Of a stretch of DNA of 64,000 nt, positions 1 through 64,000 are shown piece by piece. Below the pieces are notes generated by a model. It searched no databases and was not told where the DNA came from. It saw only the letters and a program-made list of their open reading frames with translations. The stretch comes from an uncultured Planctomycetia bacterium. Its GTDB lineage: Bacteria; Omnitrophota; Gorgyraeia; Gorgyraeales; Gorgyraeaceae. Numbering within the stretch: the stretch's first letter is position 1; the number at the start of each line of letters is the position of its first letter. The position numbers were made by a program, and so were the translations under genes. The DNA lies in assembly GCA_964415355.1 (NCBI GenBank), contig CAYPYS010000007.1, positions 11,208 to 75,207 on the forward strand. Direction: 5' to 3'.

Positions 1-1455
1 GACGCAGGCATATTCAGGTATATTTTAGAAAAATATGATAAGGATGATATCATGAGGATCCGCGAATTACGCAGCCTGGCTTCGTTTATCAATATGGTCA
101 AGGATTCTGATTTTTCAAATCCAGGCATCGGCTTGAAGGATTTTGTCGAAGAGATAAAGACGCGCAATGAACATAATCTTCCCATACAGGGGGAGCTTGT
201 CACGATGACGCAGGATGGCGTGAGGATATTCACTGCCCATGGTTCAAAAGGCCAGGAGTTTCATAGCGTGATAATACCTTTTTGCGTGCAGGATTCGAGC
301 TGGCCTATAAAACCAATGCCGGATAGGATACCTCTTCCGCCAGAGATAGTAAAGACCAGGGAAAAGGTGGACAGCAAAGAAAAGATAAAAGAACTGAGAT
401 ATTATGACGAAACCAGGCTTTTTTATGTTGCCATAAGTCGCGCCAAAGGCAACGTGCTTTTTACGTCCAGCCCTAAAGAGGACGAGATCCCGAGTTCTTT
501 TATCCATCGGTTAGGCATCGAGACAACGCTGGTTTCGCATAGCGAGGAATCTATATTAGAGGTATCGTTGAGGAAAGAAGATGCCGAGGACCCTTTTATA
601 GGAACGGAAAAGGTTTTAAAAGATATGGTCAGGGATATGAGCTTGAATCCCACTAGTCTGAACAATTATCTGCGTTGCAGGAGAAAGTTCTTGTATGACA
701 ATGTATTGATGTTGCCGTCTGCAAAAAAACAGAGCTTGATTTTTGGCAATGCAGTGCATTCGAGTCTCGAGGATATCTACAGGCATTATATGAAGACTGA
801 TGAGTTTCCAGATTTTCAATTTTTCAAAGACAGATTCTTTAGGGCCTTGAAATTCCAGGGGCCTGAAAAGAACGTGGAGTTGCGTTGCGTGGAGCAGTTT
901 GAGGCGCTGAAGAGATTTTTCAATAAGGTTTCTTCCGGGCCGATCAAGCCCCTGGGCCTTGAAAACCGCATGCCTGTAAATATCGACGGCATTGTCTTTA
1001 CCGGGAAATACGATAAGCTAGAGCTGGAGAGCGATAAGGACAGGACAGCAAGGGTCGTGGATTATAAGACAGGTCAGCCGAAAAATCACCTAGCCGGTAT
1101 TTTCAACTGCAGGAGCCTGGAAGATGGGTCGTGCGACGACTATTTTCGGCAGCTTGTTTGCTATAAACTCCTGTATGAAAGAGACAAGGTCAGGCAGGAC
1201 AAGAGTCTGTCTGTAAGTCACGGCGTGCTTGTGTTTGTCGAGCCCGCGAAGGAAGATATCAGGAAGTACGGCGTAAGAAAGGGTGAGCATTCAGAATTTA
1301 AAATAGAACTGAATGACGACATGGTAGATGAAATGACCGGGATTATAAGGAACACATGGAGAAATATCCAGGACCTGCGCTTAGAGAAGCTTCCGGAAAG
1401 GGATAATAAGAAATGCGGGTGGTGCGATTACGATCACATCTGCTGGACAAAATAG
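1..1455 (+). CDS. C-terminal part of a UvrD/AddB-type SF1 helicase fused to a PD-(D/E)XK (RecB/Cas4-like) nuclease domain with a Cys cluster; the 5' end lies outside the window
   Basis: Frame 1 is open from nt 1 (no stop before the ORF-track Met at 52). Helicase motif-like strings 'TAHGSKGQEF' and 'LFYVAISRAKGNV'. Nuclease signatures 'YLRCRRKF', 'VVDYKTG', 'QLVCYKLLY' and terminal 'CGWCDYDHIC'. Confidence 0.75.
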   Translation, partial: DAGIFRYILEKYDKDDIMRIRELRSLASFINMVKDSDFSNPGIGLKDFVEEIKTRNEHNLPIQGELVTMTQDGVRIFTAHGSKGQEFHSVIIPFCVQDSSWPIKPMPDRIPLPPEIVKTREKVDSKEKIKELRYYDETRLFYVAISRAKGNVLFTSSPKEDEIPSSFIHRLGIETTLVSHSEESILEVSLRKEDAEDPFIGTEKVLKDMVRDMSLNPTSLNNYLRCRRKFLYDNVLMLPSAKKQSLIFGNAVHSSLEDIYRHYMKTDEFPDFQFFKDRFFRALKFQGPEKNVELRCVEQFEALKRFFNKVSSGPIKPLGLENRMPVNIDGIVFTGKYDKLELESDKDRTARVVDYKTGQPKNHLAGIFNCRSLEDGSCDDYFRQLVCYKLLYERDKVRQDKSLSVSHGVLVFVEPAKEDIRKYGVRKGEHSEFKIELNDDMVDEMTGIIRNTWRNIQDLRLEKLPERDNKKCGWCDYDHICWTK

Positions 1456-1467
1456 AAGGGGGCAAAC

Positions 1468-2061
1468 ATGAATAGGATTGCTTTTTTTGCATCTATATTT
1501 TTTATCGCTACGATTCTGTTCTCCGGATGCAATATTGTACCTAAATCAGTGCAGTATCAAAAAGAGGAAGAAAAGCTCATAGGTAATACAGACACCATAA
1601 ATCCCAGGGTGGAAGAGATTCAGATCGTGCTCGACGGGCTCGGATACGATATGGGTAATACTGACGGTAGAATGGGACAAAAGACGCGCGAGGCAATAAA
1701 GGAATTTCAAGAGTCACTGGGACTCAAGAGCACAGGATATATAAACGAACGCACGCTGATTCAGGTCGAAGACATCAGGAGGGTTGACGAGGATAAGGAA
1801 TTGAAGGACAAATATGGAGTGGACGTGAGGAGTCCGTATGTAGAAGAAATCGTTTCAGCTGGGTTCGAGCCCACAGCAAAGGACATACAAAATGCTTTAA
1901 AGAACGCTGGGTTTGACCCGGGCGCCATCGACGGCAAAATAGGGCCGCGGACAAAACAAGCTGTCATGGAATTTCAGAAGGTAAATGGCCTTAAGGTGGA
2001 CGGCAAGGTCGGCTCCAAGACATGGGGGGAGCTTAGTAAGTATTTAGGCGCACAAGATTAA
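1468..2061 (+). CDS. Lipoprotein with two peptidoglycan-binding (PG_binding_1-like) repeats
   Basis: 197-aa ORF with a hydrophobic N-terminus ending in lipobox-like 'LFSGC'. Two repeats are present: 'GQKTREAIKEFQESLGLKSTG' and 'GPRTKQAVMEFQKVNGLKVDG'. SD-like aaggggg lies upstream. Confidence 0.7.
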   Translation: MNRIAFFASIFFIATILFSGCNIVPKSVQYQKEEEKLIGNTDTINPRVEEIQIVLDGLGYDMGNTDGRMGQKTREAIKEFQESLGLKSTGYINERTLIQVEDIRRVDEDKELKDKYGVDVRSPYVEEIVSAGFEPTAKDIQNALKNAGFDPGAIDGKIGPRTKQAVMEFQKVNGLKVDGKVGSKTWGELSKYLGAQD

Positions 2062-2105
2062 CTTTAAGTATACACTTCAACGTTGTTGAAGTGTATACTT
2101 AAAGT
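2059..2105 (+). repeat. Intergenic palindromic repeat copy 1 (T2 TATACA-arm subfamily, centre AACGTTGTT, perfect 21-bp arms)
   Basis: taactttaagtatacacttcaacgttgttgaagtgtatacttaaagt; the leading TAA is the stop of CDS 1468-2061. Confidence 0.9.
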
Positions 2106-2107
2106 AT

Positions 2108-2132
2108 GTCATGCCCGTTTTCGCGGGAATGA
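2108..2132 (+). repeat. Second hairpin repeat family (GTCATnCCCG-loop-CGGGAATGAC), copy 1
   Basis: gtcatgcccg ttttc cgggaatgac, 3 nt after a T2-type palindromic repeat. Confidence 0.7.
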
Positions 2133-2161
2133 CAGGTTAGTTACAGCGGGCTTAAAAAATA

Positions 2162-2190
2162 TTGACAAAATCTAGTTCGGGTGATATAAA
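2162..2190 (+). promoter_or_regulatory. Sigma70-type promoter with extended -10 for the small membrane protein gene
   Basis: TTGACA (2162-2167), 17-nt spacer ending in TGa, TATAAA (2185-2190). Confidence 0.6.
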
Positions 2191-2227
2191 AATAAATACA
2201 CAAGATCTCAAAAGGAGGGAGAGTTAA

Positions 2228-2434
2228 ATGGGCAAGTATATAACTGTTCTTGGAGGTCTGATAAGCATTCTTATAGGTATATGGGGCGTTAAGACTTGGT
2301 GGTGGAGTTTTGCAGAGCTTCTAAAAGGGGCTGTCCCTCCAATGCTTATACTTGGAGGTCTTGCGGCATTTTTTGCAGGTATAAGCGAGATCAAGGATTC
2401 TGCGCAGGCCAAGAAAGAAAAAGACAAAAAATAA
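2228..2434 (+). CDS. Small (68 aa) two-helix membrane protein with a Lys-rich tail, function unknown
   Basis: Strong SD (aaaggaggga) 6-7 nt before the ATG. Two hydrophobic stretches. Flanked by its own consensus-like promoter (2162-2190) and a classical intrinsic terminator (2465-2499). Confidence 0.6.
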   Translation: MGKYITVLGGLISILIGIWGVKTWWWSFAELLKGAVPPMLILGGLAAFFAGISEIKDSAQAKKEKDKK

Positions 2435-2464
2435 TTATTTAAAAGACGTCTCGCATTTATTATG

Positions 2465-2499
2465 GATAGGCCCGAGCAATAAAGGGCCTATCTTTTTTT
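2465..2499 (+). terminator. Rho-independent terminator
   Basis: Perfect 9-bp GC-containing stem gataggccc / gggcctatc (2465-2473 / 2484-2492) followed by T7 (2493-2499). Confidence 0.8.
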
Positions 2500-2512
2500 C
2501 AAGGAGGCTGTT

Positions 2513-3361
2513 ATGAATTACATTAAGACTGGATTCTTGTTGGTGCTTTTGACCATGCTTTTTGTGTGGATCGGAGGACACTTTGGCGGACAGGCAGGCG
2601 CTACGTATGCGTTTATGTTCGCGCTTATAATGAATGTCGGGGCGTATTGGTTTAGCGATAAGATCGTGCTTAAGATGTACGGCACGAAAGAGGCCCAGGA
2701 GAGCGAGGTCCCCGAGCTTTATAATATAGTGAAAGAGTCGACGGCTTCTGCAAAGCTCCCGATGCCGAAGGTATGCATCGCGCCTCAAAATTCTCCGAAC
2801 GCGTTTGCGACCGGCCGTAATCCTAAACACGCGGCGGTCTGCGTGACGCAGGGCATATTAAATCTTCTGAGCCGCGAAGAATTAAAAGGCGTAATAGCGC
2901 ACGAACTCGCGCATATAAAAAATAGAGACACGTTAATAATGACAGTGGCTGCTACTATAGCCGGAGCCATTACAATGCTTGCCAGCTTGGCGAGGTGGGC
3001 CGCGATATTCGGAGGTTTCGGCGGGAGGGGCGGACGCTCTAGGGACAGCAACGTGCTCGGATATTTGTTTATGCTCATCGTTGCGCCTATAGCAGCGATG
3101 CTCATACAGCTTGCGATATCAAGATCGAGGGAATATGAGGCTGACAAAAGAGGCGCTTATATAGCGAAGAACCCCACAGGCCTGGCTGACGCGCTTTTGA
3201 AATTAGAAAAAGGTACAAGGCGTTATCCTGTACAGGCTAATAATGCAACAGCTCATCTTTTCATTGTAAATCCTTTGCGGGGCAAAGGCCTGGCAGCTCT
3301 TTTCAGCACTCATCCTCCGGTCAAAGACCGCGTAGAAAGACTCAGGAAATTAAATGTCTAA
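2513..3361 (+). CDS. htpX: Zinc metalloprotease HtpX (peptidase M48)
   Basis: 'HELAHIKNRD' HExxH motif, 4 TM segments, typical HtpX N-terminus and 'NAFATG' motif. SD aaggagg. Confidence 0.9.
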   Translation: MNYIKTGFLLVLLTMLFVWIGGHFGGQAGATYAFMFALIMNVGAYWFSDKIVLKMYGTKEAQESEVPELYNIVKESTASAKLPMPKVCIAPQNSPNAFATGRNPKHAAVCVTQGILNLLSREELKGVIAHELAHIKNRDTLIMTVAATIAGAITMLASLARWAAIFGGFGGRGGRSRDSNVLGYLFMLIVAPIAAMLIQLAISRSREYEADKRGAYIAKNPTGLADALLKLEKGTRRYPVQANNATAHLFIVNPLRGKGLAALFSTHPPVKDRVERLRKLNV

Positions 3362-3396
3362 CTTTACACTTTAACATTGTTAAAATGTAAAGTTAG
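3359..3396 (+). repeat. Palindromic repeat copy 2 (T1, fwd)
   Basis: taactttacactttaacattgttaaaatgtaaagttag; TAA is the htpX stop. Confidence 0.9.
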
Positions 3397-3420
3397 GTGG
3401 AGAAATTTTTTTATTTTTTG

Positions 3421-3449
3421 TTGCAAAGAGAAAGAAAATTTTTTATAAT
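3421..3449 (+). promoter_or_regulatory. Sigma70-type promoter (distal, upstream of nrdJ)
   Basis: TTGCAA (3421-3426), 17-nt spacer, TATAAT (3444-3449). Confidence 0.55.
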
Positions 3450-3553
3450 GTTTACACGCTTGTAATTTTCTAACAGCTTTTATATTTTTGGTTTTCAGTA
3501 TTTATGAAGCGTCTGGCTGAACCTCGACGATATAATTGATTTTTGACAATGAC

Positions 3554-3570
3554 CACAACATATAGTTGTG
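3554..3570 (+). promoter_or_regulatory. Candidate NrdR box 1 (imperfect)
   Basis: Inverted repeat CACAAC-atata-GTTGTG. Resembles the published NrdR palindrome acaCwAtATaTwGtgt but has one extra central base. Confidence 0.4.
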
Positions 3571-3584
3571 CATACCCTGTAAAA

Positions 3585-3600
3585 CAGCAATATATTGTAT
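3585..3600 (+). promoter_or_regulatory. Candidate NrdR box 2
   Basis: cagCAATATATTGtat: the 10-nt core CAATATATTG matches the consensus core CwAtATaTwG exactly (12/16 overall). The centre lies ~31 bp from box 1. Confidence 0.5.
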
Positions 3601-3607
3601 TTTTGTC

Positions 3608-3635
3608 TTGACTTGAATTTTTTAGATGATATACT
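3608..3635 (+). promoter_or_regulatory. Sigma70-type promoter (proximal) for nrdJ-dcd
   Basis: TTGACT (3608-3613), 16-nt spacer, TATACT (3630-3635), immediately downstream of the NrdR-like boxes. Confidence 0.5.
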
Positions 3636-3654
3636 TATTTTTATCACATAACCT

Positions 3655-3692
3655 TAACTTTACACTTTAACGTTGTTAAAATGTAAAGTTAG
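3655..3692 (+). repeat. Palindromic repeat copy 3 (T1, fwd), located in the nrdJ 5' UTR
   Basis: taactttacactttaacgttgttaaaatgtaaagttag. It lies between promoter 3608-3635 and the nrdJ SD and is not at a gene 3' end. Confidence 0.9.
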
Positions 3693-3711
3693 GGATTAAG
3701 AGGGGGTGAAG

Positions 3712-6012
3712 ATGCAGGTAGATGTAGTCAGCAGGAAAAAATTGAATATCTCCGAGAATTGCCTTAAGGTCCTTAAAAGAAGATATCTAAAAAAAGATAA
3801 AAATGGAAATGTTATAGAAGCGCCCGAAGAAATGTTTGCGCGTGTCAGCCGGCACATAGCGCAAGCCGATAAATCATATGGCGCGACAGCCAAGGAGATC
3901 AAGAAAACAGAGGAAAAATTTTACGATTCACTTAGCAATTTTGAATTCGTACCAAACAGCCCTACTTTAATGAATGCCGGAAAGGACCTCGGACAATTAT
4001 CTGCCTGTTTCGTGCTGCCCATTGGGGATTCGATGGAGTCGATTTTTGATGCGATAAAAAATACCGCCATGATACATAAAAGCGGAGGCGGGACCGGATT
4101 TAGTTTTTCGAGGCTACGACCGAAAAACAGTGTTGTGCGTTCCACTGGAGGCGTCTCGAGCGGCCCGGTTTCATTTATGAAGGTATTTAACGCAGCGACC
4201 CAGGCCGTGAAACAAGGCGGAACGCGTCGCGGCGCAAATATGGGCATATTGCGCGTTGATCATCCTGACATCCTTGAATTCATAAAGTGTAAAGAGAACG
4301 ATAAAGAGATCACAAATTTCAATATTTCTATAGCTGTCACGGAAGATTTCATGAAAAAGGTAATAGAGGAAAAAGAGTATGATTTGATAGATCCTCATGC
4401 AAAAAATGTTGTTTCCAGGCTTAAGGCAAAAGAAGTCTTTGATCTCATTGTCGAAATGGCATGGAAGAACGGCGAGCCAGGCATTGTTTTTATCGACAGG
4501 ATCAACAAGGATAATCCTACGCCTGCGCTGGGAGACATTGAGAGCACTAATCCATGCGGCGAGCAACCGCTTTTGCCTTTTGAAAGCTGCAACCTGGGTT
4601 CTGTAAATCTTTCCAAAGCAGTGAGCGCAAACGGAAAAAAAGAAATAGACTGGGAAAAATTAAAAAGATTAACGCATTTGGGCGTACATTTTCTGGATAA
4701 CGTGATAGATAGAAATAAATTTCCTCTGGATCAAATAAAAGATATGACCAGAAGTAACCGAAAGATAGGGCTGGGGGTGATGGGCTGGGCAGATATGTTG
4801 ATCCAGCTGGAGATACCCTATAATAGCGACGAGGCTGTTGACCTGGCTGAGAAAATCATGGGATTTATAGACGGAGAGGCGGGAAAGAAATCCGAAGAGT
4901 TGGCTGGCCTGCGAAAACCGTTTCCTTCCTATAAAGAGAGTGTTTTTTCTAAAAATGGCAGAGGCAAAGAAATCAGAAATGCCACGCTTACTACAATAGC
5001 GCCTACGGGAACGATTTCTATAATATCAAACTCCTCCAGCGGCATTGAACCTTTGTTCGCTATTTCGTATTACAGGAACGTTATGGATAATGATAAACTC
5101 ATCGAGGCGAATCCATTATTTGAAGAGATCGCGAAGAGAGAGGGGTTTTATTCAAGGAAACTGATGGAGACCATCGCGGATAAGGGCTCTATCAAGGACA
5201 TAAAAGAAGTGCCTGAAAAATACAGAAAGATTTTTGTCACCTCGCACGATATTGCTCCGCTATGGCACATAAGGATGCAGGCGGCGTTTCAAAAATATAC
5301 TCACAACGCTGTTTCTAAGACGGTAAATTTTCACAATGACGCTACGAAAGATGACGTGAGAGAAGTGTACATGCTCGCTTATAAATTAGGTTGCAAGGGC
5401 GTGACGATTTACAGGGATAAGAGCAGGGAGGAGCAGGTCTTGAACATAAATTCCGGTTCTAAAAAATCTTCTGGCGAGACAAAGCCGACCCAGGAGGTTA
5501 AAGATAAGAAAGCAGTTGCCCCGCGTCCCAGACCTGCAGTCACTACCGGGACCACGACAAAGGTAACCACAGGTTGCGGTAACCTTTACATTACAATAAA
5601 TGTGGATGACAGAAGCATGCCGTTCGAGGTATTCATCCAGATGGGAAAGGCTGGGGGTTGCGCTGCGAGCCAGCTTGAGGCGACAGGAAGGCTTGTGTCT
5701 CTGGCGCTTCGTTCCGGCGTGGAGAATAAAAAGATCATAGATCAGCTGAGAGGCATACGATGCCCTTCTCCGTCGTGGGAAAAAGGCGGAAGGATTTTTT
5801 CTTGCGCTGACGCGATTGCGAGAGTTTTAGAGTTAAGACTGGGCAATGGCAAAATGCACCATGAAGAAGAGGAATTAGAAAAACATTCTCCGCACACGAT
5901 GATAGAAGATAAGCTTGGCAATGTCGTCGGTGTTTGTCCTGATTGCGGGGCTGCACTGAGACATGAAGAAGGCTGTGTGGTCTGTCGTTCCTGCGGATAT
6001 TCTAAATGTTAA
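3712..6012 (+). CDS. nrdJ: Adenosylcobalamin-dependent (class II) ribonucleotide reductase
   Basis: Active-site string '[18 protein letters not shown]', 'TIAPTGTIS', and a Cys-rich C-terminal tail '[25 protein letters not shown]'. The ATG at 3712 is preferred over the ORF-track GTG at 3706 because the SD aagaggggg is better spaced. Confidence 0.9.
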
Positions 6013-6013
6013 C

Positions 6014-6568
6014 ATGTCAATAAGACCCGATTCCTGGATCAAGAGAATGGCTTTAGAGCACGACATGATAAGGCCATTCGAGCCCACCCAAGTAAAAAAC
6101 GGCAACATTTCTTTTGGTCTATCCAGTTTTGGATATGATATGAGGATCGCTGACGAGTTCAAGCTATTAAGATCCTCAGGCGCGAAAGACGCCCTGGACC
6201 CTAAAAAAATAAATCCGGATCTATTCGAAGATTATAAGGGTAAAGTTTGCGTAATCCCGCCGAATTCTTTTGTCCTGGCGCGTTCGCTCGAATATTTTAA
6301 GATCCCAAGAAATGTCCTGGCGCTTTGTACTGGAAAAAGTACTTATGCGAGGATAGGGGTGGTGGTAAATGTAACGCCGCTGGAGCCTTCCTGGGAAGGT
6401 TTTATCACAATGGATATATCGAACACGTCCCCCTATCCTGTAAAGATTTATGCCAATGAGGGCATTGGCCAGATAGTTTTTTTTGAATCACAGGAGGCCT
6501 GCGAAATCAGTTATTCTGACCGCAAAGGCCGATATCAATCCCAAACCAAAATCACTTTACCCACCTAA
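6014..6568 (+). CDS. dcd: dCTP deaminase
   Basis: '[13 protein letters not shown]...IRPFEP', '[10 protein letters not shown]' and '[11 protein letters not shown]' are typical Dcd strings. The ATG at 6014 (2 nt after the nrdJ stop) is preferred over the ORF-track start 5963, which overlaps nrdJ. Confidence 0.85.
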
Positions 6569-6603
6569 CTTTACATTTCAACAACGTTAAAGTGTAAAGT
6601 TAG
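6566..6603 (-). repeat. Palindromic repeat copy 4 (T1, rev)
   Basis: taactttacatttcaacaacgttaaagtgtaaagttag; TAA is the dcd stop. Confidence 0.9.
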
Positions 6604-6617
6604 AGCAGGAGGATGTA

Positions 6618-7373
6618 ATGGGAAACATAAAACTTGTGCTTTTAAGGCACGGCGAGAGCATATGGAACAAGGAAAATAAATTTACAGGGTGGACAGATGT
6701 TGATCTGTCTGAAAAAGGCGTGGAAGAGGCAAAAGAATCGGGCAGGGTTTTGAAAAAAGAAGGCTACATGTTTGACGTCGCGTTTACGTCTGTCTTGAAG
6801 AGAGCGATAAGGACGCTGTGGCTTGCTTTGGACGAGATGGATCTCATGTGGATTCCTGTCTACAGGTCGTGGCGTTTGAACGAGCGTCATTACGGCGCGC
6901 TGCAAGGACTAAACAAGGCAGAGACGGCAAAAAAATTCGGCGAGGAACAAGTGCTTATCTGGCGTAGGAGTTATGACGTGCCGCCTAGTGCATTGGATAA
7001 GACAGACGAGCGCTATCCCGGCAATGACCCAAGGTATCACGTATTGGATGAAAAAGATATCCCGCTTACCGAGTGTCTTAAAGATACAGTGGCCCGATTT
7101 CTTCCTTATTGGCACGATACGATAGCGCCTGCTGTGAAATCTGGCAAACGCGTACTTATAGCTGCGCACGGAAATAGTCTGCGTGCGCTCGTGAAATATC
7201 TGGACAATATCTCTGATGAGAAAATAGTAAAACTGAATATCCCCACCGGTATCCCGCTTATTTATGAACTAGACAAAGAGCTGAAGCCCGTCAGGCATTA
7301 TTACCTGGGCGACCCTGAAAAAGTCAAAAAGGCAATGGAAGCCGTAAGTAAACAGGGCAAGGCCAAGACCTAA
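6618..7373 (+). CDS. gpmA: 2,3-bisphosphoglycerate-dependent phosphoglycerate mutase
   Basis: '[29 protein letters not shown]', 'ERHYGALQG', '[10 protein letters not shown]'. SD aggagga. Confidence 0.9.
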
Positions 7374-7406
7374 CTTTACACTTTAACGTTGTTGAAATGT
7401 AAAGTT
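7371..7406 (+). repeat. Palindromic repeat copy 5 (T1, fwd)
   Basis: taactttacactttaacgttgttgaaatgtaaagtt; TAA is the gpmA stop. Confidence 0.9.
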
Positions 7407-7434
7407 GACTTATAGCAGCTATATATGATAATAT

Positions 7435-8346
7435 ATGGCGGTCATGGCTAAGACAAAGCCGAAGCACGTTGTAATTTATCTATGCTTTAGAATTTTTAGC
7501 TTCTTTGTGTTTATGCTGCCGCTTAGGTGTGGCCTGGGGATCGGCCAGGGCCTTGGTAGATTGGCTTTCCGCCTTTTTAAAAAAGCTCGATTAAAGGCAT
7601 TAAAGAACCTGGATGCCTCATTTGCGAATTCCAGGACCAGAGAAGAGAAAGAGTTTATAGCTGAAGGGGTCTTTGAAAATCTTGGAAAAAATATTATCGA
7701 GATTATTTGCCTCTCGAAATTCGATAGAAACAATATAGACGCCTATATAAAATGCAAAGGGCTTAAGGCTATTACAGGGTTGATAGAGAAAGGGAAAGGC
7801 GGCGTTGTTCTCTCTGCTCATTTTGGTAATTGGGAGCTCATAGCGCATTATTTTGGGATCAAAGGGTATTCGGTTAACGTCATCGCCAGGCGAGTGAGGA
7901 TGGGACAGTTCGAGAATTTCCTAGCCAAAGCAAGGAAGCGCAACAGCGTAAAGATCTTATACAGGGACGCGTCCGCGAAAGAGACGGTCGCGCTTTTGAA
8001 GAAAAATGAATTCGTAGGCGTGATGCCTGACCAGGATATGGACAGCGTCTCCGGCGTCTTCGTAGATTTTTTTGGGCGCAAGGCATTTACGCCGAACGGG
8101 CCAGCGGTTTTAAATCTTATGACAGGAGTGCCCATAATTCCTTGCTTTATTGTCAGAAAGGATTTTGGCCACGAGATCGTTATAGATGAGCCCATAGAGC
8201 TCAGCACTACAGGAGACAGGCGCAGAGATATTCTGGAGAACACCCAGAGATATACAAAAGTAATAGAGGATCAAATAAGGAAATACCCGTCGCAGTGGGT
8301 CTGGTTTCACGACAGATGGAAGACAAAGGAAGAACAATGCGCTTAA
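7435..8346 (+). CDS. Lipid A biosynthesis (LpxL/HtrB-family) lysophospholipid acyltransferase
   Basis: N-terminal TM segment, 'SAHFGNWE' acyltransferase motif, and a location next to lptC/A-lptB. Confidence 0.7.
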   Translation: MAVMAKTKPKHVVIYLCFRIFSFFVFMLPLRCGLGIGQGLGRLAFRLFKKARLKALKNLDASFANSRTREEKEFIAEGVFENLGKNIIEIICLSKFDRNNIDAYIKCKGLKAITGLIEKGKGGVVLSAHFGNWELIAHYFGIKGYSVNVIARRVRMGQFENFLAKARKRNSVKILYRDASAKETVALLKKNEFVGVMPDQDMDSVSGVFVDFFGRKAFTPNGPAVLNLMTGVPIIPCFIVRKDFGHEIVIDEPIELSTTGDRRRDILENTQRYTKVIEDQIRKYPSQWVWFHDRWKTKEEQCA

Positions 8347-8382
8347 GTTTACACTTTAACATTGTTGAAATGTATACTTAAG
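8344..8382 (+). repeat. Palindromic repeat copy 6 (T1/T2 hybrid arms, fwd)
   Basis: taagtttacactttaacattgttgaaatgtatacttaag; TAA is the acyltransferase stop. Confidence 0.85.
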
Positions 8383-8400
8383 AGGGTAAATATTCACGTT

Positions 8401-9237
8401 ATGCAAAAGTATAAAATAGCAACTGTATTGGTTTTTATTATGAATCTTTGCTTGTTCTGCTTTGCGCAGGAAGAAGAAGTAGATCAGCAGATCGACGGAT
8501 TTTCTCTTGTGCAGTATGAAGACGGCGGCGATAAGAAATGGGAATTAAACGGCACCTCAGCGGACGTAGAAGAAGAGAATGTCAAGATCAGCGAGATATC
8601 AGGGATCGCTTTTACAGATGAAGCAACGCTTAAATTAAAGGCGGAAGAAGGGAATTTTGATAGAGAAGACCAGATGGTGCATCTTGCGAATAATGTGGTG
8701 ATAAAAGCTACAGACGGCACTGCCCTCAGGACGGATTCGTTAGATTGGGATGCGCAGGGGAAGAGTGTATTTACGGACGAAGAAGTCAGTATTAAAAAAG
8801 CAGATTTTCATGTCAATGGCAAAGGCGCAGAGGTTGATCTGGAAAACAGGACCGCTGAGCTGAAGAAAGATGTTGTCGCAAATATAGTATCTTCAGAAGC
8901 AGGTGTTTTGCGGAAAGCGGACGACGATGCGCGGGATACGATAATAACTTGCGACGGCCCGCTCGAGATAAACTATAAGAAGAACAAGGCTACATTTAGG
9001 AACAATGTAGAGGTGCGGGACGCAGAAGGCAATATAATCGCTGATCGAATAGATGTTTATTTTGGCAAAGACACTAGGCGTGTGAGGGTCGTTGTCGCCA
9101 GGGGCAATGTTAAGATCATAAACGAGGGCAATGTGACATATAGTGAGAAGGCGATCTACCTTGTTGAACAGGGTCGCGTGGTCTTACCTAAGCGTCCGAA
9201 GCTAGTAATACAGAGAGAAGAAGTCGGAGAATTTTAA
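8401..9237 (+). CDS. LptC/LptA-like OstA-domain periplasmic LPS transport protein
   Basis: Signal-like N-terminus, beta-rich repeats typical of OstA/LptA, directly upstream of lptB. The ATG at 8401 is preferred; the ORF-track start 8362 lies inside the palindromic repeat. Confidence 0.55.
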   Translation: MQKYKIATVLVFIMNLCLFCFAQEEEVDQQIDGFSLVQYEDGGDKKWELNGTSADVEEENVKISEISGIAFTDEATLKLKAEEGNFDREDQMVHLANNVVIKATDGTALRTDSLDWDAQGKSVFTDEEVSIKKADFHVNGKGAEVDLENRTAELKKDVVANIVSSEAGVLRKADDDARDTIITCDGPLEINYKKNKATFRNNVEVRDAEGNIIADRIDVYFGKDTRRVRVVVARGNVKIINEGNVTYSEKAIYLVEQGRVVLPKRPKLVIQREEVGEF

Positions 9238-9254
9238 ATTTAAAATGAAAAGAT

Positions 9255-9992
9255 ATGATTAATAACAACGGACATTTATTACGAATACAGGGCCTCGAGA
9301 AATCTTACGACGGTAAAAGAGTCGTGAACGGCGTTAGCATGGAAGTGAAAAGAGGCGAGATCGTCGGGCTTTTAGGTCCTAACGGTGCGGGAAAGACTAC
9401 GACTTTTTATATGGTTGTGGGGATGCTAAAGCCTGAAGGAGGCAAGATAACCTTTGACGGGCAAGATATCACAAAACTGCCCATGTACAGGCGTTCGCGA
9501 TGCGGCATTGGTTATCTTTCTCAAGAGCCTTCTATTTTTAGAAAACTTACGGTCGAAGAGAATATAATGGCGATATTAGAGACGCTGGATCTTCCGCGCT
9601 CAGTCCGCAAGAAAAGGCTAAAGGAACTCCTGGGGGAATTACATATTGCGCATCTCGCTAAAAAGAGCGCGTACATGCTTTCCGGCGGGGAGAGACGCAG
9701 ATTAGAAATAACAAGGGCGCTTGTGACAAACCCGCTGTTTATACTTCTTGATGAGCCTTTTAGCGGCATTGACCCCATTGCAGTGTCTGATGCGCAGGAC
9801 ATAATAGCTGACCTGAGGCAAAAAGGCCTCGGCATCCTTCTTACCGATCACAATGTTAGAGAAACACTTGAAATAACAGACCGTTCGTATATAATGGCAG
9901 AAGGAAGAATACTGATATCAGGGACAGCTGATAAACTTATAAAGGATTCAAGGGCCCGTGAAATATATTTGGGTGAGAATTTCCGCATGTAA
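9255..9992 (+). CDS. lptB: LPS export ABC transporter ATP-binding protein LptB
   Basis: Walker A 'GPNGAGKTT', 'YLSQEPSIFRKLTVEENI', signature 'LSGGERRR', Walker B 'ILLDEPF'. Confidence 0.9.
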   Translation: MINNNGHLLRIQGLEKSYDGKRVVNGVSMEVKRGEIVGLLGPNGAGKTTTFYMVVGMLKPEGGKITFDGQDITKLPMYRRSRCGIGYLSQEPSIFRKLTVEENIMAILETLDLPRSVRKKRLKELLGELHIAHLAKKSAYMLSGGERRRLEITRALVTNPLFILLDEPFSGIDPIAVSDAQDIIADLRQKGLGILLTDHNVRETLEITDRSYIMAEGRILISGTADKLIKDSRAREIYLGENFRM

Positions 9993-10026
9993 CTTTACAT
10001 TTCAACAACGTTAAAGTGTAAAGTTA
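9990..10026 (-). repeat. Palindromic repeat copy 7 (T1, rev)
   Basis: taactttacatttcaacaacgttaaagtgtaaagtta; TAA is the lptB stop. Confidence 0.9.
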
Positions 10027-10048
10027 AAACGAGAAAGAATAGAACAAT

Positions 10049-11110
10049 ATGAAATCCAGCATAAAAAAACACAAAAACTGCAAAAGAGTAGCGGAGGTCA
10101 AGCTTGCGCCTGAGAGGGTCAAGGACGAGTTTGAGAGAGTCTACAGGGATATTCAGAGAGTTGCAAGCGTGCCTGGGTACAGGGTCGGGAAGGCGCCGCG
10201 TGATCTATTGGAACTTCACTATGGAAAGACTGCCAGAGAAGAAGTGATCAAAAATCTCATACCTGAGACTTACAGGAAGTTATTGGAAGAACACAAGTTG
10301 GACCCGATAGGCTATCCAGACATAAGCGATGTGAAGCTGGATCTAAAAGACGGATTTTATTATAAGGCCAGCATTGAGACAAAGCCGGAATTTACATTGA
10401 AAAGTTACAAGGGTTTGAAGATTAAAAAGAAAAGTGCTGAGGCAAAAGAAGAAGATGTCCAGAAAAATTTAGAGTCGCTGCGAGAGATGCATGCGCAAAG
10501 AATACCTAAGAAAGAAAGCAAAGAAGGCGAGGAAAAAGAAAAGGTTCTTCCTAAGCTGGATGATGAGTTTGCCAAGGATCTTGGCCTTGAGAATCTGGAA
10601 AAACTAAAAGAAGTAGTGAAAGATGGATTAAAGAAGCGCCTGGAACAGGAGAGTCAAGCTGATCTGGAGATGCAGATCATCAATCAGCTTGTCGATGGTG
10701 TTAATTTTGAGGTACCTGAGTCACTTGTGAATGCCGAAAAAGAAAGGTTGATAAAAGACGCCGAGAATCGCATCTCGTATATGCAGGCTATCCAGAAACA
10801 ACAAGATCCGAAAAAGGAATTTTCATTGAATGATAAGGACAAGAAAGAGCTGGAGGCCAATGCAGAAAAGCAGGCGTTGCGCCAGGTAAAGGCGTTTTTT
10901 ATGCTGGACAGGATCGCGCAGGCTGAAAAGATATATTTGAAACAGGAAGAGCTGGAACAGCACATTGACCAGATTGCAAAGCAGTATAAAAAGACAAAGG
11001 AAGAAGCAAGGGCGCAGCTGGAAAAGAACCGCATGCTTGACGAGATGGCCGTGAACATGAGGAATGCAAAGGTAATAGAGTTTCTTATAAAGGAAGCAAA
11101 GGTTTCTTAA
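10049..11110 (+). CDS. tig: Trigger factor lacking the FKBP/PPIase domain
   Basis: Ribosome-binding signature 'VPGYRVGKAP' (GFRxGxxP-like) in the N-domain. The C-terminal arm domain is recognisable ('LPKLDDEFAKDLG...'). At 353 aa the middle ~100-aa PPIase module is replaced by a short Lys/Glu linker. Confidence 0.8.
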   Translation: MKSSIKKHKNCKRVAEVKLAPERVKDEFERVYRDIQRVASVPGYRVGKAPRDLLELHYGKTAREEVIKNLIPETYRKLLEEHKLDPIGYPDISDVKLDLKDGFYYKASIETKPEFTLKSYKGLKIKKKSAEAKEEDVQKNLESLREMHAQRIPKKESKEGEEKEKVLPKLDDEFAKDLGLENLEKLKEVVKDGLKKRLEQESQADLEMQIINQLVDGVNFEVPESLVNAEKERLIKDAENRISYMQAIQKQQDPKKEFSLNDKDKKELEANAEKQALRQVKAFFMLDRIAQAEKIYLKQEELEQHIDQIAKQYKKTKEEARAQLEKNRMLDEMAVNMRNAKVIEFLIKEAKVS

Positions 11111-11146
11111 AGTATACTTTTAACATTGTTGAAATGTATACTTAAG
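11108..11146 (+). repeat. Palindromic repeat copy 8 (T2, fwd)
   Basis: taaagtatacttttaacattgttgaaatgtatacttaag; TAA is the tig stop. Confidence 0.85.
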
Positions 11147-11152
11147 CGTTAT

Positions 11153-11175
11153 GTCATTCCCGTGTAAACGGGAAT
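11153..11175 (+). repeat. Second hairpin repeat family, copy 2
   Basis: gtcattcccg tgtaaa cgggaat, 7 nt after a T2-type palindromic repeat. It generates the spurious 'MSFPCKRES' extension of clpP. Confidence 0.7.
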
Positions 11176-11195
11176 CCAAAAACCAGGAGGCGTAT

Positions 11196-11798
11196 ATGTC
11201 AACATTGGTTCCTATAGTCGTAGAGCAATCGGATCGGGGCGAGCGCGCGTATGATATTTATTCAAGGCTTTTGAAAGACAGGATAATTTTTATCGGCGAC
11301 GCTATAAATGACCTTGTTGCGAATCTTGTAATTGCGCAGATGCTTTTTCTCCAGCAGGAAGACGCCGGCAGGGATATTAATATTTACATAAATAGCCCAG
11401 GCGGCGTAGTGACAGCCGGGCTCGCGATCTACGACACCATGCAGTTCGTGAAGCCGGACATCGCTACATTTTGTGTCGGGCAAGCGACCAGCATGGGAGC
11501 AGTGCTTCTGGCAGCAGGCGCGAAAGGCAAGCGCCACGCATTGCCTAACTCCAGGGTGATGATCCATCAGCCTTGGGGAGGCGTACAGGGCCAGGCCGCA
11601 GATATCGGCATACAGGCTAAAGAGATATTAAAGATGCGCGACAGGATTAATGAGATATTGGCAAAGCACACAGGTCAGAAATTAGATAAGATACAAAAAG
11701 ACACGGACAGAGACTATTTTATGGCAGCTAAAGAGGCAGAGGAATACGGACTCATAGACGAAGTAATTATCGGCGGAAAACCAGCAAAGAAGAAATAA
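11196..11798 (+). CDS. clpP: ATP-dependent Clp protease proteolytic subunit
   Basis: '[22 protein letters not shown]', catalytic Ser in '[12 protein letters not shown]', His in 'MIHQP'. The ATG at 11196 with SD aggagg is preferred; the ORF-track start 11151 lies in a hairpin repeat. Confidence 0.95.
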
Positions 11799-11815
11799 CC
11801 TCACGCTTAACATTG

Positions 11816-11856
11816 CTTAAGTATACATTTCAACAATGTTAAAGTATGTACTTAAG
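11816..11856 (-). repeat. Palindromic repeat copy 9 (T2, rev)
   Basis: cttaagtatacatttcaacaatgttaaagtatgtacttaag; 18 nt after the clpP stop. Confidence 0.85.
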
Positions 11857-11880
11857 ACGCAGGAAAGGCAAAAGAGAGAG

Positions 11881-13011
11881 ATGAAGAATTATTTATTAAC
11901 GCCTGGGCCGACACCGGTGCCGCCAGAGTCTTTAACTGCAATGGCAAGGCCAATGATCCACCACAGGACTCCGCAGTTCCAGGCTATATTAAAGGAAACA
12001 GAAGAAGACCTTAAGTATGTATTCGAAACCAAGGACCCTGTTTTGATATTTGCTGCTAGCGGCACAGGCGCAATGGAAGGGACAGTGTGCAACCTGCTTT
12101 CTCCCGGAGACAAGGCAATAGTCGTAAGAGCCGGGAAATTCGGAGAGAGATGGGGCGAACTGTGCACAGCGTATGGCATAGAATTTATCCCTGTGGATGT
12201 GGAATGGGGCAAGGCAGTCGAGCCGCAGGAGATAAAAAAGATTTTAGATAAAGAATCTAAGATAAAGGCAGTTTATGTAACACTCTGCGAGACATCCACG
12301 GGTACCGCTACAGACATACGGAAAATCGCAGCGATAACAAAGGACACTCAGGCGGTTTTGGTCGTGGATGCGATAAGCGCGCTCGGCGCAGTGCCTCTGA
12401 AGACTGACGAGTGGGGCATTGATGTTGTAGTATCTGGTTCGCAGAAAGGGCTGATGATCCCGCCAGGCCTTGCGTTTGTGAGTTTAAACGAAAAGGCATG
12501 GAAGCTTGCTGAGGTATCGAAGCTGCCAAAATACTATTTTAATTTCAAGGCGTACAAAAAATCTATCGAGAAAAACGACACGCCTTATACGTCTGCCGTG
12601 AATCTTATAATAGGCCTGAACGAGGCGCTGAGGATCATCAGGAGAGACGGGCTTGCGAATGTAATTGCCCGACATAAAAAGCATGCGCAGGCTGTGCGCT
12701 CGGCTTGCAACGCCCTGGGGCTCGAGCTTTTCGCGCCAGACGCGTATTCTGACGCTGTGACTTCGGTTAAGGTGCCAGAGGGGATTGACGGCGCGAAGCT
12801 TGTAAAGACAATGCGCGACAAATACGGCGTGGCGATCGCTGGCGGACAGGCGCAGCTAAAAGGAAAGATATTCAGGATAGCTACCATGGGCTACATTACG
12901 GCAGCGGATTTAAAAATAGGCATAGAGACTCTTGAGACAGCACTTGCAGAGTCAGGATATAAGTTTGAAAAAGGCGCAGGAGTCAAGGCGCTGGAGAAGG
13001 GGTTGAGCTAA
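11881..13011 (+). CDS. Class V aminotransferase (serine-pyruvate/phosphoserine aminotransferase type)
   Basis: 'LLTPGPTPVP' N-terminus, PLP-Lys context 'SGSQKGLMIPPG', adjacent to serA. Start 11881 is preferred over 11836, which lies in the repeat. Confidence 0.8.
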   Translation: MKNYLLTPGPTPVPPESLTAMARPMIHHRTPQFQAILKETEEDLKYVFETKDPVLIFAASGTGAMEGTVCNLLSPGDKAIVVRAGKFGERWGELCTAYGIEFIPVDVEWGKAVEPQEIKKILDKESKIKAVYVTLCETSTGTATDIRKIAAITKDTQAVLVVDAISALGAVPLKTDEWGIDVVVSGSQKGLMIPPGLAFVSLNEKAWKLAEVSKLPKYYFNFKAYKKSIEKNDTPYTSAVNLIIGLNEALRIIRRDGLANVIARHKKHAQAVRSACNALGLELFAPDAYSDAVTSVKVPEGIDGAKLVKTMRDKYGVAIAGGQAQLKGKIFRIATMGYITAADLKIGIETLETALAESGYKFEKGAGVKALEKGLS

Positions 13012-13046
13012 CTTTACACTTTAACGTTGTTGAAATGTAAAGTTAG
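13009..13046 (+). repeat. Palindromic repeat copy 10 (T1, fwd)
   Basis: taactttacactttaacgttgttgaaatgtaaagttag; TAA is the stop of the class V aminotransferase. Confidence 0.9.
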
Positions 13047-13086
13047 TGCTTCTGCTTTCACAGGAGCGACAATAAGAGGAGAAGTT

Positions 13087-14670
13087 ATGCTCAGGATACT
13101 TATAAGTGACCCTTTGGCAAAAGAAGGTGTTGAGTTACTGCAGGCGGAAAAGAGTTTTAAGGTAGACGTGAAATTAAAACTTCCTCCGGAAGAGCTGAAG
13201 AAGATAATCAAGGATTATGACGCGCTTTTGGTGCGGAGTGGCACAAAGGTCACGAAAGACATTATAGAGAAGGCGAATAAATTAAAGGTGATAGGCAGGG
13301 CCGGAGTAGGACTTGACAATGTTGATCTTAGCGCTGCTTCGAAGCGCGGCATCATAGTCATGAATACGCCAGGAGGCAACACGATCTCTACTGCTGAGCA
13401 CACGATGTCTCTTATGCTCGCGCTTTCCCGAAACATACCTCAGGCAGACGTTTCGACGAAACAGGGTAAGTGGGAGAGAAAAAAGTTCATGGGCGTCGAG
13501 CTGCATGGTAAGACACTGGGCATTATAGGGCTCGGGAGGATCGGCGGCGAGGTTGCGAAGCGCGCCAAGACATTTGGCATGAAGGTGCTGGTGTATGATC
13601 CGTTTTTGTCATTGGATAAAGTAGAGGAATTAGGCATTGTGTCAGCTGAATTGGACGCTATATTTAAAGCGTCGGACTACATTACGGTCCATACGCCGCT
13701 CACAGATGAAACAAAGCATATTATCGGCAAGAAGACAATAGACAAGATGAAAAAAGGAGTGCGCATTGTAAATTGCGCAAGAGGTGGCATTATAGATGAA
13801 ACGGCAGTGGTCTATGGAATAAAGAGCGGGAAAATAGCGGGCGCTGCATTTGACGTATATGAAAAAGAGCCTCCGAAAGACAGTCCTCTGATTGGATGCG
13901 AGAATATTATCCTTACTCCTCACTTGGGCGCGTCTACAGAGGAAGCGCAGGTCAATGTGGCGGTAGATATTGCCAATAGCGCGAAGGACGCGCTCTTGGG
14001 CTGCGGCATACGGAATGCCGTGAACGTGCCATGTGTCGACGCAGAGCTTTACAAGGTCCTGCATCCTTACGCAGAGCTCAGCGAGAAGATGGGTTCGCTA
14101 GCCGCGCAGATCGCTAGCGGCAGGATATCGCAGATAAATATAAAATACTCAGGTGACATCGCCAAGTATGGTTCGTCCCCTTTGACAGTGGCTGTTGTAA
14201 AAGGAGCGCTTACGCCTATTTTACAGGAGACAGTCAACTACGTTAATTCTCTTATAGTGGCAAAGGAGCGGGGGATAAAGGTCAAGGAATCCAAGTCAAT
14301 GGAACTGGAAGAGTACGCGAATCTTGTAACAGTGGAGGTCAAGACAGATAAGGGTTCGGTGTCGGTCGACGGGACCTTGTTTACGAAGACCGATGCGAGG
14401 ATCGTGAAGGTCAATGAGTTTCATGTGGATGCGATACCCGAAGGCTACATGCTGGTGGCTCACAATATTGACGTGCCCGGCATCATAGGTAAGATAGGGA
14501 CGATACTCGGGAATAACAAAATAAATATCGCGGCGATGACATTCGGGCGGGAAAAACCGGGCGGAAAAACACTTTCGGTCTTAAACGTGGATAGCGCAGT
14601 GCCTGAAAATGTGCTTTCAGAGATAAGAAAGGCAAAGAATATTTTAGACGCAACGCTGATAAAACTCTAA
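13087..14670 (+). CDS. serA: D-3-phosphoglycerate dehydrogenase (long form with C-terminal ACT domain)
   Basis: 'GRAGVGLDNVD', NAD fold 'GIIGLGRIGGEVA', 'TPHLGAST'. Start 13087 with SD aagaggag; the ORF-track start 13027 ('MLKCKV') is a repeat-derived artefact. Confidence 0.9.
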   Translation: MLRILISDPLAKEGVELLQAEKSFKVDVKLKLPPEELKKIIKDYDALLVRSGTKVTKDIIEKANKLKVIGRAGVGLDNVDLSAASKRGIIVMNTPGGNTISTAEHTMSLMLALSRNIPQADVSTKQGKWERKKFMGVELHGKTLGIIGLGRIGGEVAKRAKTFGMKVLVYDPFLSLDKVEELGIVSAELDAIFKASDYITVHTPLTDETKHIIGKKTIDKMKKGVRIVNCARGGIIDETAVVYGIKSGKIAGAAFDVYEKEPPKDSPLIGCENIILTPHLGASTEEAQVNVAVDIANSAKDALLGCGIRNAVNVPCVDAELYKVLHPYAELSEKMGSLAAQIASGRISQINIKYSGDIAKYGSSPLTVAVVKGALTPILQETVNYVNSLIVAKERGIKVKESKSMELEEYANLVTVEVKTDKGSVSVDGTLFTKTDARIVKVNEFHVDAIPEGYMLVAHNIDVPGIIGKIGTILGNNKINIAAMTFGREKPGGKTLSVLNVDSAVPENVLSEIRKAKNILDATLIKL

Positions 14671-14705
14671 CTTTACATTTCAACAATGTTAAAGTGTAAA
14701 GTTAG
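14668..14705 (-). repeat. Palindromic repeat copy 11 (T1, rev)
   Basis: taactttacatttcaacaatgttaaagtgtaaagttag; TAA is the serA stop. Confidence 0.9.
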
Positions 14706-14735
14706 CTTGGTATGCGTAAAAAAAGGGGAAAGTAT

Positions 14736-15974
14736 ATGAAAAAGAAAAACAAGATCTATATCATAGATGTAACCAACAGGGATGGCGTGCAGACATCCAG
14801 ACTCGGATTGGCAAAACTTCAGAAGACCATGATAAACATCATGCTGAACAATATGGGTGTATTTGGAAGCGAGTTTGGTTTTCCTGTTACGCACCACGAG
14901 ACCAATTATCTGAATGCGAATTTGAAGCTTGTGCGCAAAGGCTTGCTGAAACCAATAGCGTTAAATGGCTGGGTAAGGGCAATAAAGGCCGATGTGAAGG
15001 CAGCGCTGGAGTTGACAGATGTTGAAAATCTGAATCTTTCAATATCCACTTCAGATCAGATGACGCGCGGCAAGTTTCAAGGCAAGAAGACAAGAGATGA
15101 TGTCATAAAGATGATGACAGAGGCGTTGGATTATTCCAGAAAGAGGAAGCTCAAGATAATCGGTGTAAATGCAGAAGATGCATCGCGAACTGATATGCCG
15201 TTTCTTATAAAATTCGCAAAGGTTGCTAGAGATCATGGTGCAGATAGGATCAGGTATTGTGACACGCTTGGCTATGATGATCCGTTTACGATTTACAGGC
15301 GCGTAAAGACGCTTGCGAGCGAGGTGAAGTTGCCGATAGAACTCCATTGTCACAATGACCTAGGCATGGTGGTGGCGTGTTCGATCAGCGGTGCAAAGGC
15401 AGCGATCGACGCTGGTTGTGACGCGTACATAAATACTACTGTAAACGGTATGGGAGAGAGGGCTGGCAACGCAGACCTTGTCTCAGTCATACTCGCGCTT
15501 AAGTATTCGAGCGGATTTGCCAAAAAATACCATTTAGATGAGAATGTAAAGCTGGATCATGCCTGGAAGATTGCAAAGTATGCTTCGTATGCATTTGGAG
15601 TGCCGATACCTATAAATCAACCGGGCGTTGGCGCAAACGCATTTGCGCACGAAAGCGGCATTCACGCAGACGGCGCGTTAAAAGACAGGCGCAATTATGA
15701 GCTTTATGATTATGAGGAGCTCGGAAGAGGCGACGCAGAACTCATAGAGACAGGCAGGCAGATCACCGCTGGAGAGTATAGCGGCATCAAAGGTTTTAGA
15801 AATGTATACGAAAGGCTGGAAGTAAAGTTCAAGAACGACAAACAGGCTACCGAGATCCTTGAGCTGGTGCGTTACGCAAATGTTCACACGCAGCAACCCC
15901 TTACGAACGACGAGCTTAAGTTTATAGCCAAATATCCAGACATAGCAAAGCAGATTTTTACAATGACCCCCTAA
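14736..15974 (+). CDS. HMGL-like 2-isopropylmalate/homocitrate/citramalate synthase family protein
   Basis: 'IIDVTNRDGVQT' and 'HCHNDLGM' metal-binding motifs of the DRE-TIM aldolase family. Substrate is not assignable by eye. Start 14736 with SD aagggga. Confidence 0.7.
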   Translation: MKKKNKIYIIDVTNRDGVQTSRLGLAKLQKTMINIMLNNMGVFGSEFGFPVTHHETNYLNANLKLVRKGLLKPIALNGWVRAIKADVKAALELTDVENLNLSISTSDQMTRGKFQGKKTRDDVIKMMTEALDYSRKRKLKIIGVNAEDASRTDMPFLIKFAKVARDHGADRIRYCDTLGYDDPFTIYRRVKTLASEVKLPIELHCHNDLGMVVACSISGAKAAIDAGCDAYINTTVNGMGERAGNADLVSVILALKYSSGFAKKYHLDENVKLDHAWKIAKYASYAFGVPIPINQPGVGANAFAHESGIHADGALKDRRNYELYDYEELGRGDAELIETGRQITAGEYSGIKGFRNVYERLEVKFKNDKQATEILELVRYANVHTQQPLTNDELKFIAKYPDIAKQIFTMTP

Positions 15975-16007
15975 CTTTACATTTCAACAATGTTAAAGTG
16001 TAAAGTT
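15972..16007 (-). repeat. Palindromic repeat copy 12 (T1, rev)
   Basis: taactttacatttcaacaatgttaaagtgtaaagtt; TAA is the stop of the HMGL-like synthase. Confidence 0.9.
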
Positions 16008-16046
16008 GGACGGGGTGGTATGCGGTAACGCATAGAAGGAGAGATT

Positions 16047-17279
16047 ATGCCGTGCACAGTTGTTATCGGAGCGCAATGGGGAGATGAAGGCAAAGGGAAG
16101 ATAATAGATATCCTCGCGGCCGACGTAGATATTATCGTGAGATTTCAAGGCGGGAACAATGCTGGTCACACTGTTGTTGTGGGTGACAGGGAATTTATAT
16201 TGCACCTTATACCGTCTGGCGTGCTTCATGAAGGAAAGACCTGTGTTATAGGTAATGGTGTTGTCATTGATCCTGGCGTGCTTTTGTCTGAGCTGGAGAT
16301 GCTCAGGAGAAAATGTATAAAGGTAGATGGTAATTTGCTTATCAGCGAGTCAGCGCATATTATTTTGCCTTACCATAAAGTAATAGATAAGAGGCGCGGA
16401 GCAGAAATAGGCACGACCGGAAGAGGCATAGGGCCGTGTTATGTTGATAAGATGGCGCGTTGCGGCATACGCGCAGTGGATCTGGTGAATGCAGATGTCC
16501 TAAAAAGAAAATTGACAGCTAATTTAGAAGGCTCGAAGGAATTTGACGTCGACGCTATTTACAAAGAATACTTGAATTATGGCAAGAAAATAAAAAAATA
16601 TCTCGCCAATGTCTCTTTGCTTTTGAATACAGCCATATCTAAAAAGAAAAGGATTTTATTCGAAGGCGCCCAGGGTACGCTTTTAGACGTAGACCATGGT
16701 ACATATCCTTATGTGACTTCTTCCAGCGCGAGTGCTGGCGGGGCCTTGACCGGTACTGGCGTGGGTCCGACAAAGATACAGAAGGTAGTGGGCGTTGTAA
16801 AGGCGTATACGACGAGAGTGGGCGAAGGACCGTTTCCGACTGAGTTTAAAAAAGACCTCATGGAAAAAATAAGAAGCAAGGGCAGGGAGTTTGGCGCAAC
16901 CACCGGCAGGCCAAGGCGGTGCGGCTGGTTCGATGCAGTGGTTGTGAAACATTCCGTGCTTGTCAATGGCTTGAGCGAGATCGCGGTGACAAAGCTTGAC
17001 GTTTTGGACGAGATGAAGAGTATAAAAATCTGCACCGGTTATAAATATAAAGGAAATTTGTATAAAGTTTTTCCAGCAGACATAGATGCTTTGTGGCACG
17101 CAAAGCCTGTTTACGAAGAACATAAGGGCTGGATGCAGGATACGACTGGCGTAAGGCAGTACAAAAATTTACCTAAAAACGCAAAGTCGTATTTGAATCG
17201 TCTTTCAAGGCTTTTGGATGTTAAAATCGGGATGGTTTCAGTAGGTTCAAAGCGAAGGCAGGCCTTTAGGGTCAGCTAA
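16047..17279 (+). CDS. purA: Adenylosuccinate synthetase
   Basis: 'GAQWGDEGKGK', 'GNNAGHT', 'GTTGRGIGP', 'GATTGRPRRCGW'. Confidence 0.95.
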   Translation: MPCTVVIGAQWGDEGKGKIIDILAADVDIIVRFQGGNNAGHTVVVGDREFILHLIPSGVLHEGKTCVIGNGVVIDPGVLLSELEMLRRKCIKVDGNLLISESAHIILPYHKVIDKRRGAEIGTTGRGIGPCYVDKMARCGIRAVDLVNADVLKRKLTANLEGSKEFDVDAIYKEYLNYGKKIKKYLANVSLLLNTAISKKKRILFEGAQGTLLDVDHGTYPYVTSSSASAGGALTGTGVGPTKIQKVVGVVKAYTTRVGEGPFPTEFKKDLMEKIRSKGREFGATTGRPRRCGWFDAVVVKHSVLVNGLSEIAVTKLDVLDEMKSIKICTGYKYKGNLYKVFPADIDALWHAKPVYEEHKGWMQDTTGVRQYKNLPKNAKSYLNRLSRLLDVKIGMVSVGSKRRQAFRVS

Positions 17280-17315
17280 CTTTACACTTTAACGTTGTTG
17301 AAATGTAAACTTAAG
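17277..17315 (+). repeat. Palindromic repeat copy 13 (T1, fwd, right arm GTAAACTT)
   Basis: taactttacactttaacgttgttgaaatgtaaacttaag; TAA is the purA stop. Confidence 0.9.
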
Positions 17316-17329
17316 AGAGGAGAAGAGGG

Positions 17330-19420
17330 ATGTTATTTTTGGCACCGATTGGTTCTGTGATAGCTATAATTTTCGCTATTTTTCTAATCTTAAAAATATT
17401 GCGCCAGGACGAGGGCACGGCTGAGATGAAGGAGATCGCAGCTTGTGTCAGGGAGGGTGCTTATGCCTACATTAAAAGGCAATACTCGATCGTAGGCATA
17501 TTTTTTGCCGTTACTTTTTCTGTTTTATTTTTACTTTATTTACGAGGTTACCTTATTATATTTGTTCCATTTGCATTTCTGACAGGTGGTTTCTTTTCAG
17601 GCCTTTGTGGATTTATCGGTATGAGCGTTGCGACTCAATCGAGCGCAAGGACTACGGCTGCGGCGCGTACCAGCTTGAATGGCGCGTTACGCGTGGCCTT
17701 CTCGAGCGGCGCCGTGATGGGCTTGATGGTGGTCGGTCTCGGACTTTTGGACCTGAGCATATGGTATTATTTCTTAAATTGGTATTATAGGAACCTCGAT
17801 GAGGCGATCAGGATTCAGAATATTACGAGCACCATGTTGAATTTTGGTATGGGCGCGAGTTTTATGGCGTTGTTCGCGCGCGTAGGCGGCGGGATCTTTA
17901 CAAAGGCGGCAGATGTCGGCGCAGACCTCGTCGGTAAAGTCGAAGCAGGCATACCCGAAGACGACCCGCGCAATCCGGCCGTGATCGCTGACAATGTAGG
18001 TGACAATGTCGGTGATGTCGCAGGCATGGGCGCGGATCTCTACGAGTCGTACGTGGGTTCGATCGTAGCGACAATGGCGCTGGGCTCAGCTGCATTCATA
18101 CAGTATGGGAAGAGCTTGAAAGGCATTACCATCCCTTTGGTAATAGCAGCCGTAGGAGTCATTGCGAGTTTGATCGGCACGTTATTTGTGCGCTCCGGAG
18201 AAAAGGCTGAGCAGCATGAATTGCTTTTGGCGCTGAGAAAAGGAATTTTTACGAGCGCAGCACTTATCGCGATCAGTTCTTATTTTGTAATAAAGTTTGT
18301 TTTGGGTGTGGAGTTTATAGGAGTGTATTGGGCTGTTTTTTCAGGTCTGGTCGCAGGGATCATAATCGGTCTTTCAACAGAATATTTTACGTCTGACAAA
18401 TATTCGCCGACGCGCACAGTAGCCAAGTCCGCGCGCACAGGGCCTGCTACTGTGATCATAGAGGGCTTGTCAGTCGGTATGCTTTCGACCGCTATTCCTG
18501 TTGTTGCTATTGCGGCTGCAATACTTGCGAGTTTTTATTTTTCAGGCGGCGCGAGAGATTTTAATCTTGGATTGTACGGCGTTGGCATTGCCGCTGTCGG
18601 CATGCTAAGCACTTTGGGCATAACGCTTGCGACAGATGCTTACGGGCCAGTCGCAGACAATGCCGGAGGCAACGCAGAGATGTCACATCAGCCGCCAGAG
18701 GTACGACGCCGAACAGACGCGCTAGACACATTAGGTAACACCACTGCTGCCACAGGTAAAGGTTTTGCAATTGGCTCTGCTGCGCTATCTGCTCTCGCAT
18801 TGATCGCTGCTTACAGAGAGCATTTACATTTATTGGGTAAGGAAGTAAATACAGATCTCATGAACCCACGCCTCTTGGCAGGCCTTTTTATAGGAGGCAT
18901 GCTTCCGTTTGCTTTTTGCTCGCTTACAATGAGTGCAGTCGGCCGCGCAGCTTCGAGTGTCGTGATGGAAGTGAGGCGACAGTTTAGAGAGATAAAGGGT
19001 TTGATGGAAGGCAGGGAAAAGCCGGATTACGCGAATTGTGTGACCATTGTCACGAAGAGCGCGCAGAAAGAGATGGTATTGCCGTCGCTCCTCGCAATAC
19101 TAGCGCCGGTTGTCGTTGGGCTTTCGATGGGGATAGAGGCAGGCGTTGGACTTTTAGTTGGCGCGCTAGTCTCTGGATTTGTGCTTGCGATCATGATGGC
19201 CAATGCAGGCGGCACATGGGACAACGCAAAGAAATACGTAGAGAGTGGCGCAGAAGGCGGCAAAGGCTCTTCTGCTCATAAGGCAACAGTAGTTGGTGAC
19301 ACAGTAGGGGACCCGTTTAAAGACACGTCAGGTCCTTCATTGAATATATTATTGAAGCTGATGTCAATGGTCTCCATTGTCTTCGCTTCTTTTATAATAT
19401 CCAACACGCTTTTTAAATAA
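17330..19420 (+). CDS. hppA: Membrane-integral ion-translocating pyrophosphatase (K+-dependent subtype by the Ala in GNTTAA)
   Basis: 'GDNVGDVAGMGADL', 'GNTTAATGKGFAIGSAAL', 'DTVGDPFKDTSGPSLN'; many TM helices. Confidence 0.95.
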   Translation: MLFLAPIGSVIAIIFAIFLILKILRQDEGTAEMKEIAACVREGAYAYIKRQYSIVGIFFAVTFSVLFLLYLRGYLIIFVPFAFLTGGFFSGLCGFIGMSVATQSSARTTAAARTSLNGALRVAFSSGAVMGLMVVGLGLLDLSIWYYFLNWYYRNLDEAIRIQNITSTMLNFGMGASFMALFARVGGGIFTKAADVGADLVGKVEAGIPEDDPRNPAVIADNVGDNVGDVAGMGADLYESYVGSIVATMALGSAAFIQYGKSLKGITIPLVIAAVGVIASLIGTLFVRSGEKAEQHELLLALRKGIFTSAALIAISSYFVIKFVLGVEFIGVYWAVFSGLVAGIIIGLSTEYFTSDKYSPTRTVAKSARTGPATVIIEGLSVGMLSTAIPVVAIAAAILASFYFSGGARDFNLGLYGVGIAAVGMLSTLGITLATDAYGPVADNAGGNAEMSHQPPEVRRRTDALDTLGNTTAATGKGFAIGSAALSALALIAAYREHLHLLGKEVNTDLMNPRLLAGLFIGGMLPFAFCSLTMSAVGRAASSVVMEVRRQFREIKGLMEGREKPDYANCVTIVTKSAQKEMVLPSLLAILAPVVVGLSMGIEAGVGLLVGALVSGFVLAIMMANAGGTWDNAKKYVESGAEGGKGSSAHKATVVGDTVGDPFKDTSGPSLNILLKLMSMVSIVFASFIISNTLFK

Positions 19421-19422
19421 GC

Positions 19423-19460
19423 TAACTTTACACTTTAACGTTGTTGAAATGTAAAGTTAG
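19423..19460 (+). repeat. Palindromic repeat copy 14 (T1, fwd)
   Basis: taactttacactttaacgttgttgaaatgtaaagttag; begins 3 nt after the hppA stop. Confidence 0.9.
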
Positions 19461-19476
19461 GAATGAACGAAACTGC

Positions 19477-19505
19477 TTGACTTTAAAGAGATAGCGTATT
19501 ATATT
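19477..19505 (+). promoter_or_regulatory. Sigma70-type promoter upstream of the OmpA-like gene
   Basis: TTGACT (19477-19482), 17-nt spacer, TATATT (19500-19505). Confidence 0.55.
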
Positions 19506-19528
19506 AAAGAAAAACTAGGAGGTAAAAC

Positions 19529-20260
19529 ATGCTCTCCCAAAAAGGTTTATTTTATGCGGTTTTAGGCGTAATTGTCCTTTCTATGTTGACCACCGGATGT
19601 TCGATTACAATCCAAAAAGGCAGACGCAGCGATATTGAAAAGATCGAATCTCTGCAGTATGAACTGGATGCTATGAATCTAAGGTTAAAGCAGCTACAGG
19701 ACGAGAAAGGTAAGGAAGTATCTCAACTCGAAAACGCTAAGAAGCTTTTGGAAAAGCAGTTGAAAAAGGAAATAGGCGACAAGGATGTCCGTCTCGAGAT
19801 GGCAGAGAGAGGTCTCGTGATTATATTTCTGGCAGAGGTTCTTTTTGATTCTGGTAAGTCGGATATAAAAGAAGAAGCACATTCAGCTCTGGAGAAGATA
19901 GCAAAAATCCTAAATAAAAATGTCGCGGACAGGAATATAGGCATAGAAGGTCATACGGATAACGAACCTATTAAATATTCAGGCTGGAAGTCGAATTGGG
20001 AACTTTCGACAGCAAGGGCTACCAGCGTTTTGCATTATTTAGAAGATGAGAAAGGCCTTGACCCAAAGAGGCTTTCCGCGACAGGTTATGCTCAACACAG
20101 GCCAGTGGCGTCTAATGACGACGAAGAAGGCCGCAGGCAGAACAGGCGCGTTGAAATAGTCATACTTCCAAAGAACATCGAAAAGATTCAGGCAGACATA
20201 GATAAATTAGAGAAGAGGAAGAAGAGGATAGAGAAGCGCTTAAAGCGATACAAGAAATAA
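19529..20260 (+). CDS. OmpA/MotB-domain lipoprotein with coiled-coil segments
   Basis: Lipobox 'LTTGC'. OmpA-like C-domain 'GHTDNEP...NWELSTARATSV...NRRVEIVI'. Confidence 0.8.
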   Translation: MLSQKGLFYAVLGVIVLSMLTTGCSITIQKGRRSDIEKIESLQYELDAMNLRLKQLQDEKGKEVSQLENAKKLLEKQLKKEIGDKDVRLEMAERGLVIIFLAEVLFDSGKSDIKEEAHSALEKIAKILNKNVADRNIGIEGHTDNEPIKYSGWKSNWELSTARATSVLHYLEDEKGLDPKRLSATGYAQHRPVASNDDEEGRRQNRRVEIVILPKNIEKIQADIDKLEKRKKRIEKRLKRYKK

Positions 20261-20296
20261 CTTTACATTTCAACAACGTTAAAGTGTAAAGTTAAG
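20258..20296 (-). repeat. Palindromic repeat copy 15 (T1, rev)
   Basis: taactttacatttcaacaacgttaaagtgtaaagttaag; TAA is the stop of the OmpA-like gene. Confidence 0.9.
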
Positions 20297-20305
20297 AACC
20301 ATAGA

Positions 20306-20350
20306 GAAACGCGAATCGCGCTTTTTAAAAGACGCGTTTCGCGTTTTTTT
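20306..20350 (+). terminator. Terminator-like hairpin(s) plus T7 tract after the OmpA-like gene
   Basis: gaaacgcg (20306-20313) pairs with cgcgtttc (20333-20340). An alternative short stem is acgcg/cgcgt (20332-20344). A T-run follows to 20350. Confidence 0.45.
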
Positions 20351-20361
20351 ATAAAGAAAAT

Positions 20362-21057
20362 ATGAGCACGCCGAAGCATATCGCAATAATAATGGACGGG
20401 AACGGACGTTGGGCTAGAAAACGCGGCCTCCCAAAGATAATGGGTCACAAGAAAGGGGTTGAGACTGTAAAAAAGATAGTCAAGGCCTGTATAAAATTTA
20501 AAATAAAATATTTAACGCTCTACACTTTTTCTACTGAAAATTGGAACCGTCCGACAAAAGAAGTGAAAGCGCTCTTTAAACTATTGTATCAATTTTTAGA
20601 CAGGCAGAGTAAGCTTTTTCACGACAACAAGGTAAGATTTTGCGTGATTGGTGAAAGAGATAAAATTGACGGAAGCTTGAAGAAGAAGATAGAAAAGACA
20701 GAGAGAGATACAAGGAACTATGATACGTTGCGGGTTAATATCGCCTTGAGTTATGGCGGGAGGCAAGAGATCTTAAGCGCTACAAGGTCAATAGCGGAAA
20801 AGATCAAAAGCGGAACTTTAAAGCCTGAAGAGATAGATGAAAATATTTTTTCAAATCAGCTTTATACGCGTGAGTGCCCTGACCCGGATTTATTAATAAG
20901 GACTAGCGGAGAGATGCGCGTTTCAAATTTTTTATTGTGGCAGATCTCTTACGCTGAGCTCTATGTCACTGAAAAACTTTGGCCTGATTTCAGTGAGCAG
21001 GATTTAAAAAACGCAATAGAGGAATACAGGAAACGGGAACGGAAGTTCGGTAGATAA
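20362..21057 (+). CDS. uppS: Undecaprenyl-diphosphate synthase (isoprenyl transferase)
   Basis: 'HIAIIMDGNGRWA', 'FSTENWNRP', 'IRTSGEMRVSNFLLWQ'. Confidence 0.95.
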   Translation: MSTPKHIAIIMDGNGRWARKRGLPKIMGHKKGVETVKKIVKACIKFKIKYLTLYTFSTENWNRPTKEVKALFKLLYQFLDRQSKLFHDNKVRFCVIGERDKIDGSLKKKIEKTERDTRNYDTLRVNIALSYGGRQEILSATRSIAEKIKSGTLKPEEIDENIFSNQLYTRECPDPDLLIRTSGEMRVSNFLLWQISYAELYVTEKLWPDFSEQDLKNAIEEYRKRERKFGR

Positions 21058-21093
21058 CTTTACACTTTAACGTTGTTAAAGTGTAAAGTTAAG
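21055..21093 (+). repeat. Palindromic repeat copy 16 (T1, fwd, perfectly complementary arms)
   Basis: taactttacactttaacgttgttaaagtgtaaagttaag; TAA is the uppS stop. Confidence 0.9.
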
Positions 21094-21096
21094 GAT

Positions 21097-21138
21097 CTTA
21101 AGTATACATTTCAACAATGTTAAAATGTATACTTAAAG
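21097..21138 (-). repeat. Palindromic repeat copy 17 (T2, rev), tandem to copy 16
   Basis: cttaagtatacatttcaacaatgttaaaatgtatacttaaag. Confidence 0.85.
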
Positions 21139-21160
21139 GCAACAAAGCTACAGGTGAAAT

Positions 21161-21967
21161 ATGCTTAAGCGCACGATCAGTTCAATAATACTAATATTTA
21201 TTACACTTATTACGATATTTTTATTGCCTGTATGGGCTTTTAGCATAGTAGCGTCTGTATTTATAGGATTGGGACTTTACGAATTTTTCAGGTTGAATTC
21301 TAAGGATTTGTTTCCAAAGAGCTTTATAATCCTGGGTATATTTTTTAGTGCCCTCCTTCCTTATATAACATATTTTTACAGGCCTGCCGGCGGACTGTGG
21401 GAGGCGTTGTTTTTTATCCTGGTCTTGATCACGCTTTTTCTCATAGAGTTTACCAGACGAGAAAATCAAAACGCAGTGGTGCTGATTGCAGTGACGCTAT
21501 TTGGTATTTTTTACGTTGGCTGGTTTTTTACGTTTCTTGTAAAGATAAGATTTTTGGAAGAAGGGCATAAGCTGGTTGCATTTTTGCTATTGGTGACCAA
21601 GTCAGGAGATATCGGCGCGTATTTAATCGGTACATATTTAGGAAAACATCCCCTCATCCCCAGGATAAGTCCAAAAAAGTCGGTCGAAGGAGCTATAGGC
21701 GGATTTTTGTTCAGCATTGTTTTTGCTATTTTGGGGCGATCATTTTTAGGGCCGCTGTCGCTTGGCGTTGCACTTGGAGCAGGGATATTGATTGGAATCT
21801 TTGCTCAACTCGGAGACCTGGCAGAGAGCCTTGTGAAGCGAGATTATAGAGTCAAGGATTCGAGTCCCTTTTTCCCGGGCCTGGGCGGCATGTTGGATGT
21901 AATTGACAGCATTCTCTTTACTGCCCCGATTTTTTATATCTACTTAAACGTTATAATGTGGCTTTAA
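21161..21967 (+). CDS. cdsA: Phosphatidate cytidylyltransferase
   Basis: Polytopic membrane protein with a CdsA signature-like 'SLVKRDYRVKDSSPFFPGLGGMLDVIDS'. Conserved uppS-cdsA-dxr-rseP synteny. Confidence 0.8.
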   Translation: MLKRTISSIILIFITLITIFLLPVWAFSIVASVFIGLGLYEFFRLNSKDLFPKSFIILGIFFSALLPYITYFYRPAGGLWEALFFILVLITLFLIEFTRRENQNAVVLIAVTLFGIFYVGWFFTFLVKIRFLEEGHKLVAFLLLVTKSGDIGAYLIGTYLGKHPLIPRISPKKSVEGAIGGFLFSIVFAILGRSFLGPLSLGVALGAGILIGIFAQLGDLAESLVKRDYRVKDSSPFFPGLGGMLDVIDSILFTAPIFYIYLNVIMWL

Positions 21968-22002
21968 CTTTACATTTCAACAACGTTAAAGTGTAAAGTT
22001 AG
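21965..22002 (-). repeat. Palindromic repeat copy 18 (T1, rev)
   Basis: taactttacatttcaacaacgttaaagtgtaaagttag; TAA is the cdsA stop. Confidence 0.9.
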
Positions 22003-22016
22003 ACGGATCAGGAGTT

Positions 22017-23162
22017 ATGCAGAAGGTATCAGTAATAGGTTCAACAGGTTCGATAGGTACGAGCGCGCTGGATGTGGTTTCCAGGTTTTCGGAGAAGTTC
22101 ACGGTAGACTCGCTTTCAACTTACTCTAATGCAGCGCTTTTGTGGCAGCAGGTGCAGAGATTCAGGCCAAAGGCAGTTTGTATTGTCAATACAAAGAAGG
22201 CGCAAGAATTCAGGAAGAGATTTAAAAAAGAGAGAATCTTGCTTTATGAAGGCGAGGCAGGTCTTCTGAGCATGATGAAAAGGCAAATTGATACGCTCGT
22301 TGTAGGCGTGGTAGGTTCGTCCGCGCTCCTTCCTATTTTAACGGCGCTTTCTAATATAAAGCGGCTCGCTCTTGCTAATAAAGAGGCACTTGTCATGGCA
22401 GGTGATATTATCATGCAGAAGGCCAGACGCAATAAAGTCACGGTTTTGCCTGTCGATAGCGAACACAACGCGATATTCCAATGCATCGGGTCAAAAGATC
22501 CTTCAGGCATAAAAAATATTTATCTCACGGGCTCAGGCGGGCCATTGCTCAGAGTGCCAAAAAAAGATTTTAGAAAAATAGAGCCTGCGCAGGCAGTCAA
22601 TCACCCTAAATGGAAGATGGGGAAAAAGATATCCATAGATTCAGCAACTATGATGAATAAAGGACTTGAGGTGATTGAGGCGCATCACCTTTTTGGTGTG
22701 GAAATAGACAGCATCAAGGTACTGATTCACCCGGAGACAGTCGTGCATTCAATGGTGGAATTCGTGGACGGCTCTATATTAGCTCATATGGGTACATGCG
22801 ATATGAGGATGCCGATACAATATGCACTTACATATCCGTTGCGTGATACCTCGTCAGTAAAAGGCGTCATGTTTTCTAAGTTAAAGGCATTGCATTTCGA
22901 CGAACCTGACTTTGGGAAATTCCCGTGCTTGCGACTTGCGTATGAAGCTGCTCGGACAGGAGGCACGTATCCGTGCGCCCTAAACGCGTCGAATGAGGTC
23001 GTCGTGGAAGAATTTTTGAAGGGGCGGTTGCGATTTCCGGATATACCCAAGATAATAGAATGCATTTTAAGTCTGCATAAAAATATAAAAAACCCCAAAT
23101 TAAAGGATATATTAGGGGTTGATAAATGGGCGAAAGAAAAAACCATGGCCTTGCTAAAATAG
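22017..23162 (+). CDS. dxr: 1-deoxy-D-xylulose-5-phosphate reductoisomerase
   Basis: 'GSTGSIGTSALDV', 'LANKEALV', 'PVDSEHNAIFQC', 'NKGLEVIEAHHLF'. Confidence 0.95.
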   Translation: MQKVSVIGSTGSIGTSALDVVSRFSEKFTVDSLSTYSNAALLWQQVQRFRPKAVCIVNTKKAQEFRKRFKKERILLYEGEAGLLSMMKRQIDTLVVGVVGSSALLPILTALSNIKRLALANKEALVMAGDIIMQKARRNKVTVLPVDSEHNAIFQCIGSKDPSGIKNIYLTGSGGPLLRVPKKDFRKIEPAQAVNHPKWKMGKKISIDSATMMNKGLEVIEAHHLFGVEIDSIKVLIHPETVVHSMVEFVDGSILAHMGTCDMRMPIQYALTYPLRDTSSVKGVMFSKLKALHFDEPDFGKFPCLRLAYEAARTGGTYPCALNASNEVVVEEFLKGRLRFPDIPKIIECILSLHKNIKNPKLKDILGVDKWAKEKTMALLK

Positions 23163-23169
23163 GCATGCT

Positions 23170-23207
23170 TAACTTTACACTTTAACGTTGTTGAAATGTA
23201 AAGTTAG
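23170..23207 (+). repeat. Palindromic repeat copy 19 (T1, fwd)
   Basis: taactttacactttaacgttgttgaaatgtaaagttag; 8 nt after the dxr TAG stop. Confidence 0.9.
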
Positions 23208-23216
23208 GGAGACAGG

Positions 23217-24302
23217 ATGTTGGCAACAGTTAGTTTTATAGCAGTATTGAGTATTTTGGTGATCGTGCATGAATTCGGGCATTTTATCGTCGCGAAAAAG
23301 ACTGGTGTGCGCGTTGAGAAATTCTCCGTAGGTTTTGGTCCAGAGGTTTTCGGGGTTACAAAAGGTGGCACGCGCTATAGTATTTCACTTATACCTTTGG
23401 GCGGATATGTAAAACTTGCAGGTGAGACTGGCGAAGAGGAGCTAAAGGGCGAGAGTTGGGAATATTTATCGCGTACAGTCGGCGAACGTGCGAAAATAAT
23501 TTTTGCTGGTCCGTTATTGAACTATATATTGGCATTTTTTATATTTTCATTTATTTTTGTAATCGGCTATCCGACATTGACTACGAAGATAGGCCAGGTT
23601 ATCTCGGATTATCCGGGCGCCGCAGCTGGCGTGAAAGCAGGCGATGTGATTTTAGAGATAAACGGCCAGGAAGTAAATTACTGGGAAGATGTTACTAATA
23701 GCATTCACACTAATAAAGAACCAGAGATAGATCTTTTGGTAGAGAGAGGCGGGAGGCTGGTGGATCTAAAGGTCACGCCAAAATCTCAAGAGGTCAAAAC
23801 GATATTTGGTTCTAAGAAGCGAGTTGGTCTTATAGGCATTATGCCTAGCGAGGAAATCGTATACGTAAGGCACAATGTCATAAAGTCTGTTTATATGGGC
23901 GGTAAAAAATTGGTCATGCTCACCTATATTACTTACAGGGCATTGTGGGCGAGTTTTACAGGTGTCATCCCTTTCAAAGAATCGATTACAGGGCCTGTTG
24001 GCATATTTTATATAACAGGCCAGGCAGCCAGGATGGGGATTGTGTATCTTTTGCATATCATGGGGATTTTAAGCGCATCGCTAGCGATATTTAATCTCTT
24101 GCCGGTGCCAGTGCTCGACGGTGGCCACCTTTTATTTATAGCAATAGAAAAAGTAAGGCGTAAGCCTGTTTCGCACAGGGTGCAGGAGAACATAACGCAG
24201 GTGGGTCTGGCGCTGATCATATGCATGATGCTTTTTGTTTTTTATAATGACTTCATGCGATTTGGTATTTTTGAAAAGATCGCGGGACTCTGGCAAAAAT
24301 AA
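23217..24302 (+). CDS. rseP: RIP metalloprotease RseP (site-2 protease, M50)
   Basis: 'HEFGHF' motif, a central PDZ-like region, 'NLLPVPVLDGGH'. Confidence 0.85.
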   Translation: MLATVSFIAVLSILVIVHEFGHFIVAKKTGVRVEKFSVGFGPEVFGVTKGGTRYSISLIPLGGYVKLAGETGEEELKGESWEYLSRTVGERAKIIFAGPLLNYILAFFIFSFIFVIGYPTLTTKIGQVISDYPGAAAGVKAGDVILEINGQEVNYWEDVTNSIHTNKEPEIDLLVERGGRLVDLKVTPKSQEVKTIFGSKKRVGLIGIMPSEEIVYVRHNVIKSVYMGGKKLVMLTYITYRALWASFTGVIPFKESITGPVGIFYITGQAARMGIVYLLHIMGILSASLAIFNLLPVPVLDGGHLLFIAIEKVRRKPVSHRVQENITQVGLALIICMMLFVFYNDFMRFGIFEKIAGLWQK

Positions 24303-24338
24303 GCAAAAAATAGAACAAGGGAATTCTTAAGGCCTTGC

Positions 24339-24376
24339 TAACTTTACACTTTAACGTTGTTGAAATGTAAACTTAG
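24339..24376 (+). repeat. Palindromic repeat copy 20 (T1, fwd, GTAAACTT arm)
   Basis: taactttacactttaacgttgttgaaatgtaaacttag; 36 nt after the rseP stop. Confidence 0.9.
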
Positions 24377-24384
24377 GAGAGGGG

Positions 24385-25380
24385 ATGACGAGGCAGATTA
24401 GGGTTGGAAGGATTAAGATAGGAGGAGGTGCTCCAATCGCAGTGCAGTCAATGACAAAGACTGACACGCGTGATGTGGCTGCAACTGTCAGCGAGATAAA
24501 GGAGCTGGAGCGGGCCGGGTGTGAACTGGTGCGCGTTGCAGTAAAGGATTTTCAGTCAGCGAGCGCGCTAAAGAAGATTAAAAAGAAGGTACGGATACCG
24601 CTCGTAGCCGATATACACTTTGATTATCGCCTGGCGCTGGAGGCAATAGAATATGGCGCTGACAAGATCAGGCTGAATCCGGGGAATATTCATAAAGAGG
24701 CGCAGGTTCGCGAGGTAGCGCGCCTTGCAAAGAAAAGACGCGTGCCGATAAGAGTGGGCGTGAATTCAGGGTCGGTAAAAGGGAATGATTTAGTAAAGCC
24801 GGCGTTGGATTTTATAAAGCTCTTGGAGAAGGCAAAGTTTTACGATATAATAGTTTCGTTAAAGGCATCGGATGTTTTAACGACAATAGATGCTTATAGA
24901 AGGTTTTCAAAAAAATCAAAATACCCGCTTCACTTAGGCATTACAGCAGCCGGACCCCTTGCGACAGGCCTTGTGAAGTCCAGTATAGGTATAGGCGTGC
25001 TGCTCTTAGAGGGCATTGGCGATACGATTAGAGTTTCTTTGACTGCGCATCCTTGTGAAGAAGTTATCGCAGCGAAAAATATTTTACAGACGCTTGGCCT
25101 GCGCCGATTCGGGCCGGATATAATCTCGTGTCCGACCTGCGGCCGATGCCAGGTGGATTTGCAGAAAATAGTAAGTGATTTAGAAAAACGCATTACGCAA
25201 ACAAACTCTATTAAGATCGCTGTAATGGGCTGCGAAGTCAATGGGCCCGGAGAAGCAAAGGAAGCAGACGTCGGCATTGCCTGCGGTAAAAAATCAGGAG
25301 TGATTTTTAAAAAAGGCAAGATTATAAAACGAGTAAAAGAAAAAGATATAGTTAAAAAACTTTTAAACGAGATACTATAG
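24385..25380 (+). CDS. ispG: 4-hydroxy-3-methylbut-2-en-1-yl diphosphate synthase
   Basis: 'GGGAPIAVQSMT', 'ADIHFDYRLA', Fe-S Cys 'CPTCGRC' and 'MGCEVNGPGE'. Confidence 0.95.
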   Translation: MTRQIRVGRIKIGGGAPIAVQSMTKTDTRDVAATVSEIKELERAGCELVRVAVKDFQSASALKKIKKKVRIPLVADIHFDYRLALEAIEYGADKIRLNPGNIHKEAQVREVARLAKKRRVPIRVGVNSGSVKGNDLVKPALDFIKLLEKAKFYDIIVSLKASDVLTTIDAYRRFSKKSKYPLHLGITAAGPLATGLVKSSIGIGVLLLEGIGDTIRVSLTAHPCEEVIAAKNILQTLGLRRFGPDIISCPTCGRCQVDLQKIVSDLEKRITQTNSIKIAVMGCEVNGPGEAKEADVGIACGKKSGVIFKKGKIIKRVKEKDIVKKLLNEIL

Positions 25381-25381
25381 C

Positions 25382-27091
25382 ATGCGTTGGACCAAATATT
25401 TCATCCCAACCCTAAAAGAAGTTCCTTCTGAGGCAGAGGCTGTAAGTCATCGCCTCATGATAAGGGCAGGTCTTATAAGAAAGCTTGCCTCAGGTGCATA
25501 CACATACCTTCCGCTCGGCCTCAGGATCTTGAAAAAAGTCGAAAACATAATCCGCGAAGAGATGAATAAAAAAGGAGCGCTCGAGCTTTTTCTGCCGTCG
25601 CTGCAGCCGGTCGAACTCTGGCACGAGTCAGGCCGTTACAAAGACCTGGGCGAAGATCTGATCAAGTTTAAAGATAGACACTCTCGCGTCATGGTCTTTG
25701 GGCCTACACACGAAGAGGTCATCACAGATCTTGTCCGAAATCACATTCGTTCCTATCGTCAGCTGCCCATAACCCTTTATCAGATCCAGACAAAATTCAG
25801 AGACGAGGTGCGGCCGCGCTTCGGAGTGATACGCAGTCGTGAATTCATAATGAAGGATGCCTACAGCTTTGACAGGGATAAGATCGGCCTGGACGAGAGC
25901 TATAAAAAGATGTATGAGGCTTATGAGGCTATTTTTAAAAGATGCGGCTTAAAAGTAATTGCAGTAGAAGCAGACTCCGGCGTAATGGGCGGAGATGTGT
26001 CGCATGAATTTATGATGCTCGCAGAAAGCGGCGAGGATCTTTTGGCGCACTGCCTGTCATGCGGGTATGCTGCGAGTATGCCGGTGGCAGAGTGTAAGGC
26101 TCAAGGTTTGAAGCTGAAGATCCAAGGGAAAAAGAAATTACAAGAAGTGGATACGCCCGGCGTTAGCACGATTGAAAAGGTCGGCGCGCTTCTAAAGACA
26201 AAGCCCGAGCAGATGGTCAAGACCCTTGTTTACGTTGCAGATGAAAAGCCGGTCGCAGTTCTTATTAGAGGAGACCATGAGGCAAACGAGGCAAAGATTA
26301 AGAAACATCTGGGCTGCGCTCACCTGGAGATGGCGACAGAAGACGTTATTAGAAAGGCGACGGGCGGACCTCTTGGGTTTTCAGGGCCGGTCGGGCTTCA
26401 AAACGTACAAATCATAGCCGACCACTATATTAAAGGTATTGCAAATTTTGTCACAGGTGCAAACAAAAAAGACAAGCACCTTATAAATGTTAATCCGGAC
26501 AGGGATTTTAATGTAGGAGAGTGGGCAGATTTAAGAATGATTACTGAAAAAGATAATTGTCCCAGATGCAATAAAAAGATAAAGATAGAGCATGCGATCG
26601 AGATGGGTCATGTGTTCAAGCTGGGATTAAAATACTCAAAGGCAATGAAGGCAGAGTTTTTAGATGAGGACGGCAAGCTCAAGCCATTGGTAATGGGTTG
26701 CTACGGCATAGGCGTGAACAGGATAATCGCAGCCAATATCGAACTCCACAATGATAAAAAAGGCATCATCTGGCCTTTTTCTATAGCGCCATTTCAGGCA
26801 ATAGTAATACCTTTAAATTATGAAAAACCAGAGATCCGCAAGGTCGCTGACGAGGTCTATGGCTTCTTGAGCGATAAAGGTGTAGAGGTCCTCCTGGACG
26901 ACAGGAACGACTCAGCCGGCGTCAAATTCAACGACGCCGAGCTCATTGGCATACCTTTCCAGATAGTTATCGGCGATAAAGGCCTCAAGAAAGGAATCGT
27001 CGAGATAAAGGATAGAGCAACAGGCGAGACTACAGAGCTTGATACAAAAAACCTCTCCAAAATTTCCACCCTGCTTAACTTTACACTTTAA
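25382..27091 (+). CDS. proS: Prolyl-tRNA synthetase
   Basis: Class II motif 2 'FRDEVRPRFGVIRSREFIMKDAYSF' and an editing-domain insertion. The last 5 codons (LNFTL) and the stop are supplied by the palindromic repeat. Confidence 0.95.
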   Translation: MRWTKYFIPTLKEVPSEAEAVSHRLMIRAGLIRKLASGAYTYLPLGLRILKKVENIIREEMNKKGALELFLPSLQPVELWHESGRYKDLGEDLIKFKDRHSRVMVFGPTHEEVITDLVRNHIRSYRQLPITLYQIQTKFRDEVRPRFGVIRSREFIMKDAYSFDRDKIGLDESYKKMYEAYEAIFKRCGLKVIAVEADSGVMGGDVSHEFMMLAESGEDLLAHCLSCGYAASMPVAECKAQGLKLKIQGKKKLQEVDTPGVSTIEKVGALLKTKPEQMVKTLVYVADEKPVAVLIRGDHEANEAKIKKHLGCAHLEMATEDVIRKATGGPLGFSGPVGLQNVQIIADHYIKGIANFVTGANKKDKHLINVNPDRDFNVGEWADLRMITEKDNCPRCNKKIKIEHAIEMGHVFKLGLKYSKAMKAEFLDEDGKLKPLVMGCYGIGVNRIIAANIELHNDKKGIIWPFSIAPFQAIVIPLNYEKPEIRKVADEVYGFLSDKGVEVLLDDRNDSAGVKFNDAELIGIPFQIVIGDKGLKKGIVEIKDRATGETTELDTKNLSKISTLLNFTL

Positions 27092-27113
27092 CGTTGTTGA
27101 AATGTAAACTTAG
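27076..27113 (+). repeat. Palindromic repeat copy 21 (T1, fwd) between convergent proS and the GT39 gene
   Basis: taactttacactttaacgttgttgaaatgtaaacttag. proS reads into it and stops at the internal TAA 27089-27091. The minus-strand gene's stop lies 2 nt beyond the other end. Confidence 0.9.
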
Positions 27114-27114
27114 G

Positions 27115-28599
27115 CTATCGGGGCTTGGGCGTGTAATAGTAGATGCTTGCGTGGTAAAAATCCTGCCTTTCTTTTTGAATATAAAAATTTTCAATATAAT
27201 TTAACATGGGTTCTGGATCCTTGACCCAATGCGTAACGACGAGTCGGAGATTATTTTTATGCGCAGCAAGATCTTCTTCGTCAAATAGATTTTTAAGATC
27301 AAAAAGATCATTTACGGCCCTTACCTTGTTCCCCCATTTATAGTAGGTATCTATGAAGTTCATTTCTGATGTTTTATTGTTCATAATGTAAAGAGGTAAA
27401 TCAGCATAGTATGCGAATGGCATCTTTTGTGCAATCGGGGCTATTATGGTTATATCTCCGAGTTGAGTATTATCGCTCATATAGGCTACCATATGCCTCC
27501 ACGGTATCTTTGAATCTTTGTTATAATAGGTATGCAGAGATGATGCGGTAAATATTACTATAAGTAGAATCAGGCAATTTTTAAGATATTTGGTCTTTAT
27601 AGAGCTAAGACCCTTGGCAGCAAAGATATAATAAGCTGCAGAGGCAAAGATGGCATATCTTGTTACGTAAACAGGAAAAAACATAACTGAGAAGAAGAAA
27701 AGAGTGACTATAGGAAAACCCAGCCACAAGAGTAAAAGCCAACCCTTTTTTTTCTTAAGTAGCATCAGACCCCTTAGGGAAAGCAGGAACAATGTTGAAT
27801 TATATATCCAGAAAAGCCATATAGACATGGTATTTTTCATATACTTACCAGCAGCGCCGGAGCCAAAGACAACAAAAGTCTTTGCTAAAGCGCTTAGATC
27901 TGTCTTGGCTATCCAGGCAGTCCTGTCGCCAATATCAGGCATTTGCTGTAAATGGCCGATCTGGATTATGGCCCAGGGCAGAAGGGTCAAAAGAATTATC
28001 GATTGGATGGTAAGCCATTTAACAATATTGCGTCGTCTTATGAAGAAAAAATAATATAGATTCTGAAAGACGAGGACAAAAAGGCCTAATATATGAGTGA
28101 AGACAAGCAGGCTGTTTACGATAATATAGAAAACAAATGTTTTAGTTTTATTTTTTTTCATTATTTTGATAAAAAGCAACATAGAAAGAATGGTCAAGAA
28201 TACAAATAGGCTATAAGACCTTGCTTCCTGGGAGTAATAAATATGAAACATTGATACGGAAAGAATAAATGCACTGTATAACCCGACCTTTCTATCCAGC
28301 AGATCTCGCCCTACCTTATAAATAAGAAGAATAGATAGCGCCCCAAAGATCACGGATAAGAATCTTACCGCAAATTCACTTTTGCCAAAAAGGCCTGTCC
28401 AGCATTTCAATAGTATGAAATAAAATGGCGGAGTATGGTAGGTGCGGGTAGATATGTAGGATAGCTTTGCTCCAGATACTGCAATACTTTGCGCTTCATC
28501 ATACCAAATGCTTTGAGAGGATAAATTATATACCCTGAGGCATATGCCCAGCAGTATAATGAAGGATAGGATTATATAAGGACTGTTTCTTTTTATCAT
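27115..28599 (-). CDS. Glycosyltransferase family 39 (ArnT/PMT-like) polytopic membrane protein
   Basis: 494 aa with more than 10 hydrophobic segments and a first-loop 'WYDEAQS' motif typical of GT-C/GT39. This is the only minus-strand gene in the window. Confidence 0.7.
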   Translation of the reverse strand: MIKRNSPYIILSFIILLGICLRVYNLSSQSIWYDEAQSIAVSGAKLSYISTRTYHTPPFYFILLKCWTGLFGKSEFAVRFLSVIFGALSILLIYKVGRDLLDRKVGLYSAFILSVSMFHIYYSQEARSYSLFVFLTILSMLLFIKIMKKNKTKTFVFYIIVNSLLVFTHILGLFVLVFQNLYYFFFIRRRNIVKWLTIQSIILLTLLPWAIIQIGHLQQMPDIGDRTAWIAKTDLSALAKTFVVFGSGAAGKYMKNTMSIWLFWIYNSTLFLLSLRGLMLLKKKKGWLLLLWLGFPIVTLFFFSVMFFPVYVTRYAIFASAAYYIFAAKGLSSIKTKYLKNCLILLIVIFTASSLHTYYNKDSKIPWRHMVAYMSDNTQLGDITIIAPIAQKMPFAYYADLPLYIMNNKTSEMNFIDTYYKWGNKVRAVNDLFDLKNLFDEEDLAAHKNNLRLVVTHWVKDPEPMLNYIENFYIQKERQDFYHASIYYYTPKPR

Positions 28600-28675
28600 G
28601 GTTAATTATGTATATAGCTTAGCGGATTCTATGGTTTTATACAAGTATTTTAGATTAGAATCATTAAGATTTTTC

Positions 28676-28705
28676 TTGACAGGTGAGGGGAGCTTATAGT
28701 ATATT
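28676..28705 (+). promoter_or_regulatory. Candidate promoter for rimP-nusA-infB
   Basis: TTGACA (28676-28681), 18-nt spacer, TATATT (28700-28705), in the only divergent intergenic region of the window. Confidence 0.4.
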
Positions 28706-28748
28706 GTAGCTACTCTTACGACAAAAAGGGAGGAGTAAGAGGATTAAA

Positions 28749-29231
28749 GTGGGTAGAAGTTTCACCCGCTTTTTTTATTTTATGACAGATAAAATCAGAG
28801 AACTAATACAGTCGGCGTTGGAAGAAGAAGGCGCGGAGCTCGTCGAGCTTATATATAGGAAAGAGGCAGGCAGGCAGGTGCTGCGGTTGCTTGTGGACAG
28901 AGAGGGCGGGATCACGCTGGAAGATTGCGTGGCCCTGAACGAACGCATAGGCAATTTGCTTGAGGAGAGCGATGCAATCACCGAGCGCTACGTGCTGGAA
29001 GTGGATTCACCAGGCATTGACAGGCCTTTTAAAGTAAAACGTGACTACGAGAGGGCGCTGGGGAGGCTTGTCAGGGTGAGTTTGAGCGAGGCTGTATTGG
29101 ATAAAAAAGAATATATAGGCAGGCTTGAGCAAGTGCTCGAAGATTCCATAAAGGTGAATGTGAAGAAAAAAGGGATTTTGGACATACCATTTACGAAGAT
29201 CACAAGGGCTAGACAGGAAGTTGAATTTTAA
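28749..29231 (+). CDS. rimP: Ribosome maturation factor RimP
   Basis: 'YVLEVDSPGIDRP' motif and rimP-nusA-infB synteny. The start is uncertain: GTG 28749 has SD aagagga, and ATG 28782 is the alternative. Confidence 0.8.
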   Translation: MGRSFTRFFYFMTDKIRELIQSALEEEGAELVELIYRKEAGRQVLRLLVDREGGITLEDCVALNERIGNLLEESDAITERYVLEVDSPGIDRPFKVKRDYERALGRLVRVSLSEAVLDKKEYIGRLEQVLEDSIKVNVKKKGILDIPFTKITRARQEVEF

Positions 29232-29239
29232 TACTACGC

Positions 29240-29277
29240 TAACTTTACATTTCAACAACGTTAAAGTGTAAAGTTAG
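29240..29277 (-). repeat. Palindromic repeat copy 22 (T1, rev)
   Basis: taactttacatttcaacaacgttaaagtgtaaagttag; 8 nt after the rimP stop. Confidence 0.9.
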
Positions 29278-29293
29278 TCTTAAGGAGTGGAAG

Positions 29294-30592
29294 ATGAATC
29301 AGGATTTACTTGTAATATTGGATGGCATTGAACGGGATAAGGGCATAAAGAAGGAGATTCTTATAAAGGCGATAGAGTCTGCTTTGATGAGCGCCGCGCG
29401 TAAAAAAATCGGTAAGCACATTACTGATATAAAAGTGGAGTTTGACTCAGAGACCGGAGACTTTAAGGTGTTTGGGCCTGACGGTGCAGAACTATCAGGT
29501 GATTTTGGGAGGATTTCTGCGCAGACAGCCAAGCAGGTCATTATACAGAAGATTCGTGAGGCAGAGCGCGATGTTGTGTTTGACGAATACCAGCATAAGG
29601 TGAATGATATTGCCTCTGGCAGCGTGCATAGATTCGAAAAAGGGACGATAGTCGTAGATCTGGGACGCGCAGAGGGGATACTGCCTCGGCGTGAGATTCC
29701 GCCGGATGAGGAATACAGGCAGGGTGACAGGATAAAGGCATTGATCCTCGGGGTAAAGAAGACGCCCAAGGGTCCTGAGATCTTGCTCTCGAGAACAAAT
29801 CCGGGACTAGTGAAGAGATTGTTCGAGCTCGAGGTGCCTGAGATTTACGAGGGTATTGTGGAGATAAAGTCTGTGTCTCGCGAGGCAGGTCGTCGTTCGA
29901 AGATCGCGGTCTATTCTAAGGATGATAAAGTTGATCCTGTTGGGGCGTGTGTTGGCATGCGAGGGCAGCGCGTGAAAAACATTGTCAGGGAATTAGGAGG
30001 CGAGAAGATCGACATAATACGTTGGGGTATTGATACAGGAGAGTTTATTTCCGCGAGCTTGAGTCCGGCAGAGATTTCTAGCGTGAGAGTGAACGAGGCT
30101 GATAAGAGGGCTGAGGTGATAGTGGCGGATGACCAGCTGTCTCTTGCAATCGGGAAGAAGGGGCAGAACGTGAGGCTTGCTGCAAAGCTGACAGGATGGA
30201 ACATTGATATAAGGAGCAAGGGCGAAATCGATAAGGTAAAGGAGATTTCGATCAGTGAGATAGAAGGCGTGGGCGCTAAGACAGAAAAAGCGCTCAAGAA
30301 AGCTGGATTTAAGACTGCGGGTGATATTGCGGCTGCAGACGTGAAGGCGCTTACGAAAGCAGAAGGCGTTGGCAAGAAAACGGCAGAGAAGATAATGAAA
30401 TCAGTGAAGGAGCTTTTGGAGCAAAAGGTTCACGAGGCTCGAGATATCAAGAATAAAGAAAAGAAGGCAAAAGAGGAGGCAGAGAAGGCGCAGGCAGAGG
30501 CACAAGCGGAAGCAGAAGAAACAGAAGAGACAAAAGAGGGTGAAGAGGAAGAAGCGACCGAAGAAACAGAAGGCGGGGAAGAAAAATCTTAA
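29294..30592 (+). CDS. nusA: Transcription termination/antitermination factor NusA with an acidic C-terminal tail
   Basis: S1 and two KH motifs ('GACVGMRGQRVKNI', 'AIGKKGQNVRLA'), HhH-like 'IEGVGAKTEKAL', and a Glu-rich tail. Confidence 0.95.
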   Translation: MNQDLLVILDGIERDKGIKKEILIKAIESALMSAARKKIGKHITDIKVEFDSETGDFKVFGPDGAELSGDFGRISAQTAKQVIIQKIREAERDVVFDEYQHKVNDIASGSVHRFEKGTIVVDLGRAEGILPRREIPPDEEYRQGDRIKALILGVKKTPKGPEILLSRTNPGLVKRLFELEVPEIYEGIVEIKSVSREAGRRSKIAVYSKDDKVDPVGACVGMRGQRVKNIVRELGGEKIDIIRWGIDTGEFISASLSPAEISSVRVNEADKRAEVIVADDQLSLAIGKKGQNVRLAAKLTGWNIDIRSKGEIDKVKEISISEIEGVGAKTEKALKKAGFKTAGDIAAADVKALTKAEGVGKKTAEKIMKSVKELLEQKVHEARDIKNKEKKAKEEAEKAQAEAQAEAEETEETKEGEEEEATEETEGGEEKS

Positions 30593-30627
30593 CTTTACAC
30601 TTTAACGTTGTTGAAATGTAAAGTTAG
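30590..30627 (+). repeat. Palindromic repeat copy 23 (T1, fwd)
   Basis: taactttacactttaacgttgttgaaatgtaaagttag; TAA is the nusA stop. Confidence 0.9.
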
Positions 30628-30645
30628 GAAAGAAAGAGGGATGAG

Positions 30646-32838
30646 ATGGCTGTGCGCGTAAGTAAATTGGCTAAAGAATTAAAGCTTACAAGCAGTGAGC
30701 TTATTACGAAACTTCGCGCTCTTAAGGTAGAAGTCAAGGGCGCTACTAGTTCTCTTGATGATGAGACTGCGATTCTCGTGAAAGAAGAGCTTATGTCAAA
30801 GAAGTCGACCAAGAAGTCTAAGCCTGCAAAAACGACAAAGGCAGCAGCGAAAGGCAAGAAAAAAGAGGCGAAGGGCAAAAAAAAGACAGCGCCTGTTAAA
30901 AGAGTTGCTAAGGCACCTGTAAAGAAAAAGGAAAAAGCAAGAAAAGCAAAAACAGAAAAGCCAAAAGAGGCTGCGTCGGTTACTGTGGCGCCAGTTAAGC
31001 CGGCAACAATGACACGGGCAGAAGCAGTCTCGCCTGTAGTCCAAAAAGCAGAAAAAACAGAAGAAGCAGATAAAGACTTAGGCTTAAAAGTATTAAAGAT
31101 AGATATACCCGTTACAGTAAAAGAATTATCCATAAAGCTTCAGATAAAACCCAATGAATTAATAAAGAGATTTTTAAGTAAGAAGATCCTTGTCACCATA
31201 AATCAGTCGCTCGACGAGGAAAATGCGCAGTCTATTTGCAGGGAATACGGCTACAGGATCGAGAAGCTTCCTACTCAAGAAGAGGAGATTTTGGCGGATA
31301 GCGAGAAGGAAGATCCGTCAAAGTTAAGGCCGCGCGCGCCTATAGTGACTTTTATGGGGCATGTCGATCATGGCAAGACCTCGCTCCTGGATATGATCCG
31401 CAAGACAAAAGTCGTGGACAGGGAGGCAGGCGGCATCACCCAGCATATCGGTGCATACGAGGTGTCGCTCCCGAAAGGCAACGTTACTTTTCTGGATACG
31501 CCGGGCCATGCCGCATTCACTGCGATGCGCGCAAGGGGCGCGAACGTTACAGACGTGGTCGTGCTCGTCGTCGCCGCAGATGACGGTATCATGCCGCAGA
31601 CCGTGGAGGCGATCGATCATGCGCGCGCGGCAAACGTACCCATAGTCGTCGCTATAAATAAAATTGACAGGCAAAATATTAGCCTAGACAAGGTCAAGAA
31701 GCAGCTTGCCCAGCACGAACTTGCTCCAGAGGATTGGGGCGGAAAGACTATCACAGTCGGCGTATCGGCTAAGACAGGTCAGGGCATAGACGATCTTTTA
31801 GAGATGCTACTTTTAGAGGCAGAACTTTTGGAGCTGAAGGCCAATCCGGACAGGGACGCCAGCGGTATAGTGGTAGAGGCTGAACTTTCCAAAGGCAAAG
31901 GTCCTGTTGCGACCGTTTTGGTTTCAAAAGGCACTCTAAAGATCGGGGATACAGTTGTCGTAGGAGTTAATTACGGCAAGATAAAGGCGATGCTGGATGA
32001 TAATGGTCGCAGGGTGAGAGAGGCTGGGCCTGCGAAACCGGTTGAGATATTGGGACTTTCTGGCGTACCATTGGCAGGAGAGAGATTTTATGTAGTTTCC
32101 GACGAGAAAAAGGCAAGGAGTATCGTAACTGCTAGACGCATGGAAGAGGAAAAGAAAAAGCTTGAGGCCAGGGCTGGAAAGATCAGTCTGGAGGACCTTT
32201 ATAATAAGATCAAAGAAGGTGAAATAAAGGAGCTGAAGATCATTTTAAAAGCAGATGTACGTGGTTCGCTCGAGGCAGTCAAAGATTCTCTTGAAAAGTT
32301 GAGCACGAAAGAAGTAAAACTTTCTGTTATACACGGACAGGTCGGTAACATCAACGAGTCGGATATTATGCTCAGCTCTGCGTCTAACGCAGTAGTGCTG
32401 GGTTTTCACGTAAGCATAACGCCTGAAGCAAAGGCCCTTTCTAAGCGTGAAGGTGTTGACGTGAGGATTTATAATATAATTTATGAGGCAGTAGGCGACG
32501 TGCAGGCTGCCATGGAAGGGATGCTCGAGCCTATTATAGAGGAAACATTTTTAGGCAGGGCAGAAGTAAAACAGGTTTTTAAGGTTTCACGTGTCGGAAT
32601 CGTAGCAGGGTGTTTTATTACAAAGGGAGCCATACCGCGCAATGCAATGGCCAGGCTGGTAAGAAACAAAGAAGAGATTTTTAAAGGTAAAATTACGTCG
32701 TTGAAGCATGTGAAGGATGACATAAAAGAGGCGAGAGAGGGTTTCGAATGCGGCATCAGCCTCAGCTTTAACGATATTAAAAAAGGCGATATCATAGAGG
32801 CGATCGAAGTCAAAAAAGTCGCCCGAAGACTAAGGTAA
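30646..32838 (+). CDS. infB: Translation initiation factor IF-2
   Basis: Lys/Ala-rich N-region. G-domain '[12 protein letters not shown]', 'DTPGHAAF', 'NKID'. Confidence 0.95.
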
Positions 32839-32873
32839 CTTTACACTTCAACAACGTTGAATTGTAAAGTTAG
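32836..32873 (-). repeat. Palindromic repeat copy 24 (T1 variant, rev)
   Basis: taactttacacttcaacaacgttgaattgtaaagttag; TAA is the infB stop. Confidence 0.85.
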
Positions 32874-32886
32874 GTGAGAGGCGCGT

Positions 32887-33867
32887 ATGAAGAAACGAAT
32901 TTTAAGCGGCATGCGACCGACTGGTCCTCTGCACCTCGGACATTTATTCGGCGCGTTGGATAACTGGGTGAAGCTCCAGAAGGAACATGATTGTTTATTC
33001 ATGATCGCTGACTGGCATGCATTGATGAGTGAATACAGGAATCCAGCTAAACTGCCTGATTACGCAATAGAATGCGCAGCAGACTGGATAGCGGCAGGCG
33101 TGGATCCTAATAAAAGCACGATATTCGTCCAGTCTCACGTAAAAGAACACCTTGAGCTTTACGCGACGTTTTCTAATTTTGTGCCGCTAGGCTGGCTGGA
33201 AAGATGCCCGACTTATAAAGAACAGTTGCGTGAGCTGGCTTCTCGCGAACTACATACGTATGGCTTTCTGGGATATCCTGTCCTTCAGGCAGCGGATATT
33301 TTGCTATACAAGGCAGACGCTGTGCCAGTCGGAAAAGACCAGTTGCCACACCTTGAGCTAACGAATGACATAGCGGCTAAATTCAATAATTTATATGGTA
33401 ATACATTTAAAGAGATAAAGCCGCTTTTGACAAAGATGTCAAAGCTTCTGGGAGTCGACGGCAGAAAGATGAGCAAGTCCTACGGGAATTTTATTGCGCT
33501 TGGCGACTCGGAAGACGAGATAAAGAAAAAATGCAGTCAGATGTTCACTGATCCTAAAAGGATAAAGCTTTCTGACAAAGGCCATCCAGACACGTGTAAT
33601 CTGTACGCGTATTTTAATCTGTTCAAAAAGGAATATGCGCCTGAGATATACGAATATTGCGCAAAGGCAAAAATAGGCTGTACAGAGTGTAAAAAAAATC
33701 TGGGCAGCGTGATTTCAGATTACCTTGCAGATATTAGATCAAAAAGAGAAAAGCTATTAAAAGACAAAAGCAAGCTTCGCGCAATTTTAGACCAGGGTTC
33801 AAAGAAGGCACAGAAGATCGCAACCAAGACTATGGCCGATGTCAGAAAAAAGACAGGCCTGATCTAA
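32887..33867 (+). CDS. trpS: Tryptophanyl-tRNA synthetase
   Basis: 'GMRPTGPLHLGH' (HIGH) and 'KMSKS' motifs; 326 aa. Confidence 0.95.
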   Translation: MKKRILSGMRPTGPLHLGHLFGALDNWVKLQKEHDCLFMIADWHALMSEYRNPAKLPDYAIECAADWIAAGVDPNKSTIFVQSHVKEHLELYATFSNFVPLGWLERCPTYKEQLRELASRELHTYGFLGYPVLQAADILLYKADAVPVGKDQLPHLELTNDIAAKFNNLYGNTFKEIKPLLTKMSKLLGVDGRKMSKSYGNFIALGDSEDEIKKKCSQMFTDPKRIKLSDKGHPDTCNLYAYFNLFKKEYAPEIYEYCAKAKIGCTECKKNLGSVISDYLADIRSKREKLLKDKSKLRAILDQGSKKAQKIATKTMADVRKKTGLI

Positions 33868-33903
33868 CTTTACACTTTAACGTTGTTGAAATGTAAAGTT
33901 AAG
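33865..33903 (+). repeat. Palindromic repeat copy 25 (T1, fwd)
   Basis: taactttacactttaacgttgttgaaatgtaaagttaag; TAA is the trpS stop. Confidence 0.9.
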
Positions 33904-33920
33904 CGTTTATATCGTATCTT

Positions 33921-34643
33921 ATGTCATATAAAGTAAAGCTTGAGGTTTTTGAAGGTCCGCTGGATTTATTGTTATATCTTATAAAGAAGAATGAAATAGA
34001 TATTTACGATATACCCATTGCTGCGATCACGGAACAATATCTTGAATATCTCGAATTGATGCGCATGCTAGATCTGAACATCGCAGGAGAGTTCCTGGTG
34101 ATGGCAGCTACGCTGATTCACATAAAGAGCAAAATGCTCTTGCCTCCTGAAGAGAGCGAGATCTTGCCGGAAGACGAAGAGGATCCGCGCGAGGAGCTTG
34201 TGAGGCGCCTTCTAGAGTATAAAAAATTCAAAGAGGCTGCAGGCGTGCTTCAGGACCTGGAGGGACATCGTAAGAAGATGTATACTAGGACTGTTGCGCT
34301 GGACGTCGATCCAAACGAGAAATTTTTTGAAGCGAGTTTGTTTGATCTTATAACAGCCCTTACAAGGGTCTTGAAGGATGTCCCAAAGGAGGTCTTTCAG
34401 GAGATCATAAAGGATGAGTTTACAGTGGAGCAGAAGATCCACGATCTTTTGCATATTTTAGTGGATACGCCGCGCATGTATCTCTCGGAGCTTTTCAAGA
34501 ACGCAAAAAACAAGCTGGAGATCATAGCGACGTTTCTCGCGGTGTTGGAGCTTATAAGGATGAAGGAGATCATCGTAGGCCAGAAGAAGAGCTTTAGTGA
34601 GATCGAGGTAATACGCAACGAAAAACACCGACTACGCACTTAA
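33921..34643 (+). CDS. scpA: Segregation and condensation protein A (kleisin)
   Basis: 'FEGPLDLLLYLIKKNEIDIYDIPI' N-terminus and 'LAVLELIR' C-terminus. Confidence 0.85.
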   Translation: MSYKVKLEVFEGPLDLLLYLIKKNEIDIYDIPIAAITEQYLEYLELMRMLDLNIAGEFLVMAATLIHIKSKMLLPPEESEILPEDEEDPREELVRRLLEYKKFKEAAGVLQDLEGHRKKMYTRTVALDVDPNEKFFEASLFDLITALTRVLKDVPKEVFQEIIKDEFTVEQKIHDLLHILVDTPRMYLSELFKNAKNKLEIIATFLAVLELIRMKEIIVGQKKSFSEIEVIRNEKHRLRT

Positions 34644-34678
34644 CTTTACACTTCAACAACGTTAAAGTGTAAAGTTAG
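34641..34678 (-). repeat. Palindromic repeat copy 26 (T1, rev variant)
   Basis: taactttacacttcaacaacgttaaagtgtaaagttag; TAA is the scpA stop. Confidence 0.9.
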
Positions 34679-34688
34679 GAAAGAGACA

Positions 34689-35333
34689 ATGGATAAGGAA
34701 CAGGTAAAACATATAATAGAGGCTATGCTTTTCGTGAGCGACAAGCCTTTATTTGTCAACGAGATCAAAGGCGTGCTGGAAGATGTTGACGCCCGCCAGG
34801 TAAAAGATACCCTGGTTGAATTGGCAAAGGAGTACGAGGATATAAACAGGGCTTTTAGAATAAAGGAAATAGCCGGAGGCTACCAGATCGTGACCAATAC
34901 AACGTTGGCGCCTTGGCTCAAGAAATTATACAAGACGTCTGGCGCAGACAGGTTGACTGGCCCGAGCCTGGAGACCCTGGCTATAGTGGCGTATAAGCAG
35001 CCGGCGACAAAGCCCGAGATCGAAGCGATAAGAGGCGTGAATGTGGACGGGGTATTAAAGACGCTGATTGAAAAAAGCCTTGTAAAGATCGTCGGCAGAA
35101 GAGAAACAGTGGGCAGGCCCATACTCTATGGCACGACATCGGAATTTTTACAATATTTTGGCCTGAATTCTCTGGAGGAATTGCCAAAGTTAGAGGAGTT
35201 TAACATAACGGAAAAGGATATCGAGTTACCAGAACATTTAAAGCAGGAAGAAGATGGCGGCAGTCAGCAGGATGAGAGTCGCCAGGAGGAGAAGCAAGAT
35301 GAAGTTAATCAATCTTCGGAAGAAAATAGATAA
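34689..35333 (+). CDS. scpB: Segregation and condensation protein B
   Basis: 'IEAMLFVSDKPL', 'LETLAIVAYKQPATKPEIEAIRGV', and an acidic tail. Confidence 0.85.
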   Translation: MDKEQVKHIIEAMLFVSDKPLFVNEIKGVLEDVDARQVKDTLVELAKEYEDINRAFRIKEIAGGYQIVTNTTLAPWLKKLYKTSGADRLTGPSLETLAIVAYKQPATKPEIEAIRGVNVDGVLKTLIEKSLVKIVGRRETVGRPILYGTTSEFLQYFGLNSLEELPKLEEFNITEKDIELPEHLKQEEDGGSQQDESRQEEKQDEVNQSSEENR

Positions 35334-36357
35334 TATTGACGGGCAGATCGTCCGGCTTTTGAATAAACGGGCGACTGTAGCCAAAAAGGTTGGAAAATTA
35401 AAGAGTCGCACAGGCGCAGGTATATATGTCCCTGACAGAGAAGTGGAGATATATAATAACATTTTAAAAAAGAGCAAAGGTCCGCTTTCCAAAAGCGCCC
35501 TGAAAGCGATTTATACAGAGATAATGTCCGGCTCTATTTCTCTTGAGAAAAATTTAAAGATAGCGTATCTGGGGCCAGAGGCAACGTTTACTAATCTTGC
35601 GGCCAAAAAGAAATTCGGCAGTCAGGTTGAATATTCTCCCTGTAATACTATTACAGAGGTCTTTAGAGAAGTAGAGGTTTCGAGCTCTGATTATGGGGTG
35701 GTACCGGTCGAGAACTCCATAGAAGGCGCGGTGACTCATACGCTTGATATGTTCATCGATTCAGATCTAAAGATATGTTCTGAAGTGTCGCTTGAGATCG
35801 CGCATAATCTTATAGGCAAGACGAATCTAAAGTCTGTAAAGCGGGTGTACTCAAATCCGCAGGTCTTCGGCCAGTGCAGGAATTGGCTGGATTCGAATTT
35901 GCGCGGCATAGAGTTTATCGAGGTTTCGACTACGAGCAGGGCTGCGGAGATAGCGTCGCGGGAAAAAGGTTCATGCGCTATCGCCAGTATACTCGCGGCT
36001 GAAAAATATAAACTCAGGGTTCTTGCGAGAGATATAGAGGACAATGCGCATAATATCACGCGTTTTCTTGTGATCGGGCTTCGCATTCCGGCTCCGACAA
36101 AGAAAGACAAGACCTCTATAATGTTTTCTGTGAAGGATAGGGTGGGAGCGCTTCACGACATGCTGGCGCCTTTCAAGAAAAATAAAGTAAATCTCACAAA
36201 GATAGAATCCAGGCCTTCGAAGAAAAAGGCATGGCAATATTACTTCTTCGTTGACATGTTTGGCCATTACGAGGACACCAATGTCAAGAAGGCGATAAAG
36301 GGACTTGCGCAGCATTGTGCATTTTTAAAGGTTCTGGGCTCATACCCTAGGCCCTAA
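35299..36357 (+). CDS. pheA: Bifunctional chorismate mutase / prephenate dehydratase (P-protein)
   Basis: CM helix 'LRKKIDNIDGQIVRLLNKRA'; PDT 'IAYLGPEATFTNLAA', 'NITRFLVIG'; ACT 'FSVKDRVGALHDML', 'ESRPS'. ATG 35299 with SD aggagga overlaps the scpB end by 35 nt; the ORF-track start is 35254. Confidence 0.85.
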   Translation: MKLINLRKKIDNIDGQIVRLLNKRATVAKKVGKLKSRTGAGIYVPDREVEIYNNILKKSKGPLSKSALKAIYTEIMSGSISLEKNLKIAYLGPEATFTNLAAKKKFGSQVEYSPCNTITEVFREVEVSSSDYGVVPVENSIEGAVTHTLDMFIDSDLKICSEVSLEIAHNLIGKTNLKSVKRVYSNPQVFGQCRNWLDSNLRGIEFIEVSTTSRAAEIASREKGSCAIASILAAEKYKLRVLARDIEDNAHNITRFLVIGLRIPAPTKKDKTSIMFSVKDRVGALHDMLAPFKKNKVNLTKIESRPSKKKAWQYYFFVDMFGHYEDTNVKKAIKGLAQHCAFLKVLGSYPRP

Positions 36358-36391
36358 CTTTACATTTTAACGTTGTTGAAATGTAAACTTA
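36355..36391 (+). repeat. Palindromic repeat copy 27 (T1, fwd)
   Basis: taactttacattttaacgttgttgaaatgtaaactta; TAA is the pheA stop. Confidence 0.9.
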
Positions 36392-36392
36392 C

Positions 36393-36429
36393 TAACTTTA
36401 CACTTTAACAACGTTAAAATGTAAAGTTA
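36393..36429 (-). repeat. Palindromic repeat copy 28 (T1, rev), 1 nt after copy 27
   Basis: taactttacactttaacaacgttaaaatgtaaagtta. Confidence 0.9.
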
Positions 36430-36440
36430 CAATAAAAATT

Positions 36441-37517
36441 ATGTTGGCTAGAAAAACTATATTAAATATAAAACCATATAAACCGGGGAAGCCTATCGAA
36501 GAGGTGAGGCGCGAGCTGGGACTAAAGGATGTCATTAAGATGGCTTCCAACGAGAACCCGCTTGGCCCGTCTCCAGAAGCATTGTCCGCGATAAAAAAAT
36601 ACCTCAATAATATAAACAGGTATCCTGAGAGTGGGTGTTTTTATCTACGGCAGGCCCTCTCCAGGAGGCTGAAGGTAAAACCGGAGCAGATTATTTTTGG
36701 AAACGGCTCTGACGAGTTGATTATTCTGGCGTTGCGAGCGTTCGTAGGCGAAGGTGACGAAGTGGTTGTTGCGAAGCCTACCTTTTTGATATATGAGATA
36801 GCTTCTAAGATCCAGGGCGCAAAGATAAAGAGCGTGCCGACTCGATATTTCAAGTATGATCTAAAGGCAATGAAGGCCGCGGTGAACAAGAATACAAAAC
36901 TGGTCTTTATCGCAAATCCCGACAATCCCAACAGTACTTATGTTGCAAAATATGAATTGGAGGCGTTTCTGAAAGATCTGCCGTCTCAAGTCATTGTTTT
37001 TATAGACGAGGCATATTTTGATTATGTCCAGGAAAGGAATTATCCTAACGGAATGGATTACATTTCCAAGAATGTAATAGTGACGAGAAGCTTTTCAAAA
37101 TCATATGGGCTGGCTGGCTTGAGGATTGGCTACGGTGTCTCTAAGCCGGAAATAATTAAATGCATGGATTCCGTAAGGGAACCGTTTAATGTGAATTCAA
37201 TGGCGCAGGTCGGGGCATTGGGAGCGCTTAAGGACAAGAAATTTCTCTCGCGGACGAAAAAACTGACACAAGACGGGAAAAAGTTTTTATACTCTGAGTT
37301 TAGCAAGCTTGGCCTGAGATATGTACCCAGCGTTACCAACTTTGTGTTGTTCGAGGTCGGCAGGGATGCCGATAATATATGCAAGGCGCTTTTGAAAAAA
37401 GGCGTTATCGTGCGCAACATGAAGGCATGGGGAATGGATAGTTTTATACGCGTAACAGTGGGCAAAGAAAAAGAAAACAAGAGATTCATAAAAGAACTAA
37501 AAAAGGCAATCTCTTAA
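36441..37517 (+). CDS. hisC: Histidinol-phosphate/aromatic aminotransferase (class II)
   Basis: 'MASNENPLGPSP' and PLP-Lys context 'RSFSKSYGLAGLRIGY'. Embedded in the aromatic biosynthesis cluster. Confidence 0.8.
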   Translation: MLARKTILNIKPYKPGKPIEEVRRELGLKDVIKMASNENPLGPSPEALSAIKKYLNNINRYPESGCFYLRQALSRRLKVKPEQIIFGNGSDELIILALRAFVGEGDEVVVAKPTFLIYEIASKIQGAKIKSVPTRYFKYDLKAMKAAVNKNTKLVFIANPDNPNSTYVAKYELEAFLKDLPSQVIVFIDEAYFDYVQERNYPNGMDYISKNVIVTRSFSKSYGLAGLRIGYGVSKPEIIKCMDSVREPFNVNSMAQVGALGALKDKKFLSRTKKLTQDGKKFLYSEFSKLGLRYVPSVTNFVLFEVGRDADNICKALLKKGVIVRNMKAWGMDSFIRVTVGKEKENKRFIKELKKAIS

Positions 37518-37552
37518 CTTTACATTTCAACAACGTTAAAGTGTAAAGTTAG
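37515..37552 (-). repeat. Palindromic repeat copy 29 (T1, rev)
   Basis: taactttacatttcaacaacgttaaagtgtaaagttag; TAA is the hisC stop. Confidence 0.9.
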
Positions 37553-37564
37553 GTCGGAGGAAAT

Positions 37565-38578
37565 ATGATTATAGTATTGCGGCCGGATGCCAAGAAGAAA
37601 GAGATCGACCACATAATAGAAAAGGTCAAGAAACTTGGCCTGAAACCAATGGTTTCCAGAGGTGTCGAACGCACCATTATCGGTGTTATCGGAGAAGAAG
37701 ATATTCTGCGGGTACAGCCGCTCGAGGCATTTCCTGGCGTCGAGAAGGTAATGCCGATCCTGAAGCCCTATAAACTTGTATCGCGAGAGTTTAGACGCGA
37801 GAAGACTGTTGTAGATGCGGATGGCGTGAAGATAGGTGGCAAGAAGGTTGTCGTGATGGCAGGCCCTTGTTCCGTGGAAAGCCTTGATGGCCTTTTGGCT
37901 ATCGCGCAAAAAGTAAAAAATGCCGGAGCTGTTTTCCTAAGAGGAGGCGCTTTTAAACCAAGGACCTCACCTTACAGTTTTCAGGGGCTTGGAGAAAAAG
38001 GTCTTAAGTTTCTGAAAGAGGCCAAGGAAAAAACCGGGCTAAAGATCGTGACAGAAGTGATGGATACAAAAGATATAGAGTTAGTAGAAAAATATGCAGA
38101 CATATTACAGATCGGCGCAAGGAACATGCAGAATTTTAATCTACTGAAAGAAGTCGGTCTTTCCAAAAAACCAGTGCTTTTAAAGAGAGGTATATCAGCT
38201 ACAATAAAAGAATTTTTGATGTCGGCCGAATATATTCTTTCCAACGGAAATTTCAACTGCATACTCTGCGAGAGAGGCATAAGGACATTTGAAGACGCGA
38301 CAAGATTTACTTTGGATTTGAGCGCGGTCCCCATGATAAAGAAGCTGAGCCATTTGCCAGTGGTCGTTGACCCTAGTCATGGCACAGGAAAGTGGGATTT
38401 AATATCATCCATGTCAAAGGCAGCTATTGCTTGTGGCGCGGATGGTCTTATGATAGAGGTACATCCGAATCCCGAAGAGGCGTATTCTGACGGTGCACAA
38501 TCTTTGCTGCCCGCAAAATTCGGAAGCATAATGAAAGAATTAGGCCCTGTGGCAAAGGCAGTAGGGCGAGATATCTAA
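37565..38578 (+). CDS. 3-deoxy-7-phosphoheptulonate (DAHP) synthase, type I-beta with an N-terminal ferredoxin-like domain
   Basis: 'MAGPCSVES', '[17 protein letters not shown]', 'LLKRG', 'DPSHGTG'. Confidence 0.85.
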
Positions 38579-38613
38579 CTTTACACTTTAACGTTGTTGA
38601 AATGTAAAGTTAG
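38576..38613 (+). repeat. Palindromic repeat copy 30 (T1, fwd)
   Basis: taactttacactttaacgttgttgaaatgtaaagttag; TAA is the DAHP synthase stop. Confidence 0.9.
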
Positions 38614-38639
38614 GTGATTTTCGTATATTAAAAAAGAAT

Positions 38640-39485
38640 ATGTTTAGACGCGTAACGATAATAGGGCTTGGTCTTATAGGTGGATCATTAGCTTTCGCGA
38701 TAAAGAAAGAAGGTCTCGCGAAAGAAGTGGTGGGTGTTTCTAGAAGGCGTAGTACTATTCGAAGAGCCCTGGCGCGCAAAATAGTCGACAGCGCTACGCT
38801 GGATGTCAAAAAAGGGATAAAGGGCTCAGACCTTGTTATTTTGGCGACATCTGTCTTGAAGATCATAGATATTGCAAGAAAGATTTCACCATATCTCTCG
38901 AAGAGCGCCATTTTAATCGATGCTGGCAGCACAAAAAAAGAGATCGTGAATAAAATAGAAAAGATTTTGCCGCGAGGCGGCGTGAGTTTTATCGGAAGCC
39001 ATCCATTGGCAGGCTCTGAGAAGGCGGGCATTGAGCATATTAACAAAAGATTATTCAAAGGCGCGTATTGCATTTTGGCAAAAACAAAAAAGACCGACGC
39101 AAAGGCCTTGAATAAGGCAAAGAGATTCTGGAGGGCATTGGGCATGAAGGTCGAGGTTATGAGTCCCGAGAAACATGATAGGTTGCTTTCAAGGATAAGT
39201 CATCTTCCGCACGTTACAGCAACAGCTCTTATGAATGCGTGCGGCAAGAAGGAATTGCGCCTGGCTGCAGGAGGACTTAAGGATACGACAAGAATCGCCT
39301 CGAGCAAGCCTGGACTGTGGAAGGATATTTTTATTACCAATAGAAGCAACATAGCAAACGACATCGGTCTTTTAAAAAAAGAATTGTCCAAGATAGAAAG
39401 CGCATTGAAAAAGAAGGATACTGCTAGGCTTATGAGCTTGCTCAGAAAAGCCAAGTCTATCAGAGATATCATGCAATCTTCCTAA
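38640..39485 (+). CDS. tyrA: Prephenate dehydrogenase
   Basis: NAD fold 'IIGLGLIGGSLA', 'GSHPLAGSEK', 'HDRLLSRISHLPH'. Confidence 0.8.
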   Translation: MFRRVTIIGLGLIGGSLAFAIKKEGLAKEVVGVSRRRSTIRRALARKIVDSATLDVKKGIKGSDLVILATSVLKIIDIARKISPYLSKSAILIDAGSTKKEIVNKIEKILPRGGVSFIGSHPLAGSEKAGIEHINKRLFKGAYCILAKTKKTDAKALNKAKRFWRALGMKVEVMSPEKHDRLLSRISHLPHVTATALMNACGKKELRLAAGGLKDTTRIASSKPGLWKDIFITNRSNIANDIGLLKKELSKIESALKKKDTARLMSLLRKAKSIRDIMQSS

Positions 39486-39520
39486 CTTTACACTTTAACG
39501 TTGTTGAAATGTAAAGTTAG
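39483..39520 (+). repeat. Palindromic repeat copy 31 (T1, fwd)
   Basis: taactttacactttaacgttgttgaaatgtaaagttag; TAA is the tyrA stop. Confidence 0.9.
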
Positions 39521-39533
39521 CTGTTATTACGAT

Positions 39534-40151
39534 ATGTTTCACATTTTTGCGAGATTTATATTATTTCTGATCTTTAAAATATTTTTTAGGCTAAGGGTAT
39601 TTGGCAGGGAAAATTTTCCTGCAGAAGGACCTGTTATCGTGGCGCCTAACCACGTAAGTTTTTTAGACCCTGTGCTGGTGGGAGTAGCTGCTCCACCCAA
39701 GCTGAACTATCTGGCACGCGATACATTATTCAAGTCCAGATTTTTTGCCAGGATGCTGTATGCGGTGGATGTTTCGCCTATAAAGCGTGAAAGCGGAGAC
39801 ATAAACGCCTTTAAGACAGCATTGAGTAAATTATCCCAGCGCAAGCCGATCCTGATTTTTCCAGAAGGCACGCGTTCGATAGACGGGAATCTGCAGGAAC
39901 CGAAGACAGGAATAGGATTTTTGCAAATTGCCTCAGGTGCAAGCATCCTGCCGTGTTATGTAAAAGGTTCGGTAGAGGCGTGGCCCAGGCATTCGAAATT
40001 TCCCAGGGTCAGTCCTGTTTCCGTGTATTTCGGAAGACCTTTAAAATTTGAGAAAATACCAGGCAATAAAAAAGAACGCTACGCCTACATTGCCAAACAG
40101 ACGATAGCGGCGATAGCTAAGCTGCAAGAGGATTCTGAAAAGATAGGCTAG
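39534..40151 (+). CDS. plsC: 1-acyl-sn-glycerol-3-phosphate acyltransferase
   Basis: 'APNHVSFLDP' (HX4D) and 'FPEGTRS' motifs. ATG 39534 is preferred; the ORF-track start 39501 ('MLKCKV') is repeat-derived. Confidence 0.8.
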   Translation: MFHIFARFILFLIFKIFFRLRVFGRENFPAEGPVIVAPNHVSFLDPVLVGVAAPPKLNYLARDTLFKSRFFARMLYAVDVSPIKRESGDINAFKTALSKLSQRKPILIFPEGTRSIDGNLQEPKTGIGFLQIASGASILPCYVKGSVEAWPRHSKFPRVSPVSVYFGRPLKFEKIPGNKKERYAYIAKQTIAAIAKLQEDSEKIG

Positions 40152-40156
40152 TCGGC

Positions 40157-40194
40157 TAACTTTACACTTTAACGTTGTTGAAATGTAAAGTTAG
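40157..40194 (+). repeat. Palindromic repeat copy 32 (T1, fwd)
   Basis: taactttacactttaacgttgttgaaatgtaaagttag; 5 nt after the plsC TAG stop. Confidence 0.9.
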
Positions 40195-40201
40195 GATTGA
40201 T

Positions 40202-41011
40202 ATGCAGGTAAAAATAGCGACACATTCTGGTTTTTGTTTTGGCGTGAAGCGTGCGATAAATATAGCCGAAAAAACCCTTAAGTCTGAGAAGGGCAAGAGT
40301 AAGATTTATTCGCTCGGTCATATTATACATAATCCTCAAGTTGTCGAGGCTCTTTTAAAAAAAGGACTAAACGTCGTAACGAGCGTAGGCGATATAAATA
40401 AGGGCACGGTAATCATATCTTCGCATGGCGCTCCGAAAGAAGTAATCGAGAAGATAAAAAAGAAAAAGATAAAACTCGTTGATGCGACTTGTCCGTTCGT
40501 GAAAAATGCACAGGACATAGTAAAAAATCTTGTGAAAGAAGGTTACGCAGTTGCTATAGTAGGAGACAAGGAGCACCCTGAGGTCAAGGCGTTGCTAAGT
40601 CTTGCCGGAAAGGCGAAGAAGGGCAGTAAGATCGGGATCATTTCCCAGACGACCCAGAGCAAGGATAATTACTCTAAGGGGATTTTGGATATATTAAAGA
40701 GAGATTTTAGCGAAGTGAGGATCTTTAATACGATTTGCAACGACACCTCGCGCAGGCAGGAATTAGCTCGCAGGCTTCTGAAAGAGTGCGACGCTATGGT
40801 AATAGTTGGCGGGAAGAACAGCGCCAACACAAGACGTTTATGGCAGATCTGCAAGGAAAGCGGGGTGGATAGTTATCACATTGAAACCGATGCTGAACTA
40901 AAGGTAAAAGACTTTAAAGGTAAAAAATGTGTGGGAGTCGTGAGCGGCGCTTCGACTCCTGATTCGATAGTGGCAAAGGTATCTAAAAAAATAGAAAAAT
41001 TATCTATTTAA
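40202..41011 (+). CDS. ispH: 4-hydroxy-3-methylbut-2-enyl diphosphate reductase
   Basis: 'HSGFCFGVKRAI', 'HNPQVV', 'DATCPFV', 'NTICNDT', 'GGKNSANT'. Start 40202; 40175 is repeat-derived. Confidence 0.95.
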   Translation: MQVKIATHSGFCFGVKRAINIAEKTLKSEKGKSKIYSLGHIIHNPQVVEALLKKGLNVVTSVGDINKGTVIISSHGAPKEVIEKIKKKKIKLVDATCPFVKNAQDIVKNLVKEGYAVAIVGDKEHPEVKALLSLAGKAKKGSKIGIISQTTQSKDNYSKGILDILKRDFSEVRIFNTICNDTSRRQELARRLLKECDAMVIVGGKNSANTRRLWQICKESGVDSYHIETDAELKVKDFKGKKCVGVVSGASTPDSIVAKVSKKIEKLSI

Positions 41012-41045
41012 ATCAAAAAATCAATTCGAAAGGGGAAAAGAAGTC

Positions 41046-42641
41046 ATGATTAAAGAACAGAAAAAGGAAGAGGTAAAGACGCAGGAGACGTTTGATCTTG
41101 CGTCGGCTTATGAAAAGACTTTTCGCAGCTTGAACGAGGGCGACATAGTCAAGGCAAAGGTTATTGCGATAGGGAAGAAGGATGTCTATGTCGATTTCGG
41201 TTATAAATCCGAGGGTATTATACCGCTCATAGAATTTAAAAATGCGTCCATAGAGGCTAATGTGGGCGATGAGCTTGAAGTCTTCGTGGAGTCTAAGGAA
41301 AACGAGGATGGGTTGATTGTCTGCTCAAAGAAAAGGGCGGAAAAGGCACAGGGTTGGGACAAGATCGTCAACCAATACAAAGAAGGCGATTTCATAGAAG
41401 GTAAGGTCACGCGAAAGGTCAAAGGCGGACTGATGGTAAATGTTGGGATAGAGGCCTTTTTGCCGGCATCCCTGGTCGCCCTTAAAGGTTTTGGCAATGT
41501 CAATCAGGTAATAGGCCAGAACCTGAAATTTAAGATAGTGAAGATGAACAGATCCAGGAAAAACATCGTGGTGTCGAGAAAAGATGCCATAATCAAAGAG
41601 AGGGACGAGGTTAAGAACAAGTTGATAGGTGAGCTCAAAGTCGGAGAGATGAGAAAAGGTCTTGTTAAGAACATAACAGATTTCGGCGCATTCATCGATC
41701 TCGGCGGCGTGGACGGACTTCTGCATATCACTGACATGAGCTGGGGAAGGGTCTCGCATCCCAGTGAGGTGCTTGCGATCGGAGACACCATAGAGGTGAT
41801 GGTGCTTAGTTTTGATAAAGAGAGCATGAAGGTTTCGTTGGGTCTGAAGCAGAAGACAGAGAGTCCGTGGAAAGACGTGGATAGTAAATACGCCATTGGC
41901 TCAAAGATCAAAGGCAAGGTCGTGAACATCGTCCCTTACGGAGCGTTTGTGGAGCTCGAGAAAGGCGTCGAAGGCCTGGTGCATGTTTCAGAGTTGTCCT
42001 GGACCACGAGAATAAATAATCCTGCGGATGTCCTTGCAATAGGAGATGTCGTAGAAGCAATAGTTTTGAGCGTGGATAAGAATAGCCAGAAGATCTCTCT
42101 CGGAGTAAAGCAGATAGAGCCGAATCCGTGGATGGAGATCAAGGAGAAGTTCACTCCTGGCACAAAGGTCGAGGGGAAGATCAGGAACCTGACTGACTTT
42201 GGCGCGTTTGTGGAGCTCGAAGGCCGCATAGAAGGCTTTGTCCATGTAAGTGACATGTCGTGGACAAAAAAAATAAATAACCCGAAGGAATTTTTGAAAA
42301 AAGGGCAGAAGATAGATGTTATGATACTTACAGTCGACCCTGATAATCAAAAGATCTCTTTAGGAATAAAGCAGGTTGCGACTGATCCGTGGCCCGAGAT
42401 CATGAAGAAATATTGTCTTGGCACGACTGTCGAAGGCGCTATTACAAAGATCACGAGTTTTGGTTTGTTTGTCGAGATAGATAAGGACCTTGAGGCGCTG
42501 GTTCATATTTCTGAGCTGGAACTCGCGCCTGATCAGAAGCTGGAAGAGGCCTATAAGGTAGGAGACAAGGTCGAGGCTGTTGTAATTAAGATAGACGACG
42601 TAGAGCGCAAGATAGGCCTTAGCATCAAGAAGAAAGAATAA
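41046..42641 (+). CDS. rpsA: 30S ribosomal protein S1 (six S1 repeats)
   Basis: Six repeats of the pattern G-x-V-x(5)-FGAF(V/I)-(E/D)-L; the common ispH-rpsA adjacency. Confidence 0.95.
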   Translation: MIKEQKKEEVKTQETFDLASAYEKTFRSLNEGDIVKAKVIAIGKKDVYVDFGYKSEGIIPLIEFKNASIEANVGDELEVFVESKENEDGLIVCSKKRAEKAQGWDKIVNQYKEGDFIEGKVTRKVKGGLMVNVGIEAFLPASLVALKGFGNVNQVIGQNLKFKIVKMNRSRKNIVVSRKDAIIKERDEVKNKLIGELKVGEMRKGLVKNITDFGAFIDLGGVDGLLHITDMSWGRVSHPSEVLAIGDTIEVMVLSFDKESMKVSLGLKQKTESPWKDVDSKYAIGSKIKGKVVNIVPYGAFVELEKGVEGLVHVSELSWTTRINNPADVLAIGDVVEAIVLSVDKNSQKISLGVKQIEPNPWMEIKEKFTPGTKVEGKIRNLTDFGAFVELEGRIEGFVHVSDMSWTKKINNPKEFLKKGQKIDVMILTVDPDNQKISLGIKQVATDPWPEIMKKYCLGTTVEGAITKITSFGLFVEIDKDLEALVHISELELAPDQKLEEAYKVGDKVEAVVIKIDDVERKIGLSIKKKE

Positions 42642-42676
42642 CTTTACACTTTAACGTTGTTGAAATGTAAAGTTAG
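42639..42676 (+). repeat. Palindromic repeat copy 33 (T1, fwd)
   Basis: taactttacactttaacgttgttgaaatgtaaagttag; TAA is the rpsA stop. Confidence 0.9.
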
Positions 42677-42686
42677 GGCGGGTGAT

Positions 42687-43853
42687 ATGGATATTCAAAA
42701 GCAGTTGGAGATCATAAGGCGTGGTGCAGTAGAGATAATCTCTGAGAAGGAGCTTGCCTCAAAGCTGGAAAGGCAAAAACCCCTTATTGTAAAGGCAGGA
42801 TTTGACCCGAGCGCGCCTGACATACACCTGGGCCACACCGTGCTTTTGCGCAAGCTTAGGCATCTTCAGGACCTCGGTCATAAGGTAGTTTTCCTTATAG
42901 GAGATTTTACAGGCATGATAGGAGATCCTACCGGACGCAGCGAGGTCAGGAAGAGATTGACGCAGAAAGAAGTCAAGGAGAACGCAAAGACCTATAAAAA
43001 GCAGGTTTTTAAAATATTGGACGAGAGAAAGACACAGGTGGTATTCAATAGCAAATGGCTCAGCTCAATGAAGCTGAGTGACTCTTTGGAATTGACCTCG
43101 CACAGCACTGTGTCGCAGCTGCTCGCGAGAGCGGATTTTAATGAAAGATATAAGTCAGGCAAGGACATAAGTCTTCTGGAATTCATGTACCCGCTTCTCC
43201 AGGCATATGATTCTGTGCATCTTAAAGCTGACGTCGAGTTGGGCGGCACTGACCAGAAATTCAATCTGCTTTTAGGCCGCGAGATCCAGAAGGATTACGG
43301 CCAGGAGCCTCAGGCTATTATCATGATGCCGCTTTTGGTCGGGCTTGACGGCACGCAGAAAATGAGCAAGTCTTTCGGGAACCATATAGGCATAGAAGAA
43401 GCTCCGGAGCAGGTATTTGGCAAGATCATGTCTCTCTCAGATGAACTTATGACGCAGTATTACGAGCTATTGACAGACGAGGATCTGGATGGAGTGCGAA
43501 AGCTGCATCCGATGAAGGCAAAGAAGAACCTAGCGCAGAAGATAGTAGGGCAGTATCACGGTGATAAGACAGCATCTCTGGCGCGCAGAGACTTCGAAAA
43601 CAAATTCCAAAAAAAAGACCCCTTTACAGAGCTGGAACCGCAGACAAAACCATACCATAAGACGCTGGCAGATTTTCTAGTAGCAGATAAGATATGTGTC
43701 AGTAAAAGCGAATACAGACGCTTAATGGAGCAGGGGGCAATAGAGGTAAACGGTAGCCGCATCAAAACACCGGATTTCGTATTAGAGCCCTCCAAAGAAT
43801 ATCGCATAAAAGTAGGCAAAAAACGCTTCCTAAAGGTCACCTTTCTCCGTTAA
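42687..43853 (+). CDS. tyrS: Tyrosyl-tRNA synthetase
   Basis: 'PDIHLGH' (HIGH), 'KMSKS', and a C-terminal S4-like domain. Start 42687; 42657 is repeat-derived. Confidence 0.95.
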   Translation: MDIQKQLEIIRRGAVEIISEKELASKLERQKPLIVKAGFDPSAPDIHLGHTVLLRKLRHLQDLGHKVVFLIGDFTGMIGDPTGRSEVRKRLTQKEVKENAKTYKKQVFKILDERKTQVVFNSKWLSSMKLSDSLELTSHSTVSQLLARADFNERYKSGKDISLLEFMYPLLQAYDSVHLKADVELGGTDQKFNLLLGREIQKDYGQEPQAIIMMPLLVGLDGTQKMSKSFGNHIGIEEAPEQVFGKIMSLSDELMTQYYELLTDEDLDGVRKLHPMKAKKNLAQKIVGQYHGDKTASLARRDFENKFQKKDPFTELEPQTKPYHKTLADFLVADKICVSKSEYRRLMEQGAIEVNGSRIKTPDFVLEPSKEYRIKVGKKRFLKVTFLR

Positions 43854-43888
43854 CTTTACACTTTAACGTTGTTAAAATGTAAAGTTAA
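43851..43888 (+). repeat. Palindromic repeat copy 34 (T1, fwd)
   Basis: taactttacactttaacgttgttaaaatgtaaagttaa; TAA is the tyrS stop. Confidence 0.9.
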
Positions 43889-43895
43889 ATCAGGG

Positions 43896-43924
43896 TTGAC
43901 AAGAAAGCGTTTTCGCGGTATAAT
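43896..43924 (+). promoter_or_regulatory. Perfect-consensus sigma70 promoter in front of giant ORF 1
   Basis: TTGACA (43896-43901), exactly 17 nt, TATAAT (43919-43924). Confidence 0.7.
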
Positions 43925-43942
43925 TTATATATTATGTAGTAG

Positions 43943-43962
43943 TTTATAAATATATTTATAAA
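43943..43962. promoter_or_regulatory. Perfect 20-bp A/T palindrome (candidate operator) in the 5' UTR of giant ORF 1
   Basis: TTTATAAATATATTTATAAA equals its own reverse complement. It lies between the -10 box and the SD. Confidence 0.4.
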
Positions 43963-43980
43963 GAGTTGAAAGGGGGATCT

Positions 43981-44064
43981 ATGTATCGCAGGCGCATCAA
44001 CAGGATCACATCCATCGTAACTCTTCTGACGTTTCTTTCCACCAGCACCCTTTACGCAGCACCA
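43981..44064 (+). other. Shared 28-aa N-terminal leader, copy in giant ORF 1
   Basis: MYRRRINRITSIVTLLTFLSTSTLYAAP versus ORF3 MTWKIIRKITSIVILITFLSTNVIYAAP: 17/28 identical with no gaps. Basic n-region, hydrophobic core, and a YA|AP cleavage-like end. Confidence 0.8.
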
Positions 44065-47000
44065 TCCAGCCGTTCATTCTTCAAAAATAAAAAAGTAGAT
44101 CACAAGAAACTAAGTGACCAGAACGAAGACTTTATAGAGAAAAAAGGCTCTGTCCTTGATATTAAAAATGGCGCAAAGCCCCAGGCGCGCAGGAAAGAGG
44201 CAAGGGCCCTCCTTTCTTCCCATCTAAAGGATTTATCGCAGATACATATACCTTCTGAACTGGGAAGGATAATAGAGGTGTATGAAGGGGAAAAGGATAA
44301 ACGACAAGGAACAAGGCCTTTGATCGTTCATATCCAGGACCTCCACACAAATCCAGAGGCAGAACTTAACCTTGCCAAGATCCTCGAAATACTTATAAAA
44401 GACTATAGCATGAATCTGGTCTGCTCAGAAGGCGCAGACGGAGAGGTGGATACTTCTTCTGTCTCAAGCTTTCCGGATTACTCTGTGAGAGAAAAAGTAG
44501 CCAGGCTCTTCATAGATTCAGGAGAATTGACAGGAGAGGAGTATTTATCGATAACAAAATATCCTGATCTAGCCATATGGGGCATAGAGGATAGAGATAT
44601 ATACTTTAAAAACATAATAGAGTTCAATAAGATTATAAAATTCTCTCCCCAAAGCCACGTATTTATATCCCAGGCCAAAAAGGCCCTGGAGCAACTTAAG
44701 CCCAAGATATGCTCAAGGGAACTAAAAGACCTGGACCAGAAAGAAGCCTCCTATGATAACCAGGAGATAGAGGTAGCCCAGTATCTTAATTACCTCGCTG
44801 ATTATGTTGAGGCACTCGGAATCAATACAAAAGACTATAGAAATGTGAATCTATTGGCTGAATCCATAGACCAGGAAAAGACTATAAATCAACAAAAGAT
44901 AATGGATGAGTCGCAAAGTCTTTTGTTGAACCTTCAGGTCTCTCTTTCTAATAAAAGGATAAAAAAAGAGCAGGATGAACTTATGGCGCGCGCAGAGCTT
45001 TTCAGGGACCAGAAGATCTCACCCTTTTCATTCTATAGCTACTTAAAAGCCTTGGCTCTCAGGCACCTGAAAGAAGGTCTTTCAAAATACCCTGATCTTG
45101 ATCGCTACATCACCTATCTCACGAATGTAAACTCTTTAGACCAGGTGAAACTCTTCAATGAACTAAAAGATCTCGCATACGATATAAAACAGGCCCTCGC
45201 AAGGACGCCTGAACAAAAAAGATTTGTAAAGGCCCTCAGGAACATAAACTTTTTAGAATCTTTCTTTAACCTCAAGGTCTCAAACGAAGAATTAGACTAT
45301 TACCTGGCCAATAGAGACTCCCACAAGGTAGGATTCTTTCAGGATTTTCTGAAACCCACCCTGAAAAAATACAGACTATCGAGTTTCATAGATTATAATA
45401 CAGACCTTATAGACTCAAAGCTTCCTATCCTCGAAGACTTCTACAAGACTGTCAAAGACCGCGACGTAGCAATGGTCAAAAACTCCCTCTCTGAGATCGA
45501 AAACCGCAATTCAAAAGTCTCTGCCCTGATCGCAGGCGGTTTTCATACAAAGGGCATAACAACTTTACTAAGAGACAAAAACTATTCCTATATAGTAGTA
45601 TCCCCATACTCATCCACTGACATAGACGAGGAGAATTATCATTTTCTATTATCAGGTAAACGCAAGCCGCTGACAGAGCTATTGAATAAGCTTGATGCGT
45701 CAGAAATCGTAGACGGGCTTTCCTCAAGCTTAAGGGTAACGGTGGGTTTTGATCTTGATATGCACGATGGCTTAAGAGAAAAGGTTGCCCCTGTGCTCGC
45801 AGAAGAATTAGGCGTATCAGTGGAAGAGGTAACCCCGGAAAATATTCTTGGGAGAATAGTTCCGGTTCTTCTATTGCACAGAGAGGCCTCGAGCTGGTTT
45901 AGTAATTTTGACAAGATTATCGGCGTAGAGATAAAGCGGACTGCCAAGGGACTTGTAATGAAGATATCCCCTAAAGGTAGAGGGACAAAAGCAAGATATA
46001 TTATGGCCACAAGAGATAGCGGGTTTACTCTTGCGACAGCACGTGACTTCAATGCTGCAGGCGCGACAGTAATAGCTGTTGCTCCCGAGAAGAGCCCTCT
46101 GGCAGATACAGAGGATGATTCTTCACTTACCTATGCCGGAGGAGAGCAAGCTAGAAACGTAACTACTTATAATGACCTATCAGCGCAGGGCATCAGGGAT
46201 TCACTGGCGACACTTTCTCGCGACGGCGCTATTTTAGTCCTGGCTGACGGCACAAAGTGGACTGTGAGTGAATGGGATAGCCAGAGCAAGACCGCAGCGC
46301 TTACTGGTCTAGGAGATGCAAAAGGAGAAACGCAATACATATCAGTGCTGGATGACGGCCTGGTTGTCATAAGTGCTACTCCTCTTATTCGCGACTATAC
46401 AGTCGTGGCCATTGCATCGGATGCTTCTGTTTCTGTCAAGATAAAGGCATTGGCAGAGGATATTTTTACGAGTCCTGACAGGGCGCTTGCGACAGCCGCG
46501 CTTCAATATGGCCTGACCCGCGGATTCCAGCCGCTTATCAATTACATATCAGCGCTTCTTGAGAGAGAAGGCGTAAAGGCCCATCCTGAGACAGAGGTCG
46601 TAATGCTGGATGATGTCTTTGAAGGAGAAGATATTTTAGCAAGACTCCTCATAGAAGAAGGCGATATAGTTGTTTACAATAGCGGAAACCTGTCCGAGCA
46701 GGACAAAAGGATTTATACCAATCGTGGCGCAGAGTTAATAGAGATGGACCTCTCGACACCCGTTGGGATGCACAAGTTGTCCGGGCGTCTCGAGAACGGT
46801 AGTATAGACGCGGACCGCGTTAAATTTATTCAGGTTTTGTCCGAGAGAAAACTAGGGACAGAAACTATGTCGCAGTCTGCAAGAGTCGCGCTTTTAGCAC
46901 TGGCCAGAGAGCATGATTTTCTTTTAGTAGAAGACGCCAGGTACAGGGATCCTGTTTTGTCAGAAAACGAAAGTTTAAAGGCCATCGATTACGAAGGCCT

Positions 47001-48084
47001 TGATAGCAGGGTCGTGCAGCTTCGCAGTCTTTCGCAGCTTTTTGGGAAAGACGTAGAGATAGGTTCTGGTTATGCCGTGCTTCCGGCCGCGCTCGCGGTA
47101 AAGTTTGAGGCGACTAAAGGCTCTGTAACGCTTCACCCGAATTCAATGGCGCAGATACTTGTATATAAGGAATTATTGAGGAGATACGGAGATAGAGACA
47201 TTGAATTTTCTGAACTTACTGAGGCAGAGAAAAATCCGGAATTACCGGCCTGGCTCTCGGATAAATTATCTGACTATGGCAGAGGCATCAAGCTTTCAGA
47301 GATAAGAAGGATCCTGAAACTCATGGCCGACCCTGATTTGATTTCATTGGCCGGAGGCATACCTGCCGCCGAACTGTTTCCTTACGAACAGACCTATGAA
47401 CTTATTGCAGAATTCGGCGAAGGAGACTGGAGAACGGCTCTGACTGCTTCTCACAGTCAGGGCATTGAGAGGCTCAGGGCATTGGCAGCAAAGACTGTTG
47501 GCGCCGGCGCAGAGAATGTGCTTATAACAGATGGCTCGCAAGAGGGCCTTGACCTTTTAGGCCGCTTTGTCAGGTCTATTTCGTCAGAGAGGGATGACAG
47601 GGCTAATGAGGTCATAACCCAGAAGCCGACATACCTTGGATTCATGAGCGCTGCGGATCCATATGGATGCGAGGTCCAACCGTATGATCTGAATAATCTA
47701 GAAGGCATTGAAGAACTTAGAAAAGATCTGAGGACGAGAGCTGATGCCGGAGATGCCCTTCCTTCTCTTATGTATATAATGCCTACCTTTGGCAATCCAA
47801 ACGGAGACGTAATGAGTTTAGAGGAAAGGGTAAGGCTTTTGGAGGTAGCAGACGAGTTTGACATAGCCATTGCCGAAGACAATCCATATGGAGCGCTTAG
47901 ATACGAGGGGGAAGCTATCCCTACCTTGCTTGAGTTATCAAGAGAATCAGGCAATGCCACTGTTTTATACCTTGGCACAGTGTCCAAGACATTTACCCCG
48001 GGCATGAGGATAGGCTGGACAGTAGGGCCTGTGGAAATAATACAGCGTTTAACAGCATACAAGGAAGAGACGGTAAAAAGGTAG
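43981..48084 (+). CDS. Giant fusion ORF 1 (1367 aa): signal-like leader, unknown (possibly TraB/Tiki/ChaN-like) N-region, unknown middle, degenerate plus canonical class I aminotransferase modules; ends at a frame break
   Basis: Uninterrupted 4.1-kb ORF. ATG 43981 follows SD aaaggggg and a consensus promoter. 'ISLAGGIPAAELFP', 'MPTFGNPNG', 'AEDNPYG' and 'GTVSKTFTPGMRIGW' are aminotransferase (Aro8/LysN-type) motifs. See the domain features below. Confidence 0.8.
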   Translation: MYRRRINRITSIVTLLTFLSTSTLYAAPSSRSFFKNKKVDHKKLSDQNEDFIEKKGSVLDIKNGAKPQARRKEARALLSSHLKDLSQIHIPSELGRIIEVYEGEKDKRQGTRPLIVHIQDLHTNPEAELNLAKILEILIKDYSMNLVCSEGADGEVDTSSVSSFPDYSVREKVARLFIDSGELTGEEYLSITKYPDLAIWGIEDRDIYFKNIIEFNKIIKFSPQSHVFISQAKKALEQLKPKICSRELKDLDQKEASYDNQEIEVAQYLNYLADYVEALGINTKDYRNVNLLAESIDQEKTINQQKIMDESQSLLLNLQVSLSNKRIKKEQDELMARAELFRDQKISPFSFYSYLKALALRHLKEGLSKYPDLDRYITYLTNVNSLDQVKLFNELKDLAYDIKQALARTPEQKRFVKALRNINFLESFFNLKVSNEELDYYLANRDSHKVGFFQDFLKPTLKKYRLSSFIDYNTDLIDSKLPILEDFYKTVKDRDVAMVKNSLSEIENRNSKVSALIAGGFHTKGITTLLRDKNYSYIVVSPYSSTDIDEENYHFLLSGKRKPLTELLNKLDASEIVDGLSSSLRVTVGFDLDMHDGLREKVAPVLAEELGVSVEEVTPENILGRIVPVLLLHREASSWFSNFDKIIGVEIKRTAKGLVMKISPKGRGTKARYIMATRDSGFTLATARDFNAAGATVIAVAPEKSPLADTEDDSSLTYAGGEQARNVTTYNDLSAQGIRDSLATLSRDGAILVLADGTKWTVSEWDSQSKTAALTGLGDAKGETQYISVLDDGLVVISATPLIRDYTVVAIASDASVSVKIKALAEDIFTSPDRALATAALQYGLTRGFQPLINYISALLEREGVKAHPETEVVMLDDVFEGEDILARLLIEEGDIVVYNSGNLSEQDKRIYTNRGAELIEMDLSTPVGMHKLSGRLENGSIDADRVKFIQVLSERKLGTETMSQSARVALLALAREHDFLLVEDARYRDPVLSENESLKAIDYEGLDSRVVQLRSLSQLFGKDVEIGSGYAVLPAALAVKFEATKGSVTLHPNSMAQILVYKELLRRYGDRDIEFSELTEAEKNPELPAWLSDKLSDYGRGIKLSEIRRILKLMADPDLISLAGGIPAAELFPYEQTYELIAEFGEGDWRTALTASHSQGIERLRALAAKTVGAGAENVLITDGSQEGLDLLGRFVRSISSERDDRANEVITQKPTYLGFMSAADPYGCEVQPYDLNNLEGIEELRKDLRTRADAGDALPSLMYIMPTFGNPNGDVMSLEERVRLLEVADEFDIAIAEDNPYGALRYEGEAIPTLLELSRESGNATVLYLGTVSKTFTPGMRIGWTVGPVEIIQRLTAYKEETVKR
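44300..45610 (+). other. Unknown N-region of ORF 1 with weak TraB/GumN/Tiki/ChaN-like end motifs
   Basis: 'LIVHIQDLHTNPEAE...LVCSEGADG' near the start and 'ALIAGGFHTKGITTLLRDKNYSYIVVSP' near the end resemble the two conserved blocks of that superfamily. The assignment is by eye only. Confidence 0.3.
46470..47190 (+). other. Degenerate aminotransferase large-domain copy (module 1)
   Basis: 'LQYGLTRGFQPLINYISALLEREGV', 'LVEDARY' and 'KGSVTLHPNSMAQILVYKELL' align by eye with class I aminotransferase blocks. The NPxG and SxSK motifs are not preserved. Confidence 0.5.
47290..48081 (+). other. Canonical class I (Aro8/LysN-type) aminotransferase module 2, truncated ~30 aa after the PLP lysine
   Basis: 'ISLAGGIPAAELFP', 'ITDGSQEGLDLL', 'KPTYLGF', 'MPTFGNPNG', 'AEDNPYG', and 'GTVSKTFTPGMRIGW' (Lys codon 47986-47988). 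Confidence 0.75.
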
Positions 48085-48089
48085 GCTTT

Positions 48090-51000
48090 GTGCCTGGCTG
48101 GCCGTTTTTAGGAGAGTCAAATCAGATCAGGCTGTCTTTCCCGACAAACTCCCCTGATATTATAGACGGCGCAGTAAAGGCAGTTAGTATTGCCATAAAG
48201 GACAGCATGGGCAAAGGCACCCTGGCTATGGAAGGCCAGGTCCCTGCTGCTGATCTCGAGATCCTTACTAACTTTGGGACAGCCGGATGGCGAGGCACTG
48301 ATTTTACAGACGGCAATGTCAGGCGCATGGCACAGGCTGTTGCCGAAGTAGGGATAGCAGAAATCAATAAGCCTGTTTCTGAGATTCGCATGGCTGTCGG
48401 ATATGATGCAAGGCCTGGTGCCAGGGAAGATGCTATCCTCCTAACAGAGGTTCTGGTAGCGAACGGCATACACGTTGATTTCATAGATCAGGTATTGCCT
48501 TCACCCGTAATGATAGAGGTAACGCACGGAAGCGTTCCTGATTCAGAAAGATATGATCTAACGGTTTATTTTACCGCAAGTCATAATCCCGTGTATCAAT
48601 CGCTTGACCCGCTTAAGCAGTATAAAGGTATAAAGATATTAATAGAGGGTGTTCCTGCCGGCGATGAGTTTACCTCAAAGATATCAGCTCGAGCAAATGA
48701 CCTGGCCAAGAATGCCACATATAAATATATTCCCTTTGATCAGATTCCGGATATGCTTATTACGCATGACGTGGATCTTATTGCAAAAGATAGAGCTCGA
48801 CTTGAAAAAGCCTTTGGGCTTTCAGATTATGGAGTAAAAATAGCCAGATTATTTACTATATTTCCTAATTTGACGATTCGCATAAGTCCGATGAACGGTG
48901 CGACCGTGGAACAGATCGCTATATTCGATAAAATAGGCCTACCTGTAGTTTTTTATGATACCGCGCCTTTGCATGAAGTTATAGCCAGCGGAGAATACGA
49001 GCTTCAGACTGCAGACGGGATAATGAAAGGACCTGATCCGACAAAACCCTATAATCTTAATGCAGAGATGTTAAAAGATACAGAAGGGCAGGATGTCATA
49101 AAGTTTCTTATTGACGGAGACGGGGACCGTCTTGTTGTCGAGGATATAAACGGCAGGCCGATCACGCCTAATGAAATCGGTCTTATCATCGCCCATTATC
49201 TCCTGGAGCACAAGGGCGAGGAAGGTTACGTCGTCCGCACTTTGCCTACTACGAGAATGCTGGATCGTCTCGCAAGAAAATTTGGAATGCCTCTCGCGCA
49301 GACAGGAGTCGGCTCAAAGAACTTCGGGCCTTATACTGTTCAAGGGACCGAGCAGCGTCTTATCGTTGCCGTTGAAGAGAGCGGACATGTTTTCTTTAGA
49401 TTAGGCGATGAGATATTTGTCGACCATGCAGTAGCCGAGGCCTTGATCCTGCTCGATATCATGGCAACGACAGGCAAGACATTGACCCAGTATCTTGAGG
49501 AGGTCGAAAGAGAGCTGGGGACTATTCATTATAAACGGGATGCCGTGGCCAAGGAATTAGCGGTCCCTGGCCTGAAGCGCGGGCTATTGTGGCTGCGCAA
49601 TAATGATCCTGAGCTTTTGGCGCGCGCAATCGCAGATGAACTGGGTATGGATTTGAAAGGTTTTGATCCATTGGATAAGACCGGTGTCCTTGTAACCTTT
49701 GAAGATGATCAATGGATTTTACCTCGCGCATCAGGCACGACAAATACTATAAGGATTTACGCTGAGACGAGTTCTCAGGAAGATCTGGAAAAATGGATAA
49801 GCGGAGCAGAAAGGGTTTTGGTAAAACTTGTCAATGATATGGCTGCTCAAGGCATACTGGACAGGTCTCCGGATATCTGGTCGCATGTTATAGAAAGAGG
49901 AAAATCTCTCGCAGGCGATATCGTGAAGTGGCTCGGCTGGGTAGATGCGCCTGTGAGATTTTTGAAACGGATGTCAAAGATTAGAAGCTTGAAGTCAGAG
50001 CTTGCAGAGGAAGGCATAACCAATGTCGTTGTCCTTGGCACCGGAGGATCAGGCCTGGGTATAGGGACTTACGCCGAGGTCTTTGAAAAAGATAATTTAA
50101 TAGTCATTGATTTAGAAGATCCTCAGGGCATACAGAATGCAATGGCATGGGTCGATGAAAGGGGTTGGGATAAGACGATCTTTACTGTGCAGAGCAAATC
50201 CTGGGGCACTACTGAAACAAGAAACGCAGAGGCAGTTTTCAGGCAGGTCCTGGCTGATCGGATAGGGGCTGAAAATGTAGCCCGGCATTTTATAGCAGTG
50301 ACTGACGCAGGCAGGATAAAGGGAGAAGAGAGGGCTAATTTTAGGGAAATATTTGCGACTAATTATCCCGGAGATGCCAGGAAAGGTCGCGATATAGGTG
50401 GCAGATATTCTTCAGATTCCTTCTTTAGTCTTGTTCCGGCTGAATTAGCAGGCATACCCCATGAAGAGCTTTTAGTGGATGCCCGCGATGAATATAACCA
50501 GTTCAGGCGAGAGCTTGGAGAATATATAGGTGTCCGCATAGGCGCAGAGCTTAGCAGGTTCCACGGCCTTGGCAGAAATAAAATTACCTTTATATTAGAT
50601 AAAGGCCTTGAAGCATTTGGACCGTGGGTGCAGCAGCTTATAAATGAATCCGTAGGCAAGAACGAAGATACCGTAGTCTGTGTTACCGGAGAAGAATTTT
50701 CAGGAGATAGTTCTGTGTATGGGGATGACAGGGTCTTTGTGAAGATCGCTATAGGTAAAGGTCCTGCTATGCAAGTCACAGAACAAGGCATTGTTCTCAT
50801 AGTCGAAAGTAAAAATGACATAAATAGATTGCAATATAGGTTCAAGGTAGCTACTGCTATCCTGGCAAATCTAATGGGTGTGCACCCGTTTAATCAGCCG
50901 TTTGTCGAGAGCAGTAAATGGATTACAAAGGGTCTCCTGGATTCGGAGTTGACTCCTGAGCAGCTCACAGCAGAGCTTGTCGTAGCCGCATCTGAAAATT

Positions 51001-51899
51001 TAAAGAAATACGAAGGAGCAGAGGTCGCTATGCATTACACAGGAAGGACAGAAGACGCTATTGACATTGACCTGGAAACTGCTTCTGTGGAAGATGTATT
51101 GGCAGCATTTCTGGCAACAATAGAGTCAGGGGATTATATCTATCTTTCTCCTTATACATTTGATTCTCCTGCGCTGCAAAAGGCCTTTTCTGAGATAAGG
51201 AGTATTATAAGAGATAATCATCCTGCTCATCCAGCCACGCTTTTTGGCATTGGCTCAAGGAGCCAGCATTCCGACAATCAGCTTAATAACGCCACTGACC
51301 AGGCAACGGTATTGGCGTTTACCTTTGATTCGGCCGAAGGTGTTGATAGGGCAGTGCCCGGTAAAAATTATACACTGGCTCAGGAAAACATGGCGCATGC
51401 ATTGGGAACGGTAGGCGCGCTGGAGGATAAGGGAAGAAGGGTCATGAGGATCCACCTTTCCGATGAGTACAGGCAGGACATAACAAAATTAACAGCACTC
51501 TTTGAGAAAGCCGTTGCAAGGATGCGCGGAATGGAATTAGTCAGGTCATCGAGTAAGCAGCAGGCCGCGTCAATGGAACAGATCCTGGTCGTTCCCGCAA
51601 ACAAGGTAATAGCCGATAAAGAGGGTTTTGAAAAATGGATGTCATCCGGCCGCCAGGAAAATAACGCTGTGGTGATAGTAGCTTATGATGTCGACGAATA
51701 CAATCGGGTCAAGGAATTCGGGGACATTGCCTATATAAGGGTAGTCGGAAAGGATATTAGCGAGGAATACGACCTTAAGCTGCTCCAGATGTTTGCATTG
51801 TTCGGAAAAGATAATATGTTTGGCGGATTTATACTTGGGACACCGGCTGACCTGGATGATTTCAGATCAGTTTCCGAAGAGATATCCTCTGGCGTCTAA
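48090..51899 (+). CDS. Giant fusion ORF 2 (1269 aa): aminotransferase C-terminal remnant, alpha-D-phosphohexomutase, glucose-6-phosphate isomerase, shared C-terminal domain
   Basis: GTG start 5 nt after the ORF1 stop, in the -1 frame. 'FVPGWPFLGESNQIRLSF' (aminotransferase end); 'FGTAGWRG', 'TASHNP', 'DGDGDR', 'EESGH', 'RASGTTNTIRIYAE' (PGM/PMM); 'GTGGSGLG', 'SKSWGTTET', 'GGRYSS' (PGI). Confidence 0.8.
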   Translation: MPGWPFLGESNQIRLSFPTNSPDIIDGAVKAVSIAIKDSMGKGTLAMEGQVPAADLEILTNFGTAGWRGTDFTDGNVRRMAQAVAEVGIAEINKPVSEIRMAVGYDARPGAREDAILLTEVLVANGIHVDFIDQVLPSPVMIEVTHGSVPDSERYDLTVYFTASHNPVYQSLDPLKQYKGIKILIEGVPAGDEFTSKISARANDLAKNATYKYIPFDQIPDMLITHDVDLIAKDRARLEKAFGLSDYGVKIARLFTIFPNLTIRISPMNGATVEQIAIFDKIGLPVVFYDTAPLHEVIASGEYELQTADGIMKGPDPTKPYNLNAEMLKDTEGQDVIKFLIDGDGDRLVVEDINGRPITPNEIGLIIAHYLLEHKGEEGYVVRTLPTTRMLDRLARKFGMPLAQTGVGSKNFGPYTVQGTEQRLIVAVEESGHVFFRLGDEIFVDHAVAEALILLDIMATTGKTLTQYLEEVERELGTIHYKRDAVAKELAVPGLKRGLLWLRNNDPELLARAIADELGMDLKGFDPLDKTGVLVTFEDDQWILPRASGTTNTIRIYAETSSQEDLEKWISGAERVLVKLVNDMAAQGILDRSPDIWSHVIERGKSLAGDIVKWLGWVDAPVRFLKRMSKIRSLKSELAEEGITNVVVLGTGGSGLGIGTYAEVFEKDNLIVIDLEDPQGIQNAMAWVDERGWDKTIFTVQSKSWGTTETRNAEAVFRQVLADRIGAENVARHFIAVTDAGRIKGEERANFREIFATNYPGDARKGRDIGGRYSSDSFFSLVPAELAGIPHEELLVDARDEYNQFRRELGEYIGVRIGAELSRFHGLGRNKITFILDKGLEAFGPWVQQLINESVGKNEDTVVCVTGEEFSGDSSVYGDDRVFVKIAIGKGPAMQVTEQGIVLIVESKNDINRLQYRFKVATAILANLMGVHPFNQPFVESSKWITKGLLDSELTPEQLTAELVVAASENLKKYEGAEVAMHYTGRTEDAIDIDLETASVEDVLAAFLATIESGDYIYLSPYTFDSPALQKAFSEIRSIIRDNHPAHPATLFGIGSRSQHSDNQLNNATDQATVLAFTFDSAEGVDRAVPGKNYTLAQENMAHALGTVGALEDKGRRVMRIHLSDEYRQDITKLTALFEKAVARMRGMELVRSSSKQQAASMEQILVVPANKVIADKEGFEKWMSSGRQENNAVVIVAYDVDEYNRVKEFGDIAYIRVVGKDISEEYDLKLLQMFALFGKDNMFGGFILGTPADLDDFRSVSEEISSGV
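48264..49830 (+). other. alpha-D-phosphohexomutase (PGM/PMM/GlmM-family) module
   Basis: Catalytic-Ser loop 'TASHNP' (48573-48590), metal loop 'DGDGDR' (49113-49130), sugar loop 'EESGH', phosphate loop 'RASGTTNTIRIY'. Confidence 0.8.
49900..51540 (+). other. Glucose-6-phosphate isomerase (SIS-fold PGI) module
   Basis: 'VVVLGTGGSGLG', 'SKSWGTTET' (50193-50219), 'IGGRYSSDS', 'GIGSRSQHSDNQL'. Confidence 0.7.
51576..51896 (+). other. Shared C-terminal domain (~107 aa), copy in giant ORF 2
   Basis: EQILVVPANKVIADKEGFEKW...AVVIVAYDVDEYNRVKEFGDIAYIRVVGKDISEE...NMFGGFILG...DLDDFRSVSEEISSGV. About half the positions are identical to the ORF3 C-terminus. Confidence 0.8.
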
Positions 51900-51935
51900 C
51901 TTTACATTTCAACGTTGTTGAAATGTAAAGTTAAG
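51897..51935 (+). repeat. Palindromic repeat copy 35 (T1, fwd, perfectly complementary arms)
   Basis: taactttacatttcaacgttgttgaaatgtaaagttaag; TAA is the stop of giant ORF 2. Confidence 0.9.
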
Positions 51936-51952
51936 CAGTGCGCTGACCACCT

Positions 51953-51989
51953 TAACTTCACGCTTTAACGTTGTTGAAGTGTGAAGTTA
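51953..51989 (+). repeat. Palindromic repeat copy 36 (diverged T1, fwd)
   Basis: taacttcacgctttaacgttgttgaagtgtgaagtta; 17 nt after copy 35. Confidence 0.8.
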
Positions 51990-52038
51990 TTTTTGGTGTT
52001 GTTGGCAAAGAGATTTAAAAAGAGCAAAATGATTTTAT

Positions 52039-52060
52039 TAGTAATACTATAGATTTACTA
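52039..52060. promoter_or_regulatory. Inverted repeat TAGTAA-N10-TTACTA upstream of the Rrf2 gene (candidate autoregulatory operator)
   Basis: tagtaa (52039-52044) and ttacta (52055-52060) are reverse complements. The spacer contains -10-like tactat/tataga. Sits 20 nt before the rrf2 ATG. Confidence 0.3.
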
Positions 52061-52079
52061 GCATAGAGGGTATTTTAGT

Positions 52080-52520
52080 ATGAAGATATCTACAAGAATC
52101 AGATATGGCACGCGTTTGATGCTGGAATTAGGGCTTTCTTATAAGGAAGGCCCTATTTTTTTAAAAGATATTGCCAGGAAGCAGGAGATCTCTGAAAAAT
52201 ATTTAAGCCAGATCATCATTCCTCTAAAGGCTGCAGGCCTGATCAATACTTATAATGGCGCTCACAGCGGATATGTCCTAGCTAAATCTCCGCAAGAAAT
52301 AACAGTGAAAGAGATAGCAGAGATCGTAGAAGGGAATTTCGATCTTATAGAATGTGTGACTAACCCTTCCGGATGTGCACGCGCAGCTATGTGTGCGACA
52401 AGAGATCTATGGGATGATCTGGGCAGGACGATCGCGGAAAAACTCGATTCATTCACTATTAAGGATTTAATAGATAGATCCAAAGAAAAACAGGAAAATT
52501 CAACAGCATATAATATCTGA
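52080..52520 (+). CDS. Rrf2-family (IscR/NsrR-like) transcriptional regulator with a three-Cys cluster-binding motif
   Basis: 'MKISTRIRYGTRLMLELG' N-terminus, wHTH 'ISEKYLSQIIIPLKAAGLI', Cys motif 'CVTNPSGCARAAMC'. The stop lies 25 nt before giant ORF 3 with no repeat between. Confidence 0.85.
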   Translation: MKISTRIRYGTRLMLELGLSYKEGPIFLKDIARKQEISEKYLSQIIIPLKAAGLINTYNGAHSGYVLAKSPQEITVKEIAEIVEGNFDLIECVTNPSGCARAAMCATRDLWDDLGRTIAEKLDSFTIKDLIDRSKEKQENSTAYNI

Positions 52521-52545
52521 TTATCCTAGGACAAGGAGATTAAAA

Positions 52546-52629
52546 ATGACCTGGAAAATTATAAGAAAAATTACTTCTATTGTAATACTCATAACTTTTC
52601 TATCTACCAATGTCATATACGCGGCTCCG
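52546..52629 (+). other. Shared 28-aa N-terminal leader, copy in giant ORF 3
   Basis: MTWKIIRKITSIVILITFLSTNVIYAAP. The nucleotide sequences of the two leaders differ at many synonymous sites, so the peptide is conserved rather than recently copied. Confidence 0.8.
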
Positions 52630-55600
52630 GGGCCCCGCAAGACACTAAGGGTGCCTCTGGGGTTTGCGAGAGAAAAGCTTTTAGAGCAGGAGCAAACAGG
52701 GCTTCCCACAAAGGAAATGCTTCTTATGATGGCCCAGGCAGTAGCCATGAGGATGGATGACGAATCCATACTCATGGATCTAGGGACTACTTTTTTCAAC
52801 ACAGCCTTTCGCAGAAATCTCGGCTCTCCTATCGAGATCCGCAGGAATAAAAATACAGGTACAGTCCATATCCGTTACAATGACAGATATATATCCATAA
52901 CAAGAAGCGGAAACATATCCGTGTCAAGCAGAATAAACTTTGATAAAGCCGAGCTCGTGATTGCCAGCATCAAGCCGCTTGTCGCATCCTCTTCTGATCC
53001 GACTGATAAAAAAGACAGGACAATAGGGTCTCTTCTCGGACTAATGGAGACATTTGCAGATCTCGGGCTCAAGCCAGGAGAGAAGATAACCATAAATGAC
53101 ATAATCCCTGAAAGAAAAAAGCAGGACGGTACATTGTATTCTCGTACGACAGTCTCAAGAGAATTTAAGGATGCAGTGGCGCTTGACCTTTTGAGGCTCA
53201 CAGGCAACAAGATAAAAAATAGCAATGAATATGAAGTCCTGAAGTCTTTTACGAGAGAACAGCTTAGTAGATTGCCGGGGCATATAAGGAAAAAGTTAAA
53301 CAGGGGCAGGATCAGATCTGATGAGATAGAAGAGCTCAGGCGCATATTCATAGCTGAGACATTAATGGGGCAAGGGACATTGCTGAAGGTATTCCTGGCA
53401 GGCCTTGCAGGTTTTCAGGAGGCGCTTGCAGACATACCTTATGATCTTTCAGGCGCAAATACTGAGACGGTCCAGAGTTTATTCACGGCTGTTGAAAACA
53501 TAGTTTTCCTGGCAAGGGATTTTGATAAAAAAGATCCTGCCTATGCCGAGGCTTATATCTATGAAAGCTTAGGGTTTGTTGATATTGATGGGAAAAGAAG
53601 ACTTGCTCTTGTCATCACGCCTTTTGAGGACAGGAGAAAGACCGGGTCCCTGGATGTCCTGGTATTTGATTCGCTTCTATCCGCGAATTATACGAGCCAC
53701 GCAATAAAAGCGACAGAAATAGAAATGGTGTCTACTATTGTCGGACGCCTGGATGAAAAGGATATTATCTCGCTTTCTCTTAAGTTCAGGGCAGAGTATC
53801 TGGATAACCCTGATGGCCCTGGCACGAGCGACACAAGGCGATCTGCCAAGGATTTTTTCCTGTATTTTGCCTCAAAGCGTAACGCAACCCAGGAAATATT
53901 GGATTTGGACGAAGAACTGATAGATGGTCTGGAGGGAAGGGACCTGGAAATAAAAGAACGCATGGCGCGCCTGAAAGAGGGCGTGTCGGATAAAGATCTT
54001 CTGGACGAATGGTTTATAGAAATTATGCAGGGAAAAGATACTCTTGTTCAGTACCTGTTATACACAGGGGACGCGGCTACATTCTGGTATGATTTACTGC
54101 TGGAGCTTGATTATACGCGCGCAATAAATGAGATGTTTTTATCAAGGCCTGACGCAATGACAACTTATGCCAGAAATGCATACGAACAGGCAGTCGTGGC
54201 CTCATGGATTTATATTCACCGCGCTGATTTTGGATCGCCTTTAGGAGAGAGGGCAGCCGAGGACAGAATAGAGGATTTTCAGCTGGCCCTGACATGGGAC
54301 ACGCTTGGCATACCAGGCCAGAAGGCGCTTGGCATGACAAAGGCAGAGTTTCCTGTGTGCTTGAATTGTGTTGGAAGGCCCTGTCAGCATGGGCCGCTGG
54401 GAAGCGTTGCTGCCCAGACGCGCACAAGGTCGGGTTTCGCCTCAGGCATAAGGTCTTTGATAGAAGACAATAATGTCTCTGCCAGCGTTCAGTTAGAGGG
54501 CGTATTTATATCCGAAGGAGTTTCATACTTAACCCATTTATATAATTATGCTGAACTATTGCTTATAGACCAGGCAGACGTCACCAGGTGGATGAATATG
54601 ACAGCGAGGGAACTGGACAGCGAAATAAGGTTGTTGACAGATGATGCAGACGCAATAGATCAAGAGGCAAAAAACATCGCAGAGCCGCATTGCCCGTTAG
54701 AGGTTCCTATCGCGGATATGTTCAGGCTTATGCGGCAGGATAGATTTGAAGAGGCGCTTGAGATCTTGAATAACAGCAGTTTTCTTGCAGGTATCTTCGG
54801 GCTCGTATGTCCCCAGGAACACCTGTGTCAGGCCGCGTGCGTCCAGGGCAGGCTGAGCGACAGGCCTTTGCCCATAGATATAGGAAAATTAGAATATCTC
54901 ATAGAGCTTACTTATATGAGGATAAACGGAGAATTGCCTATGCCTGAGGTCGCACCATTTACAGGAAAGTATGTCGCGATTATAGGTTCTGGCCCGGCAG
55001 GACTTCAGGCAGCATATGACCTGGCAAGAGAGGGTCACAAAGTGGTTTTATTCGAGCACCTGCATAAGGTCGGAGGTGTTTTAGTATATGGTATACCTAC
55101 ATTCAGGCTTCCTCCCGAGCTCCTCGAAGAAAAGGTCAGGATACTTAAGGAGATGGGCGTAAACTTTGTCACGAATGCTATTATAGGAGAAGACGGTGCG
55201 TATACCATAGAGGAGATGAGAAGATCATTTGACGCAGTAATAGTGGGCGTTGGCGCAGGCCAGTCAAACAAGATGGAGATAAGAGGCAAGGTGGTCCTTC
55301 TCGACGAAAAAACAGGAAGGGCAAGATTAGAGGTGCCTGAATACGCAAAGAGAGTGCCGATACCGGGCAGGGCCTTGAATGGCATTTATTCAGCGTATCA
55401 TTTTCTTTCATGGACATATCTGATGAATGCAATAAAGCCGGGTTATGATACGCCCATACCGCTCTCAAAAAATATACTCCAAGCATTTACGGAATCCAGG
55501 GCTACAGGAGAGGAAAAAGAAGTTACTGTGGTCGTAGAGGGCATAGGAAACGTGGCGCTGGACAGCGGCAGGACAGCTCTCAGATGGATAAATGTCCTGA

Positions 55601-58600
55601 ACAGGATATATGGCACAAATGTCAGGCCAAAGATCATATTCCTCTACAGGCGTCCGAGGGAAGAACTGGACCTCAAGGCGCGCGCAGAGGAATTAAAACA
55701 TCTCAGGGAAGAAGGCGTTGACACAATAGACATAGACGTATATGAGCTTCACCAGACCGTTGAATATCTCGGAAATACAAAGGGACATATAGAAGGAATA
55801 AGGGCCATAAGGTATGACAGAAAAGGCGCTAAGGAAGGCGTGCTGGTCGACATCCCCGTTGACATGGTTGTAGAAGCCCTGGGAGCAAAGCCGGCGACCG
55901 AGATATTAGGACCTTCCATACCTTTAAATAGATACGGGTATATCGAGATAGATAATCACAGGACAATGCAGGTAAGAGACATGGACGGCTCTGATGGCCT
56001 GGCGCCTGTATATGCTGTCGGAGACTGCGCAGAGGTGGACGCTATAGATGAAAGGATTATGGCGACCGCTGTCCTTGCTGCAACGCATGGAAAAAGGGCA
56101 TCCGAGGCACTCATAGAAAGACTGGATAATGAGACTGGCATGGTTCAGAGATATATAGATATCGATAAGGTATTTTTTAAAGCTACTCCATACAGGATGC
56201 ATGAGATATTGGAAAGGCGCAGGATAGGCAAAAGAGAGCTTGTATCCAGGCCGCTACGCGGAGATACGGGCAATGTTTTTAGCGAGCAGAGGATCGTGGA
56301 ATTTACTATTTATGCGCCTCATGTAGCCCGCAGGATCAGACCGGGCCAGTTTGTAACGCTGATGGCAGATGAATACAGCGAGAAAATACCTATAACATAT
56401 GTCGGTCTTGGAAAGATAAAAGGCAGTATACGCCTTGCCATCCTTGACGCAGGCGAATCAACAGTAAAAATAAATAATATGAAAAAGGGTGATTTGTTTT
56501 ACGCAGTCACCGGACCTGCAGGAGAACCTTCGATCTTTACAGGGCTGGCAGGCGAGGTAGACCTGGTGGGGTTGGGCAGTGGCATAGCCGCGATTGTCGG
56601 CATCGCCGAGCACAGGGCAGACCTGGACAGGAAATATAAAGAGTTGATGGCCAGGCTGGCAGGCAATTCCCGCGCAGATGTAGTCCTGTCGCTGATAGAA
56701 GAGATTTGGTCAGAATTGAGTCTTGCAAAGGATGATCTTTTGCACTATATAGTCGATGCGATAAGAGACAGGGATTATAATGAAGCAAAGAATCTGTTGA
56801 CAGCACTTGCCTACTCTATTGAACAGGATTTTCCGGCGAGCGAGCTTATAGCAGATGCAGAAGCACTGGTTGATACGATAACCATGCTCGAGGATTCTGT
56901 AGAAGACGAGGATGAATTGAATCTGCTTGTAAAACAGGAGGTCTATCAGGCGATAGACGATATATGGGAAGAGTTTGAGATATTAAAGAGAGAGAAACTA
57001 TTAAGGGAAATCAGTGATTTTGTATCTTCCGGAAATTACAAAAATGCATCTAATGCCTTGAATGCCGTTATCGGCGCAGGCTTTGAGACAAAGGTATTTC
57101 TGGCTGTCGGGAATAAGGATCTTTTGATGTATAAGACCGAGCTGGAAGAGGCTGTTGGCAGGGAGAACATATTCATAGCGCTTGAGGATGCCGAGGGCTT
57201 TGATCCGCATGCCGAAGGATATGCCAGCCTGATAGCGCATGAGAACAGGTTTTTTACAGGTTATGGCACTATTGCTTTTGGGGATTATTTAGGCAGGACG
57301 CATGATCCTATTAGCGGATTGTTGGTAGCAGGACCTGCGTTCGCAATGAATCTTTTTGTGCCATTGGTCAGAGAAGCAAACAGGCCTGATATCCTGAGTA
57401 CGAGAGACGTGTGGATGAGTACTAACCCGCCCATGTACTGTGCCTACGGCGGTTGTTTGATGTGTCTGGTGGCTACAGAACAGGCGATTCCGTGGCGCGG
57501 GTGTTTAGGTCCTGAGGCAGAGGCAGATATGCTTATCGGCGATTCTATTGTCAAGGGGCTTGAAATGAGCAAGCCTCAAGACATAATGCCGGGCGTTATA
57601 TTCAGCACGTCACCTTCTGTTGACAGGGAGCAAGCGATATCTGATATAGTGCAGGCGCTTGATGAGATTCTTTATATGCCTACTGTAGATGGTAAATTAT
57701 TTGTTGCCATATCTGATGCAAAGGGTTCGTTTATCGCTGAGTTAAGAAATGGTATTTTAGAGGAGAGATTATCTGACGAGGATATTGATGCAGTGCTCGA
57801 GAATATTGATTGGGAAAGACTAGGTGTTTTTAAGCCAGGCCATAAGATAAGGTTTGCAGGTAGGATATCCGATGTCTCAGGATTAGAGCTTGATAGGGTC
57901 ATGGAATTGCTCGGACTGACAATGCAGGGTGGAAGCGGTGCAGAAGATTCTGATTCCGGGATGACGCTCGATGATTTATTCAGTAGGAGCTTGGATCTCT
58001 CGATACTTGGCATAGAGGTCATCGGAGAATTCCGCGAGGTCTCTATATCGCCTTCCGGTTTTTCACGGCTCCGGGCGTTCCTTGAGGAGATCGGCGATAG
58101 ACAGAAGTTGGAAGAAATTTTGGGACTCGAAGGAAGTGAGTTTATTTTTGTTATGAATGGCGCGAATGAGCTTGTCGCGATTGTGATCCGCAACGAGACC
58201 AGGCAGAAAGAGCTTCTATGGATAGAGGGAGAGGCATCGTCCGAACTTTTCAGCTATCTGACTCTGAGAGCCTCTCTGCGTGGCAGTTCTATATCCGCGG
58301 ACCTGACAGTGGAGGAGATAAAACCCGGCGCAATACTCGGACCCGGCGCGACCACTACTCCCGCAAGCTCTGCCCTGGCAAAGACAGGGACGTGGACCAC
58401 GAAATACGCAGAGCATGATCTTGATGCGTGCGTGCAGTGTGGCCTGTGCGCACTGGTATGTCCCGAAGGCGCGATAGCGTTTGATATGGAGCCGGCGCTG
58501 AATACAGGCAGGCTGGTCCTTCCGACAAATCCTGATTATTGCAAGGGCTGCGATGCCTGCGTGGTACATTGTCCTTTAAAAGGATACGCGCTTAAGATGA

Positions 58601-61600
58601 TAGAAAAGACAGACCTTCGCCAGGTAGCAGTATCTCTGGATACGAATCCTGAGGGAAGAGGCGTTGTTATCGAAGGCGCTCCGGCATTACAGTTTGAAGG
58701 GCTGTTTAAGGAAGGCATTGATAGATTCAAAAAGGCATTAGGGCTCGATGTAGTTGAGATAATCAGCGAGAGTGAATCTTTTGTGCAGGTGAGGTATGAG
58801 AGAGGTGACATAGCATATCTTTTTACATTCGATAAGAAAAATACAAGATTGATCTTGAAACCATTGAGGACATTTGCCGTCGTTGGCCTTGAGAGTAAAA
58901 ATATTGATCTGGCAGATGCATTGCGCAGCAGGGGATTTGCGGTTACCGGCTTGATTTCTACTAAAGACAGAGGTTTTAGAGATAAATTAATGGAGGCCGA
59001 GAGACAGGGTATCAGTGTTTATGCGATAGAAGCAGGTTTGCTAAACCCTGGTATTAGCGGCAGTCTTCAGGCATTGCTTAATGACATCGAACGCCTGCGT
59101 CTTGCTAGATTTGTCGCGGTTGACACAGAGACGATCAGGGAGATAATCGGCCTGGACGAATACACGAAACTCGTCGAGGAGATAAACGAATATACACATA
59201 ATTCTATAATAAACTCTGTGGATTTGTTGCCGACAGGCAACACAGACTTTGATGAGGTCATGGCGAGTTTTGCTCCCGAATGGCAGGACCAGGTTCGCGA
59301 CCTCGCGCCCGGACACGGCCTATGCCCCGGCTGCGGTCAGCCGACAGACACGCACCTTGTATTAAAGGTAGCGGATGAACATGGAATGGCGCCGGTGGGT
59401 GTCATTACGACAGGCTGCCAGGAAGTCTCGACCACTAACTGGCCTTTTAATTCATGGCGCATACCAATGGTCCACGGAAACTATACAGCATCAGCCGCAA
59501 TCGTCAGCGGTATCTTCCGTGTCTATCAGTGGTTCAAAAAGATGGGCGTAAGTGTTTACGGGGATAAAGAAATCTTGCCTATAGTTATTATGGGAGACGG
59601 TGGTTTTGCAATAGGGCTAAATGTAATATCAGGCGGCCTGGAAAAGGGATTACCGATTTTATATCTGGTCGAGAATAATTCAGGCACTCAGAATACGGGC
59701 GCGCAGGCATCCACGCTTTCGATGCCGGGCATAACTGCGCAAGGCGCCTCACAGGTAAAGACCACGCAAGGCGTGTATATACCTGATATAGCAAAGGCGC
59801 ACGGACCTAACGTCTATTACGCAAGGGTTTCCAATGCATATCCCGAAGATTTTGAGAGAAAATTAAACCGCGCAATGGAATGGATAAAACAGGGAAGAGG
59901 ACCTGCGGTCATAGAGTCTTTTAACACCGCATGCCCTACCGGCTGGAAGTCTGACGCGACACAGAGCCAGGAAGAAACCTCTCTTTCGGTCCAGACAGGC
60001 GTTGGCATGACTGTGCTTTTTGAGCAGGTCGGGAATCGCATAAGGATAACGCAACCACCTCTTCTAAGAGACGGAAAGATATATATAAATACAGAATATA
60101 TGCGAAGCCTGGAATATGAGTTAGGTCATTTAAGGAATGCCGGCGGCAAGAGGCTGTTATCTGACAGACAGGTGGCTTCCATGATTTCGCATATCAAGAA
60201 GAGAAGGGAATTTATTTTGGCAAGAGAGCTTGAAAGAAGACAGCCTAAAAAACCAGGCCTGCCGTTTGTCCAGCTCGACTTAGATGCGTTAAAGAACCTG
60301 CTTGTCCTTCATTCGTTCAACCTGCCTCTGGAGTCAGACCTATTGATAGACAGGTTGGATGTCCTGGGCCTTTCCGGAGACGAGATAGAGGACATTGCGC
60401 AGCATCGGTCAGAGGGTAATGAATTCAGAAACAGGCAGGACGTGCTTCGGTTTATAACCGATGTGCGTTACAGAGAGGTTACGGAAAGAATACTTGATAT
60501 ATATGACACAGTCGAGATCAGGGATTTTATTATGGAATGGACAGAGACAAAGGAAGAGGGAAATATCGATTTCGAGGAGACCGTTGTATTTGAGAAGATA
60601 GAAGATATTTTGAAAGTCCCGGGCATAGGGCCAGTGACGTATGATGCCGTAAGTCCGTATCTTACATTAGAACCGAGAAGACCTCATATATTCGAATACT
60701 TATCGAGACAGGGAAGATTCAGGAGGCTTCTTGGCTGGGATGACGAGGCGTTTCTGGGAGACATGCAGCGAGATGTGGACGCGCATATACTTAGGCTGAT
60801 GGCGCAGCATGAAAACGACAGGGCTTTCTTTGAGAACTTTGATAATTTACTGGCCAGAGGAGAAAAAATCCCGGTAGAGCAGTTCAGGTACAAGTCAGCA
60901 AGGGAGGCGCATGACAAGGCCCTTGTTCCTGCTAGAGTCATACCTGCGGATCCGGAAAGAAACATCAGGATTTTAGAACGCAGGGCAAGGCTAGGGGATA
61001 GGGTTTTTGAAGAACGCTGGCATGGAAGAGGCGGCCAGGGTGCTATTACTGCGGCAACGCTTCTGGCAACATATGCGGGCGAGGTAGAAGGTATAGGCAT
61101 TCAGGCGTTTCCGCACTTTGGGGTCGAACGCGCAGGTGCGCCTGTAAAGGCATATGTCAGAATGGGTAATAATATAAAACAGCATGACCCTGTTACGGAA
61201 CCTGATGTAGTAGTGGTTATAGATGAGTCTTTGCTGGAACTTCCCGAAGTGTTGGAAGGTATAAAGCCGGGCGGTTTTCTATTGGTGAATAGCAAAAAGC
61301 CGGCTGAAAAAATACTGGAAGAATTAAGGGCTAAAGGCAATGCGCTTAAGGATATTACTCTTTTTAGCGTGGACGCTACCGGTATAAGCATAAAACACAT
61401 GGGAAGAAATCTCCCTAATATTCCTATGCTGGCTGCGAGGATTATGGTTTCGAGGCTTACTGATGCAGACTTGGGTCCGGCAGAAGGCGCCACGGATTAC
61501 ATAAGGCAGCTTTTAGTAGAGATGTTTGGAGAAAAGATAGCCGGATTAAATTACGACGCGATGCAGGAATCAGTACGTTCTATAGATGCTGTATCAGGCG

Positions 61601-63657
61601 CTGTTGAAGAGTTGATAGAAGAGTTTCTGGCAAAAAGAGAGCCTGTTGAAATTGATGTTGCTCAACCGGAAGAAGAAGACGCAGCGCTAAAAAGTAATGT
61701 CAGGCTCATGAATTCAAACAAGGCAGCTGCTATTGCACAGGTGCAGTCTGGCGTAAAGTATGTCCCCGGCTATCCGACAACCCCTGCGAGCAGTGTGGTC
61801 GAGATATTGGATACATATCAGGACAAGGGCTTGCCGCTTATAGTATCGCTTCTTCCTGCAGAAGACTCAGTGGGCGGAGAATTACTTGGCACTGCGCTGG
61901 CAGGAGGCATGCCTGCGACAGGGACTACATCAGTGGCATTGGCGTATATGTTTAACCAGCATCTTGCAGATATGGTAGGTAAAAGGACGCCTGTTGTCGT
62001 AAATGTGCCTGTCCGCGCATTGAATATAGGTTCCTTGAGTATATTTCCCGACGAGACAGACATAGCAATGTTCAGGGATTATGGTGTGTATCTGCGCGCG
62101 CGCAATGCGCAGGAAGTGTATTATTTCAATATCATTGCGTGGAGGATCGCAAAGAAACTTAGGATGCCTGTATTCGTAGTGTATACGGGATTCCGCAACA
62201 GCCATACCACAGAACCTGTCGAAATACTCGGTGATTACGATAGAATAGAGGAGTATCTGGGCGGGACAGGATTATTTTCTATAAGAGATACTATACTGGA
62301 CCAGGAATCGCCTAAGATGATAGGGCCTGTTGTCGGCAAAGAGATCATGATGGAGCAGATGGCAGAGCTTTTTGAGGATATAGCACGAAATCAGGACCAT
62401 GTAATAGAGGAGGCTTTTGCGGAATTTGAAAGGCTCTTTGGTATTAGGTTTGATAGATTCAGGCAGTATAGGGTCGAGGATGCCGATGAGATAATAGTGG
62501 TGCAAGGAGATACAGGCGAGACTATCGAGCTTATGGTCGACAGATTAAGGGACCAGGGCAGAAGGGTCGGCGTAATAGAGATAGCTACAATAAGGCCTTT
62601 CCCCGGGAAGGAATTAAGAGAGGCGCTTGTTAATATAAATCCGAAGATAATAACTGTCCTGGATAATGCGCCGAGCCACTATTTGTATGATGATGTCGTA
62701 AGGTCTATCCAGTTTACAGATATACAGGTCTGGGGACCTGTGATATATGGTCTGGGCGGGAGGGATTTCTTCAGACAGGATGCGGTAACGCTTTATGATA
62801 CGCTGATCTCGCTTAGAGTGCTTCAGGCATTAGGAGCAAAAGAAAGTCCTGTTTCTCTGACCAGAGCGTCTCTGACGCAGCTTTTGAATGAGGAGGCAGT
62901 GACACTGGGCATGGCAAAGCACGGATTTGTCGAACCAGGCGATGCGCTTGCGGGCCGGCGAGGAGCAAGAAGCATCCCGGCGATACTTGACACGCTGGAT
63001 TTTGCAGCCAGCTCGGCTGATATGCCTGGATTTTCAAGAAACGCTGTCTTTGAAAAGTTGACGCAGGGTGAGCTCCTCAAGCTTTTTGGCGACGAGTATT
63101 ATTTTGGAGCTCGCAGGAAATATAAGCATGATCTGCTTATGCACGCGCTGGTGAATGAGTTGGCAGTCAGGCTTTCTAGGCAGTTACTGGGATCTAATAT
63201 CGGCACTATAGACGAGAGGACGCAGGCAATAGATGCGCTCGTGCATTTGAGTGACATAGAAGCGGATAAGGAACTCGCCAGAACAAGCTCTGAGAGTTTG
63301 CGCAAGTATCGACGCAGGGATCAGGTTGCTTCAACGGACCAGATTATCGCAGTGTCTGCCGCACAGGTCATAGCCGAGAAAAAAGAATTCGAGGCATGGA
63401 TAGAGAACCAGTCAGAGAATATTGCTGTAGTTATAATAGCTACGGCTGAAGAGTATTATCAGGTCAGGGAGTATGAGGACATCGCCTATATAAAGGTAGT
63501 GGGCAAGGACATTAGCGAAGCGCATGGCCTTACCTTGAAAAGGTTGTTGGCATTGCACGGTCATTTAGATAATTTCGGTGGCTTCAGGCTTGGCGACGAA
63601 AAGTTCGATCTAGACGAATACAGGTCAGCCCTGACCGAGCTCTCCACCGGCATCTAA
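52546..63657 (+). CDS. Giant fusion ORF 3 (3703 aa): signal-like leader, unknown ~600-aa region, NfnB/GltD-like flavoprotein, NfnA/PyrK-like module, PorD-, PorB-, PorC- and PorA-like 2-oxoacid:ferredoxin oxidoreductase modules, shared C-terminal domain
   Basis: Uninterrupted 11.1-kb ORF with SD aaggag 7 nt before the ATG. Domain motifs are listed in the separate domain features. Confidence 0.85.
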   Translation: MTWKIIRKITSIVILITFLSTNVIYAAPGPRKTLRVPLGFAREKLLEQEQTGLPTKEMLLMMAQAVAMRMDDESILMDLGTTFFNTAFRRNLGSPIEIRRNKNTGTVHIRYNDRYISITRSGNISVSSRINFDKAELVIASIKPLVASSSDPTDKKDRTIGSLLGLMETFADLGLKPGEKITINDIIPERKKQDGTLYSRTTVSREFKDAVALDLLRLTGNKIKNSNEYEVLKSFTREQLSRLPGHIRKKLNRGRIRSDEIEELRRIFIAETLMGQGTLLKVFLAGLAGFQEALADIPYDLSGANTETVQSLFTAVENIVFLARDFDKKDPAYAEAYIYESLGFVDIDGKRRLALVITPFEDRRKTGSLDVLVFDSLLSANYTSHAIKATEIEMVSTIVGRLDEKDIISLSLKFRAEYLDNPDGPGTSDTRRSAKDFFLYFASKRNATQEILDLDEELIDGLEGRDLEIKERMARLKEGVSDKDLLDEWFIEIMQGKDTLVQYLLYTGDAATFWYDLLLELDYTRAINEMFLSRPDAMTTYARNAYEQAVVASWIYIHRADFGSPLGERAAEDRIEDFQLALTWDTLGIPGQKALGMTKAEFPVCLNCVGRPCQHGPLGSVAAQTRTRSGFASGIRSLIEDNNVSASVQLEGVFISEGVSYLTHLYNYAELLLIDQADVTRWMNMTARELDSEIRLLTDDADAIDQEAKNIAEPHCPLEVPIADMFRLMRQDRFEEALEILNNSSFLAGIFGLVCPQEHLCQAACVQGRLSDRPLPIDIGKLEYLIELTYMRINGELPMPEVAPFTGKYVAIIGSGPAGLQAAYDLAREGHKVVLFEHLHKVGGVLVYGIPTFRLPPELLEEKVRILKEMGVNFVTNAIIGEDGAYTIEEMRRSFDAVIVGVGAGQSNKMEIRGKVVLLDEKTGRARLEVPEYAKRVPIPGRALNGIYSAYHFLSWTYLMNAIKPGYDTPIPLSKNILQAFTESRATGEEKEVTVVVEGIGNVALDSGRTALRWINVLNRIYGTNVRPKIIFLYRRPREELDLKARAEELKHLREEGVDTIDIDVYELHQTVEYLGNTKGHIEGIRAIRYDRKGAKEGVLVDIPVDMVVEALGAKPATEILGPSIPLNRYGYIEIDNHRTMQVRDMDGSDGLAPVYAVGDCAEVDAIDERIMATAVLAATHGKRASEALIERLDNETGMVQRYIDIDKVFFKATPYRMHEILERRRIGKRELVSRPLRGDTGNVFSEQRIVEFTIYAPHVARRIRPGQFVTLMADEYSEKIPITYVGLGKIKGSIRLAILDAGESTVKINNMKKGDLFYAVTGPAGEPSIFTGLAGEVDLVGLGSGIAAIVGIAEHRADLDRKYKELMARLAGNSRADVVLSLIEEIWSELSLAKDDLLHYIVDAIRDRDYNEAKNLLTALAYSIEQDFPASELIADAEALVDTITMLEDSVEDEDELNLLVKQEVYQAIDDIWEEFEILKREKLLREISDFVSSGNYKNASNALNAVIGAGFETKVFLAVGNKDLLMYKTELEEAVGRENIFIALEDAEGFDPHAEGYASLIAHENRFFTGYGTIAFGDYLGRTHDPISGLLVAGPAFAMNLFVPLVREANRPDILSTRDVWMSTNPPMYCAYGGCLMCLVATEQAIPWRGCLGPEAEADMLIGDSIVKGLEMSKPQDIMPGVIFSTSPSVDREQAISDIVQALDEILYMPTVDGKLFVAISDAKGSFIAELRNGILEERLSDEDIDAVLENIDWERLGVFKPGHKIRFAGRISDVSGLELDRVMELLGLTMQGGSGAEDSDSGMTLDDLFSRSLDLSILGIEVIGEFREVSISPSGFSRLRAFLEEIGDRQKLEEILGLEGSEFIFVMNGANELVAIVIRNETRQKELLWIEGEASSELFSYLTLRASLRGSSISADLTVEEIKPGAILGPGATTTPASSALAKTGTWTTKYAEHDLDACVQCGLCALVCPEGAIAFDMEPALNTGRLVLPTNPDYCKGCDACVVHCPLKGYALKMIEKTDLRQVAVSLDTNPEGRGVVIEGAPALQFEGLFKEGIDRFKKALGLDVVEIISESESFVQVRYERGDIAYLFTFDKKNTRLILKPLRTFAVVGLESKNIDLADALRSRGFAVTGLISTKDRGFRDKLMEAERQGISVYAIEAGLLNPGISGSLQALLNDIERLRLARFVAVDTETIREIIGLDEYTKLVEEINEYTHNSIINSVDLLPTGNTDFDEVMASFAPEWQDQVRDLAPGHGLCPGCGQPTDTHLVLKVADEHGMAPVGVITTGCQEVSTTNWPFNSWRIPMVHGNYTASAAIVSGIFRVYQWFKKMGVSVYGDKEILPIVIMGDGGFAIGLNVISGGLEKGLPILYLVENNSGTQNTGAQASTLSMPGITAQGASQVKTTQGVYIPDIAKAHGPNVYYARVSNAYPEDFERKLNRAMEWIKQGRGPAVIESFNTACPTGWKSDATQSQEETSLSVQTGVGMTVLFEQVGNRIRITQPPLLRDGKIYINTEYMRSLEYELGHLRNAGGKRLLSDRQVASMISHIKKRREFILARELERRQPKKPGLPFVQLDLDALKNLLVLHSFNLPLESDLLIDRLDVLGLSGDEIEDIAQHRSEGNEFRNRQDVLRFITDVRYREVTERILDIYDTVEIRDFIMEWTETKEEGNIDFEETVVFEKIEDILKVPGIGPVTYDAVSPYLTLEPRRPHIFEYLSRQGRFRRLLGWDDEAFLGDMQRDVDAHILRLMAQHENDRAFFENFDNLLARGEKIPVEQFRYKSAREAHDKALVPARVIPADPERNIRILERRARLGDRVFEERWHGRGGQGAITAATLLATYAGEVEGIGIQAFPHFGVERAGAPVKAYVRMGNNIKQHDPVTEPDVVVVIDESLLELPEVLEGIKPGGFLLVNSKKPAEKILEELRAKGNALKDITLFSVDATGISIKHMGRNLPNIPMLAARIMVSRLTDADLGPAEGATDYIRQLLVEMFGEKIAGLNYDAMQESVRSIDAVSGAVEELIEEFLAKREPVEIDVAQPEEEDAALKSNVRLMNSNKAAAIAQVQSGVKYVPGYPTTPASSVVEILDTYQDKGLPLIVSLLPAEDSVGGELLGTALAGGMPATGTTSVALAYMFNQHLADMVGKRTPVVVNVPVRALNIGSLSIFPDETDIAMFRDYGVYLRARNAQEVYYFNIIAWRIAKKLRMPVFVVYTGFRNSHTTEPVEILGDYDRIEEYLGGTGLFSIRDTILDQESPKMIGPVVGKEIMMEQMAELFEDIARNQDHVIEEAFAEFERLFGIRFDRFRQYRVEDADEIIVVQGDTGETIELMVDRLRDQGRRVGVIEIATIRPFPGKELREALVNINPKIITVLDNAPSHYLYDDVVRSIQFTDIQVWGPVIYGLGGRDFFRQDAVTLYDTLISLRVLQALGAKESPVSLTRASLTQLLNEEAVTLGMAKHGFVEPGDALAGRRGARSIPAILDTLDFAASSADMPGFSRNAVFEKLTQGELLKLFGDEYYFGARRKYKHDLLMHALVNELAVRLSRQLLGSNIGTIDERTQAIDALVHLSDIEADKELARTSSESLRKYRRRDQVASTDQIIAVSAAQVIAEKKEFEAWIENQSENIAVVIIATAEEYYQVREYEDIAYIKVVGKDISEAHGLTLKRLLALHGHLDNFGGFRLGDEKFDLDEYRSALTELSTGI
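54358..56125 (+). other. NfnB / GltD-like (glutamate synthase small-subunit family) FAD/NAD(P)H oxidoreductase module with a split N-terminal Fe-S motif
   Basis: 'CLNCVGRPC' ... (~100-aa insert) ... 'HCPLEVPI', 'GLVCPQEHLCQAAC', dinucleotide fold 'KYVAIIGSGPAGLQAAYDLAREGHKVVLFE', 'GGVLVYGIPTFRLP', 'VYAVGDCA'. Confidence 0.75.
56165..57530 (+). other. NfnA / PyrK-like ferredoxin-NADP reductase-type module (FAD barrel, NAD fold, 2Fe-2S) with a ~155-aa helical insertion
   Basis: 'RPGQFVTLM', 'IPITYVG', 'TGPAGEP', 'DLVGLGSGIAAIVGIAEH', then an insertion at 56610-57085. The fold resumes at 'KVFLAVGN' and ends in the Cys motif 'MYCAYGGCLMCLV...RGCLGPE'. Confidence 0.65.
58320..58610 (+). other. 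PorD-like (delta subunit) 2x[4Fe-4S] ferredoxin module
   Basis: 'KPGAILGPGATTTP...KTGTWTT' followed by 'CVQCGLCALVCP' (58428-58463) and 'CKGCDACVVHCP' (58540-58575). Confidence 0.85.
59300..60030 (+). other. PorB-like (beta subunit) thiamine-diphosphate-binding module
   Basis: 'GHGLCPGCG', 'TTGCQEV', TPP motif 'GDGGFAIGLNVISGGLEKGLPILYLVENN' (GDG-X24-NN), 'NTACPTGW'. All four Fe-S Cys positions are present. Confidence 0.85.
60365..60665 (+). other. Two ComEA-like helix-hairpin-helix-type segments in the PorB-PorC linker
   Basis: 'IEDIAQHRSEGNEFRNRQDVLRFI' and 'ILKVPGIGPVTYDAVSPYL' resemble the A-x-x-I-x-x-yR-x-x-G-x-F...L-x-x-V-PGIG pattern. Confidence 0.35.
60990..61490 (+). other. PorC-like (gamma subunit) module
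   Basis: 'WHGRGGQGAITAATLLA', 'AFPHFGVERAGAPV', 'PDVVVVIDESL', 'VDATGISIKHMGRNLPNIPMLAA'. Confidence 0.85.
61695..62815 (+). other. PorA-like (alpha subunit) module
   Basis: 'MNSNKAAAIAQVQSGVKYVPGYPTTPASSVVE', 'AEDSVGGELLGTALAGGMPATGTTSVALAYM', 'TPVVVNVPVRAL', 'PVFVVYTGFRNSHTTEPVE', 'IRPFP'. Confidence 0.85.
63337..63654 (+). other. Shared C-terminal domain (~106 aa), copy in giant ORF 3
   Basis: DQIIAVSAAQVIAEKKEFEAW...AVVIIATAEEYYQVREYEDIAYIKVVGKDISEA...DNFGGFRLG...DLDEYRSALTELSTGI. Confidence 0.8.
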
Positions 63658-63692
63658 GTTTACATTTTAACGTTGTTGAAATGTAAACTTAG
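63655..63692 (+). repeat. Palindromic repeat copy 37 (T1 variant, fwd)
   Basis: taagtttacattttaacgttgttgaaatgtaaacttag; TAA is the stop of giant ORF 3. Confidence 0.9.
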
Positions 63693-63697
63693 CGGTA

Positions 63698-63747
63698 GAA
63701 AAAAATTAAAAAATAGCACTTGACATGCATCAGCTCTATGATATAAT
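63698..63747 (+). promoter_or_regulatory. rRNA operon promoter with A-rich UP-like element and extended -10
   Basis: gaaaaaaattaaaaaatag (UP-like), TTGACA (63720-63725), 16-nt spacer ending in TGa, TATAAT (63742-63747). Confidence 0.7.
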
Positions 63748-63827
63748 TTGTAATTACCAAAATGGATAATTTATTGGTGAATTCTCCTTGATAATGTAAT
63801 TTGACATATTGTTAAGGGAAGATGTGA

Positions 63828-63856
63828 AAGGACATCGTCTCGATGTCCTTTTTTTT
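63828..63856 (+). promoter_or_regulatory. Leader hairpin plus T-run (boxB-like or terminator-like) in the rRNA leader
   Basis: aaggacatcg (63828-63837) / cgatgtcctt (63841-63850), a perfect 10-bp stem with a 3-nt loop, then a T-run to 63856. Confidence 0.6.
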
Positions 63857-63867
63857 GCTCTTTGAAA
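63856..63867 (+). promoter_or_regulatory. boxA-like antitermination element
   Basis: tgctctttgaaa versus the E. coli rrn boxA TGCTCTTTAACA (10/12), directly after the leader hairpin. Confidence 0.55.
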
Positions 63868-63905
63868 TTCAGCCAAACTGACAGGAAACTGAGTTACGTT
63901 AAATT

Positions 63906-64000
63906 TTTTTGGAGAGTTTGATTCTGGCTCAGAACGAACGTTGGCGGCGTGGATAAGGCATGCAAGTCGAACGGTCCGCTTCGGCGGACAGTGGCAAAAG
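63906..64000 (+). rRNA. rrs: 16S ribosomal RNA, 5' end (partial, continues beyond the window)
   Basis: 'agagtttgattctggctcagaacgaacgttggcggcgtggataaggcatgcaagtcgaacgg' matches the universal 5' region (27F primer site, helix 1-5 sequence). The start is set by alignment of AGAGTTTGAT to E. coli position 8. Confidence 0.9.

What the first reader, a model, noticed from the sequence alone, without database searches (positions are those of the whole stretch)
43896..63657. A family of giant multi-enzyme fusion proteins sharing the same N-terminal leader and the same C-terminal domain
Three very long ORFs (1367, 1269 and 3703 aa) plus an Rrf2 regulator occupy 20 kb. ORF1 and ORF3 begin with collinear 28-aa leaders, MYRRRINRITSIVTLLTFLSTSTLYAAP and MTWKIIRKITSIVILITFLSTNVIYAAP (17/28 identical, no gaps). 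ORF2 and ORF3 end with a ~107-aa domain that is about half identical. That domain includes ...AVVI(V/I)A...(E/D)(F/Y)(G/E)DIAYI(R/K)VVGKDISE...FGGF.LG...DLD(D/E)(F/Y)RS...(S/T)G(V/I)-stop, and I cannot assign it to any family. If ORF1 and ORF2 are or were one gene (see the frame-break finding), both units have the architecture leader, unknown region, several complete cytoplasmic-type enzymes, common C-terminal domain. The shared termini differ at many synonymous sites, so they are maintained by selection rather than being recent copies. A constant N-terminal address and C-terminal module around variable enzyme cargo is what one would expect of a dedicated targeting, anchoring or assembly system. 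I know of no described system that does this with central-metabolic enzymes.
Basis: partly seen in the sequence, partly recalled or inferred. Interest (0 to 1): 0.9.

Follow-up and report, generated by a model that had tools for sequence, protein, structure and literature searches.

The report
Omnitrophota enzyme-fusion proteins with shared ends
Two very long genes of an uncultivated Omnitrophota bacterium string whole sugar- and pyruvate-metabolism enzymes between a family-specific export-type leader and a previously undescribed C-terminal domain, a layout that recurs in related genomes and raises the unresolved question of where in the cell these central enzymes work.

Summary
ORF1 (1,367 aa), ORF2 (1,269 aa), an Rrf2 regulator and ORF3 (3,703 aa) lie where stated. 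ORF1 and ORF3 share a 28-aa leader (17/28 identical). ORF2 and ORF3 share a ~120-aa C-terminal domain (about 47% identity, E 6e-26). Most identical residues use different codons. ORF1+ORF2 form one 2,639-aa gene in sibling assemblies; this strain carries a 1-nt deletion.

The modules define a small family: 34 clusters among 1.84 billion representatives. Every named member is from Candidatus Omnitrophota. Cargo is sugar-phosphate and pyruvate metabolism (PGM, PGI, PFK, enolase, FBA, FBPase, PGK, PPDK and others; here also NfnAB plus PFOR). Complete members run: Sec-type leader, LRVPL motif, enzymes, alpha/beta C-domain, and a tail ending in G-V/I.

ORF1's "unknown region" has a TIKI/EreA/ChaN/TraB-type hydrolase fold. 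Elsewhere this domain is a separate signal-peptide protein.

Two preprints already describe signal-peptide-bearing multi-enzyme long proteins in Omnitrophota. Neither mentions the shared leader, LRVPL motif, C-domain or tail. My best reading is that leader and C-domain form a two-ended sorting or docking address. A cytoplasmic-face tethered metabolon and polyprotein processing remain live rivals. I judge it a new variant of a known kind, of moderately high interest.

The parts
43896..43924 (+). Perfect sigma-70 consensus promoter (TTGACA-17 nt-TATAAT) upstream of ORF1
   Evidence: 12/12 match, the best in the region; sequence read
43981..48084 (+). ORF1 (1367 aa from ATG; the mechanical ORF starts at TTG 43966). 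It is the 5' part of a single 2,639-aa gene
   Evidence: It is continuous with ORF2 in sibling contigs L011 and L012
43981..44064 (+). Family leader of ORF1 (MYRRRINRITSIVTLLTFLSTSTLYAAP), with Sec-type signal-peptide features
   Evidence: only 5 of 17 identical residues share a codon with ORF3's leader
44065..45696 (+). TIKI/EreA/ChaN/TraB-fold domain (~545 aa) with a large helical insert; H, E and GGFH residues are invariant
45727..45744 (+). SLRVTV, the ORF1 version of the LRVPL motif that follows the leader in other members. It marks the old start of the cargo protein
46480..47157 (+). Weak, probably degenerate aminotransferase-like region
   Evidence: Pfam Aminotran_1_2 E 0.007, below the curated cut-off
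47422..48057 (+). Class I/II aminotransferase domain (profile positions 30-243 of 361). Its C-terminal end continues in ORF2 at 48090-48209, and about 80 residues of the family profile are missing in between
   Evidence: Pfam E 2e-18. The junction was read. The size of the deletion is my comparison with typical class I aminotransferases (inference)
48075..48079 (+). Frame break. The A5 run reads GTAAAAAGG here, where siblings read GTAAATAAGG, a 1-nt deletion. A -1 slip on A-AAA-A would restore the frame
   Evidence: The same deletion is in L007-L010; L011 and L012 are intact
48090..51899 (+). ORF2 (1269 aa), the 3' part of the same gene
48270..49832 (+). Phosphoglucomutase/phosphomannomutase; TASHNP, DGDGDR and EESGH motifs are present
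   Evidence: Pfam PGM_PMM I, III and IV; motifs read
49887..51389 (+). Phosphoglucose isomerase (SIS-type); GGRYS and SKSWGTTET motifs are present
   Evidence: Pfam PGI E 4e-8; 58% identical to the PGI segment of P0017
51549..51896 (+). Shared C-terminal domain of ORF2, ending ...ISSGV
51953..51989 (+). Terminator-like 17-bp hairpin plus T run after ORF2. It is also a copy of the genome's intergenic palindrome
52080..52520 (+). Rrf2-family regulator with three Cys (92, 99, 105) spaced as in cluster-binding members
   Evidence: Pfam Rrf2 E 5e-35; Cys positions
52546..63657 (+). ORF3 (3703 aa)
   Evidence: The same 3703-aa protein is a database representative, P0004
52546..52659 (+). ORF3 leader (52546-52629) followed by LRVPL (52645-52659)
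54679..56091 (+). NfnB/GltD-like domain (Fer4_20 + FAD/NAD(P) binding)
   Evidence: Pfam; PDB 4ylf_B E 5e-54 and 5jca_L 2e-47
56287..57510 (+). NfnA/PyrK-like domain with a long helical insert and a C-terminal Cys motif (CAYGGCLMC)
   Evidence: PDB 4ylf_A 3e-14 and 5jca_S 1e-11; Cys motif
58399..58584 (+). 2x[4Fe-4S] ferredoxin-like domain (POR delta-like); both CxxCxxCxxxCP motifs are intact
   Evidence: Pfam Fer4 families
59302..60153 (+). POR beta-like TPP-binding domain (GDG...NN motif present)
   Evidence: Pfam TPP_enzyme_C; PDB 9bt4_C 2e-22
60994..61569 (+). POR gamma-like domain
   Evidence: Pfam POR 2e-27; PDB 2raa_A 5e-29
61693..62808 (+). POR alpha-like domains (POR_N + PFOR_II)
   Evidence: Pfam 8e-30 and 1e-12; PDB 6cin_A 1e-35
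63310..63654 (+). Shared C-terminal domain of ORF3, ending ...LSTGI
   Evidence: AF2 predicts a (beta-alpha)x4 fold, pLDDT 64.5

Best explanation
What it is. The 20 kb holds two genes, not three, plus a regulator.
- Gene A is ORF1+ORF2, 2,639 aa, broken in this strain by a 1-nt deletion.
- Gene B is ORF3.
- Both belong to a lineage-restricted Omnitrophota family of multi-enzyme fusion proteins.

Architecture. A complete member has five parts.
(1) A family-specific Sec-type signal peptide (..K-I-x-S-hydrophobic-TFLxTN-x-x-Y-A).
(2) A (T/H)LRVPL motif within about 20 residues.
(3) A string of complete, functionally linked, cofactor-motif-intact enzymes of sugar-phosphate or pyruvate metabolism. 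Here these are an aminotransferase remnant + PGM + PGI, and NfnAB + four-part PFOR.
(4) A ~115-aa non-catalytic alpha/beta domain.
(5) A tail ending in G-V/I.
Gene A additionally absorbed, between leader and LRV motif, a TIKI/EreA/ChaN/TraB-fold hydrolase-like protein that is normally encoded separately next to such genes.

Proposed mechanism.
- The leader takes the nascent chain to the SRP/Sec machinery at the inner membrane.
- The constant C-domain plus tail is a cargo-independent handle, read by a shared partner or by itself.
- Different enzyme strings are thereby delivered to, or held at, the same envelope-associated place.
- The logic is the same as 'signal peptide + cargo + C-terminal sorting domain' systems.

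Shown: the family, its modules, their co-occurrence, their independence of cargo, protein-level selection, and the gene fusion/split history.
Inferred: export or membrane targeting, docking or sorting by the C-domain, and enzymatic activity.
For: Family and modules.
- The C-domain lies at the extreme C-terminus in nearly all of 34 representative clusters out of 1.84e9.
- It also occurs in MAG loci L001-L006, L013 and L016-L019.
- Every named source is Candidatus Omnitrophota/Omnitrophica.
- About 17 full-length members carry leader + LRVPL. L006b has leader + PGM + PGI + C-domain in one 1,564-aa protein.

The modules are independent of cargo. Cargo Pfams include NagB/6PGL, PGM, enolase, PPDK, PFK, aldose epimerase, UDPGP, PGK, TAL, GDH, AKR, iPGM, GH15, GalK, FBA-II, GlpX and ACAD+HAD.

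The tail. 28 of 37 members end in G-V/I, against 0 of 38 other window proteins. L006c and a 1,537-aa L014 protein keep ...SGV/SGI without the full domain.

Evidence for an exported context.
- The leader has a basic n-region, a 12-15-residue hydrophobic core, a polar TN..YA c-region with Ala at -1, and a total length of about 26 aa.
- There are no internal TM segments in the window ORFs.
- Stand-alone C-domain proteins P0019 (138 aa, in-frame stop upstream) and P0034 carry unrelated classical signal peptides.
- Distant stand-alone homologues of the TIKI-like domain also carry unrelated signal peptides.
- The preprints predict SP or TM for 94% of long Omnitrophota proteins.

Selection: most identical residues use different codons.

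The enzymes look functional.
- The PGM, PGI, TPP and Fe-S motifs are intact.
- The fusions join consecutive or coupled enzymes (PGM-PGI; PFOR-Nfn).
- A 3-Cys Rrf2 regulator sits directly upstream of the Fe-S-rich ORF3.

One transcription unit for gene A.
- A consensus promoter lies at 43896 and a terminator at 51953.
- The genome's ubiquitous intergenic palindrome is absent between ORF1 and ORF2.
Against: - Sec export delivers unfolded chains. ORF3 needs several [4Fe-4S] clusters, FAD, TPP, CoA and ferredoxin. Other cargo needs ATP/ADP, UTP or NAD(P)H. None of these is known to be available outside the cytoplasm, and the leaders have no twin-arginine motif.
- A leaderless stand-alone GpmA-like mutase and ordinary leaderless biosynthetic enzymes occur in the same window. 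At least part of central metabolism is therefore cytoplasmic.
- Published reconstructions treat glycolysis and PFOR as the core cytoplasmic energy metabolism of these classes.
- Basic residues follow the leader closely (R/K at +5/+6), so flanking charges do not decide topology.
- The C-domain model has only moderate confidence (pLDDT 64.5). No partner protein was identified.
- A profile of the leader found nothing significant in 5.8e9 proteins because it is too short. The leader family without the C-domain is therefore undefined.
Confidence: 0.45

Rival explanations
1. Cytoplasmic-face tethered metabolon. The leader is an uncleaved N-terminal membrane anchor, or merely recruits SRP so that the very long chains are made at the membrane. 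The enzymes stay in the cytoplasm. The C-domain oligomerises or docks the strings together, so that sugar-phosphate conversion, pyruvate oxidation and Nfn-type electron confurcation are co-localised in an ultra-small cell.
For: - The cargo needs cytoplasmic cofactors and Fe-S assembly, and its motifs are intact.
- The fused partners are metabolically consecutive.
- An Rrf2 regulator lies upstream of ORF3.
- Glycolysis and PFOR are counted as the core metabolism of Gorgyraia and Velamenicoccia.
- The charges flanking the leader are roughly balanced.
- The 2026 preprint reads TM-only metabolic giants as facing the cytoplasm.
Against: - The hydrophobic core is short and ends in a classical TN..YA cleavage-type region. 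Many leaders fall below a 19-residue TM threshold.
- The C-domain and the TIKI-like domain also occur behind unrelated, ordinary signal peptides.
- When the TIKI gene fused to the cargo gene, the second leader was simply lost. That is what is expected if the leader only matters at the N-terminus of an exported chain.
Confidence: 0.28
2. Polyprotein precursors. The long chains are cut after synthesis into individual enzymes. Conserved junction motifs (LRVPL after the leader; LASNxG(L/I) between domains in the sister clade) would be cleavage sites. The leader-proximal TIKI-like hydrolase would be the processing enzyme. The C-domain would be a pro-region or quality-control cap that marks a complete chain.
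For: - LASN occurs 21 times in 10 proteins (observed/expected 18.7), always at domain junctions and just before the C-domain.
- LRVPL marks the leader/cargo and TIKI/cargo boundaries.
- The TIKI/TraB/RRSP superfamily includes peptidases, and H/E/GxxH residues are invariant.
- TIKI-like genes sit next to or inside multi-enzyme genes.
- West-Roberts et al. also suggest proteolytic processing of the giant proteins.
Against: - The window's own proteins lack LASN, apart from one degenerate LLGSNIGT.
- Members of the superfamily are also esterases or haem binders, so protease activity is not implied by the fold.
- No cleavage data exist.
- Processing does not by itself explain the constant C-terminal domain or the tail.
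Confidence: 0.15
3. Enzyme-derived but non-enzymatic surface material. The domains are exported as building blocks or binding modules of a cell coat or adhesin, as proposed for other giant Omnitrophota proteins, and no longer catalyse metabolism.
For: - The leader is signal-peptide-like.
- Published readings treat the giant ORFs as an extracellular coat or adhesins.
- One aminotransferase domain is truncated and another is degenerate.
- The 3,042-aa member in L019 has no Pfam hit.
Against: - Active-site and cofactor motifs are kept across 44-58% identical orthologous segments.
- The fusions follow pathway order.
- No adhesin-type repeats were found.
Confidence: 0.07
4. Artefact. The long ORFs would be created by misassembly, or by sequencing errors that join neighbouring genes.
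For: Frameshift differences exist among assemblies. ORF1|ORF2 is split here and in L007-L010. ORF3 is split in L007 and L008.
Against: - The same order and junctions occur in six assemblies from different samples.
- The same architecture occurs in several distinct species.
- Errors would break ORFs, not create 3,703-codon ones.
Confidence: 0.02

Closest known systems
Long 'multi-enzyme metabolic' proteins and 'Archaeovorins' of Omnitrophota (West-Roberts et al. 2023, bioRxiv 10.1101/2023.11.21.568195; 2026 preprint 10.64898/2026.06.07.730766)
   Same: Same phylum. Many unrelated enzyme Pfams (PGM, PGI, FBPase, FBA, PPDK and others) are tiled on one polypeptide. An N-terminal signal peptide or TM is present. 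The same puzzle arises: cytoplasmic-type enzymes predicted outside the cell.
   Different: The window's proteins are 10-40 times shorter (1.3-3.7 kaa, against 10-147 kaa). They have no internal TM segments, HEAT or dockerin repeats, or C39/S8/SecA domains. Neither preprint mentions the family-specific leader, the LRVPL motif, the C-terminal domain or the G-V tail (term searches). NfnAB+PFOR cargo is not mentioned either.
Type IX secretion cargo (Sec signal peptide + variable cargo + conserved C-terminal domain)
   Same: The same three-part logic. The constant C-terminal module of about 100 aa is independent of cargo, and stand-alone 'signal peptide + CTD' mini-proteins exist (P0019).
   Different: The T9SS CTD is a beta-sandwich found in Bacteroidota. 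This domain is predicted alpha/beta and has no hit to T9SS CTD models in Pfam or NCBIfam. The cargo here is central metabolism, not hydrolases or adhesins. No T9SS components were examined.
TIKI / EreA-B-C / ChaN / TraB-PrgY / HopBA1 / RRSP superfamily (for the N-terminal domain of ORF1)
   Different: A ~300-residue helical insert is present. No Pfam hit to TraB or ChaN models was found. The substrate is unknown. In this genome the domain is fused to enzyme cargo.
NfnAB and four-subunit pyruvate/2-oxoacid:ferredoxin oxidoreductases (for ORF3 cargo)
   Same: All subunits are recognisable with strong E-values and cofactor motifs.
   Different: All six polypeptides are fused into one chain, in the order NfnB-NfnA-delta-beta-gamma-alpha. 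A 700-aa unassigned N-terminal region, long linkers, the leader and the C-domain are added.
Scaffolded enzyme assemblies (cellulosome dockerin-cohesin; eukaryotic multifunctional enzymes such as AROM or CAD)
   Same: A constant small module on variable enzymes could dock them to a common scaffold. Consecutive pathway enzymes are fused.
   Different: No dockerin or cohesin signature was found. No scaffold partner was identified. Fusion and docking are inferred only.

Membership tests
Omnitrophota long multi-enzyme proteins (preprints 2023/2026) | Encoded by Candidatus Omnitrophota | tested here: met
   All named homologues are Omnitrophota/Omnitrophica MAGs, including Ca. Gorgyraea atricola.
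Omnitrophota long multi-enzyme proteins (preprints 2023/2026) | Many distinct enzyme Pfams tile one polypeptide, with no dominant repeat | tested here: met
Omnitrophota long multi-enzyme proteins (preprints 2023/2026) | N-terminal signal peptide and/or TM helices | tested here: inconclusive
   The leader has signal-peptide features by inspection and by a hydropathy scan. No SignalP or DeepTMHMM was available.
Omnitrophota long multi-enzyme proteins (preprints 2023/2026) | Very great length (the preprints count >=10,000-aa proteins; West-Roberts giants are >=30,000 aa) | tested here: not met
   2,639 and 3,703 aa
T9SS CTD-type cargo | C-terminal beta-sandwich CTD matching T9SS sorting-domain models | tested here: not met
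T9SS CTD-type cargo | T9SS machinery (PorU/V/K-N, SprA) in the genome | not tested
   Only 64 kb of the genome was available.
Tat substrates | Twin-arginine S/T-R-R-x-F-L-K motif in the n-region | tested here: not met
   Only ORF1 has RRR. ORF3 and the other members have K/R singly.
TIKI/EreA/ChaN/TraB superfamily (ORF1 residues 29-572) | Shared alpha/beta core fold | tested here: met
TIKI/EreA/ChaN/TraB superfamily (ORF1 residues 29-572) | Conserved His / Glu / GxxH catalytic-site residues | tested here: inconclusive
   H95, E123 and GGFH495 are invariant in 24 sequences. Their structural equivalence to the catalytic residues of EreB, Tiki or RRSP was not checked residue by residue.
TIKI/EreA/ChaN/TraB superfamily (ORF1 residues 29-572) | Match to Pfam TraB_PrgY_gumN / Cofac_haem_bdg / Erythro_esteras models | tested here: not met
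   No hit even at E<=10. The profile search against PDB sequences was negative.
NfnAB + 2-oxoacid:ferredoxin oxidoreductase (ORF3 cargo) | All subunits present with cofactor motifs | tested here: met
Rrf2 regulators | Rrf2 wHTH domain; three-Cys cluster ligands in cluster-binding members | tested here: met
   Pfam E 5e-35. Cys92, Cys99 and Cys105.
PDZ-ligand-type C-terminal tails | Free C-terminus S/T-x-V/I/L | tested here: met
   ORF2 ends ..SGV and ORF3 ends ..TGI. 28 of 37 members end in G-V/I.
PDZ-ligand-type C-terminal tails | A cognate PDZ-domain reader (protease or secretion component) | not tested
   No partner search was possible. The only PDZ-type candidate noticed is the housekeeping RseP-like gene at 23217-24302, identified by eye from its HEFGH start.

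The most novel reading that the evidence does not exclude
Leader + LRVPL at one end and C-domain + G-V tail at the other form a dedicated two-signal sorting pathway. It would place much of the cell's sugar-phosphate and pyruvate metabolism, including an Fe-S-rich PFOR-Nfn module, outside the cytoplasmic membrane. The destination could be an energised periplasm or envelope compartment, the cell surface, or a host or prey cell. The adjacent TIKI-like hydrolase would be the maturation enzyme. This would be extracytoplasmic central metabolism, or metabolic effector polyproteins, in an ultra-small symbiotic or predatory bacterium.
Probability: 0.17. Interest if true: 0.95.

Novelty: new variant of a known kind. 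Interest (0 to 1): 0.66.

Why it matters
Two preprints have noted that Omnitrophota put glycolytic-type enzymes on long, signal-peptide-bearing proteins. Neither could say why.

This locus shows the phenomenon in a compact, tractable form of 2.6-3.7 kaa with no internal membrane segments. It also supplies sequence-defined handles that the giant proteins lacked:
- a conserved leader;
- an LRVPL motif;
- a new C-terminal domain with a conserved free end;
- an associated TIKI-fold hydrolase.

These handles make the localisation question directly testable with reporter fusions, N-terminal and junction-spanning peptides, and pull-downs with the C-domain.

There are two possible outcomes.
- If the enzymes are truly exported, this overturns the assumption that glycolysis and PFOR are cytoplasmic in these bacteria. 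It would also change every metabolic reconstruction of the phylum.
- If they are tethered inside, it is a natural example of membrane-scaffolded, covalently fused central metabolism in a minimal cell.

In either case, KEGG-style annotation that counts these domains as ordinary cytoplasmic enzymes needs a caveat.

Tried and rejected
- Sequence searches of the C-domain against Pfam, NCBIfam and PDB gave nothing meaningful.
- The ORF1 N-domain was searched against Pfam at E<=10, and against PDB by phmmer and by profile. Only noise came back. The fold search was needed to place it.
- A 15-sequence profile of leader + LRVPL against 5.8e9 proteins found no hit at E<=0.1, because the profile is too short for that database. 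Leader-bearing proteins that lack the C-domain could therefore not be enumerated.
- The genome and metagenome pattern scans returned only 4 loci each, because the back-translated patterns are narrow.
- Tat export was considered and rejected: there is no twin-arginine motif.
- A T9SS-type CTD was rejected as membership on fold and on taxon.
- I considered that the hydrophobic HEMGH region in the enolase-bearing members (P0012, L006a) is a site-2 protease. Pfam does not support it, so it is left as an observation.
- Encapsulin or microcompartment targeting peptides were considered from memory only. There is no supporting feature: the domain is folded, about 115 aa long, and associated with signal peptides.
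- One literature search returned nothing relevant.
- I could not determine whether these fusions are the only copies of the enzymes in the genome, because only 64 kb and flanks of at most 10 kb were accessible.
Full report
**1. Observation**

The window carries, on the + strand, four ORFs.
- ORF1 spans 43966/43981-48084. It is 1,367 aa from the ATG, which sits 6 nt behind GGGGGA.
- ORF2 spans 48090-51899 (1,269 aa) and is in a different frame.
- An Rrf2 regulator spans 52080-52520.
- ORF3 spans 52546-63657 (3,703 aa).

The two leaders are 17/28 identical without gaps. The C-termini of ORF2 and ORF3 are 44.7% identical over 150 aa, E 6e-26, and 46-48% over the ~120-aa core. Only 28 of 58 identical C-domain residues use the same codon, and only 5 of 17 identical leader residues do. 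No other exported protein in the window has a leader like this.

**2. Domain content**

Pfam and PDB sequence searches assign the enzymes.
- ORF1: a class I/II aminotransferase at its end, plus a weak, probably degenerate second copy.
- ORF2: phosphoglucomutase and phosphoglucose isomerase.
- ORF3: NfnB/GltD-like (4ylf_B, E 5e-54), NfnA/PyrK-like, then the delta, beta, gamma and alpha parts of a pyruvate/2-oxoacid:ferredoxin oxidoreductase.

Catalytic and cofactor motifs are present:
- TASHNP, DGDGDR and EESGH in the phosphoglucomutase;
- GGRYS in the isomerase;
- GDG..NN for TPP binding;
- both CxxCxxCxxxCP motifs;
- the PyrK-type Cys cluster.

The fused partners are metabolically coupled: PGM with PGI, and PFOR, which makes reduced ferredoxin, with Nfn, which uses it. 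The Rrf2 protein has three Cys spaced as in cluster-binding members. No repeat element or terminator separates it from the Fe-S-rich ORF3.

**3. ORF1 and ORF2 are one gene**

Exact look-up of the Rrf2 protein found the locus in six independent assemblies.
- L011 and L012 have one uninterrupted gene. It is 2,639 aa in L011. L012 reads GTAAATAAGG at the junction.
- The window and L007-L010 read GTAAAAAGG, a 1-nt deletion.

Three further points agree.
- A perfect TTGACA-17-TATAAT promoter precedes ORF1, and a 17-bp hairpin terminator follows ORF2.
- The genome's ubiquitous intergenic palindrome is missing between the two ORFs.
- The break lies inside an aminotransferase domain that already lacks about 80 residues of the family profile. 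That is my comparison with typical members. This domain is probably decaying.
- A -1 slip on A-AAA-A, or re-initiation at the GTG 6 nt downstream, could still yield the downstream part. Neither was tested.

**4. The family**

The word-indexed search with the C-domain found only three proteins, one of them from an Omnitrophica MAG. Its contig gave the key result.
- A 1,564-aa protein has the leader MYRKIISITLAIIFLITNVSYAAQ..HLRIPM, then PGM, then PGI, then the C-domain.
- It is followed by a leader-bearing NagB/6PGL + PFK protein.

The exhaustive HMM search of 1.84 billion representatives found 34 clusters (E<=1e-3; 16 at <=1e-30). The domain lies at the extreme C-terminus in nearly all of them. 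Pattern scans added four loci from the genome collection, all Omnitrophota MAGs, and four from metagenome contigs.

The cargo Pfams are listed under Best explanation. ORF3's NfnAB+PFOR cargo is unique among the representatives. One 3,042-aa member has no Pfam hit at all.

About 17 full-length members carry the leader followed within 3-18 residues by (T/H)LR(V/I/A)P(L/M). The two end modules co-occur. Exceptions exist: L004b has the leader only, and L006c keeps only the ..SGV tail.

**5. The C-terminal domain and tail**

The extreme C-terminus is conserved. 28 of 37 members end in G-V/I, most often ..ASGV, against 0 of 38 other proteins in the window. Two leader-bearing relatives without a recognisable domain still end ..SGV or ..SGI. 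This suggests that the free end is itself read. It fits an S/T-x-V PDZ-ligand pattern, but no reader was identified.

P0019 is a genuine 138-aa protein, with an in-frame stop upstream. It consists of an ordinary signal peptide plus the domain. The domain therefore has a function of its own, in a signal-peptide context.

**6. ORF1's 'unknown region'**

Residues 29-572 of ORF1 are 47-66% identical to stand-alone ~570-aa proteins found across Omnitrophota, with a few more distant hits at 24-31% (60 hits in all, including Ca. Gorgyraea atricola). These proteins end just before the LRVPL position. All carry signal peptides: the family leader in close relatives and unrelated ones in distant relatives. 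They sit beside multi-enzyme long genes.

This is the TIKI/erythromycin-esterase/ChaN/TraB superfamily. A ~300-residue helical insert is present, and H95, E123 and GGFH495 are invariant.

Gene A is therefore a fusion of [leader-TIKI-like] with [LRV-cargo-C-domain], in which the cargo protein's own leader was lost.

**7. Localisation: the crux**

*For export:* the points are listed under Best explanation. In short, the leader looks like an SPase-I signal peptide, the window ORFs have no internal TM segment, and both conserved non-enzyme modules turn up behind unrelated classical signal peptides. Published DeepTMHMM results point the same way for Omnitrophota long proteins.

*Against export:*
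- Sec exports unfolded chains, there is no Tat motif, and the cargo needs Fe-S clusters, FAD, TPP, CoA, ferredoxin, ATP, UTP and NAD(P)H.
- A leaderless GpmA-like mutase and ordinary leaderless biosynthetic enzymes are encoded in the same window.
- Glycolysis plus PFOR is regarded as the core energy metabolism of these classes.

I cannot resolve this with the tools available. I rank 'leader + C-domain as a two-ended sorting or docking address at the envelope' first. A cytoplasmic-face tether comes second, and polyprotein processing third.

The processing idea gains some weight from a junction motif in the sister clade. LASNxG(L/I) occurs 21 times in 10 proteins, with observed/expected of 18.7, always between domains and just before the C-domain. 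The motif is essentially absent from the window's proteins.

**8. Comparison with the literature**

- West-Roberts et al. 2023 report TPI, PGI, FBPase, PGM, FBA and PPDK domains in 'Archaeovorin' giant proteins. They predict them to be extracellular and say a missed TM segment might explain it.
- The 2026 preprint defines a 'multi-enzyme metabolic cluster' class of long proteins, reports that 94% carry an SP or TM, and discusses the same contradiction.
- Seymour et al. 2023 describe giant ORFs as possible adhesins.

Term searches in the two preprints on giant proteins found no mention of a shared C-terminal domain or cleavage motifs. Seymour et al. were not searched for these terms. The kind of object is therefore known. 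The family-defining ends, the TIKI-fold partner, the PFOR-Nfn cargo and the compact TM-free format are new.

**9. Verdict**

The feature is real and well supported. It is a new variant of a known but unexplained Omnitrophota phenomenon. Its value is that it turns an unresolved localisation paradox into something testable with defined sequence handles.

Noticed in passing
window, 38 sites, e.g. 3665-3691, 13019-13045, 42649-42675, 43861-43887, 51907-51933, 51963-51989, 63665-63691: A nearly invariant palindromic element (CTTTAACGTTGTTGAAATGTAAAGTTA, part of a ~37-nt hairpin) occurs 38 times against 0 expected. It sits in almost every intergenic gap, often overlapping stop codons. It creates the spurious 'LLKCKV' TTG starts in the ORF list. 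It is absent between ORF1|ORF2 and between Rrf2|ORF3. It is probably a genome-wide terminator or REP-like element.
   Followed up: partly
window 48075-48079: The 1-nt deletion that splits ORF1 from ORF2 lies in an A5 run (A-AAA-A followed by AGG TAG). It sits exactly where the aminotransferase domain has lost ~80 residues. A -1 slip or re-initiation at GTG 48090 could still express the PGM-PGI-C-domain part, in the latter case without a leader.
   Followed up: partly
L006 (46-5637 and 5657-10351) and proteins P0007, P0011, P0013, P0015, P0016, P0017, P0032: A recurrent inter-domain motif (K)LASN-x-G-(L/I) occurs 21 times in 10 proteins, with observed/expected of 18.7. It always lies at domain junctions and just before the C-domain. 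It is a candidate processing site or standard linker, and is nearly absent from the window's proteins.
   Followed up: partly
P0012 residues ~455-635; L006 46-5637 (residues ~35-200): Enolase-bearing members contain a multi-pass hydrophobic region with an HEMGH motif inside a predicted helix. It looks like a site-2 protease by eye, but Pfam does not support that (E > 0.1).
   Followed up: partly
L014 906-9770, 10001-11734, 11845-16458: Three consecutive genes each start with the leader plus the TIKI-like domain: two fused to long tails and one stand-alone. The hydrolase-like module is therefore multi-copy and repeatedly fused.
   Followed up: no
L013, L018/L006, L019 versus window 28749-39485: In other Omnitrophota the long enzyme-fusion genes lie between proS and the rimP-nusA-infB-trpS-scpAB block. 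In the window that block is intact, but the fusion genes sit about 15 kb downstream, after the genes for ribosomal protein S1 and TyrRS. This indicates a rearrangement.
   Followed up: no
window 6618-7373: A stand-alone, leaderless histidine-phosphatase-family protein (GpmA-like start [14 protein letters not shown]). At least one glycolysis-type enzyme in this genome is therefore an ordinary cytoplasmic protein.
   Followed up: no
L007 7622-12552, L008 7622-12551: In two sibling assemblies ORF3 is split near codon 963-971. In the window, L009 and L010 it is continuous there. The cause is strain-level frameshift polymorphism or assembly error in these long genes.
   Followed up: no
window 52630-54678 and 57511-58398: About 680 aa at the start of ORF3 and about 300 aa between the NfnA-like and ferredoxin-like parts have no hit in Pfam; the first stretch also has none in NCBIfam. 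They include long predicted coiled or acidic stretches. Their role is unknown.
   Followed up: partly
L019 1199-10327: A 3,042-aa member (leader + TIKI-like domain + C-domain) on a 562-kb contig has no Pfam hit at E<=1e-5. Not all cargo is a recognisable enzyme.
   Followed up: no

Follow-up and report, generated by a model that had tools for sequence, protein, structure and literature searches.

The window, a 64,000-nt stretch of DNA, contained two long ORFs on the + strand, at positions 43966/43981–48084 (ORF1) and 48090–51899 (ORF2). Together they encoded, in order, a hydrophobic leader, a head of ~560 aa, two aminotransferase modules (AT1 and AT2), a phosphohexomutase, a Tal-Pgi-type glucose-6-phosphate isomerase (PGI) and a tail of ~115 aa, with the leader opening ORF1 and the tail closing ORF2. 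The modules listed in a first-pass annotation were all present, and their domain assignments held. The true start was the ATG at 43981 rather than the TTG at 43966, as homologues began at the same Met. A promoter-like site (TTGACA-17 nt-TATAAT, 12/12; 43896–43924, + strand) was located 57 nt 5′ of this ATG, and a terminator-like hairpin of 17 pairs followed by a T-run (51953–51999, + strand) began 54 nt past the stop, both as consensus matches only.

ORF1 and ORF2, previously treated as two units, were a single gene, interrupted within AT2 by the absence of one nucleotide that is present in the metagenome contig L001. Over 3,981 nt, the only difference between the two sequences was an additional T in L001, where the frame was open across the break and gave a 2,639-aa protein. 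The window had a run of five A's at 48075–48079 at the place where L001 reads AAATAA, and the indel created a TAG stop at 48082–48084. Its position coincided with the scar left in AT2 by the internal loss of 86 aa (scar and indel at 48064–48092, + strand, from comparison with L001 and orthologues), and no further stops occurred in the 7.9 kb of the split gene. Our preferred reading, given a probability of about 0.6, is that ORF1 and ORF2 together make up a single transcription unit, ancestrally one gene, for a 2,639-aa multi-enzyme protein. It belongs to an Omnitrophota family composed of leader, TIKI-like head, variable enzyme cargo and, in many members, a tail. The product in the window's genome may be two proteins or none, because the window itself carries the frameshift.

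It is unlikely that the gene is decaying, i.e., a recent pseudogene whose frameshift and internal deletion leave a string of modules without present function in this organism. The stop arises from a 1-nt deletion, the 86-aa deletion is peculiar to this lineage, and both lesions fall at one and the same spot, but the frame is intact in the sister contig, 7.9 kb contain no other stop, neither the promoter match nor the terminator match is damaged, and the catalytic motifs of the mutase and PGI are all kept, as are the invariant residues of the head and the tail. Far less credible is a programmed −1 frameshift, in which the A5 run and the AGG-TAG that follows it form a recoding site and a slip on GTA-AAA-A yields the full-length protein (...TVKKVGF...). 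By frame arithmetic from the coordinates, ORF2 does lie one frame back (−1) from ORF1, and if tRNA-Lys slipped on the five A's the product would match that of L001 but for one N-to-K change; a rare AGG codon and then a stop stand immediately after the slip site. However, the site differs from the canonical X_XXY_YYZ heptamer, the sister contig needs no such event, and orthologues have ordinary coding sequence at the corresponding place.

The leader (43981–44070, + strand), defined by homologue alignment, was signal-anchor-like and consisted of MYRRRINR, ~20 hydrophobic residues and YAAP, with the pattern K..S......F...N..YAAP common to homologues. Most family members had a single hydrophobic segment, at the N-terminus, and a twin-arginine consensus was not found across the family leaders. 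The positive N-terminal end and the Pro after YAAP predict an uncleaved N-in/C-out anchor, which would place the enzymes outside the cytoplasm, at odds with a housekeeping role. The head (44083–45750, + strand) had an α/β core resembling TIKI/TraB/EreA/ChaN hydrolases, although the Pfam models TraB, ChaN and Erythro_esteras did not match it. Its invariant residues (D120, H122, E150, E187, R494, and H522, numbered from the Met) formed an Asp-x-His…Glu…His set, with the catalytic residues mapped by order and spacing and not by residue-level superposition. The head differed from the TIKI/TraB/erythromycin-esterase/ChaN/RRSP superfamily in a helical insertion of ~300 aa and in having Asp rather than Glu as the first acidic residue, and it may be a hydrolase (peptidase or esterase) that processes or sorts the proteins carrying it. 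A segment of ~280 aa, formerly considered unknown, was in part an extension of the head, with conservation up to around residue 700 (46080) and, beyond it, a linker rich in Ala, Asp, Ser, and Thr that was not conserved (45751–46485 in total, + strand). Matches to the extension in L005, L007, L013, and L017 (tblastn, blastp) ended at residues 699–777, and the family search returned no match for extension or linker. The tail, a conserved α/β domain of ~115 aa (51516–51899 with the stop codon, + strand), formed the extreme C-terminus and ended in SSGV. Neither the conserved leader nor the conserved tail had been mentioned in the first-pass annotation.

The same leader and tail also framed P0050, P0054, P0056, P0099 and the neighbouring 3,703-aa protein (52546–63657, + strand), a fusion of a GltD-like NAD(P)H oxidoreductase with a 2-oxoacid:ferredoxin oxidoreductase. 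Its leader was 57% identical over 30 aa to that of the split gene, but the protein was devoid of a head, which was present in its orthologue in L010. A gene for an Rrf2 regulator (52080–52520) lay between the two.

AT1 (46486–47235, + strand) corresponded to LysN-type residues ~65–308 (E 1.4e-13 to 1wst) and was correctly described before as a degenerate aminotransferase large domain. It had Gln at the position of the Schiff-base Lys, the PLP Asn was gone, and the cross-subunit Tyr ('ALQYG') was kept; judged from these residues, AT1 is catalytically dead. AT2, of the LysN/KAT-II type, comprised 260 N-terminal residues (47287–48081, + strand) and, in the ORF2 frame of the window, ~45 C-terminal residues ('GFVPGWPFLG...IRLSF'; 48090–48224, + strand) that held the alpha-carboxylate Arg (equivalent to LysN R386). 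It matched Pfam Aminotran_1_2 over ORF1 residues 1153–1364 (E 2e-18), its best solved relative was LysN (2egy, E 1e-40), and it had equivalents of S20, R23, GG, N174, D202, Y205, K238, and R245, with Ala at the Tyr70 equivalent. The term canonical, applied to it earlier, was not appropriate, as about 86 residues (LysN 265–344) that are kept in three other AT1-AT2 lineages were missing. Shortened by this deletion, the window aminotransferase is probably inactive.

The four AT1-AT2 lineages (the window, L005/L018, L013/L019, and the free-standing L020/L021) were 40–68% identical. AT1 had Q, P, R, or H at the Lys position and kept Tyr70 throughout; AT2 kept Lys, Asp, Asn, and Arg and had A, R, K, or P at Tyr70. 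This mirror pattern suggests that AT1-AT2 forms a pseudo-heterodimer within one chain, whose single active site would combine the PLP pocket of AT2 with the cross-subunit Tyr of AT1. Serine palmitoyltransferase LCB1/LCB2 is a fold-type-I PLP heterodimer in which a Lys-less partner gives cross-subunit residues to a single active site; it provides an analogy, but its subunits are separate polypeptides of another subfamily with other chemistry. The closest solved relatives of the module were the glutamate/2-oxoglutarate-linked LysN, kynurenine aminotransferase II and archaeal multiple-substrate aminotransferases (2egy, 1wst, 1x0m, and 3aov), which are homodimers, whereas the window copies are fused in tandem. 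AT2 has the same PLP- and substrate-binding residues as these enzymes, apart from Tyr70, and in the window the 86 missing residues belong to both its large and its small domain. AT1 represents a diverged version of that large domain and has no Schiff-base Lys, no N-terminal arm and no small domain.

The suggestion that the aminotransferase is tied to 2-oxoacid metabolism gained some support from a glutamate dehydrogenase (GDH) module directly upstream of AT1-AT2 in the orthologous protein L013/L019, and from the glutamate/2-oxoglutarate link of its closest solved relatives. No sugar enzymes were found near the free-standing tandem gene. Such a gene may have been the origin of AT1-AT2, with glutamate-linked amino-acid transamination as the ancestral task. 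In this lineage the deletion has probably crippled AT2, and in this assembly the gene is also split. Stand-alone aminotransferases do exist in the window, as had been noted (class I/II at 36441–37517, class V at 11836–13011), but AT1-AT2 is not simply an extra copy, because these belong to other subfamilies. The order AT1-AT2, mutase, hexose-6-P isomerase was seen in three lineages, with PMM and PMI in L005/L018 and L013/L019, and PGM and PGI in the window. This recurrence could mean functional coupling beyond shuffling; the mutase and isomerase families differ.

The α-D-phosphohexomutase (~535 aa; 48246–49844, + strand) matched Pfam PGM_PMM domains I, III, and IV, and the four catalytic loops attributed to it (TASHNP, DGDGDR, EESGH, and RASGTT) were readable. 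It was 42–47% identical to the mutase modules of other large multi-enzyme proteins, P0002–P0004 (only P0002 is named, as Omnitrophota), and 44% to the mutase module of P0102. Archaeal GlmM was the best NCBIfam match by E-value for part of the mutase, with 112 bits against a cut-off of 439 and over half of the profile only, and the amino-sugar (GlmS/GlmM) reading raised earlier found no positive support. The PGI (49887–51515, + strand) matched PF00342 and NF007080 (positions 405–948, E 2e-86). It was of the transaldolase-PGI-fusion type and had the motifs SKSWGTTE, GGRYS, ESVGK, NQPFVESSK, and QHSDNQL; the SKSWGTTET and GGRYSS previously assigned to it were both found. Along its entire length it shared 61% identity with the PGI module of P0099, and full-length alignment to a Tal-Pgi protein showed all catalytic positions kept. 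Compared to the bifunctional transaldolase/PGI (NF007080, e.g., P0006), it aligned over the whole PGI half (31% identity to P0006) with a late-placed His motif common to both, but it had no transaldolase half, a phosphohexomutase as upstream partner, and a score of 291, under the 712-bit cut-off for the bifunctional protein. Across the modules, every catalytic motif was intact in the mutase and PGI, the Schiff-base Lys was lost from AT1 and 86 residues were missing from AT2. Because PGM and PGI keep their catalytic residues, the consecutive G1P–G6P–F6P role proposed for them appears reasonable. As housekeeping enzymes joined in one polypeptide and preceded by an N-terminal membrane anchor, they would convert hexose-1-P to hexose-6-P and then to fructose-6-P.

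The head was present in 7,861 cluster representatives and was N-terminal in the matches listed; the head proteins examined were 0.5–7.7 kaa, again with the head at the N-terminus. A word-index search gave 46 relatives with 25–67% identity to the head, those annotated being Omnitrophota, and with FBA+FBPase, PGK, GAPDH+PGK, Pgl, UGPase+PGM, PPDK, GNAT, and glycogen debranching enzyme as cargo. Cargo of the annotated Omnitrophota relatives included PGK, GAPDH, PFK, FBA, Tal, PPDK, and PGM, and among 14 further members surveyed for cargo, PGM occurred in five, and PGK, PFK, Tal, and ARMT1 in two each. At least two head copies occurred in each of three MAGs. Head proteins are a very large, undescribed family carrying central-metabolism enzymes. 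The window protein is one member, of mosaic origin, since the nearest relatives of the AT pair, of the mutase and of the PGI occur in different head proteins: the AT pair was 55–68% identical to L005 and L013, which carry PMM and PMI as cargo downstream of it, the PGI was closest to P0099 (61%), and the PGM was 44–47% identical to P0002, P0003, and P0102.

Two papers report PGM/PMM, PGI, FBA, FBPase, TIM, and PPDK domains in large Omnitrophota proteins, termed 'Archaeovorins' (10.1101/2023.11.21.568195) and 'multi-enzyme metabolic clusters' (10.64898/2026.06.07.730766). As described there, these giants share with the window protein the phylum, many unrelated enzyme domains per chain and an N-terminal signal-like segment, and their N-terminal regions are described as without identifiable domains. 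They are, however, at least 10,000 to 30,000 aa long, with many TM helices, HEAT repeats, glycosyltransferases and SecA-like domains, compared to 2.6 kaa and one hydrophobic segment. In the passages searched, no mention was made of the TIKI-like head, of the leader motif shared by the family, of the tail at the C-terminus or of the aminotransferase tandem.

Most characterised relatives of the TIKI, TraB, and ChaN type are tethered to membranes or lie outside the cytoplasm. Together with a leader of positive N-terminal end and ~20-residue hydrophobic helix, and with RRSP and HopBA1 being translocated effectors, this would fit a Sec signal-anchor that leaves head and enzymes on the outer face of the membrane or delivers them to a host or prey cell. 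Sugar phosphates would be processed there, as proposed for the enzyme domains of 'Archaeovorins', and the head would act like membrane-tethered TIKI/TraB proteases. West-Roberts et al. predict extracellular PGI, PGM, FBA, FBPase, and TIM domains, with doubt stated (10.1101/2023.11.21.568195), and multi-enzyme giants are given a signal peptide plus TM topology (10.64898/2026.06.07.730766). We consider this location possible but doubtful: family cargo such as PGK, GAPDH, PFK, and PPDK requires ATP, NAD, CoA, ferredoxin and Fe-S/TPP cofactors, the neighbouring oxidoreductase bears the same leader and tail, the family lacks a twin-arginine consensus, and sugar phosphates are unexpected outside cells. 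Less likely again is a dedicated pathway in which aminotransferase, mutase and isomerase share a substrate family (e.g., amino-sugar phosphates) or link hexose-phosphate flux to amino-group transfer. The recurrence of the module order with non-orthologous mutases and isomerases and the GlmM match by E-value speak for it, but the latter is partial and far below cut-off, and AT2 still has the alpha-carboxylate Arg and counterparts of Arg23 and Ser20, as in amino-acid/2-oxoglutarate aminotransferases. Moreover, GDH pairs with AT1-AT2 in one lineage, the tandem also stands free of sugar enzymes, the protein has no acetyltransferase or uridylyltransferase module, and AT2 is shortened here with PGM and PGI intact.

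Under the preferred reading of one ancestral multi-enzyme gene, the enzyme combination would have come from cassette shuffling among paralogous head proteins. What had looked like an oddity needing a special pathway belongs to a large family with a common head and shuffled central-metabolism enzymes, which suggests that the combination reflects modular shuffling and not a new pathway.

The gene under study was read as two open reading frames on the forward strand, ORF1 (43966-48084, 1,372 codons counted from TTG) and ORF2 (48090-51899, 1,269 codons), the second lying in the -1 frame relative to the first. Alignment to homologues placed their N-termini at the Met of 'MYRRR' in ORF1, and the real start is therefore the ATG at 43981. 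The TAG at 48082-48084 ended ORF1 midway through an aminotransferase domain, the final ~45 residues of which opened ORF2. The sister metagenome contig L001 (JGI contig Ga0171656_1029763) matched the window exactly across 3,981 nt apart from one extra T (GTAAATAAGG in L001, GTAAAAAGG in the window, with an A-run at 48075-48079), and its called protein, P0001, was continuous across the break ('...AYKEETVNKVGFVPGWPFLGE...'). The two frames were flanked by a perfect consensus promoter-like match (TTGACA-17-TATAAT, + strand, 43896-43924) and, by pattern match, a 17-pair hairpin with a T-run (+ strand, 51953-51999), and the same promoter and terminator scan gave no signal comparable to this promoter match upstream of ORF2. 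The read-through in L001 and the placement of these signals indicate that ORF1 and ORF2 are one gene encoding a 2,639-aa protein, split by a 1-nt deletion in this assembly or strain. The absence of the T may stem from a sequencing error or from strain variation; programmed frameshifting by slippage at the A-run would be a very unlikely explanation for a break that L001 reads through.

The fused protein began with a leader (residues 1-30) consisting of a positive N-terminal end, ~20 hydrophobic residues and a conserved YAAP. The leader predicts an N-in/C-out topology, and cleavage by signal peptidase is disfavoured because Pro comes after YAAP. This topology is at odds with the cargo of the family, including the adjacent Fe-S/TPP oxidoreductase, which requires cytoplasmic cofactors. 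Behind the leader, the head occupied residues ~35-590, and conservation continued as far as ~700, followed by a non-conserved, Ala/Asp/Ser/Thr-rich linker (residues ~700-835). No family was returned for the head, the mid region or the tail by Pfam (E ≤ 10, noise aside) or NCBIfam (E ≤ 1).

Sequence models of TIKI, TraB, EreA and ChaN did not detect the head, though the fold core agreed: the AlphaFold model, built from an alignment of 34 family members (pLDDT 79.6), contained the parallel beta-sheet alpha/beta core of solved members of these families. Ten positions (I118, Q119, D120, H122, E150, E187, R494, G519, G520 and H522) were invariant in 34/34 members, and the same columns were invariant in 14 further members, most of them more distant. 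RRSP has a 2His/2Glu set (E3900, H3902, E3930 and H4030), and Bcr135 an H85/E113 pair with a spacing of 28 (PMC6254334). The D-x-H, Glu, His order of the head (D120, H122, E150 and H522) matched that of RRSP, as mapped by order and spacing rather than superposition, with Asp instead of Glu (E3900) as the first acidic residue, and its His-to-Glu spacing of 28 residues equalled that of Bcr135. The weak TraB/Tiki/ChaN hint in the first-pass annotation was thus right for the fold. From the fold and the invariant residues, the head is probably an active hydrolase. The head also had a composition of its own: in the head-coding stretch at 44001-46000, GC skew fell to -0.025 (GC 41.6%), against +0.11 to +0.27 in the remaining window, where genes lie nearly all on the + strand.

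A word-index search revealed 25-67% identity between the N-terminal 560-780 residues of ORF1 and the N-termini of 46 proteins, and all relatives among these with a phylum-level source name were from Omnitrophota. The C-terminal cargo differed widely among the 46, and included class II FBP aldolase with FBPase, PGK, GAPDH with PGK, 6-phosphogluconolactonase/NagB-like domains, UGPase with PGM, parts of PPDK/PEP synthase, GNAT, phosphoribosyltransferase, glycogen-debranching enzyme and Lon, among others. An exhaustive HMMER search detected the head in 7,861 representatives of 50% identity clusters at E ≤ 1e-3, and in 2,249 at E ≤ 1e-30; among the matches listed, the proteins were 500-7,700 aa long and nearly all had the head at residues ~40-580. 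Fourteen further large members carried PGM (five), PGK, PFK, transaldolase or an ARMT1-like domain (two each), a cupin GPI and a PGI. A scan with few peptide patterns found at least two head genes in each of three MAGs. Source records assigned the loci of head genes to Omnitrophota, or to 'uncultured Planctomycetia' where they were automated TPA entries. The tail, ending in A/S-x-G-V/I, was also located at the extreme C-terminus of the related proteins P0049, P0050, P0054, P0056, P0062, P0077, P0078, P0099 and P0103. In three other relatives (P0075, P0076 and P0092), 5-15 hydrophobic helices were predicted downstream of the head, so that part of the family would be polytopic membrane protein and not soluble cargo. 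In P0099 (2,766 aa), the stretch of ~1,330 residues that separates head from PGI gave no Pfam match at 1e-5, which indicates that the family includes cargo modules beyond those recognised.

The first two enzyme modules of the studied protein formed a tandem of aminotransferases. AT1 (residues ~836-1085) was a diverged large domain that aligned with residues 73-308 of the 1wst chain, a multiple-substrate aminotransferase from Thermococcus (E 1.4e-13). It had Gln in place of the Schiff-base Lys ('SLSQLF' opposite 'TFSKIL' of 1wst) and had also lost the PLP-binding Asn. AT2 (residues ~1103-1415) was LysN-type (2egy, E 1e-40), and the 2egy alignment showed equivalents of LysN S20, R23, G39-G40, N174, D202, Y205, K238, R245 and R386, among them the Schiff-base Lys together with the Asp, Tyr, Asn and Arg ligands of PLP and the alpha-carboxylate Arg expected of LysN/KAT-II. 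AT2 was incomplete relative to the ~390-420 aa of a large plus small domain, with the alignment leaping from chain residue 264 to 345. A MocR/GabR-type regulator, the best NCBIfam match by E-value, was rejected, as ORF1 had no GntR-type HTH (PF00392) and the PdxR model scored 138 against a cut-off of 320, over the aminotransferase part only. When the mid region plus AT1-AT2 served as query in a word-index search, the sole matches were three MocR-type regulators (28-35% identity, <30% of the query covered).

Head-based locus scans and a pattern scan provided AT1-AT2 orthologues from three further lineages. In L005/L018 (≥2,721 aa), the head was followed by AT1, AT2, PMM/PGM and a type I phosphomannose isomerase (PMI), while the complete ORF of L013/L019 (4,045 aa) encoded leader, head, glutamate dehydrogenase, AT1, AT2, PGM/PMM and PMI. 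In both, the C-terminal module was a type I PMI without the tail, and 300-800 residues without family match separated AT2 from the mutase. The third, L020/L021, was a free-standing AT1-AT2 protein of ~760 aa beside pheS and dnaE. This tandem was identical on two metagenome contigs (L020 953-3235 and L021 9857-12139), had a hydrophobic, lipoprotein-like N-terminus ('LSYGVLTCC') and had an NTP transferase gene as well among its housekeeping neighbours. Among the four lineages compared, 86 residues of AT2 were absent from the window and L001 alone and were retained in L005 ('...MTRGGANSLTQ...ERNGKN'), L013 and L020; the window frameshift lay no more than 3 codons from the deletion scar. AT2 in the window lineage is probably inactive, because this loss takes part of the large and most of the small domain.

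In fold-type-I aminotransferases, Tyr70 of LysN extends into the PLP site of the partner subunit. AT1 retained this residue as the Tyr of 'ALQYG' (numbering from the 2egy alignment) in 4/4 lineages and had Q, P, R or H at the position of the Schiff-base Lys; AT2, likewise in 4/4 lineages, retained the Lys and all own-subunit ligands and had A, R, K or P at the Tyr70 position. Since these losses are complementary, as expected of two halves sharing a site, we infer that AT1-AT2 forms a pseudo-heterodimer within one chain, with a single functional active site, analogous to the LCB1/LCB2 pair of serine palmitoyltransferase. The nearest solved relatives, the retained Arg23 and Ser20 equivalents and the glutamate dehydrogenase module of one lineage suggest an ancestral role in glutamate-linked amino-acid transamination. 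The tandem, an apparent fold-type-I dimer made into a single chain, bears on pseudoenzyme evolution and enzyme design.

The mutase followed at ORF2 residues ~53-585. All four phosphohexomutase loops (TASHNP, DGDGDR, EESGH and RASGTT) were present, with the phosphoserine loop T(A/S)SHNP read as 'YFTASHNPV' and the metal, sugar and phosphate loops ('IDGDGDRL', 'AVEESGH' and 'PRASGTTNTIRIY') aligned to the matching loops of 1tuo. In Pfam, PGM_PMM domains I (E 2e-16, 60.4 bits against a cut-off of 22.5) and III were clear, domain IV scored 22.3 against 23.1, and domain II was not detected, although it was detected in the nearest relatives, P0003 and P0004; the full-length alignment to 546-aa PGMs covered residues 11-521. 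No specific NCBIfam equivalog neared its cut-off (Arch_GlmM 112.5 against 439, pgm TIGR01132 63.7 against 778, glmM 57.5 against 448, PgmG 51.6 against 600), and the module was therefore assigned to the superfamily and not to one sugar. An amino-sugar role of GlmS/GlmM type, raised earlier from the folds, fell with the two GlmM scores.

The SIS-type PGI module (ORF2 residues ~600-1142) scored 32.8 against a cut-off of 22 with PF00342. The catalytic and phosphate-binding residues of PGI lie in SKS..TTE, GGRYS (Arg), ES.GK (Glu), HS..Q (His) and Q..VE..K (Lys), and all of these motifs (SKS..TTE, GGRYS, ES.GK, NQP.VE..K and a late HS..Q) were present and aligned with those of 3ifs and of P0006, a bifunctional transaldolase/PGI protein to which the module was 31% identical. 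The whole PGI half of NF007080 was matched (positions 405-948, E 2e-86, 290.7 bits); bifunctional transaldolase/PGI was rejected, as this score compares with a cut-off of 712 and there was no TAL_FSA domain. In a tblastn search of the 64-kb window, there was no second PGM, PGI or AT pair, and no separate pgi, pgm or glmM gene was found in it.

Based on sequence comparison, the protein is a mosaic. Its head and AT pair were nearest to L005 and L013 (54-68% identity), where the downstream cargo is PMM plus PMI. Across its entire length, the PGI shared 61% identity with that of P0099, a protein composed of head, 1,330 unannotated residues, PGI and tail. The mutase was 42-47% identical to modules in P0002 (which also carries transaldolase and PPDK), P0003 (with a lactonase-like domain), P0004 and P0102, and its match to the L005/L018 mutase was marginal (24.9% identity, E 7e-4 in L018). 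Cassette exchange among paralogous head genes is the simplest reading of this mosaic. PGM followed by PGI is biochemically sensible as consecutive steps, as the first-pass annotation had held, and their position behind an aminotransferase need not imply a shared pathway. One observation resists cassette exchange: the order of AT pair, hexose-phosphate mutase and hexose-6-phosphate isomerase recurs with non-orthologous modules. A coupled pathway linking the three is retained for this reason, at a low probability.

The gene after next downstream was a single ORF of 3,703 aa (52546-63657, + strand), just behind an Rrf2 regulator gene (52080-52520). After ~700 unannotated N-terminal residues, it encoded a GltD/SudA-like Fer4_20 plus FAD/NAD(P)H oxidoreductase fused to a complete 2-oxoacid:ferredoxin oxidoreductase (TPP_enzyme_C, POR gamma, POR_N, PFOR_II and 4Fe-4S). 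It carried the leader and the tail of the studied protein, with identities of 57% (30 aa) and 44.7% (150 aa) respectively, and had no head. In MAG UBA10183, contig L010 (DNHS01000043.1, 7014-21797) was syntenic with window 37565-43853 from DAHP synthase to TyrS, in the order DAHP synthase, prephenate dehydrogenase, acyltransferase, LytB, S1 and TyrS, followed by a PFK-containing 986-aa ORF and the oxidoreductase gene. The orthologue there (≥3,932 aa) had a head and a ThiS-like domain before the GltD-like and oxidoreductase parts, so the head has been gained or lost between orthologues. The proposal that the aminotransferase feeds this oxidoreductase fits loosely with a glutamate-linked role; its basis in gene adjacency does not extend to UBA10183, where the counterparts of the two genes are on separate contigs. 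A conventional cluster of aromatic amino-acid genes (35254-39485), located upstream of the studied gene, contained chorismate mutase/prephenate dehydratase, a complete class I/II aminotransferase (36441-37517), DAHP synthase and prephenate dehydrogenase, and the isoprenoid genes dxr, gcpE and lytB were scattered across the window. Ordinary single-enzyme genes thus coexist with multi-enzyme ones.

Earlier work describes TIM, PGI, FBPase, PGM/PMM, FBA and PPDK domains in giant Omnitrophota 'Archaeovorins' of uncertain localisation, with N-terminal regions lacking identifiable domains (West-Roberts et al., 10.1101/2023.11.21.568195). A 2026 preprint reports 'multi-enzyme metabolic clusters' in proteins of ≥10 kaa with frequent PGM/PMM domains, gives PGI as 'absent' in most genomes surveyed, and argues for membrane association from topology predictions (10.64898/2026.06.07.730766). 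Archaeovorins are defined by lengths in the tens of thousands of aa, numerous TM helices and glycosyltransferase/HEAT/SecA-like content (10.1101/2023.11.21.568195), whereas the studied protein, at 2,639 aa, has a single hydrophobic segment near its N-terminus and lacks all of these domains. Term searches within these two sources and Seymour et al. (2023), together with a wider one for Omnitrophota and TraB, Tiki, ChaN or erythromycin esterase that gave nothing relevant among the papers listed, produced no description of the TIKI-like head, leader motif, tail, 1-8-kaa size class or tandem aminotransferase. The protein is therefore a variant within a known phenomenon and no isolated oddity.

We consider it possible, with a probability of roughly 0.3, that head-cargo-tail proteins represent an undescribed organisation of central metabolism in Omnitrophota, in which a small number of polyproteins would contain, as modules, dozens of the housekeeping enzymes of each genome. 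Each polyprotein would open with a conserved anchor or sorting leader and an active TIKI-type hydrolase, and many would close with a dedicated C-terminal domain. Head and tail would then control how the cargo enzymes are sorted, assembled or proteolytically matured or, alternatively, drive host-directed export, like multi-effector autoprocessing toxins. If housekeeping enzymes, glycolytic ones included, do mainly sit in head-anchored proteins, pathway calls from stand-alone gene models would be misleading, as with the PGI scored 'absent' from most genomes in the 2026 survey. Head, leader and tail offer three testable handles on how large proteins are made and placed in uncultured, possibly predatory Omnitrophota.
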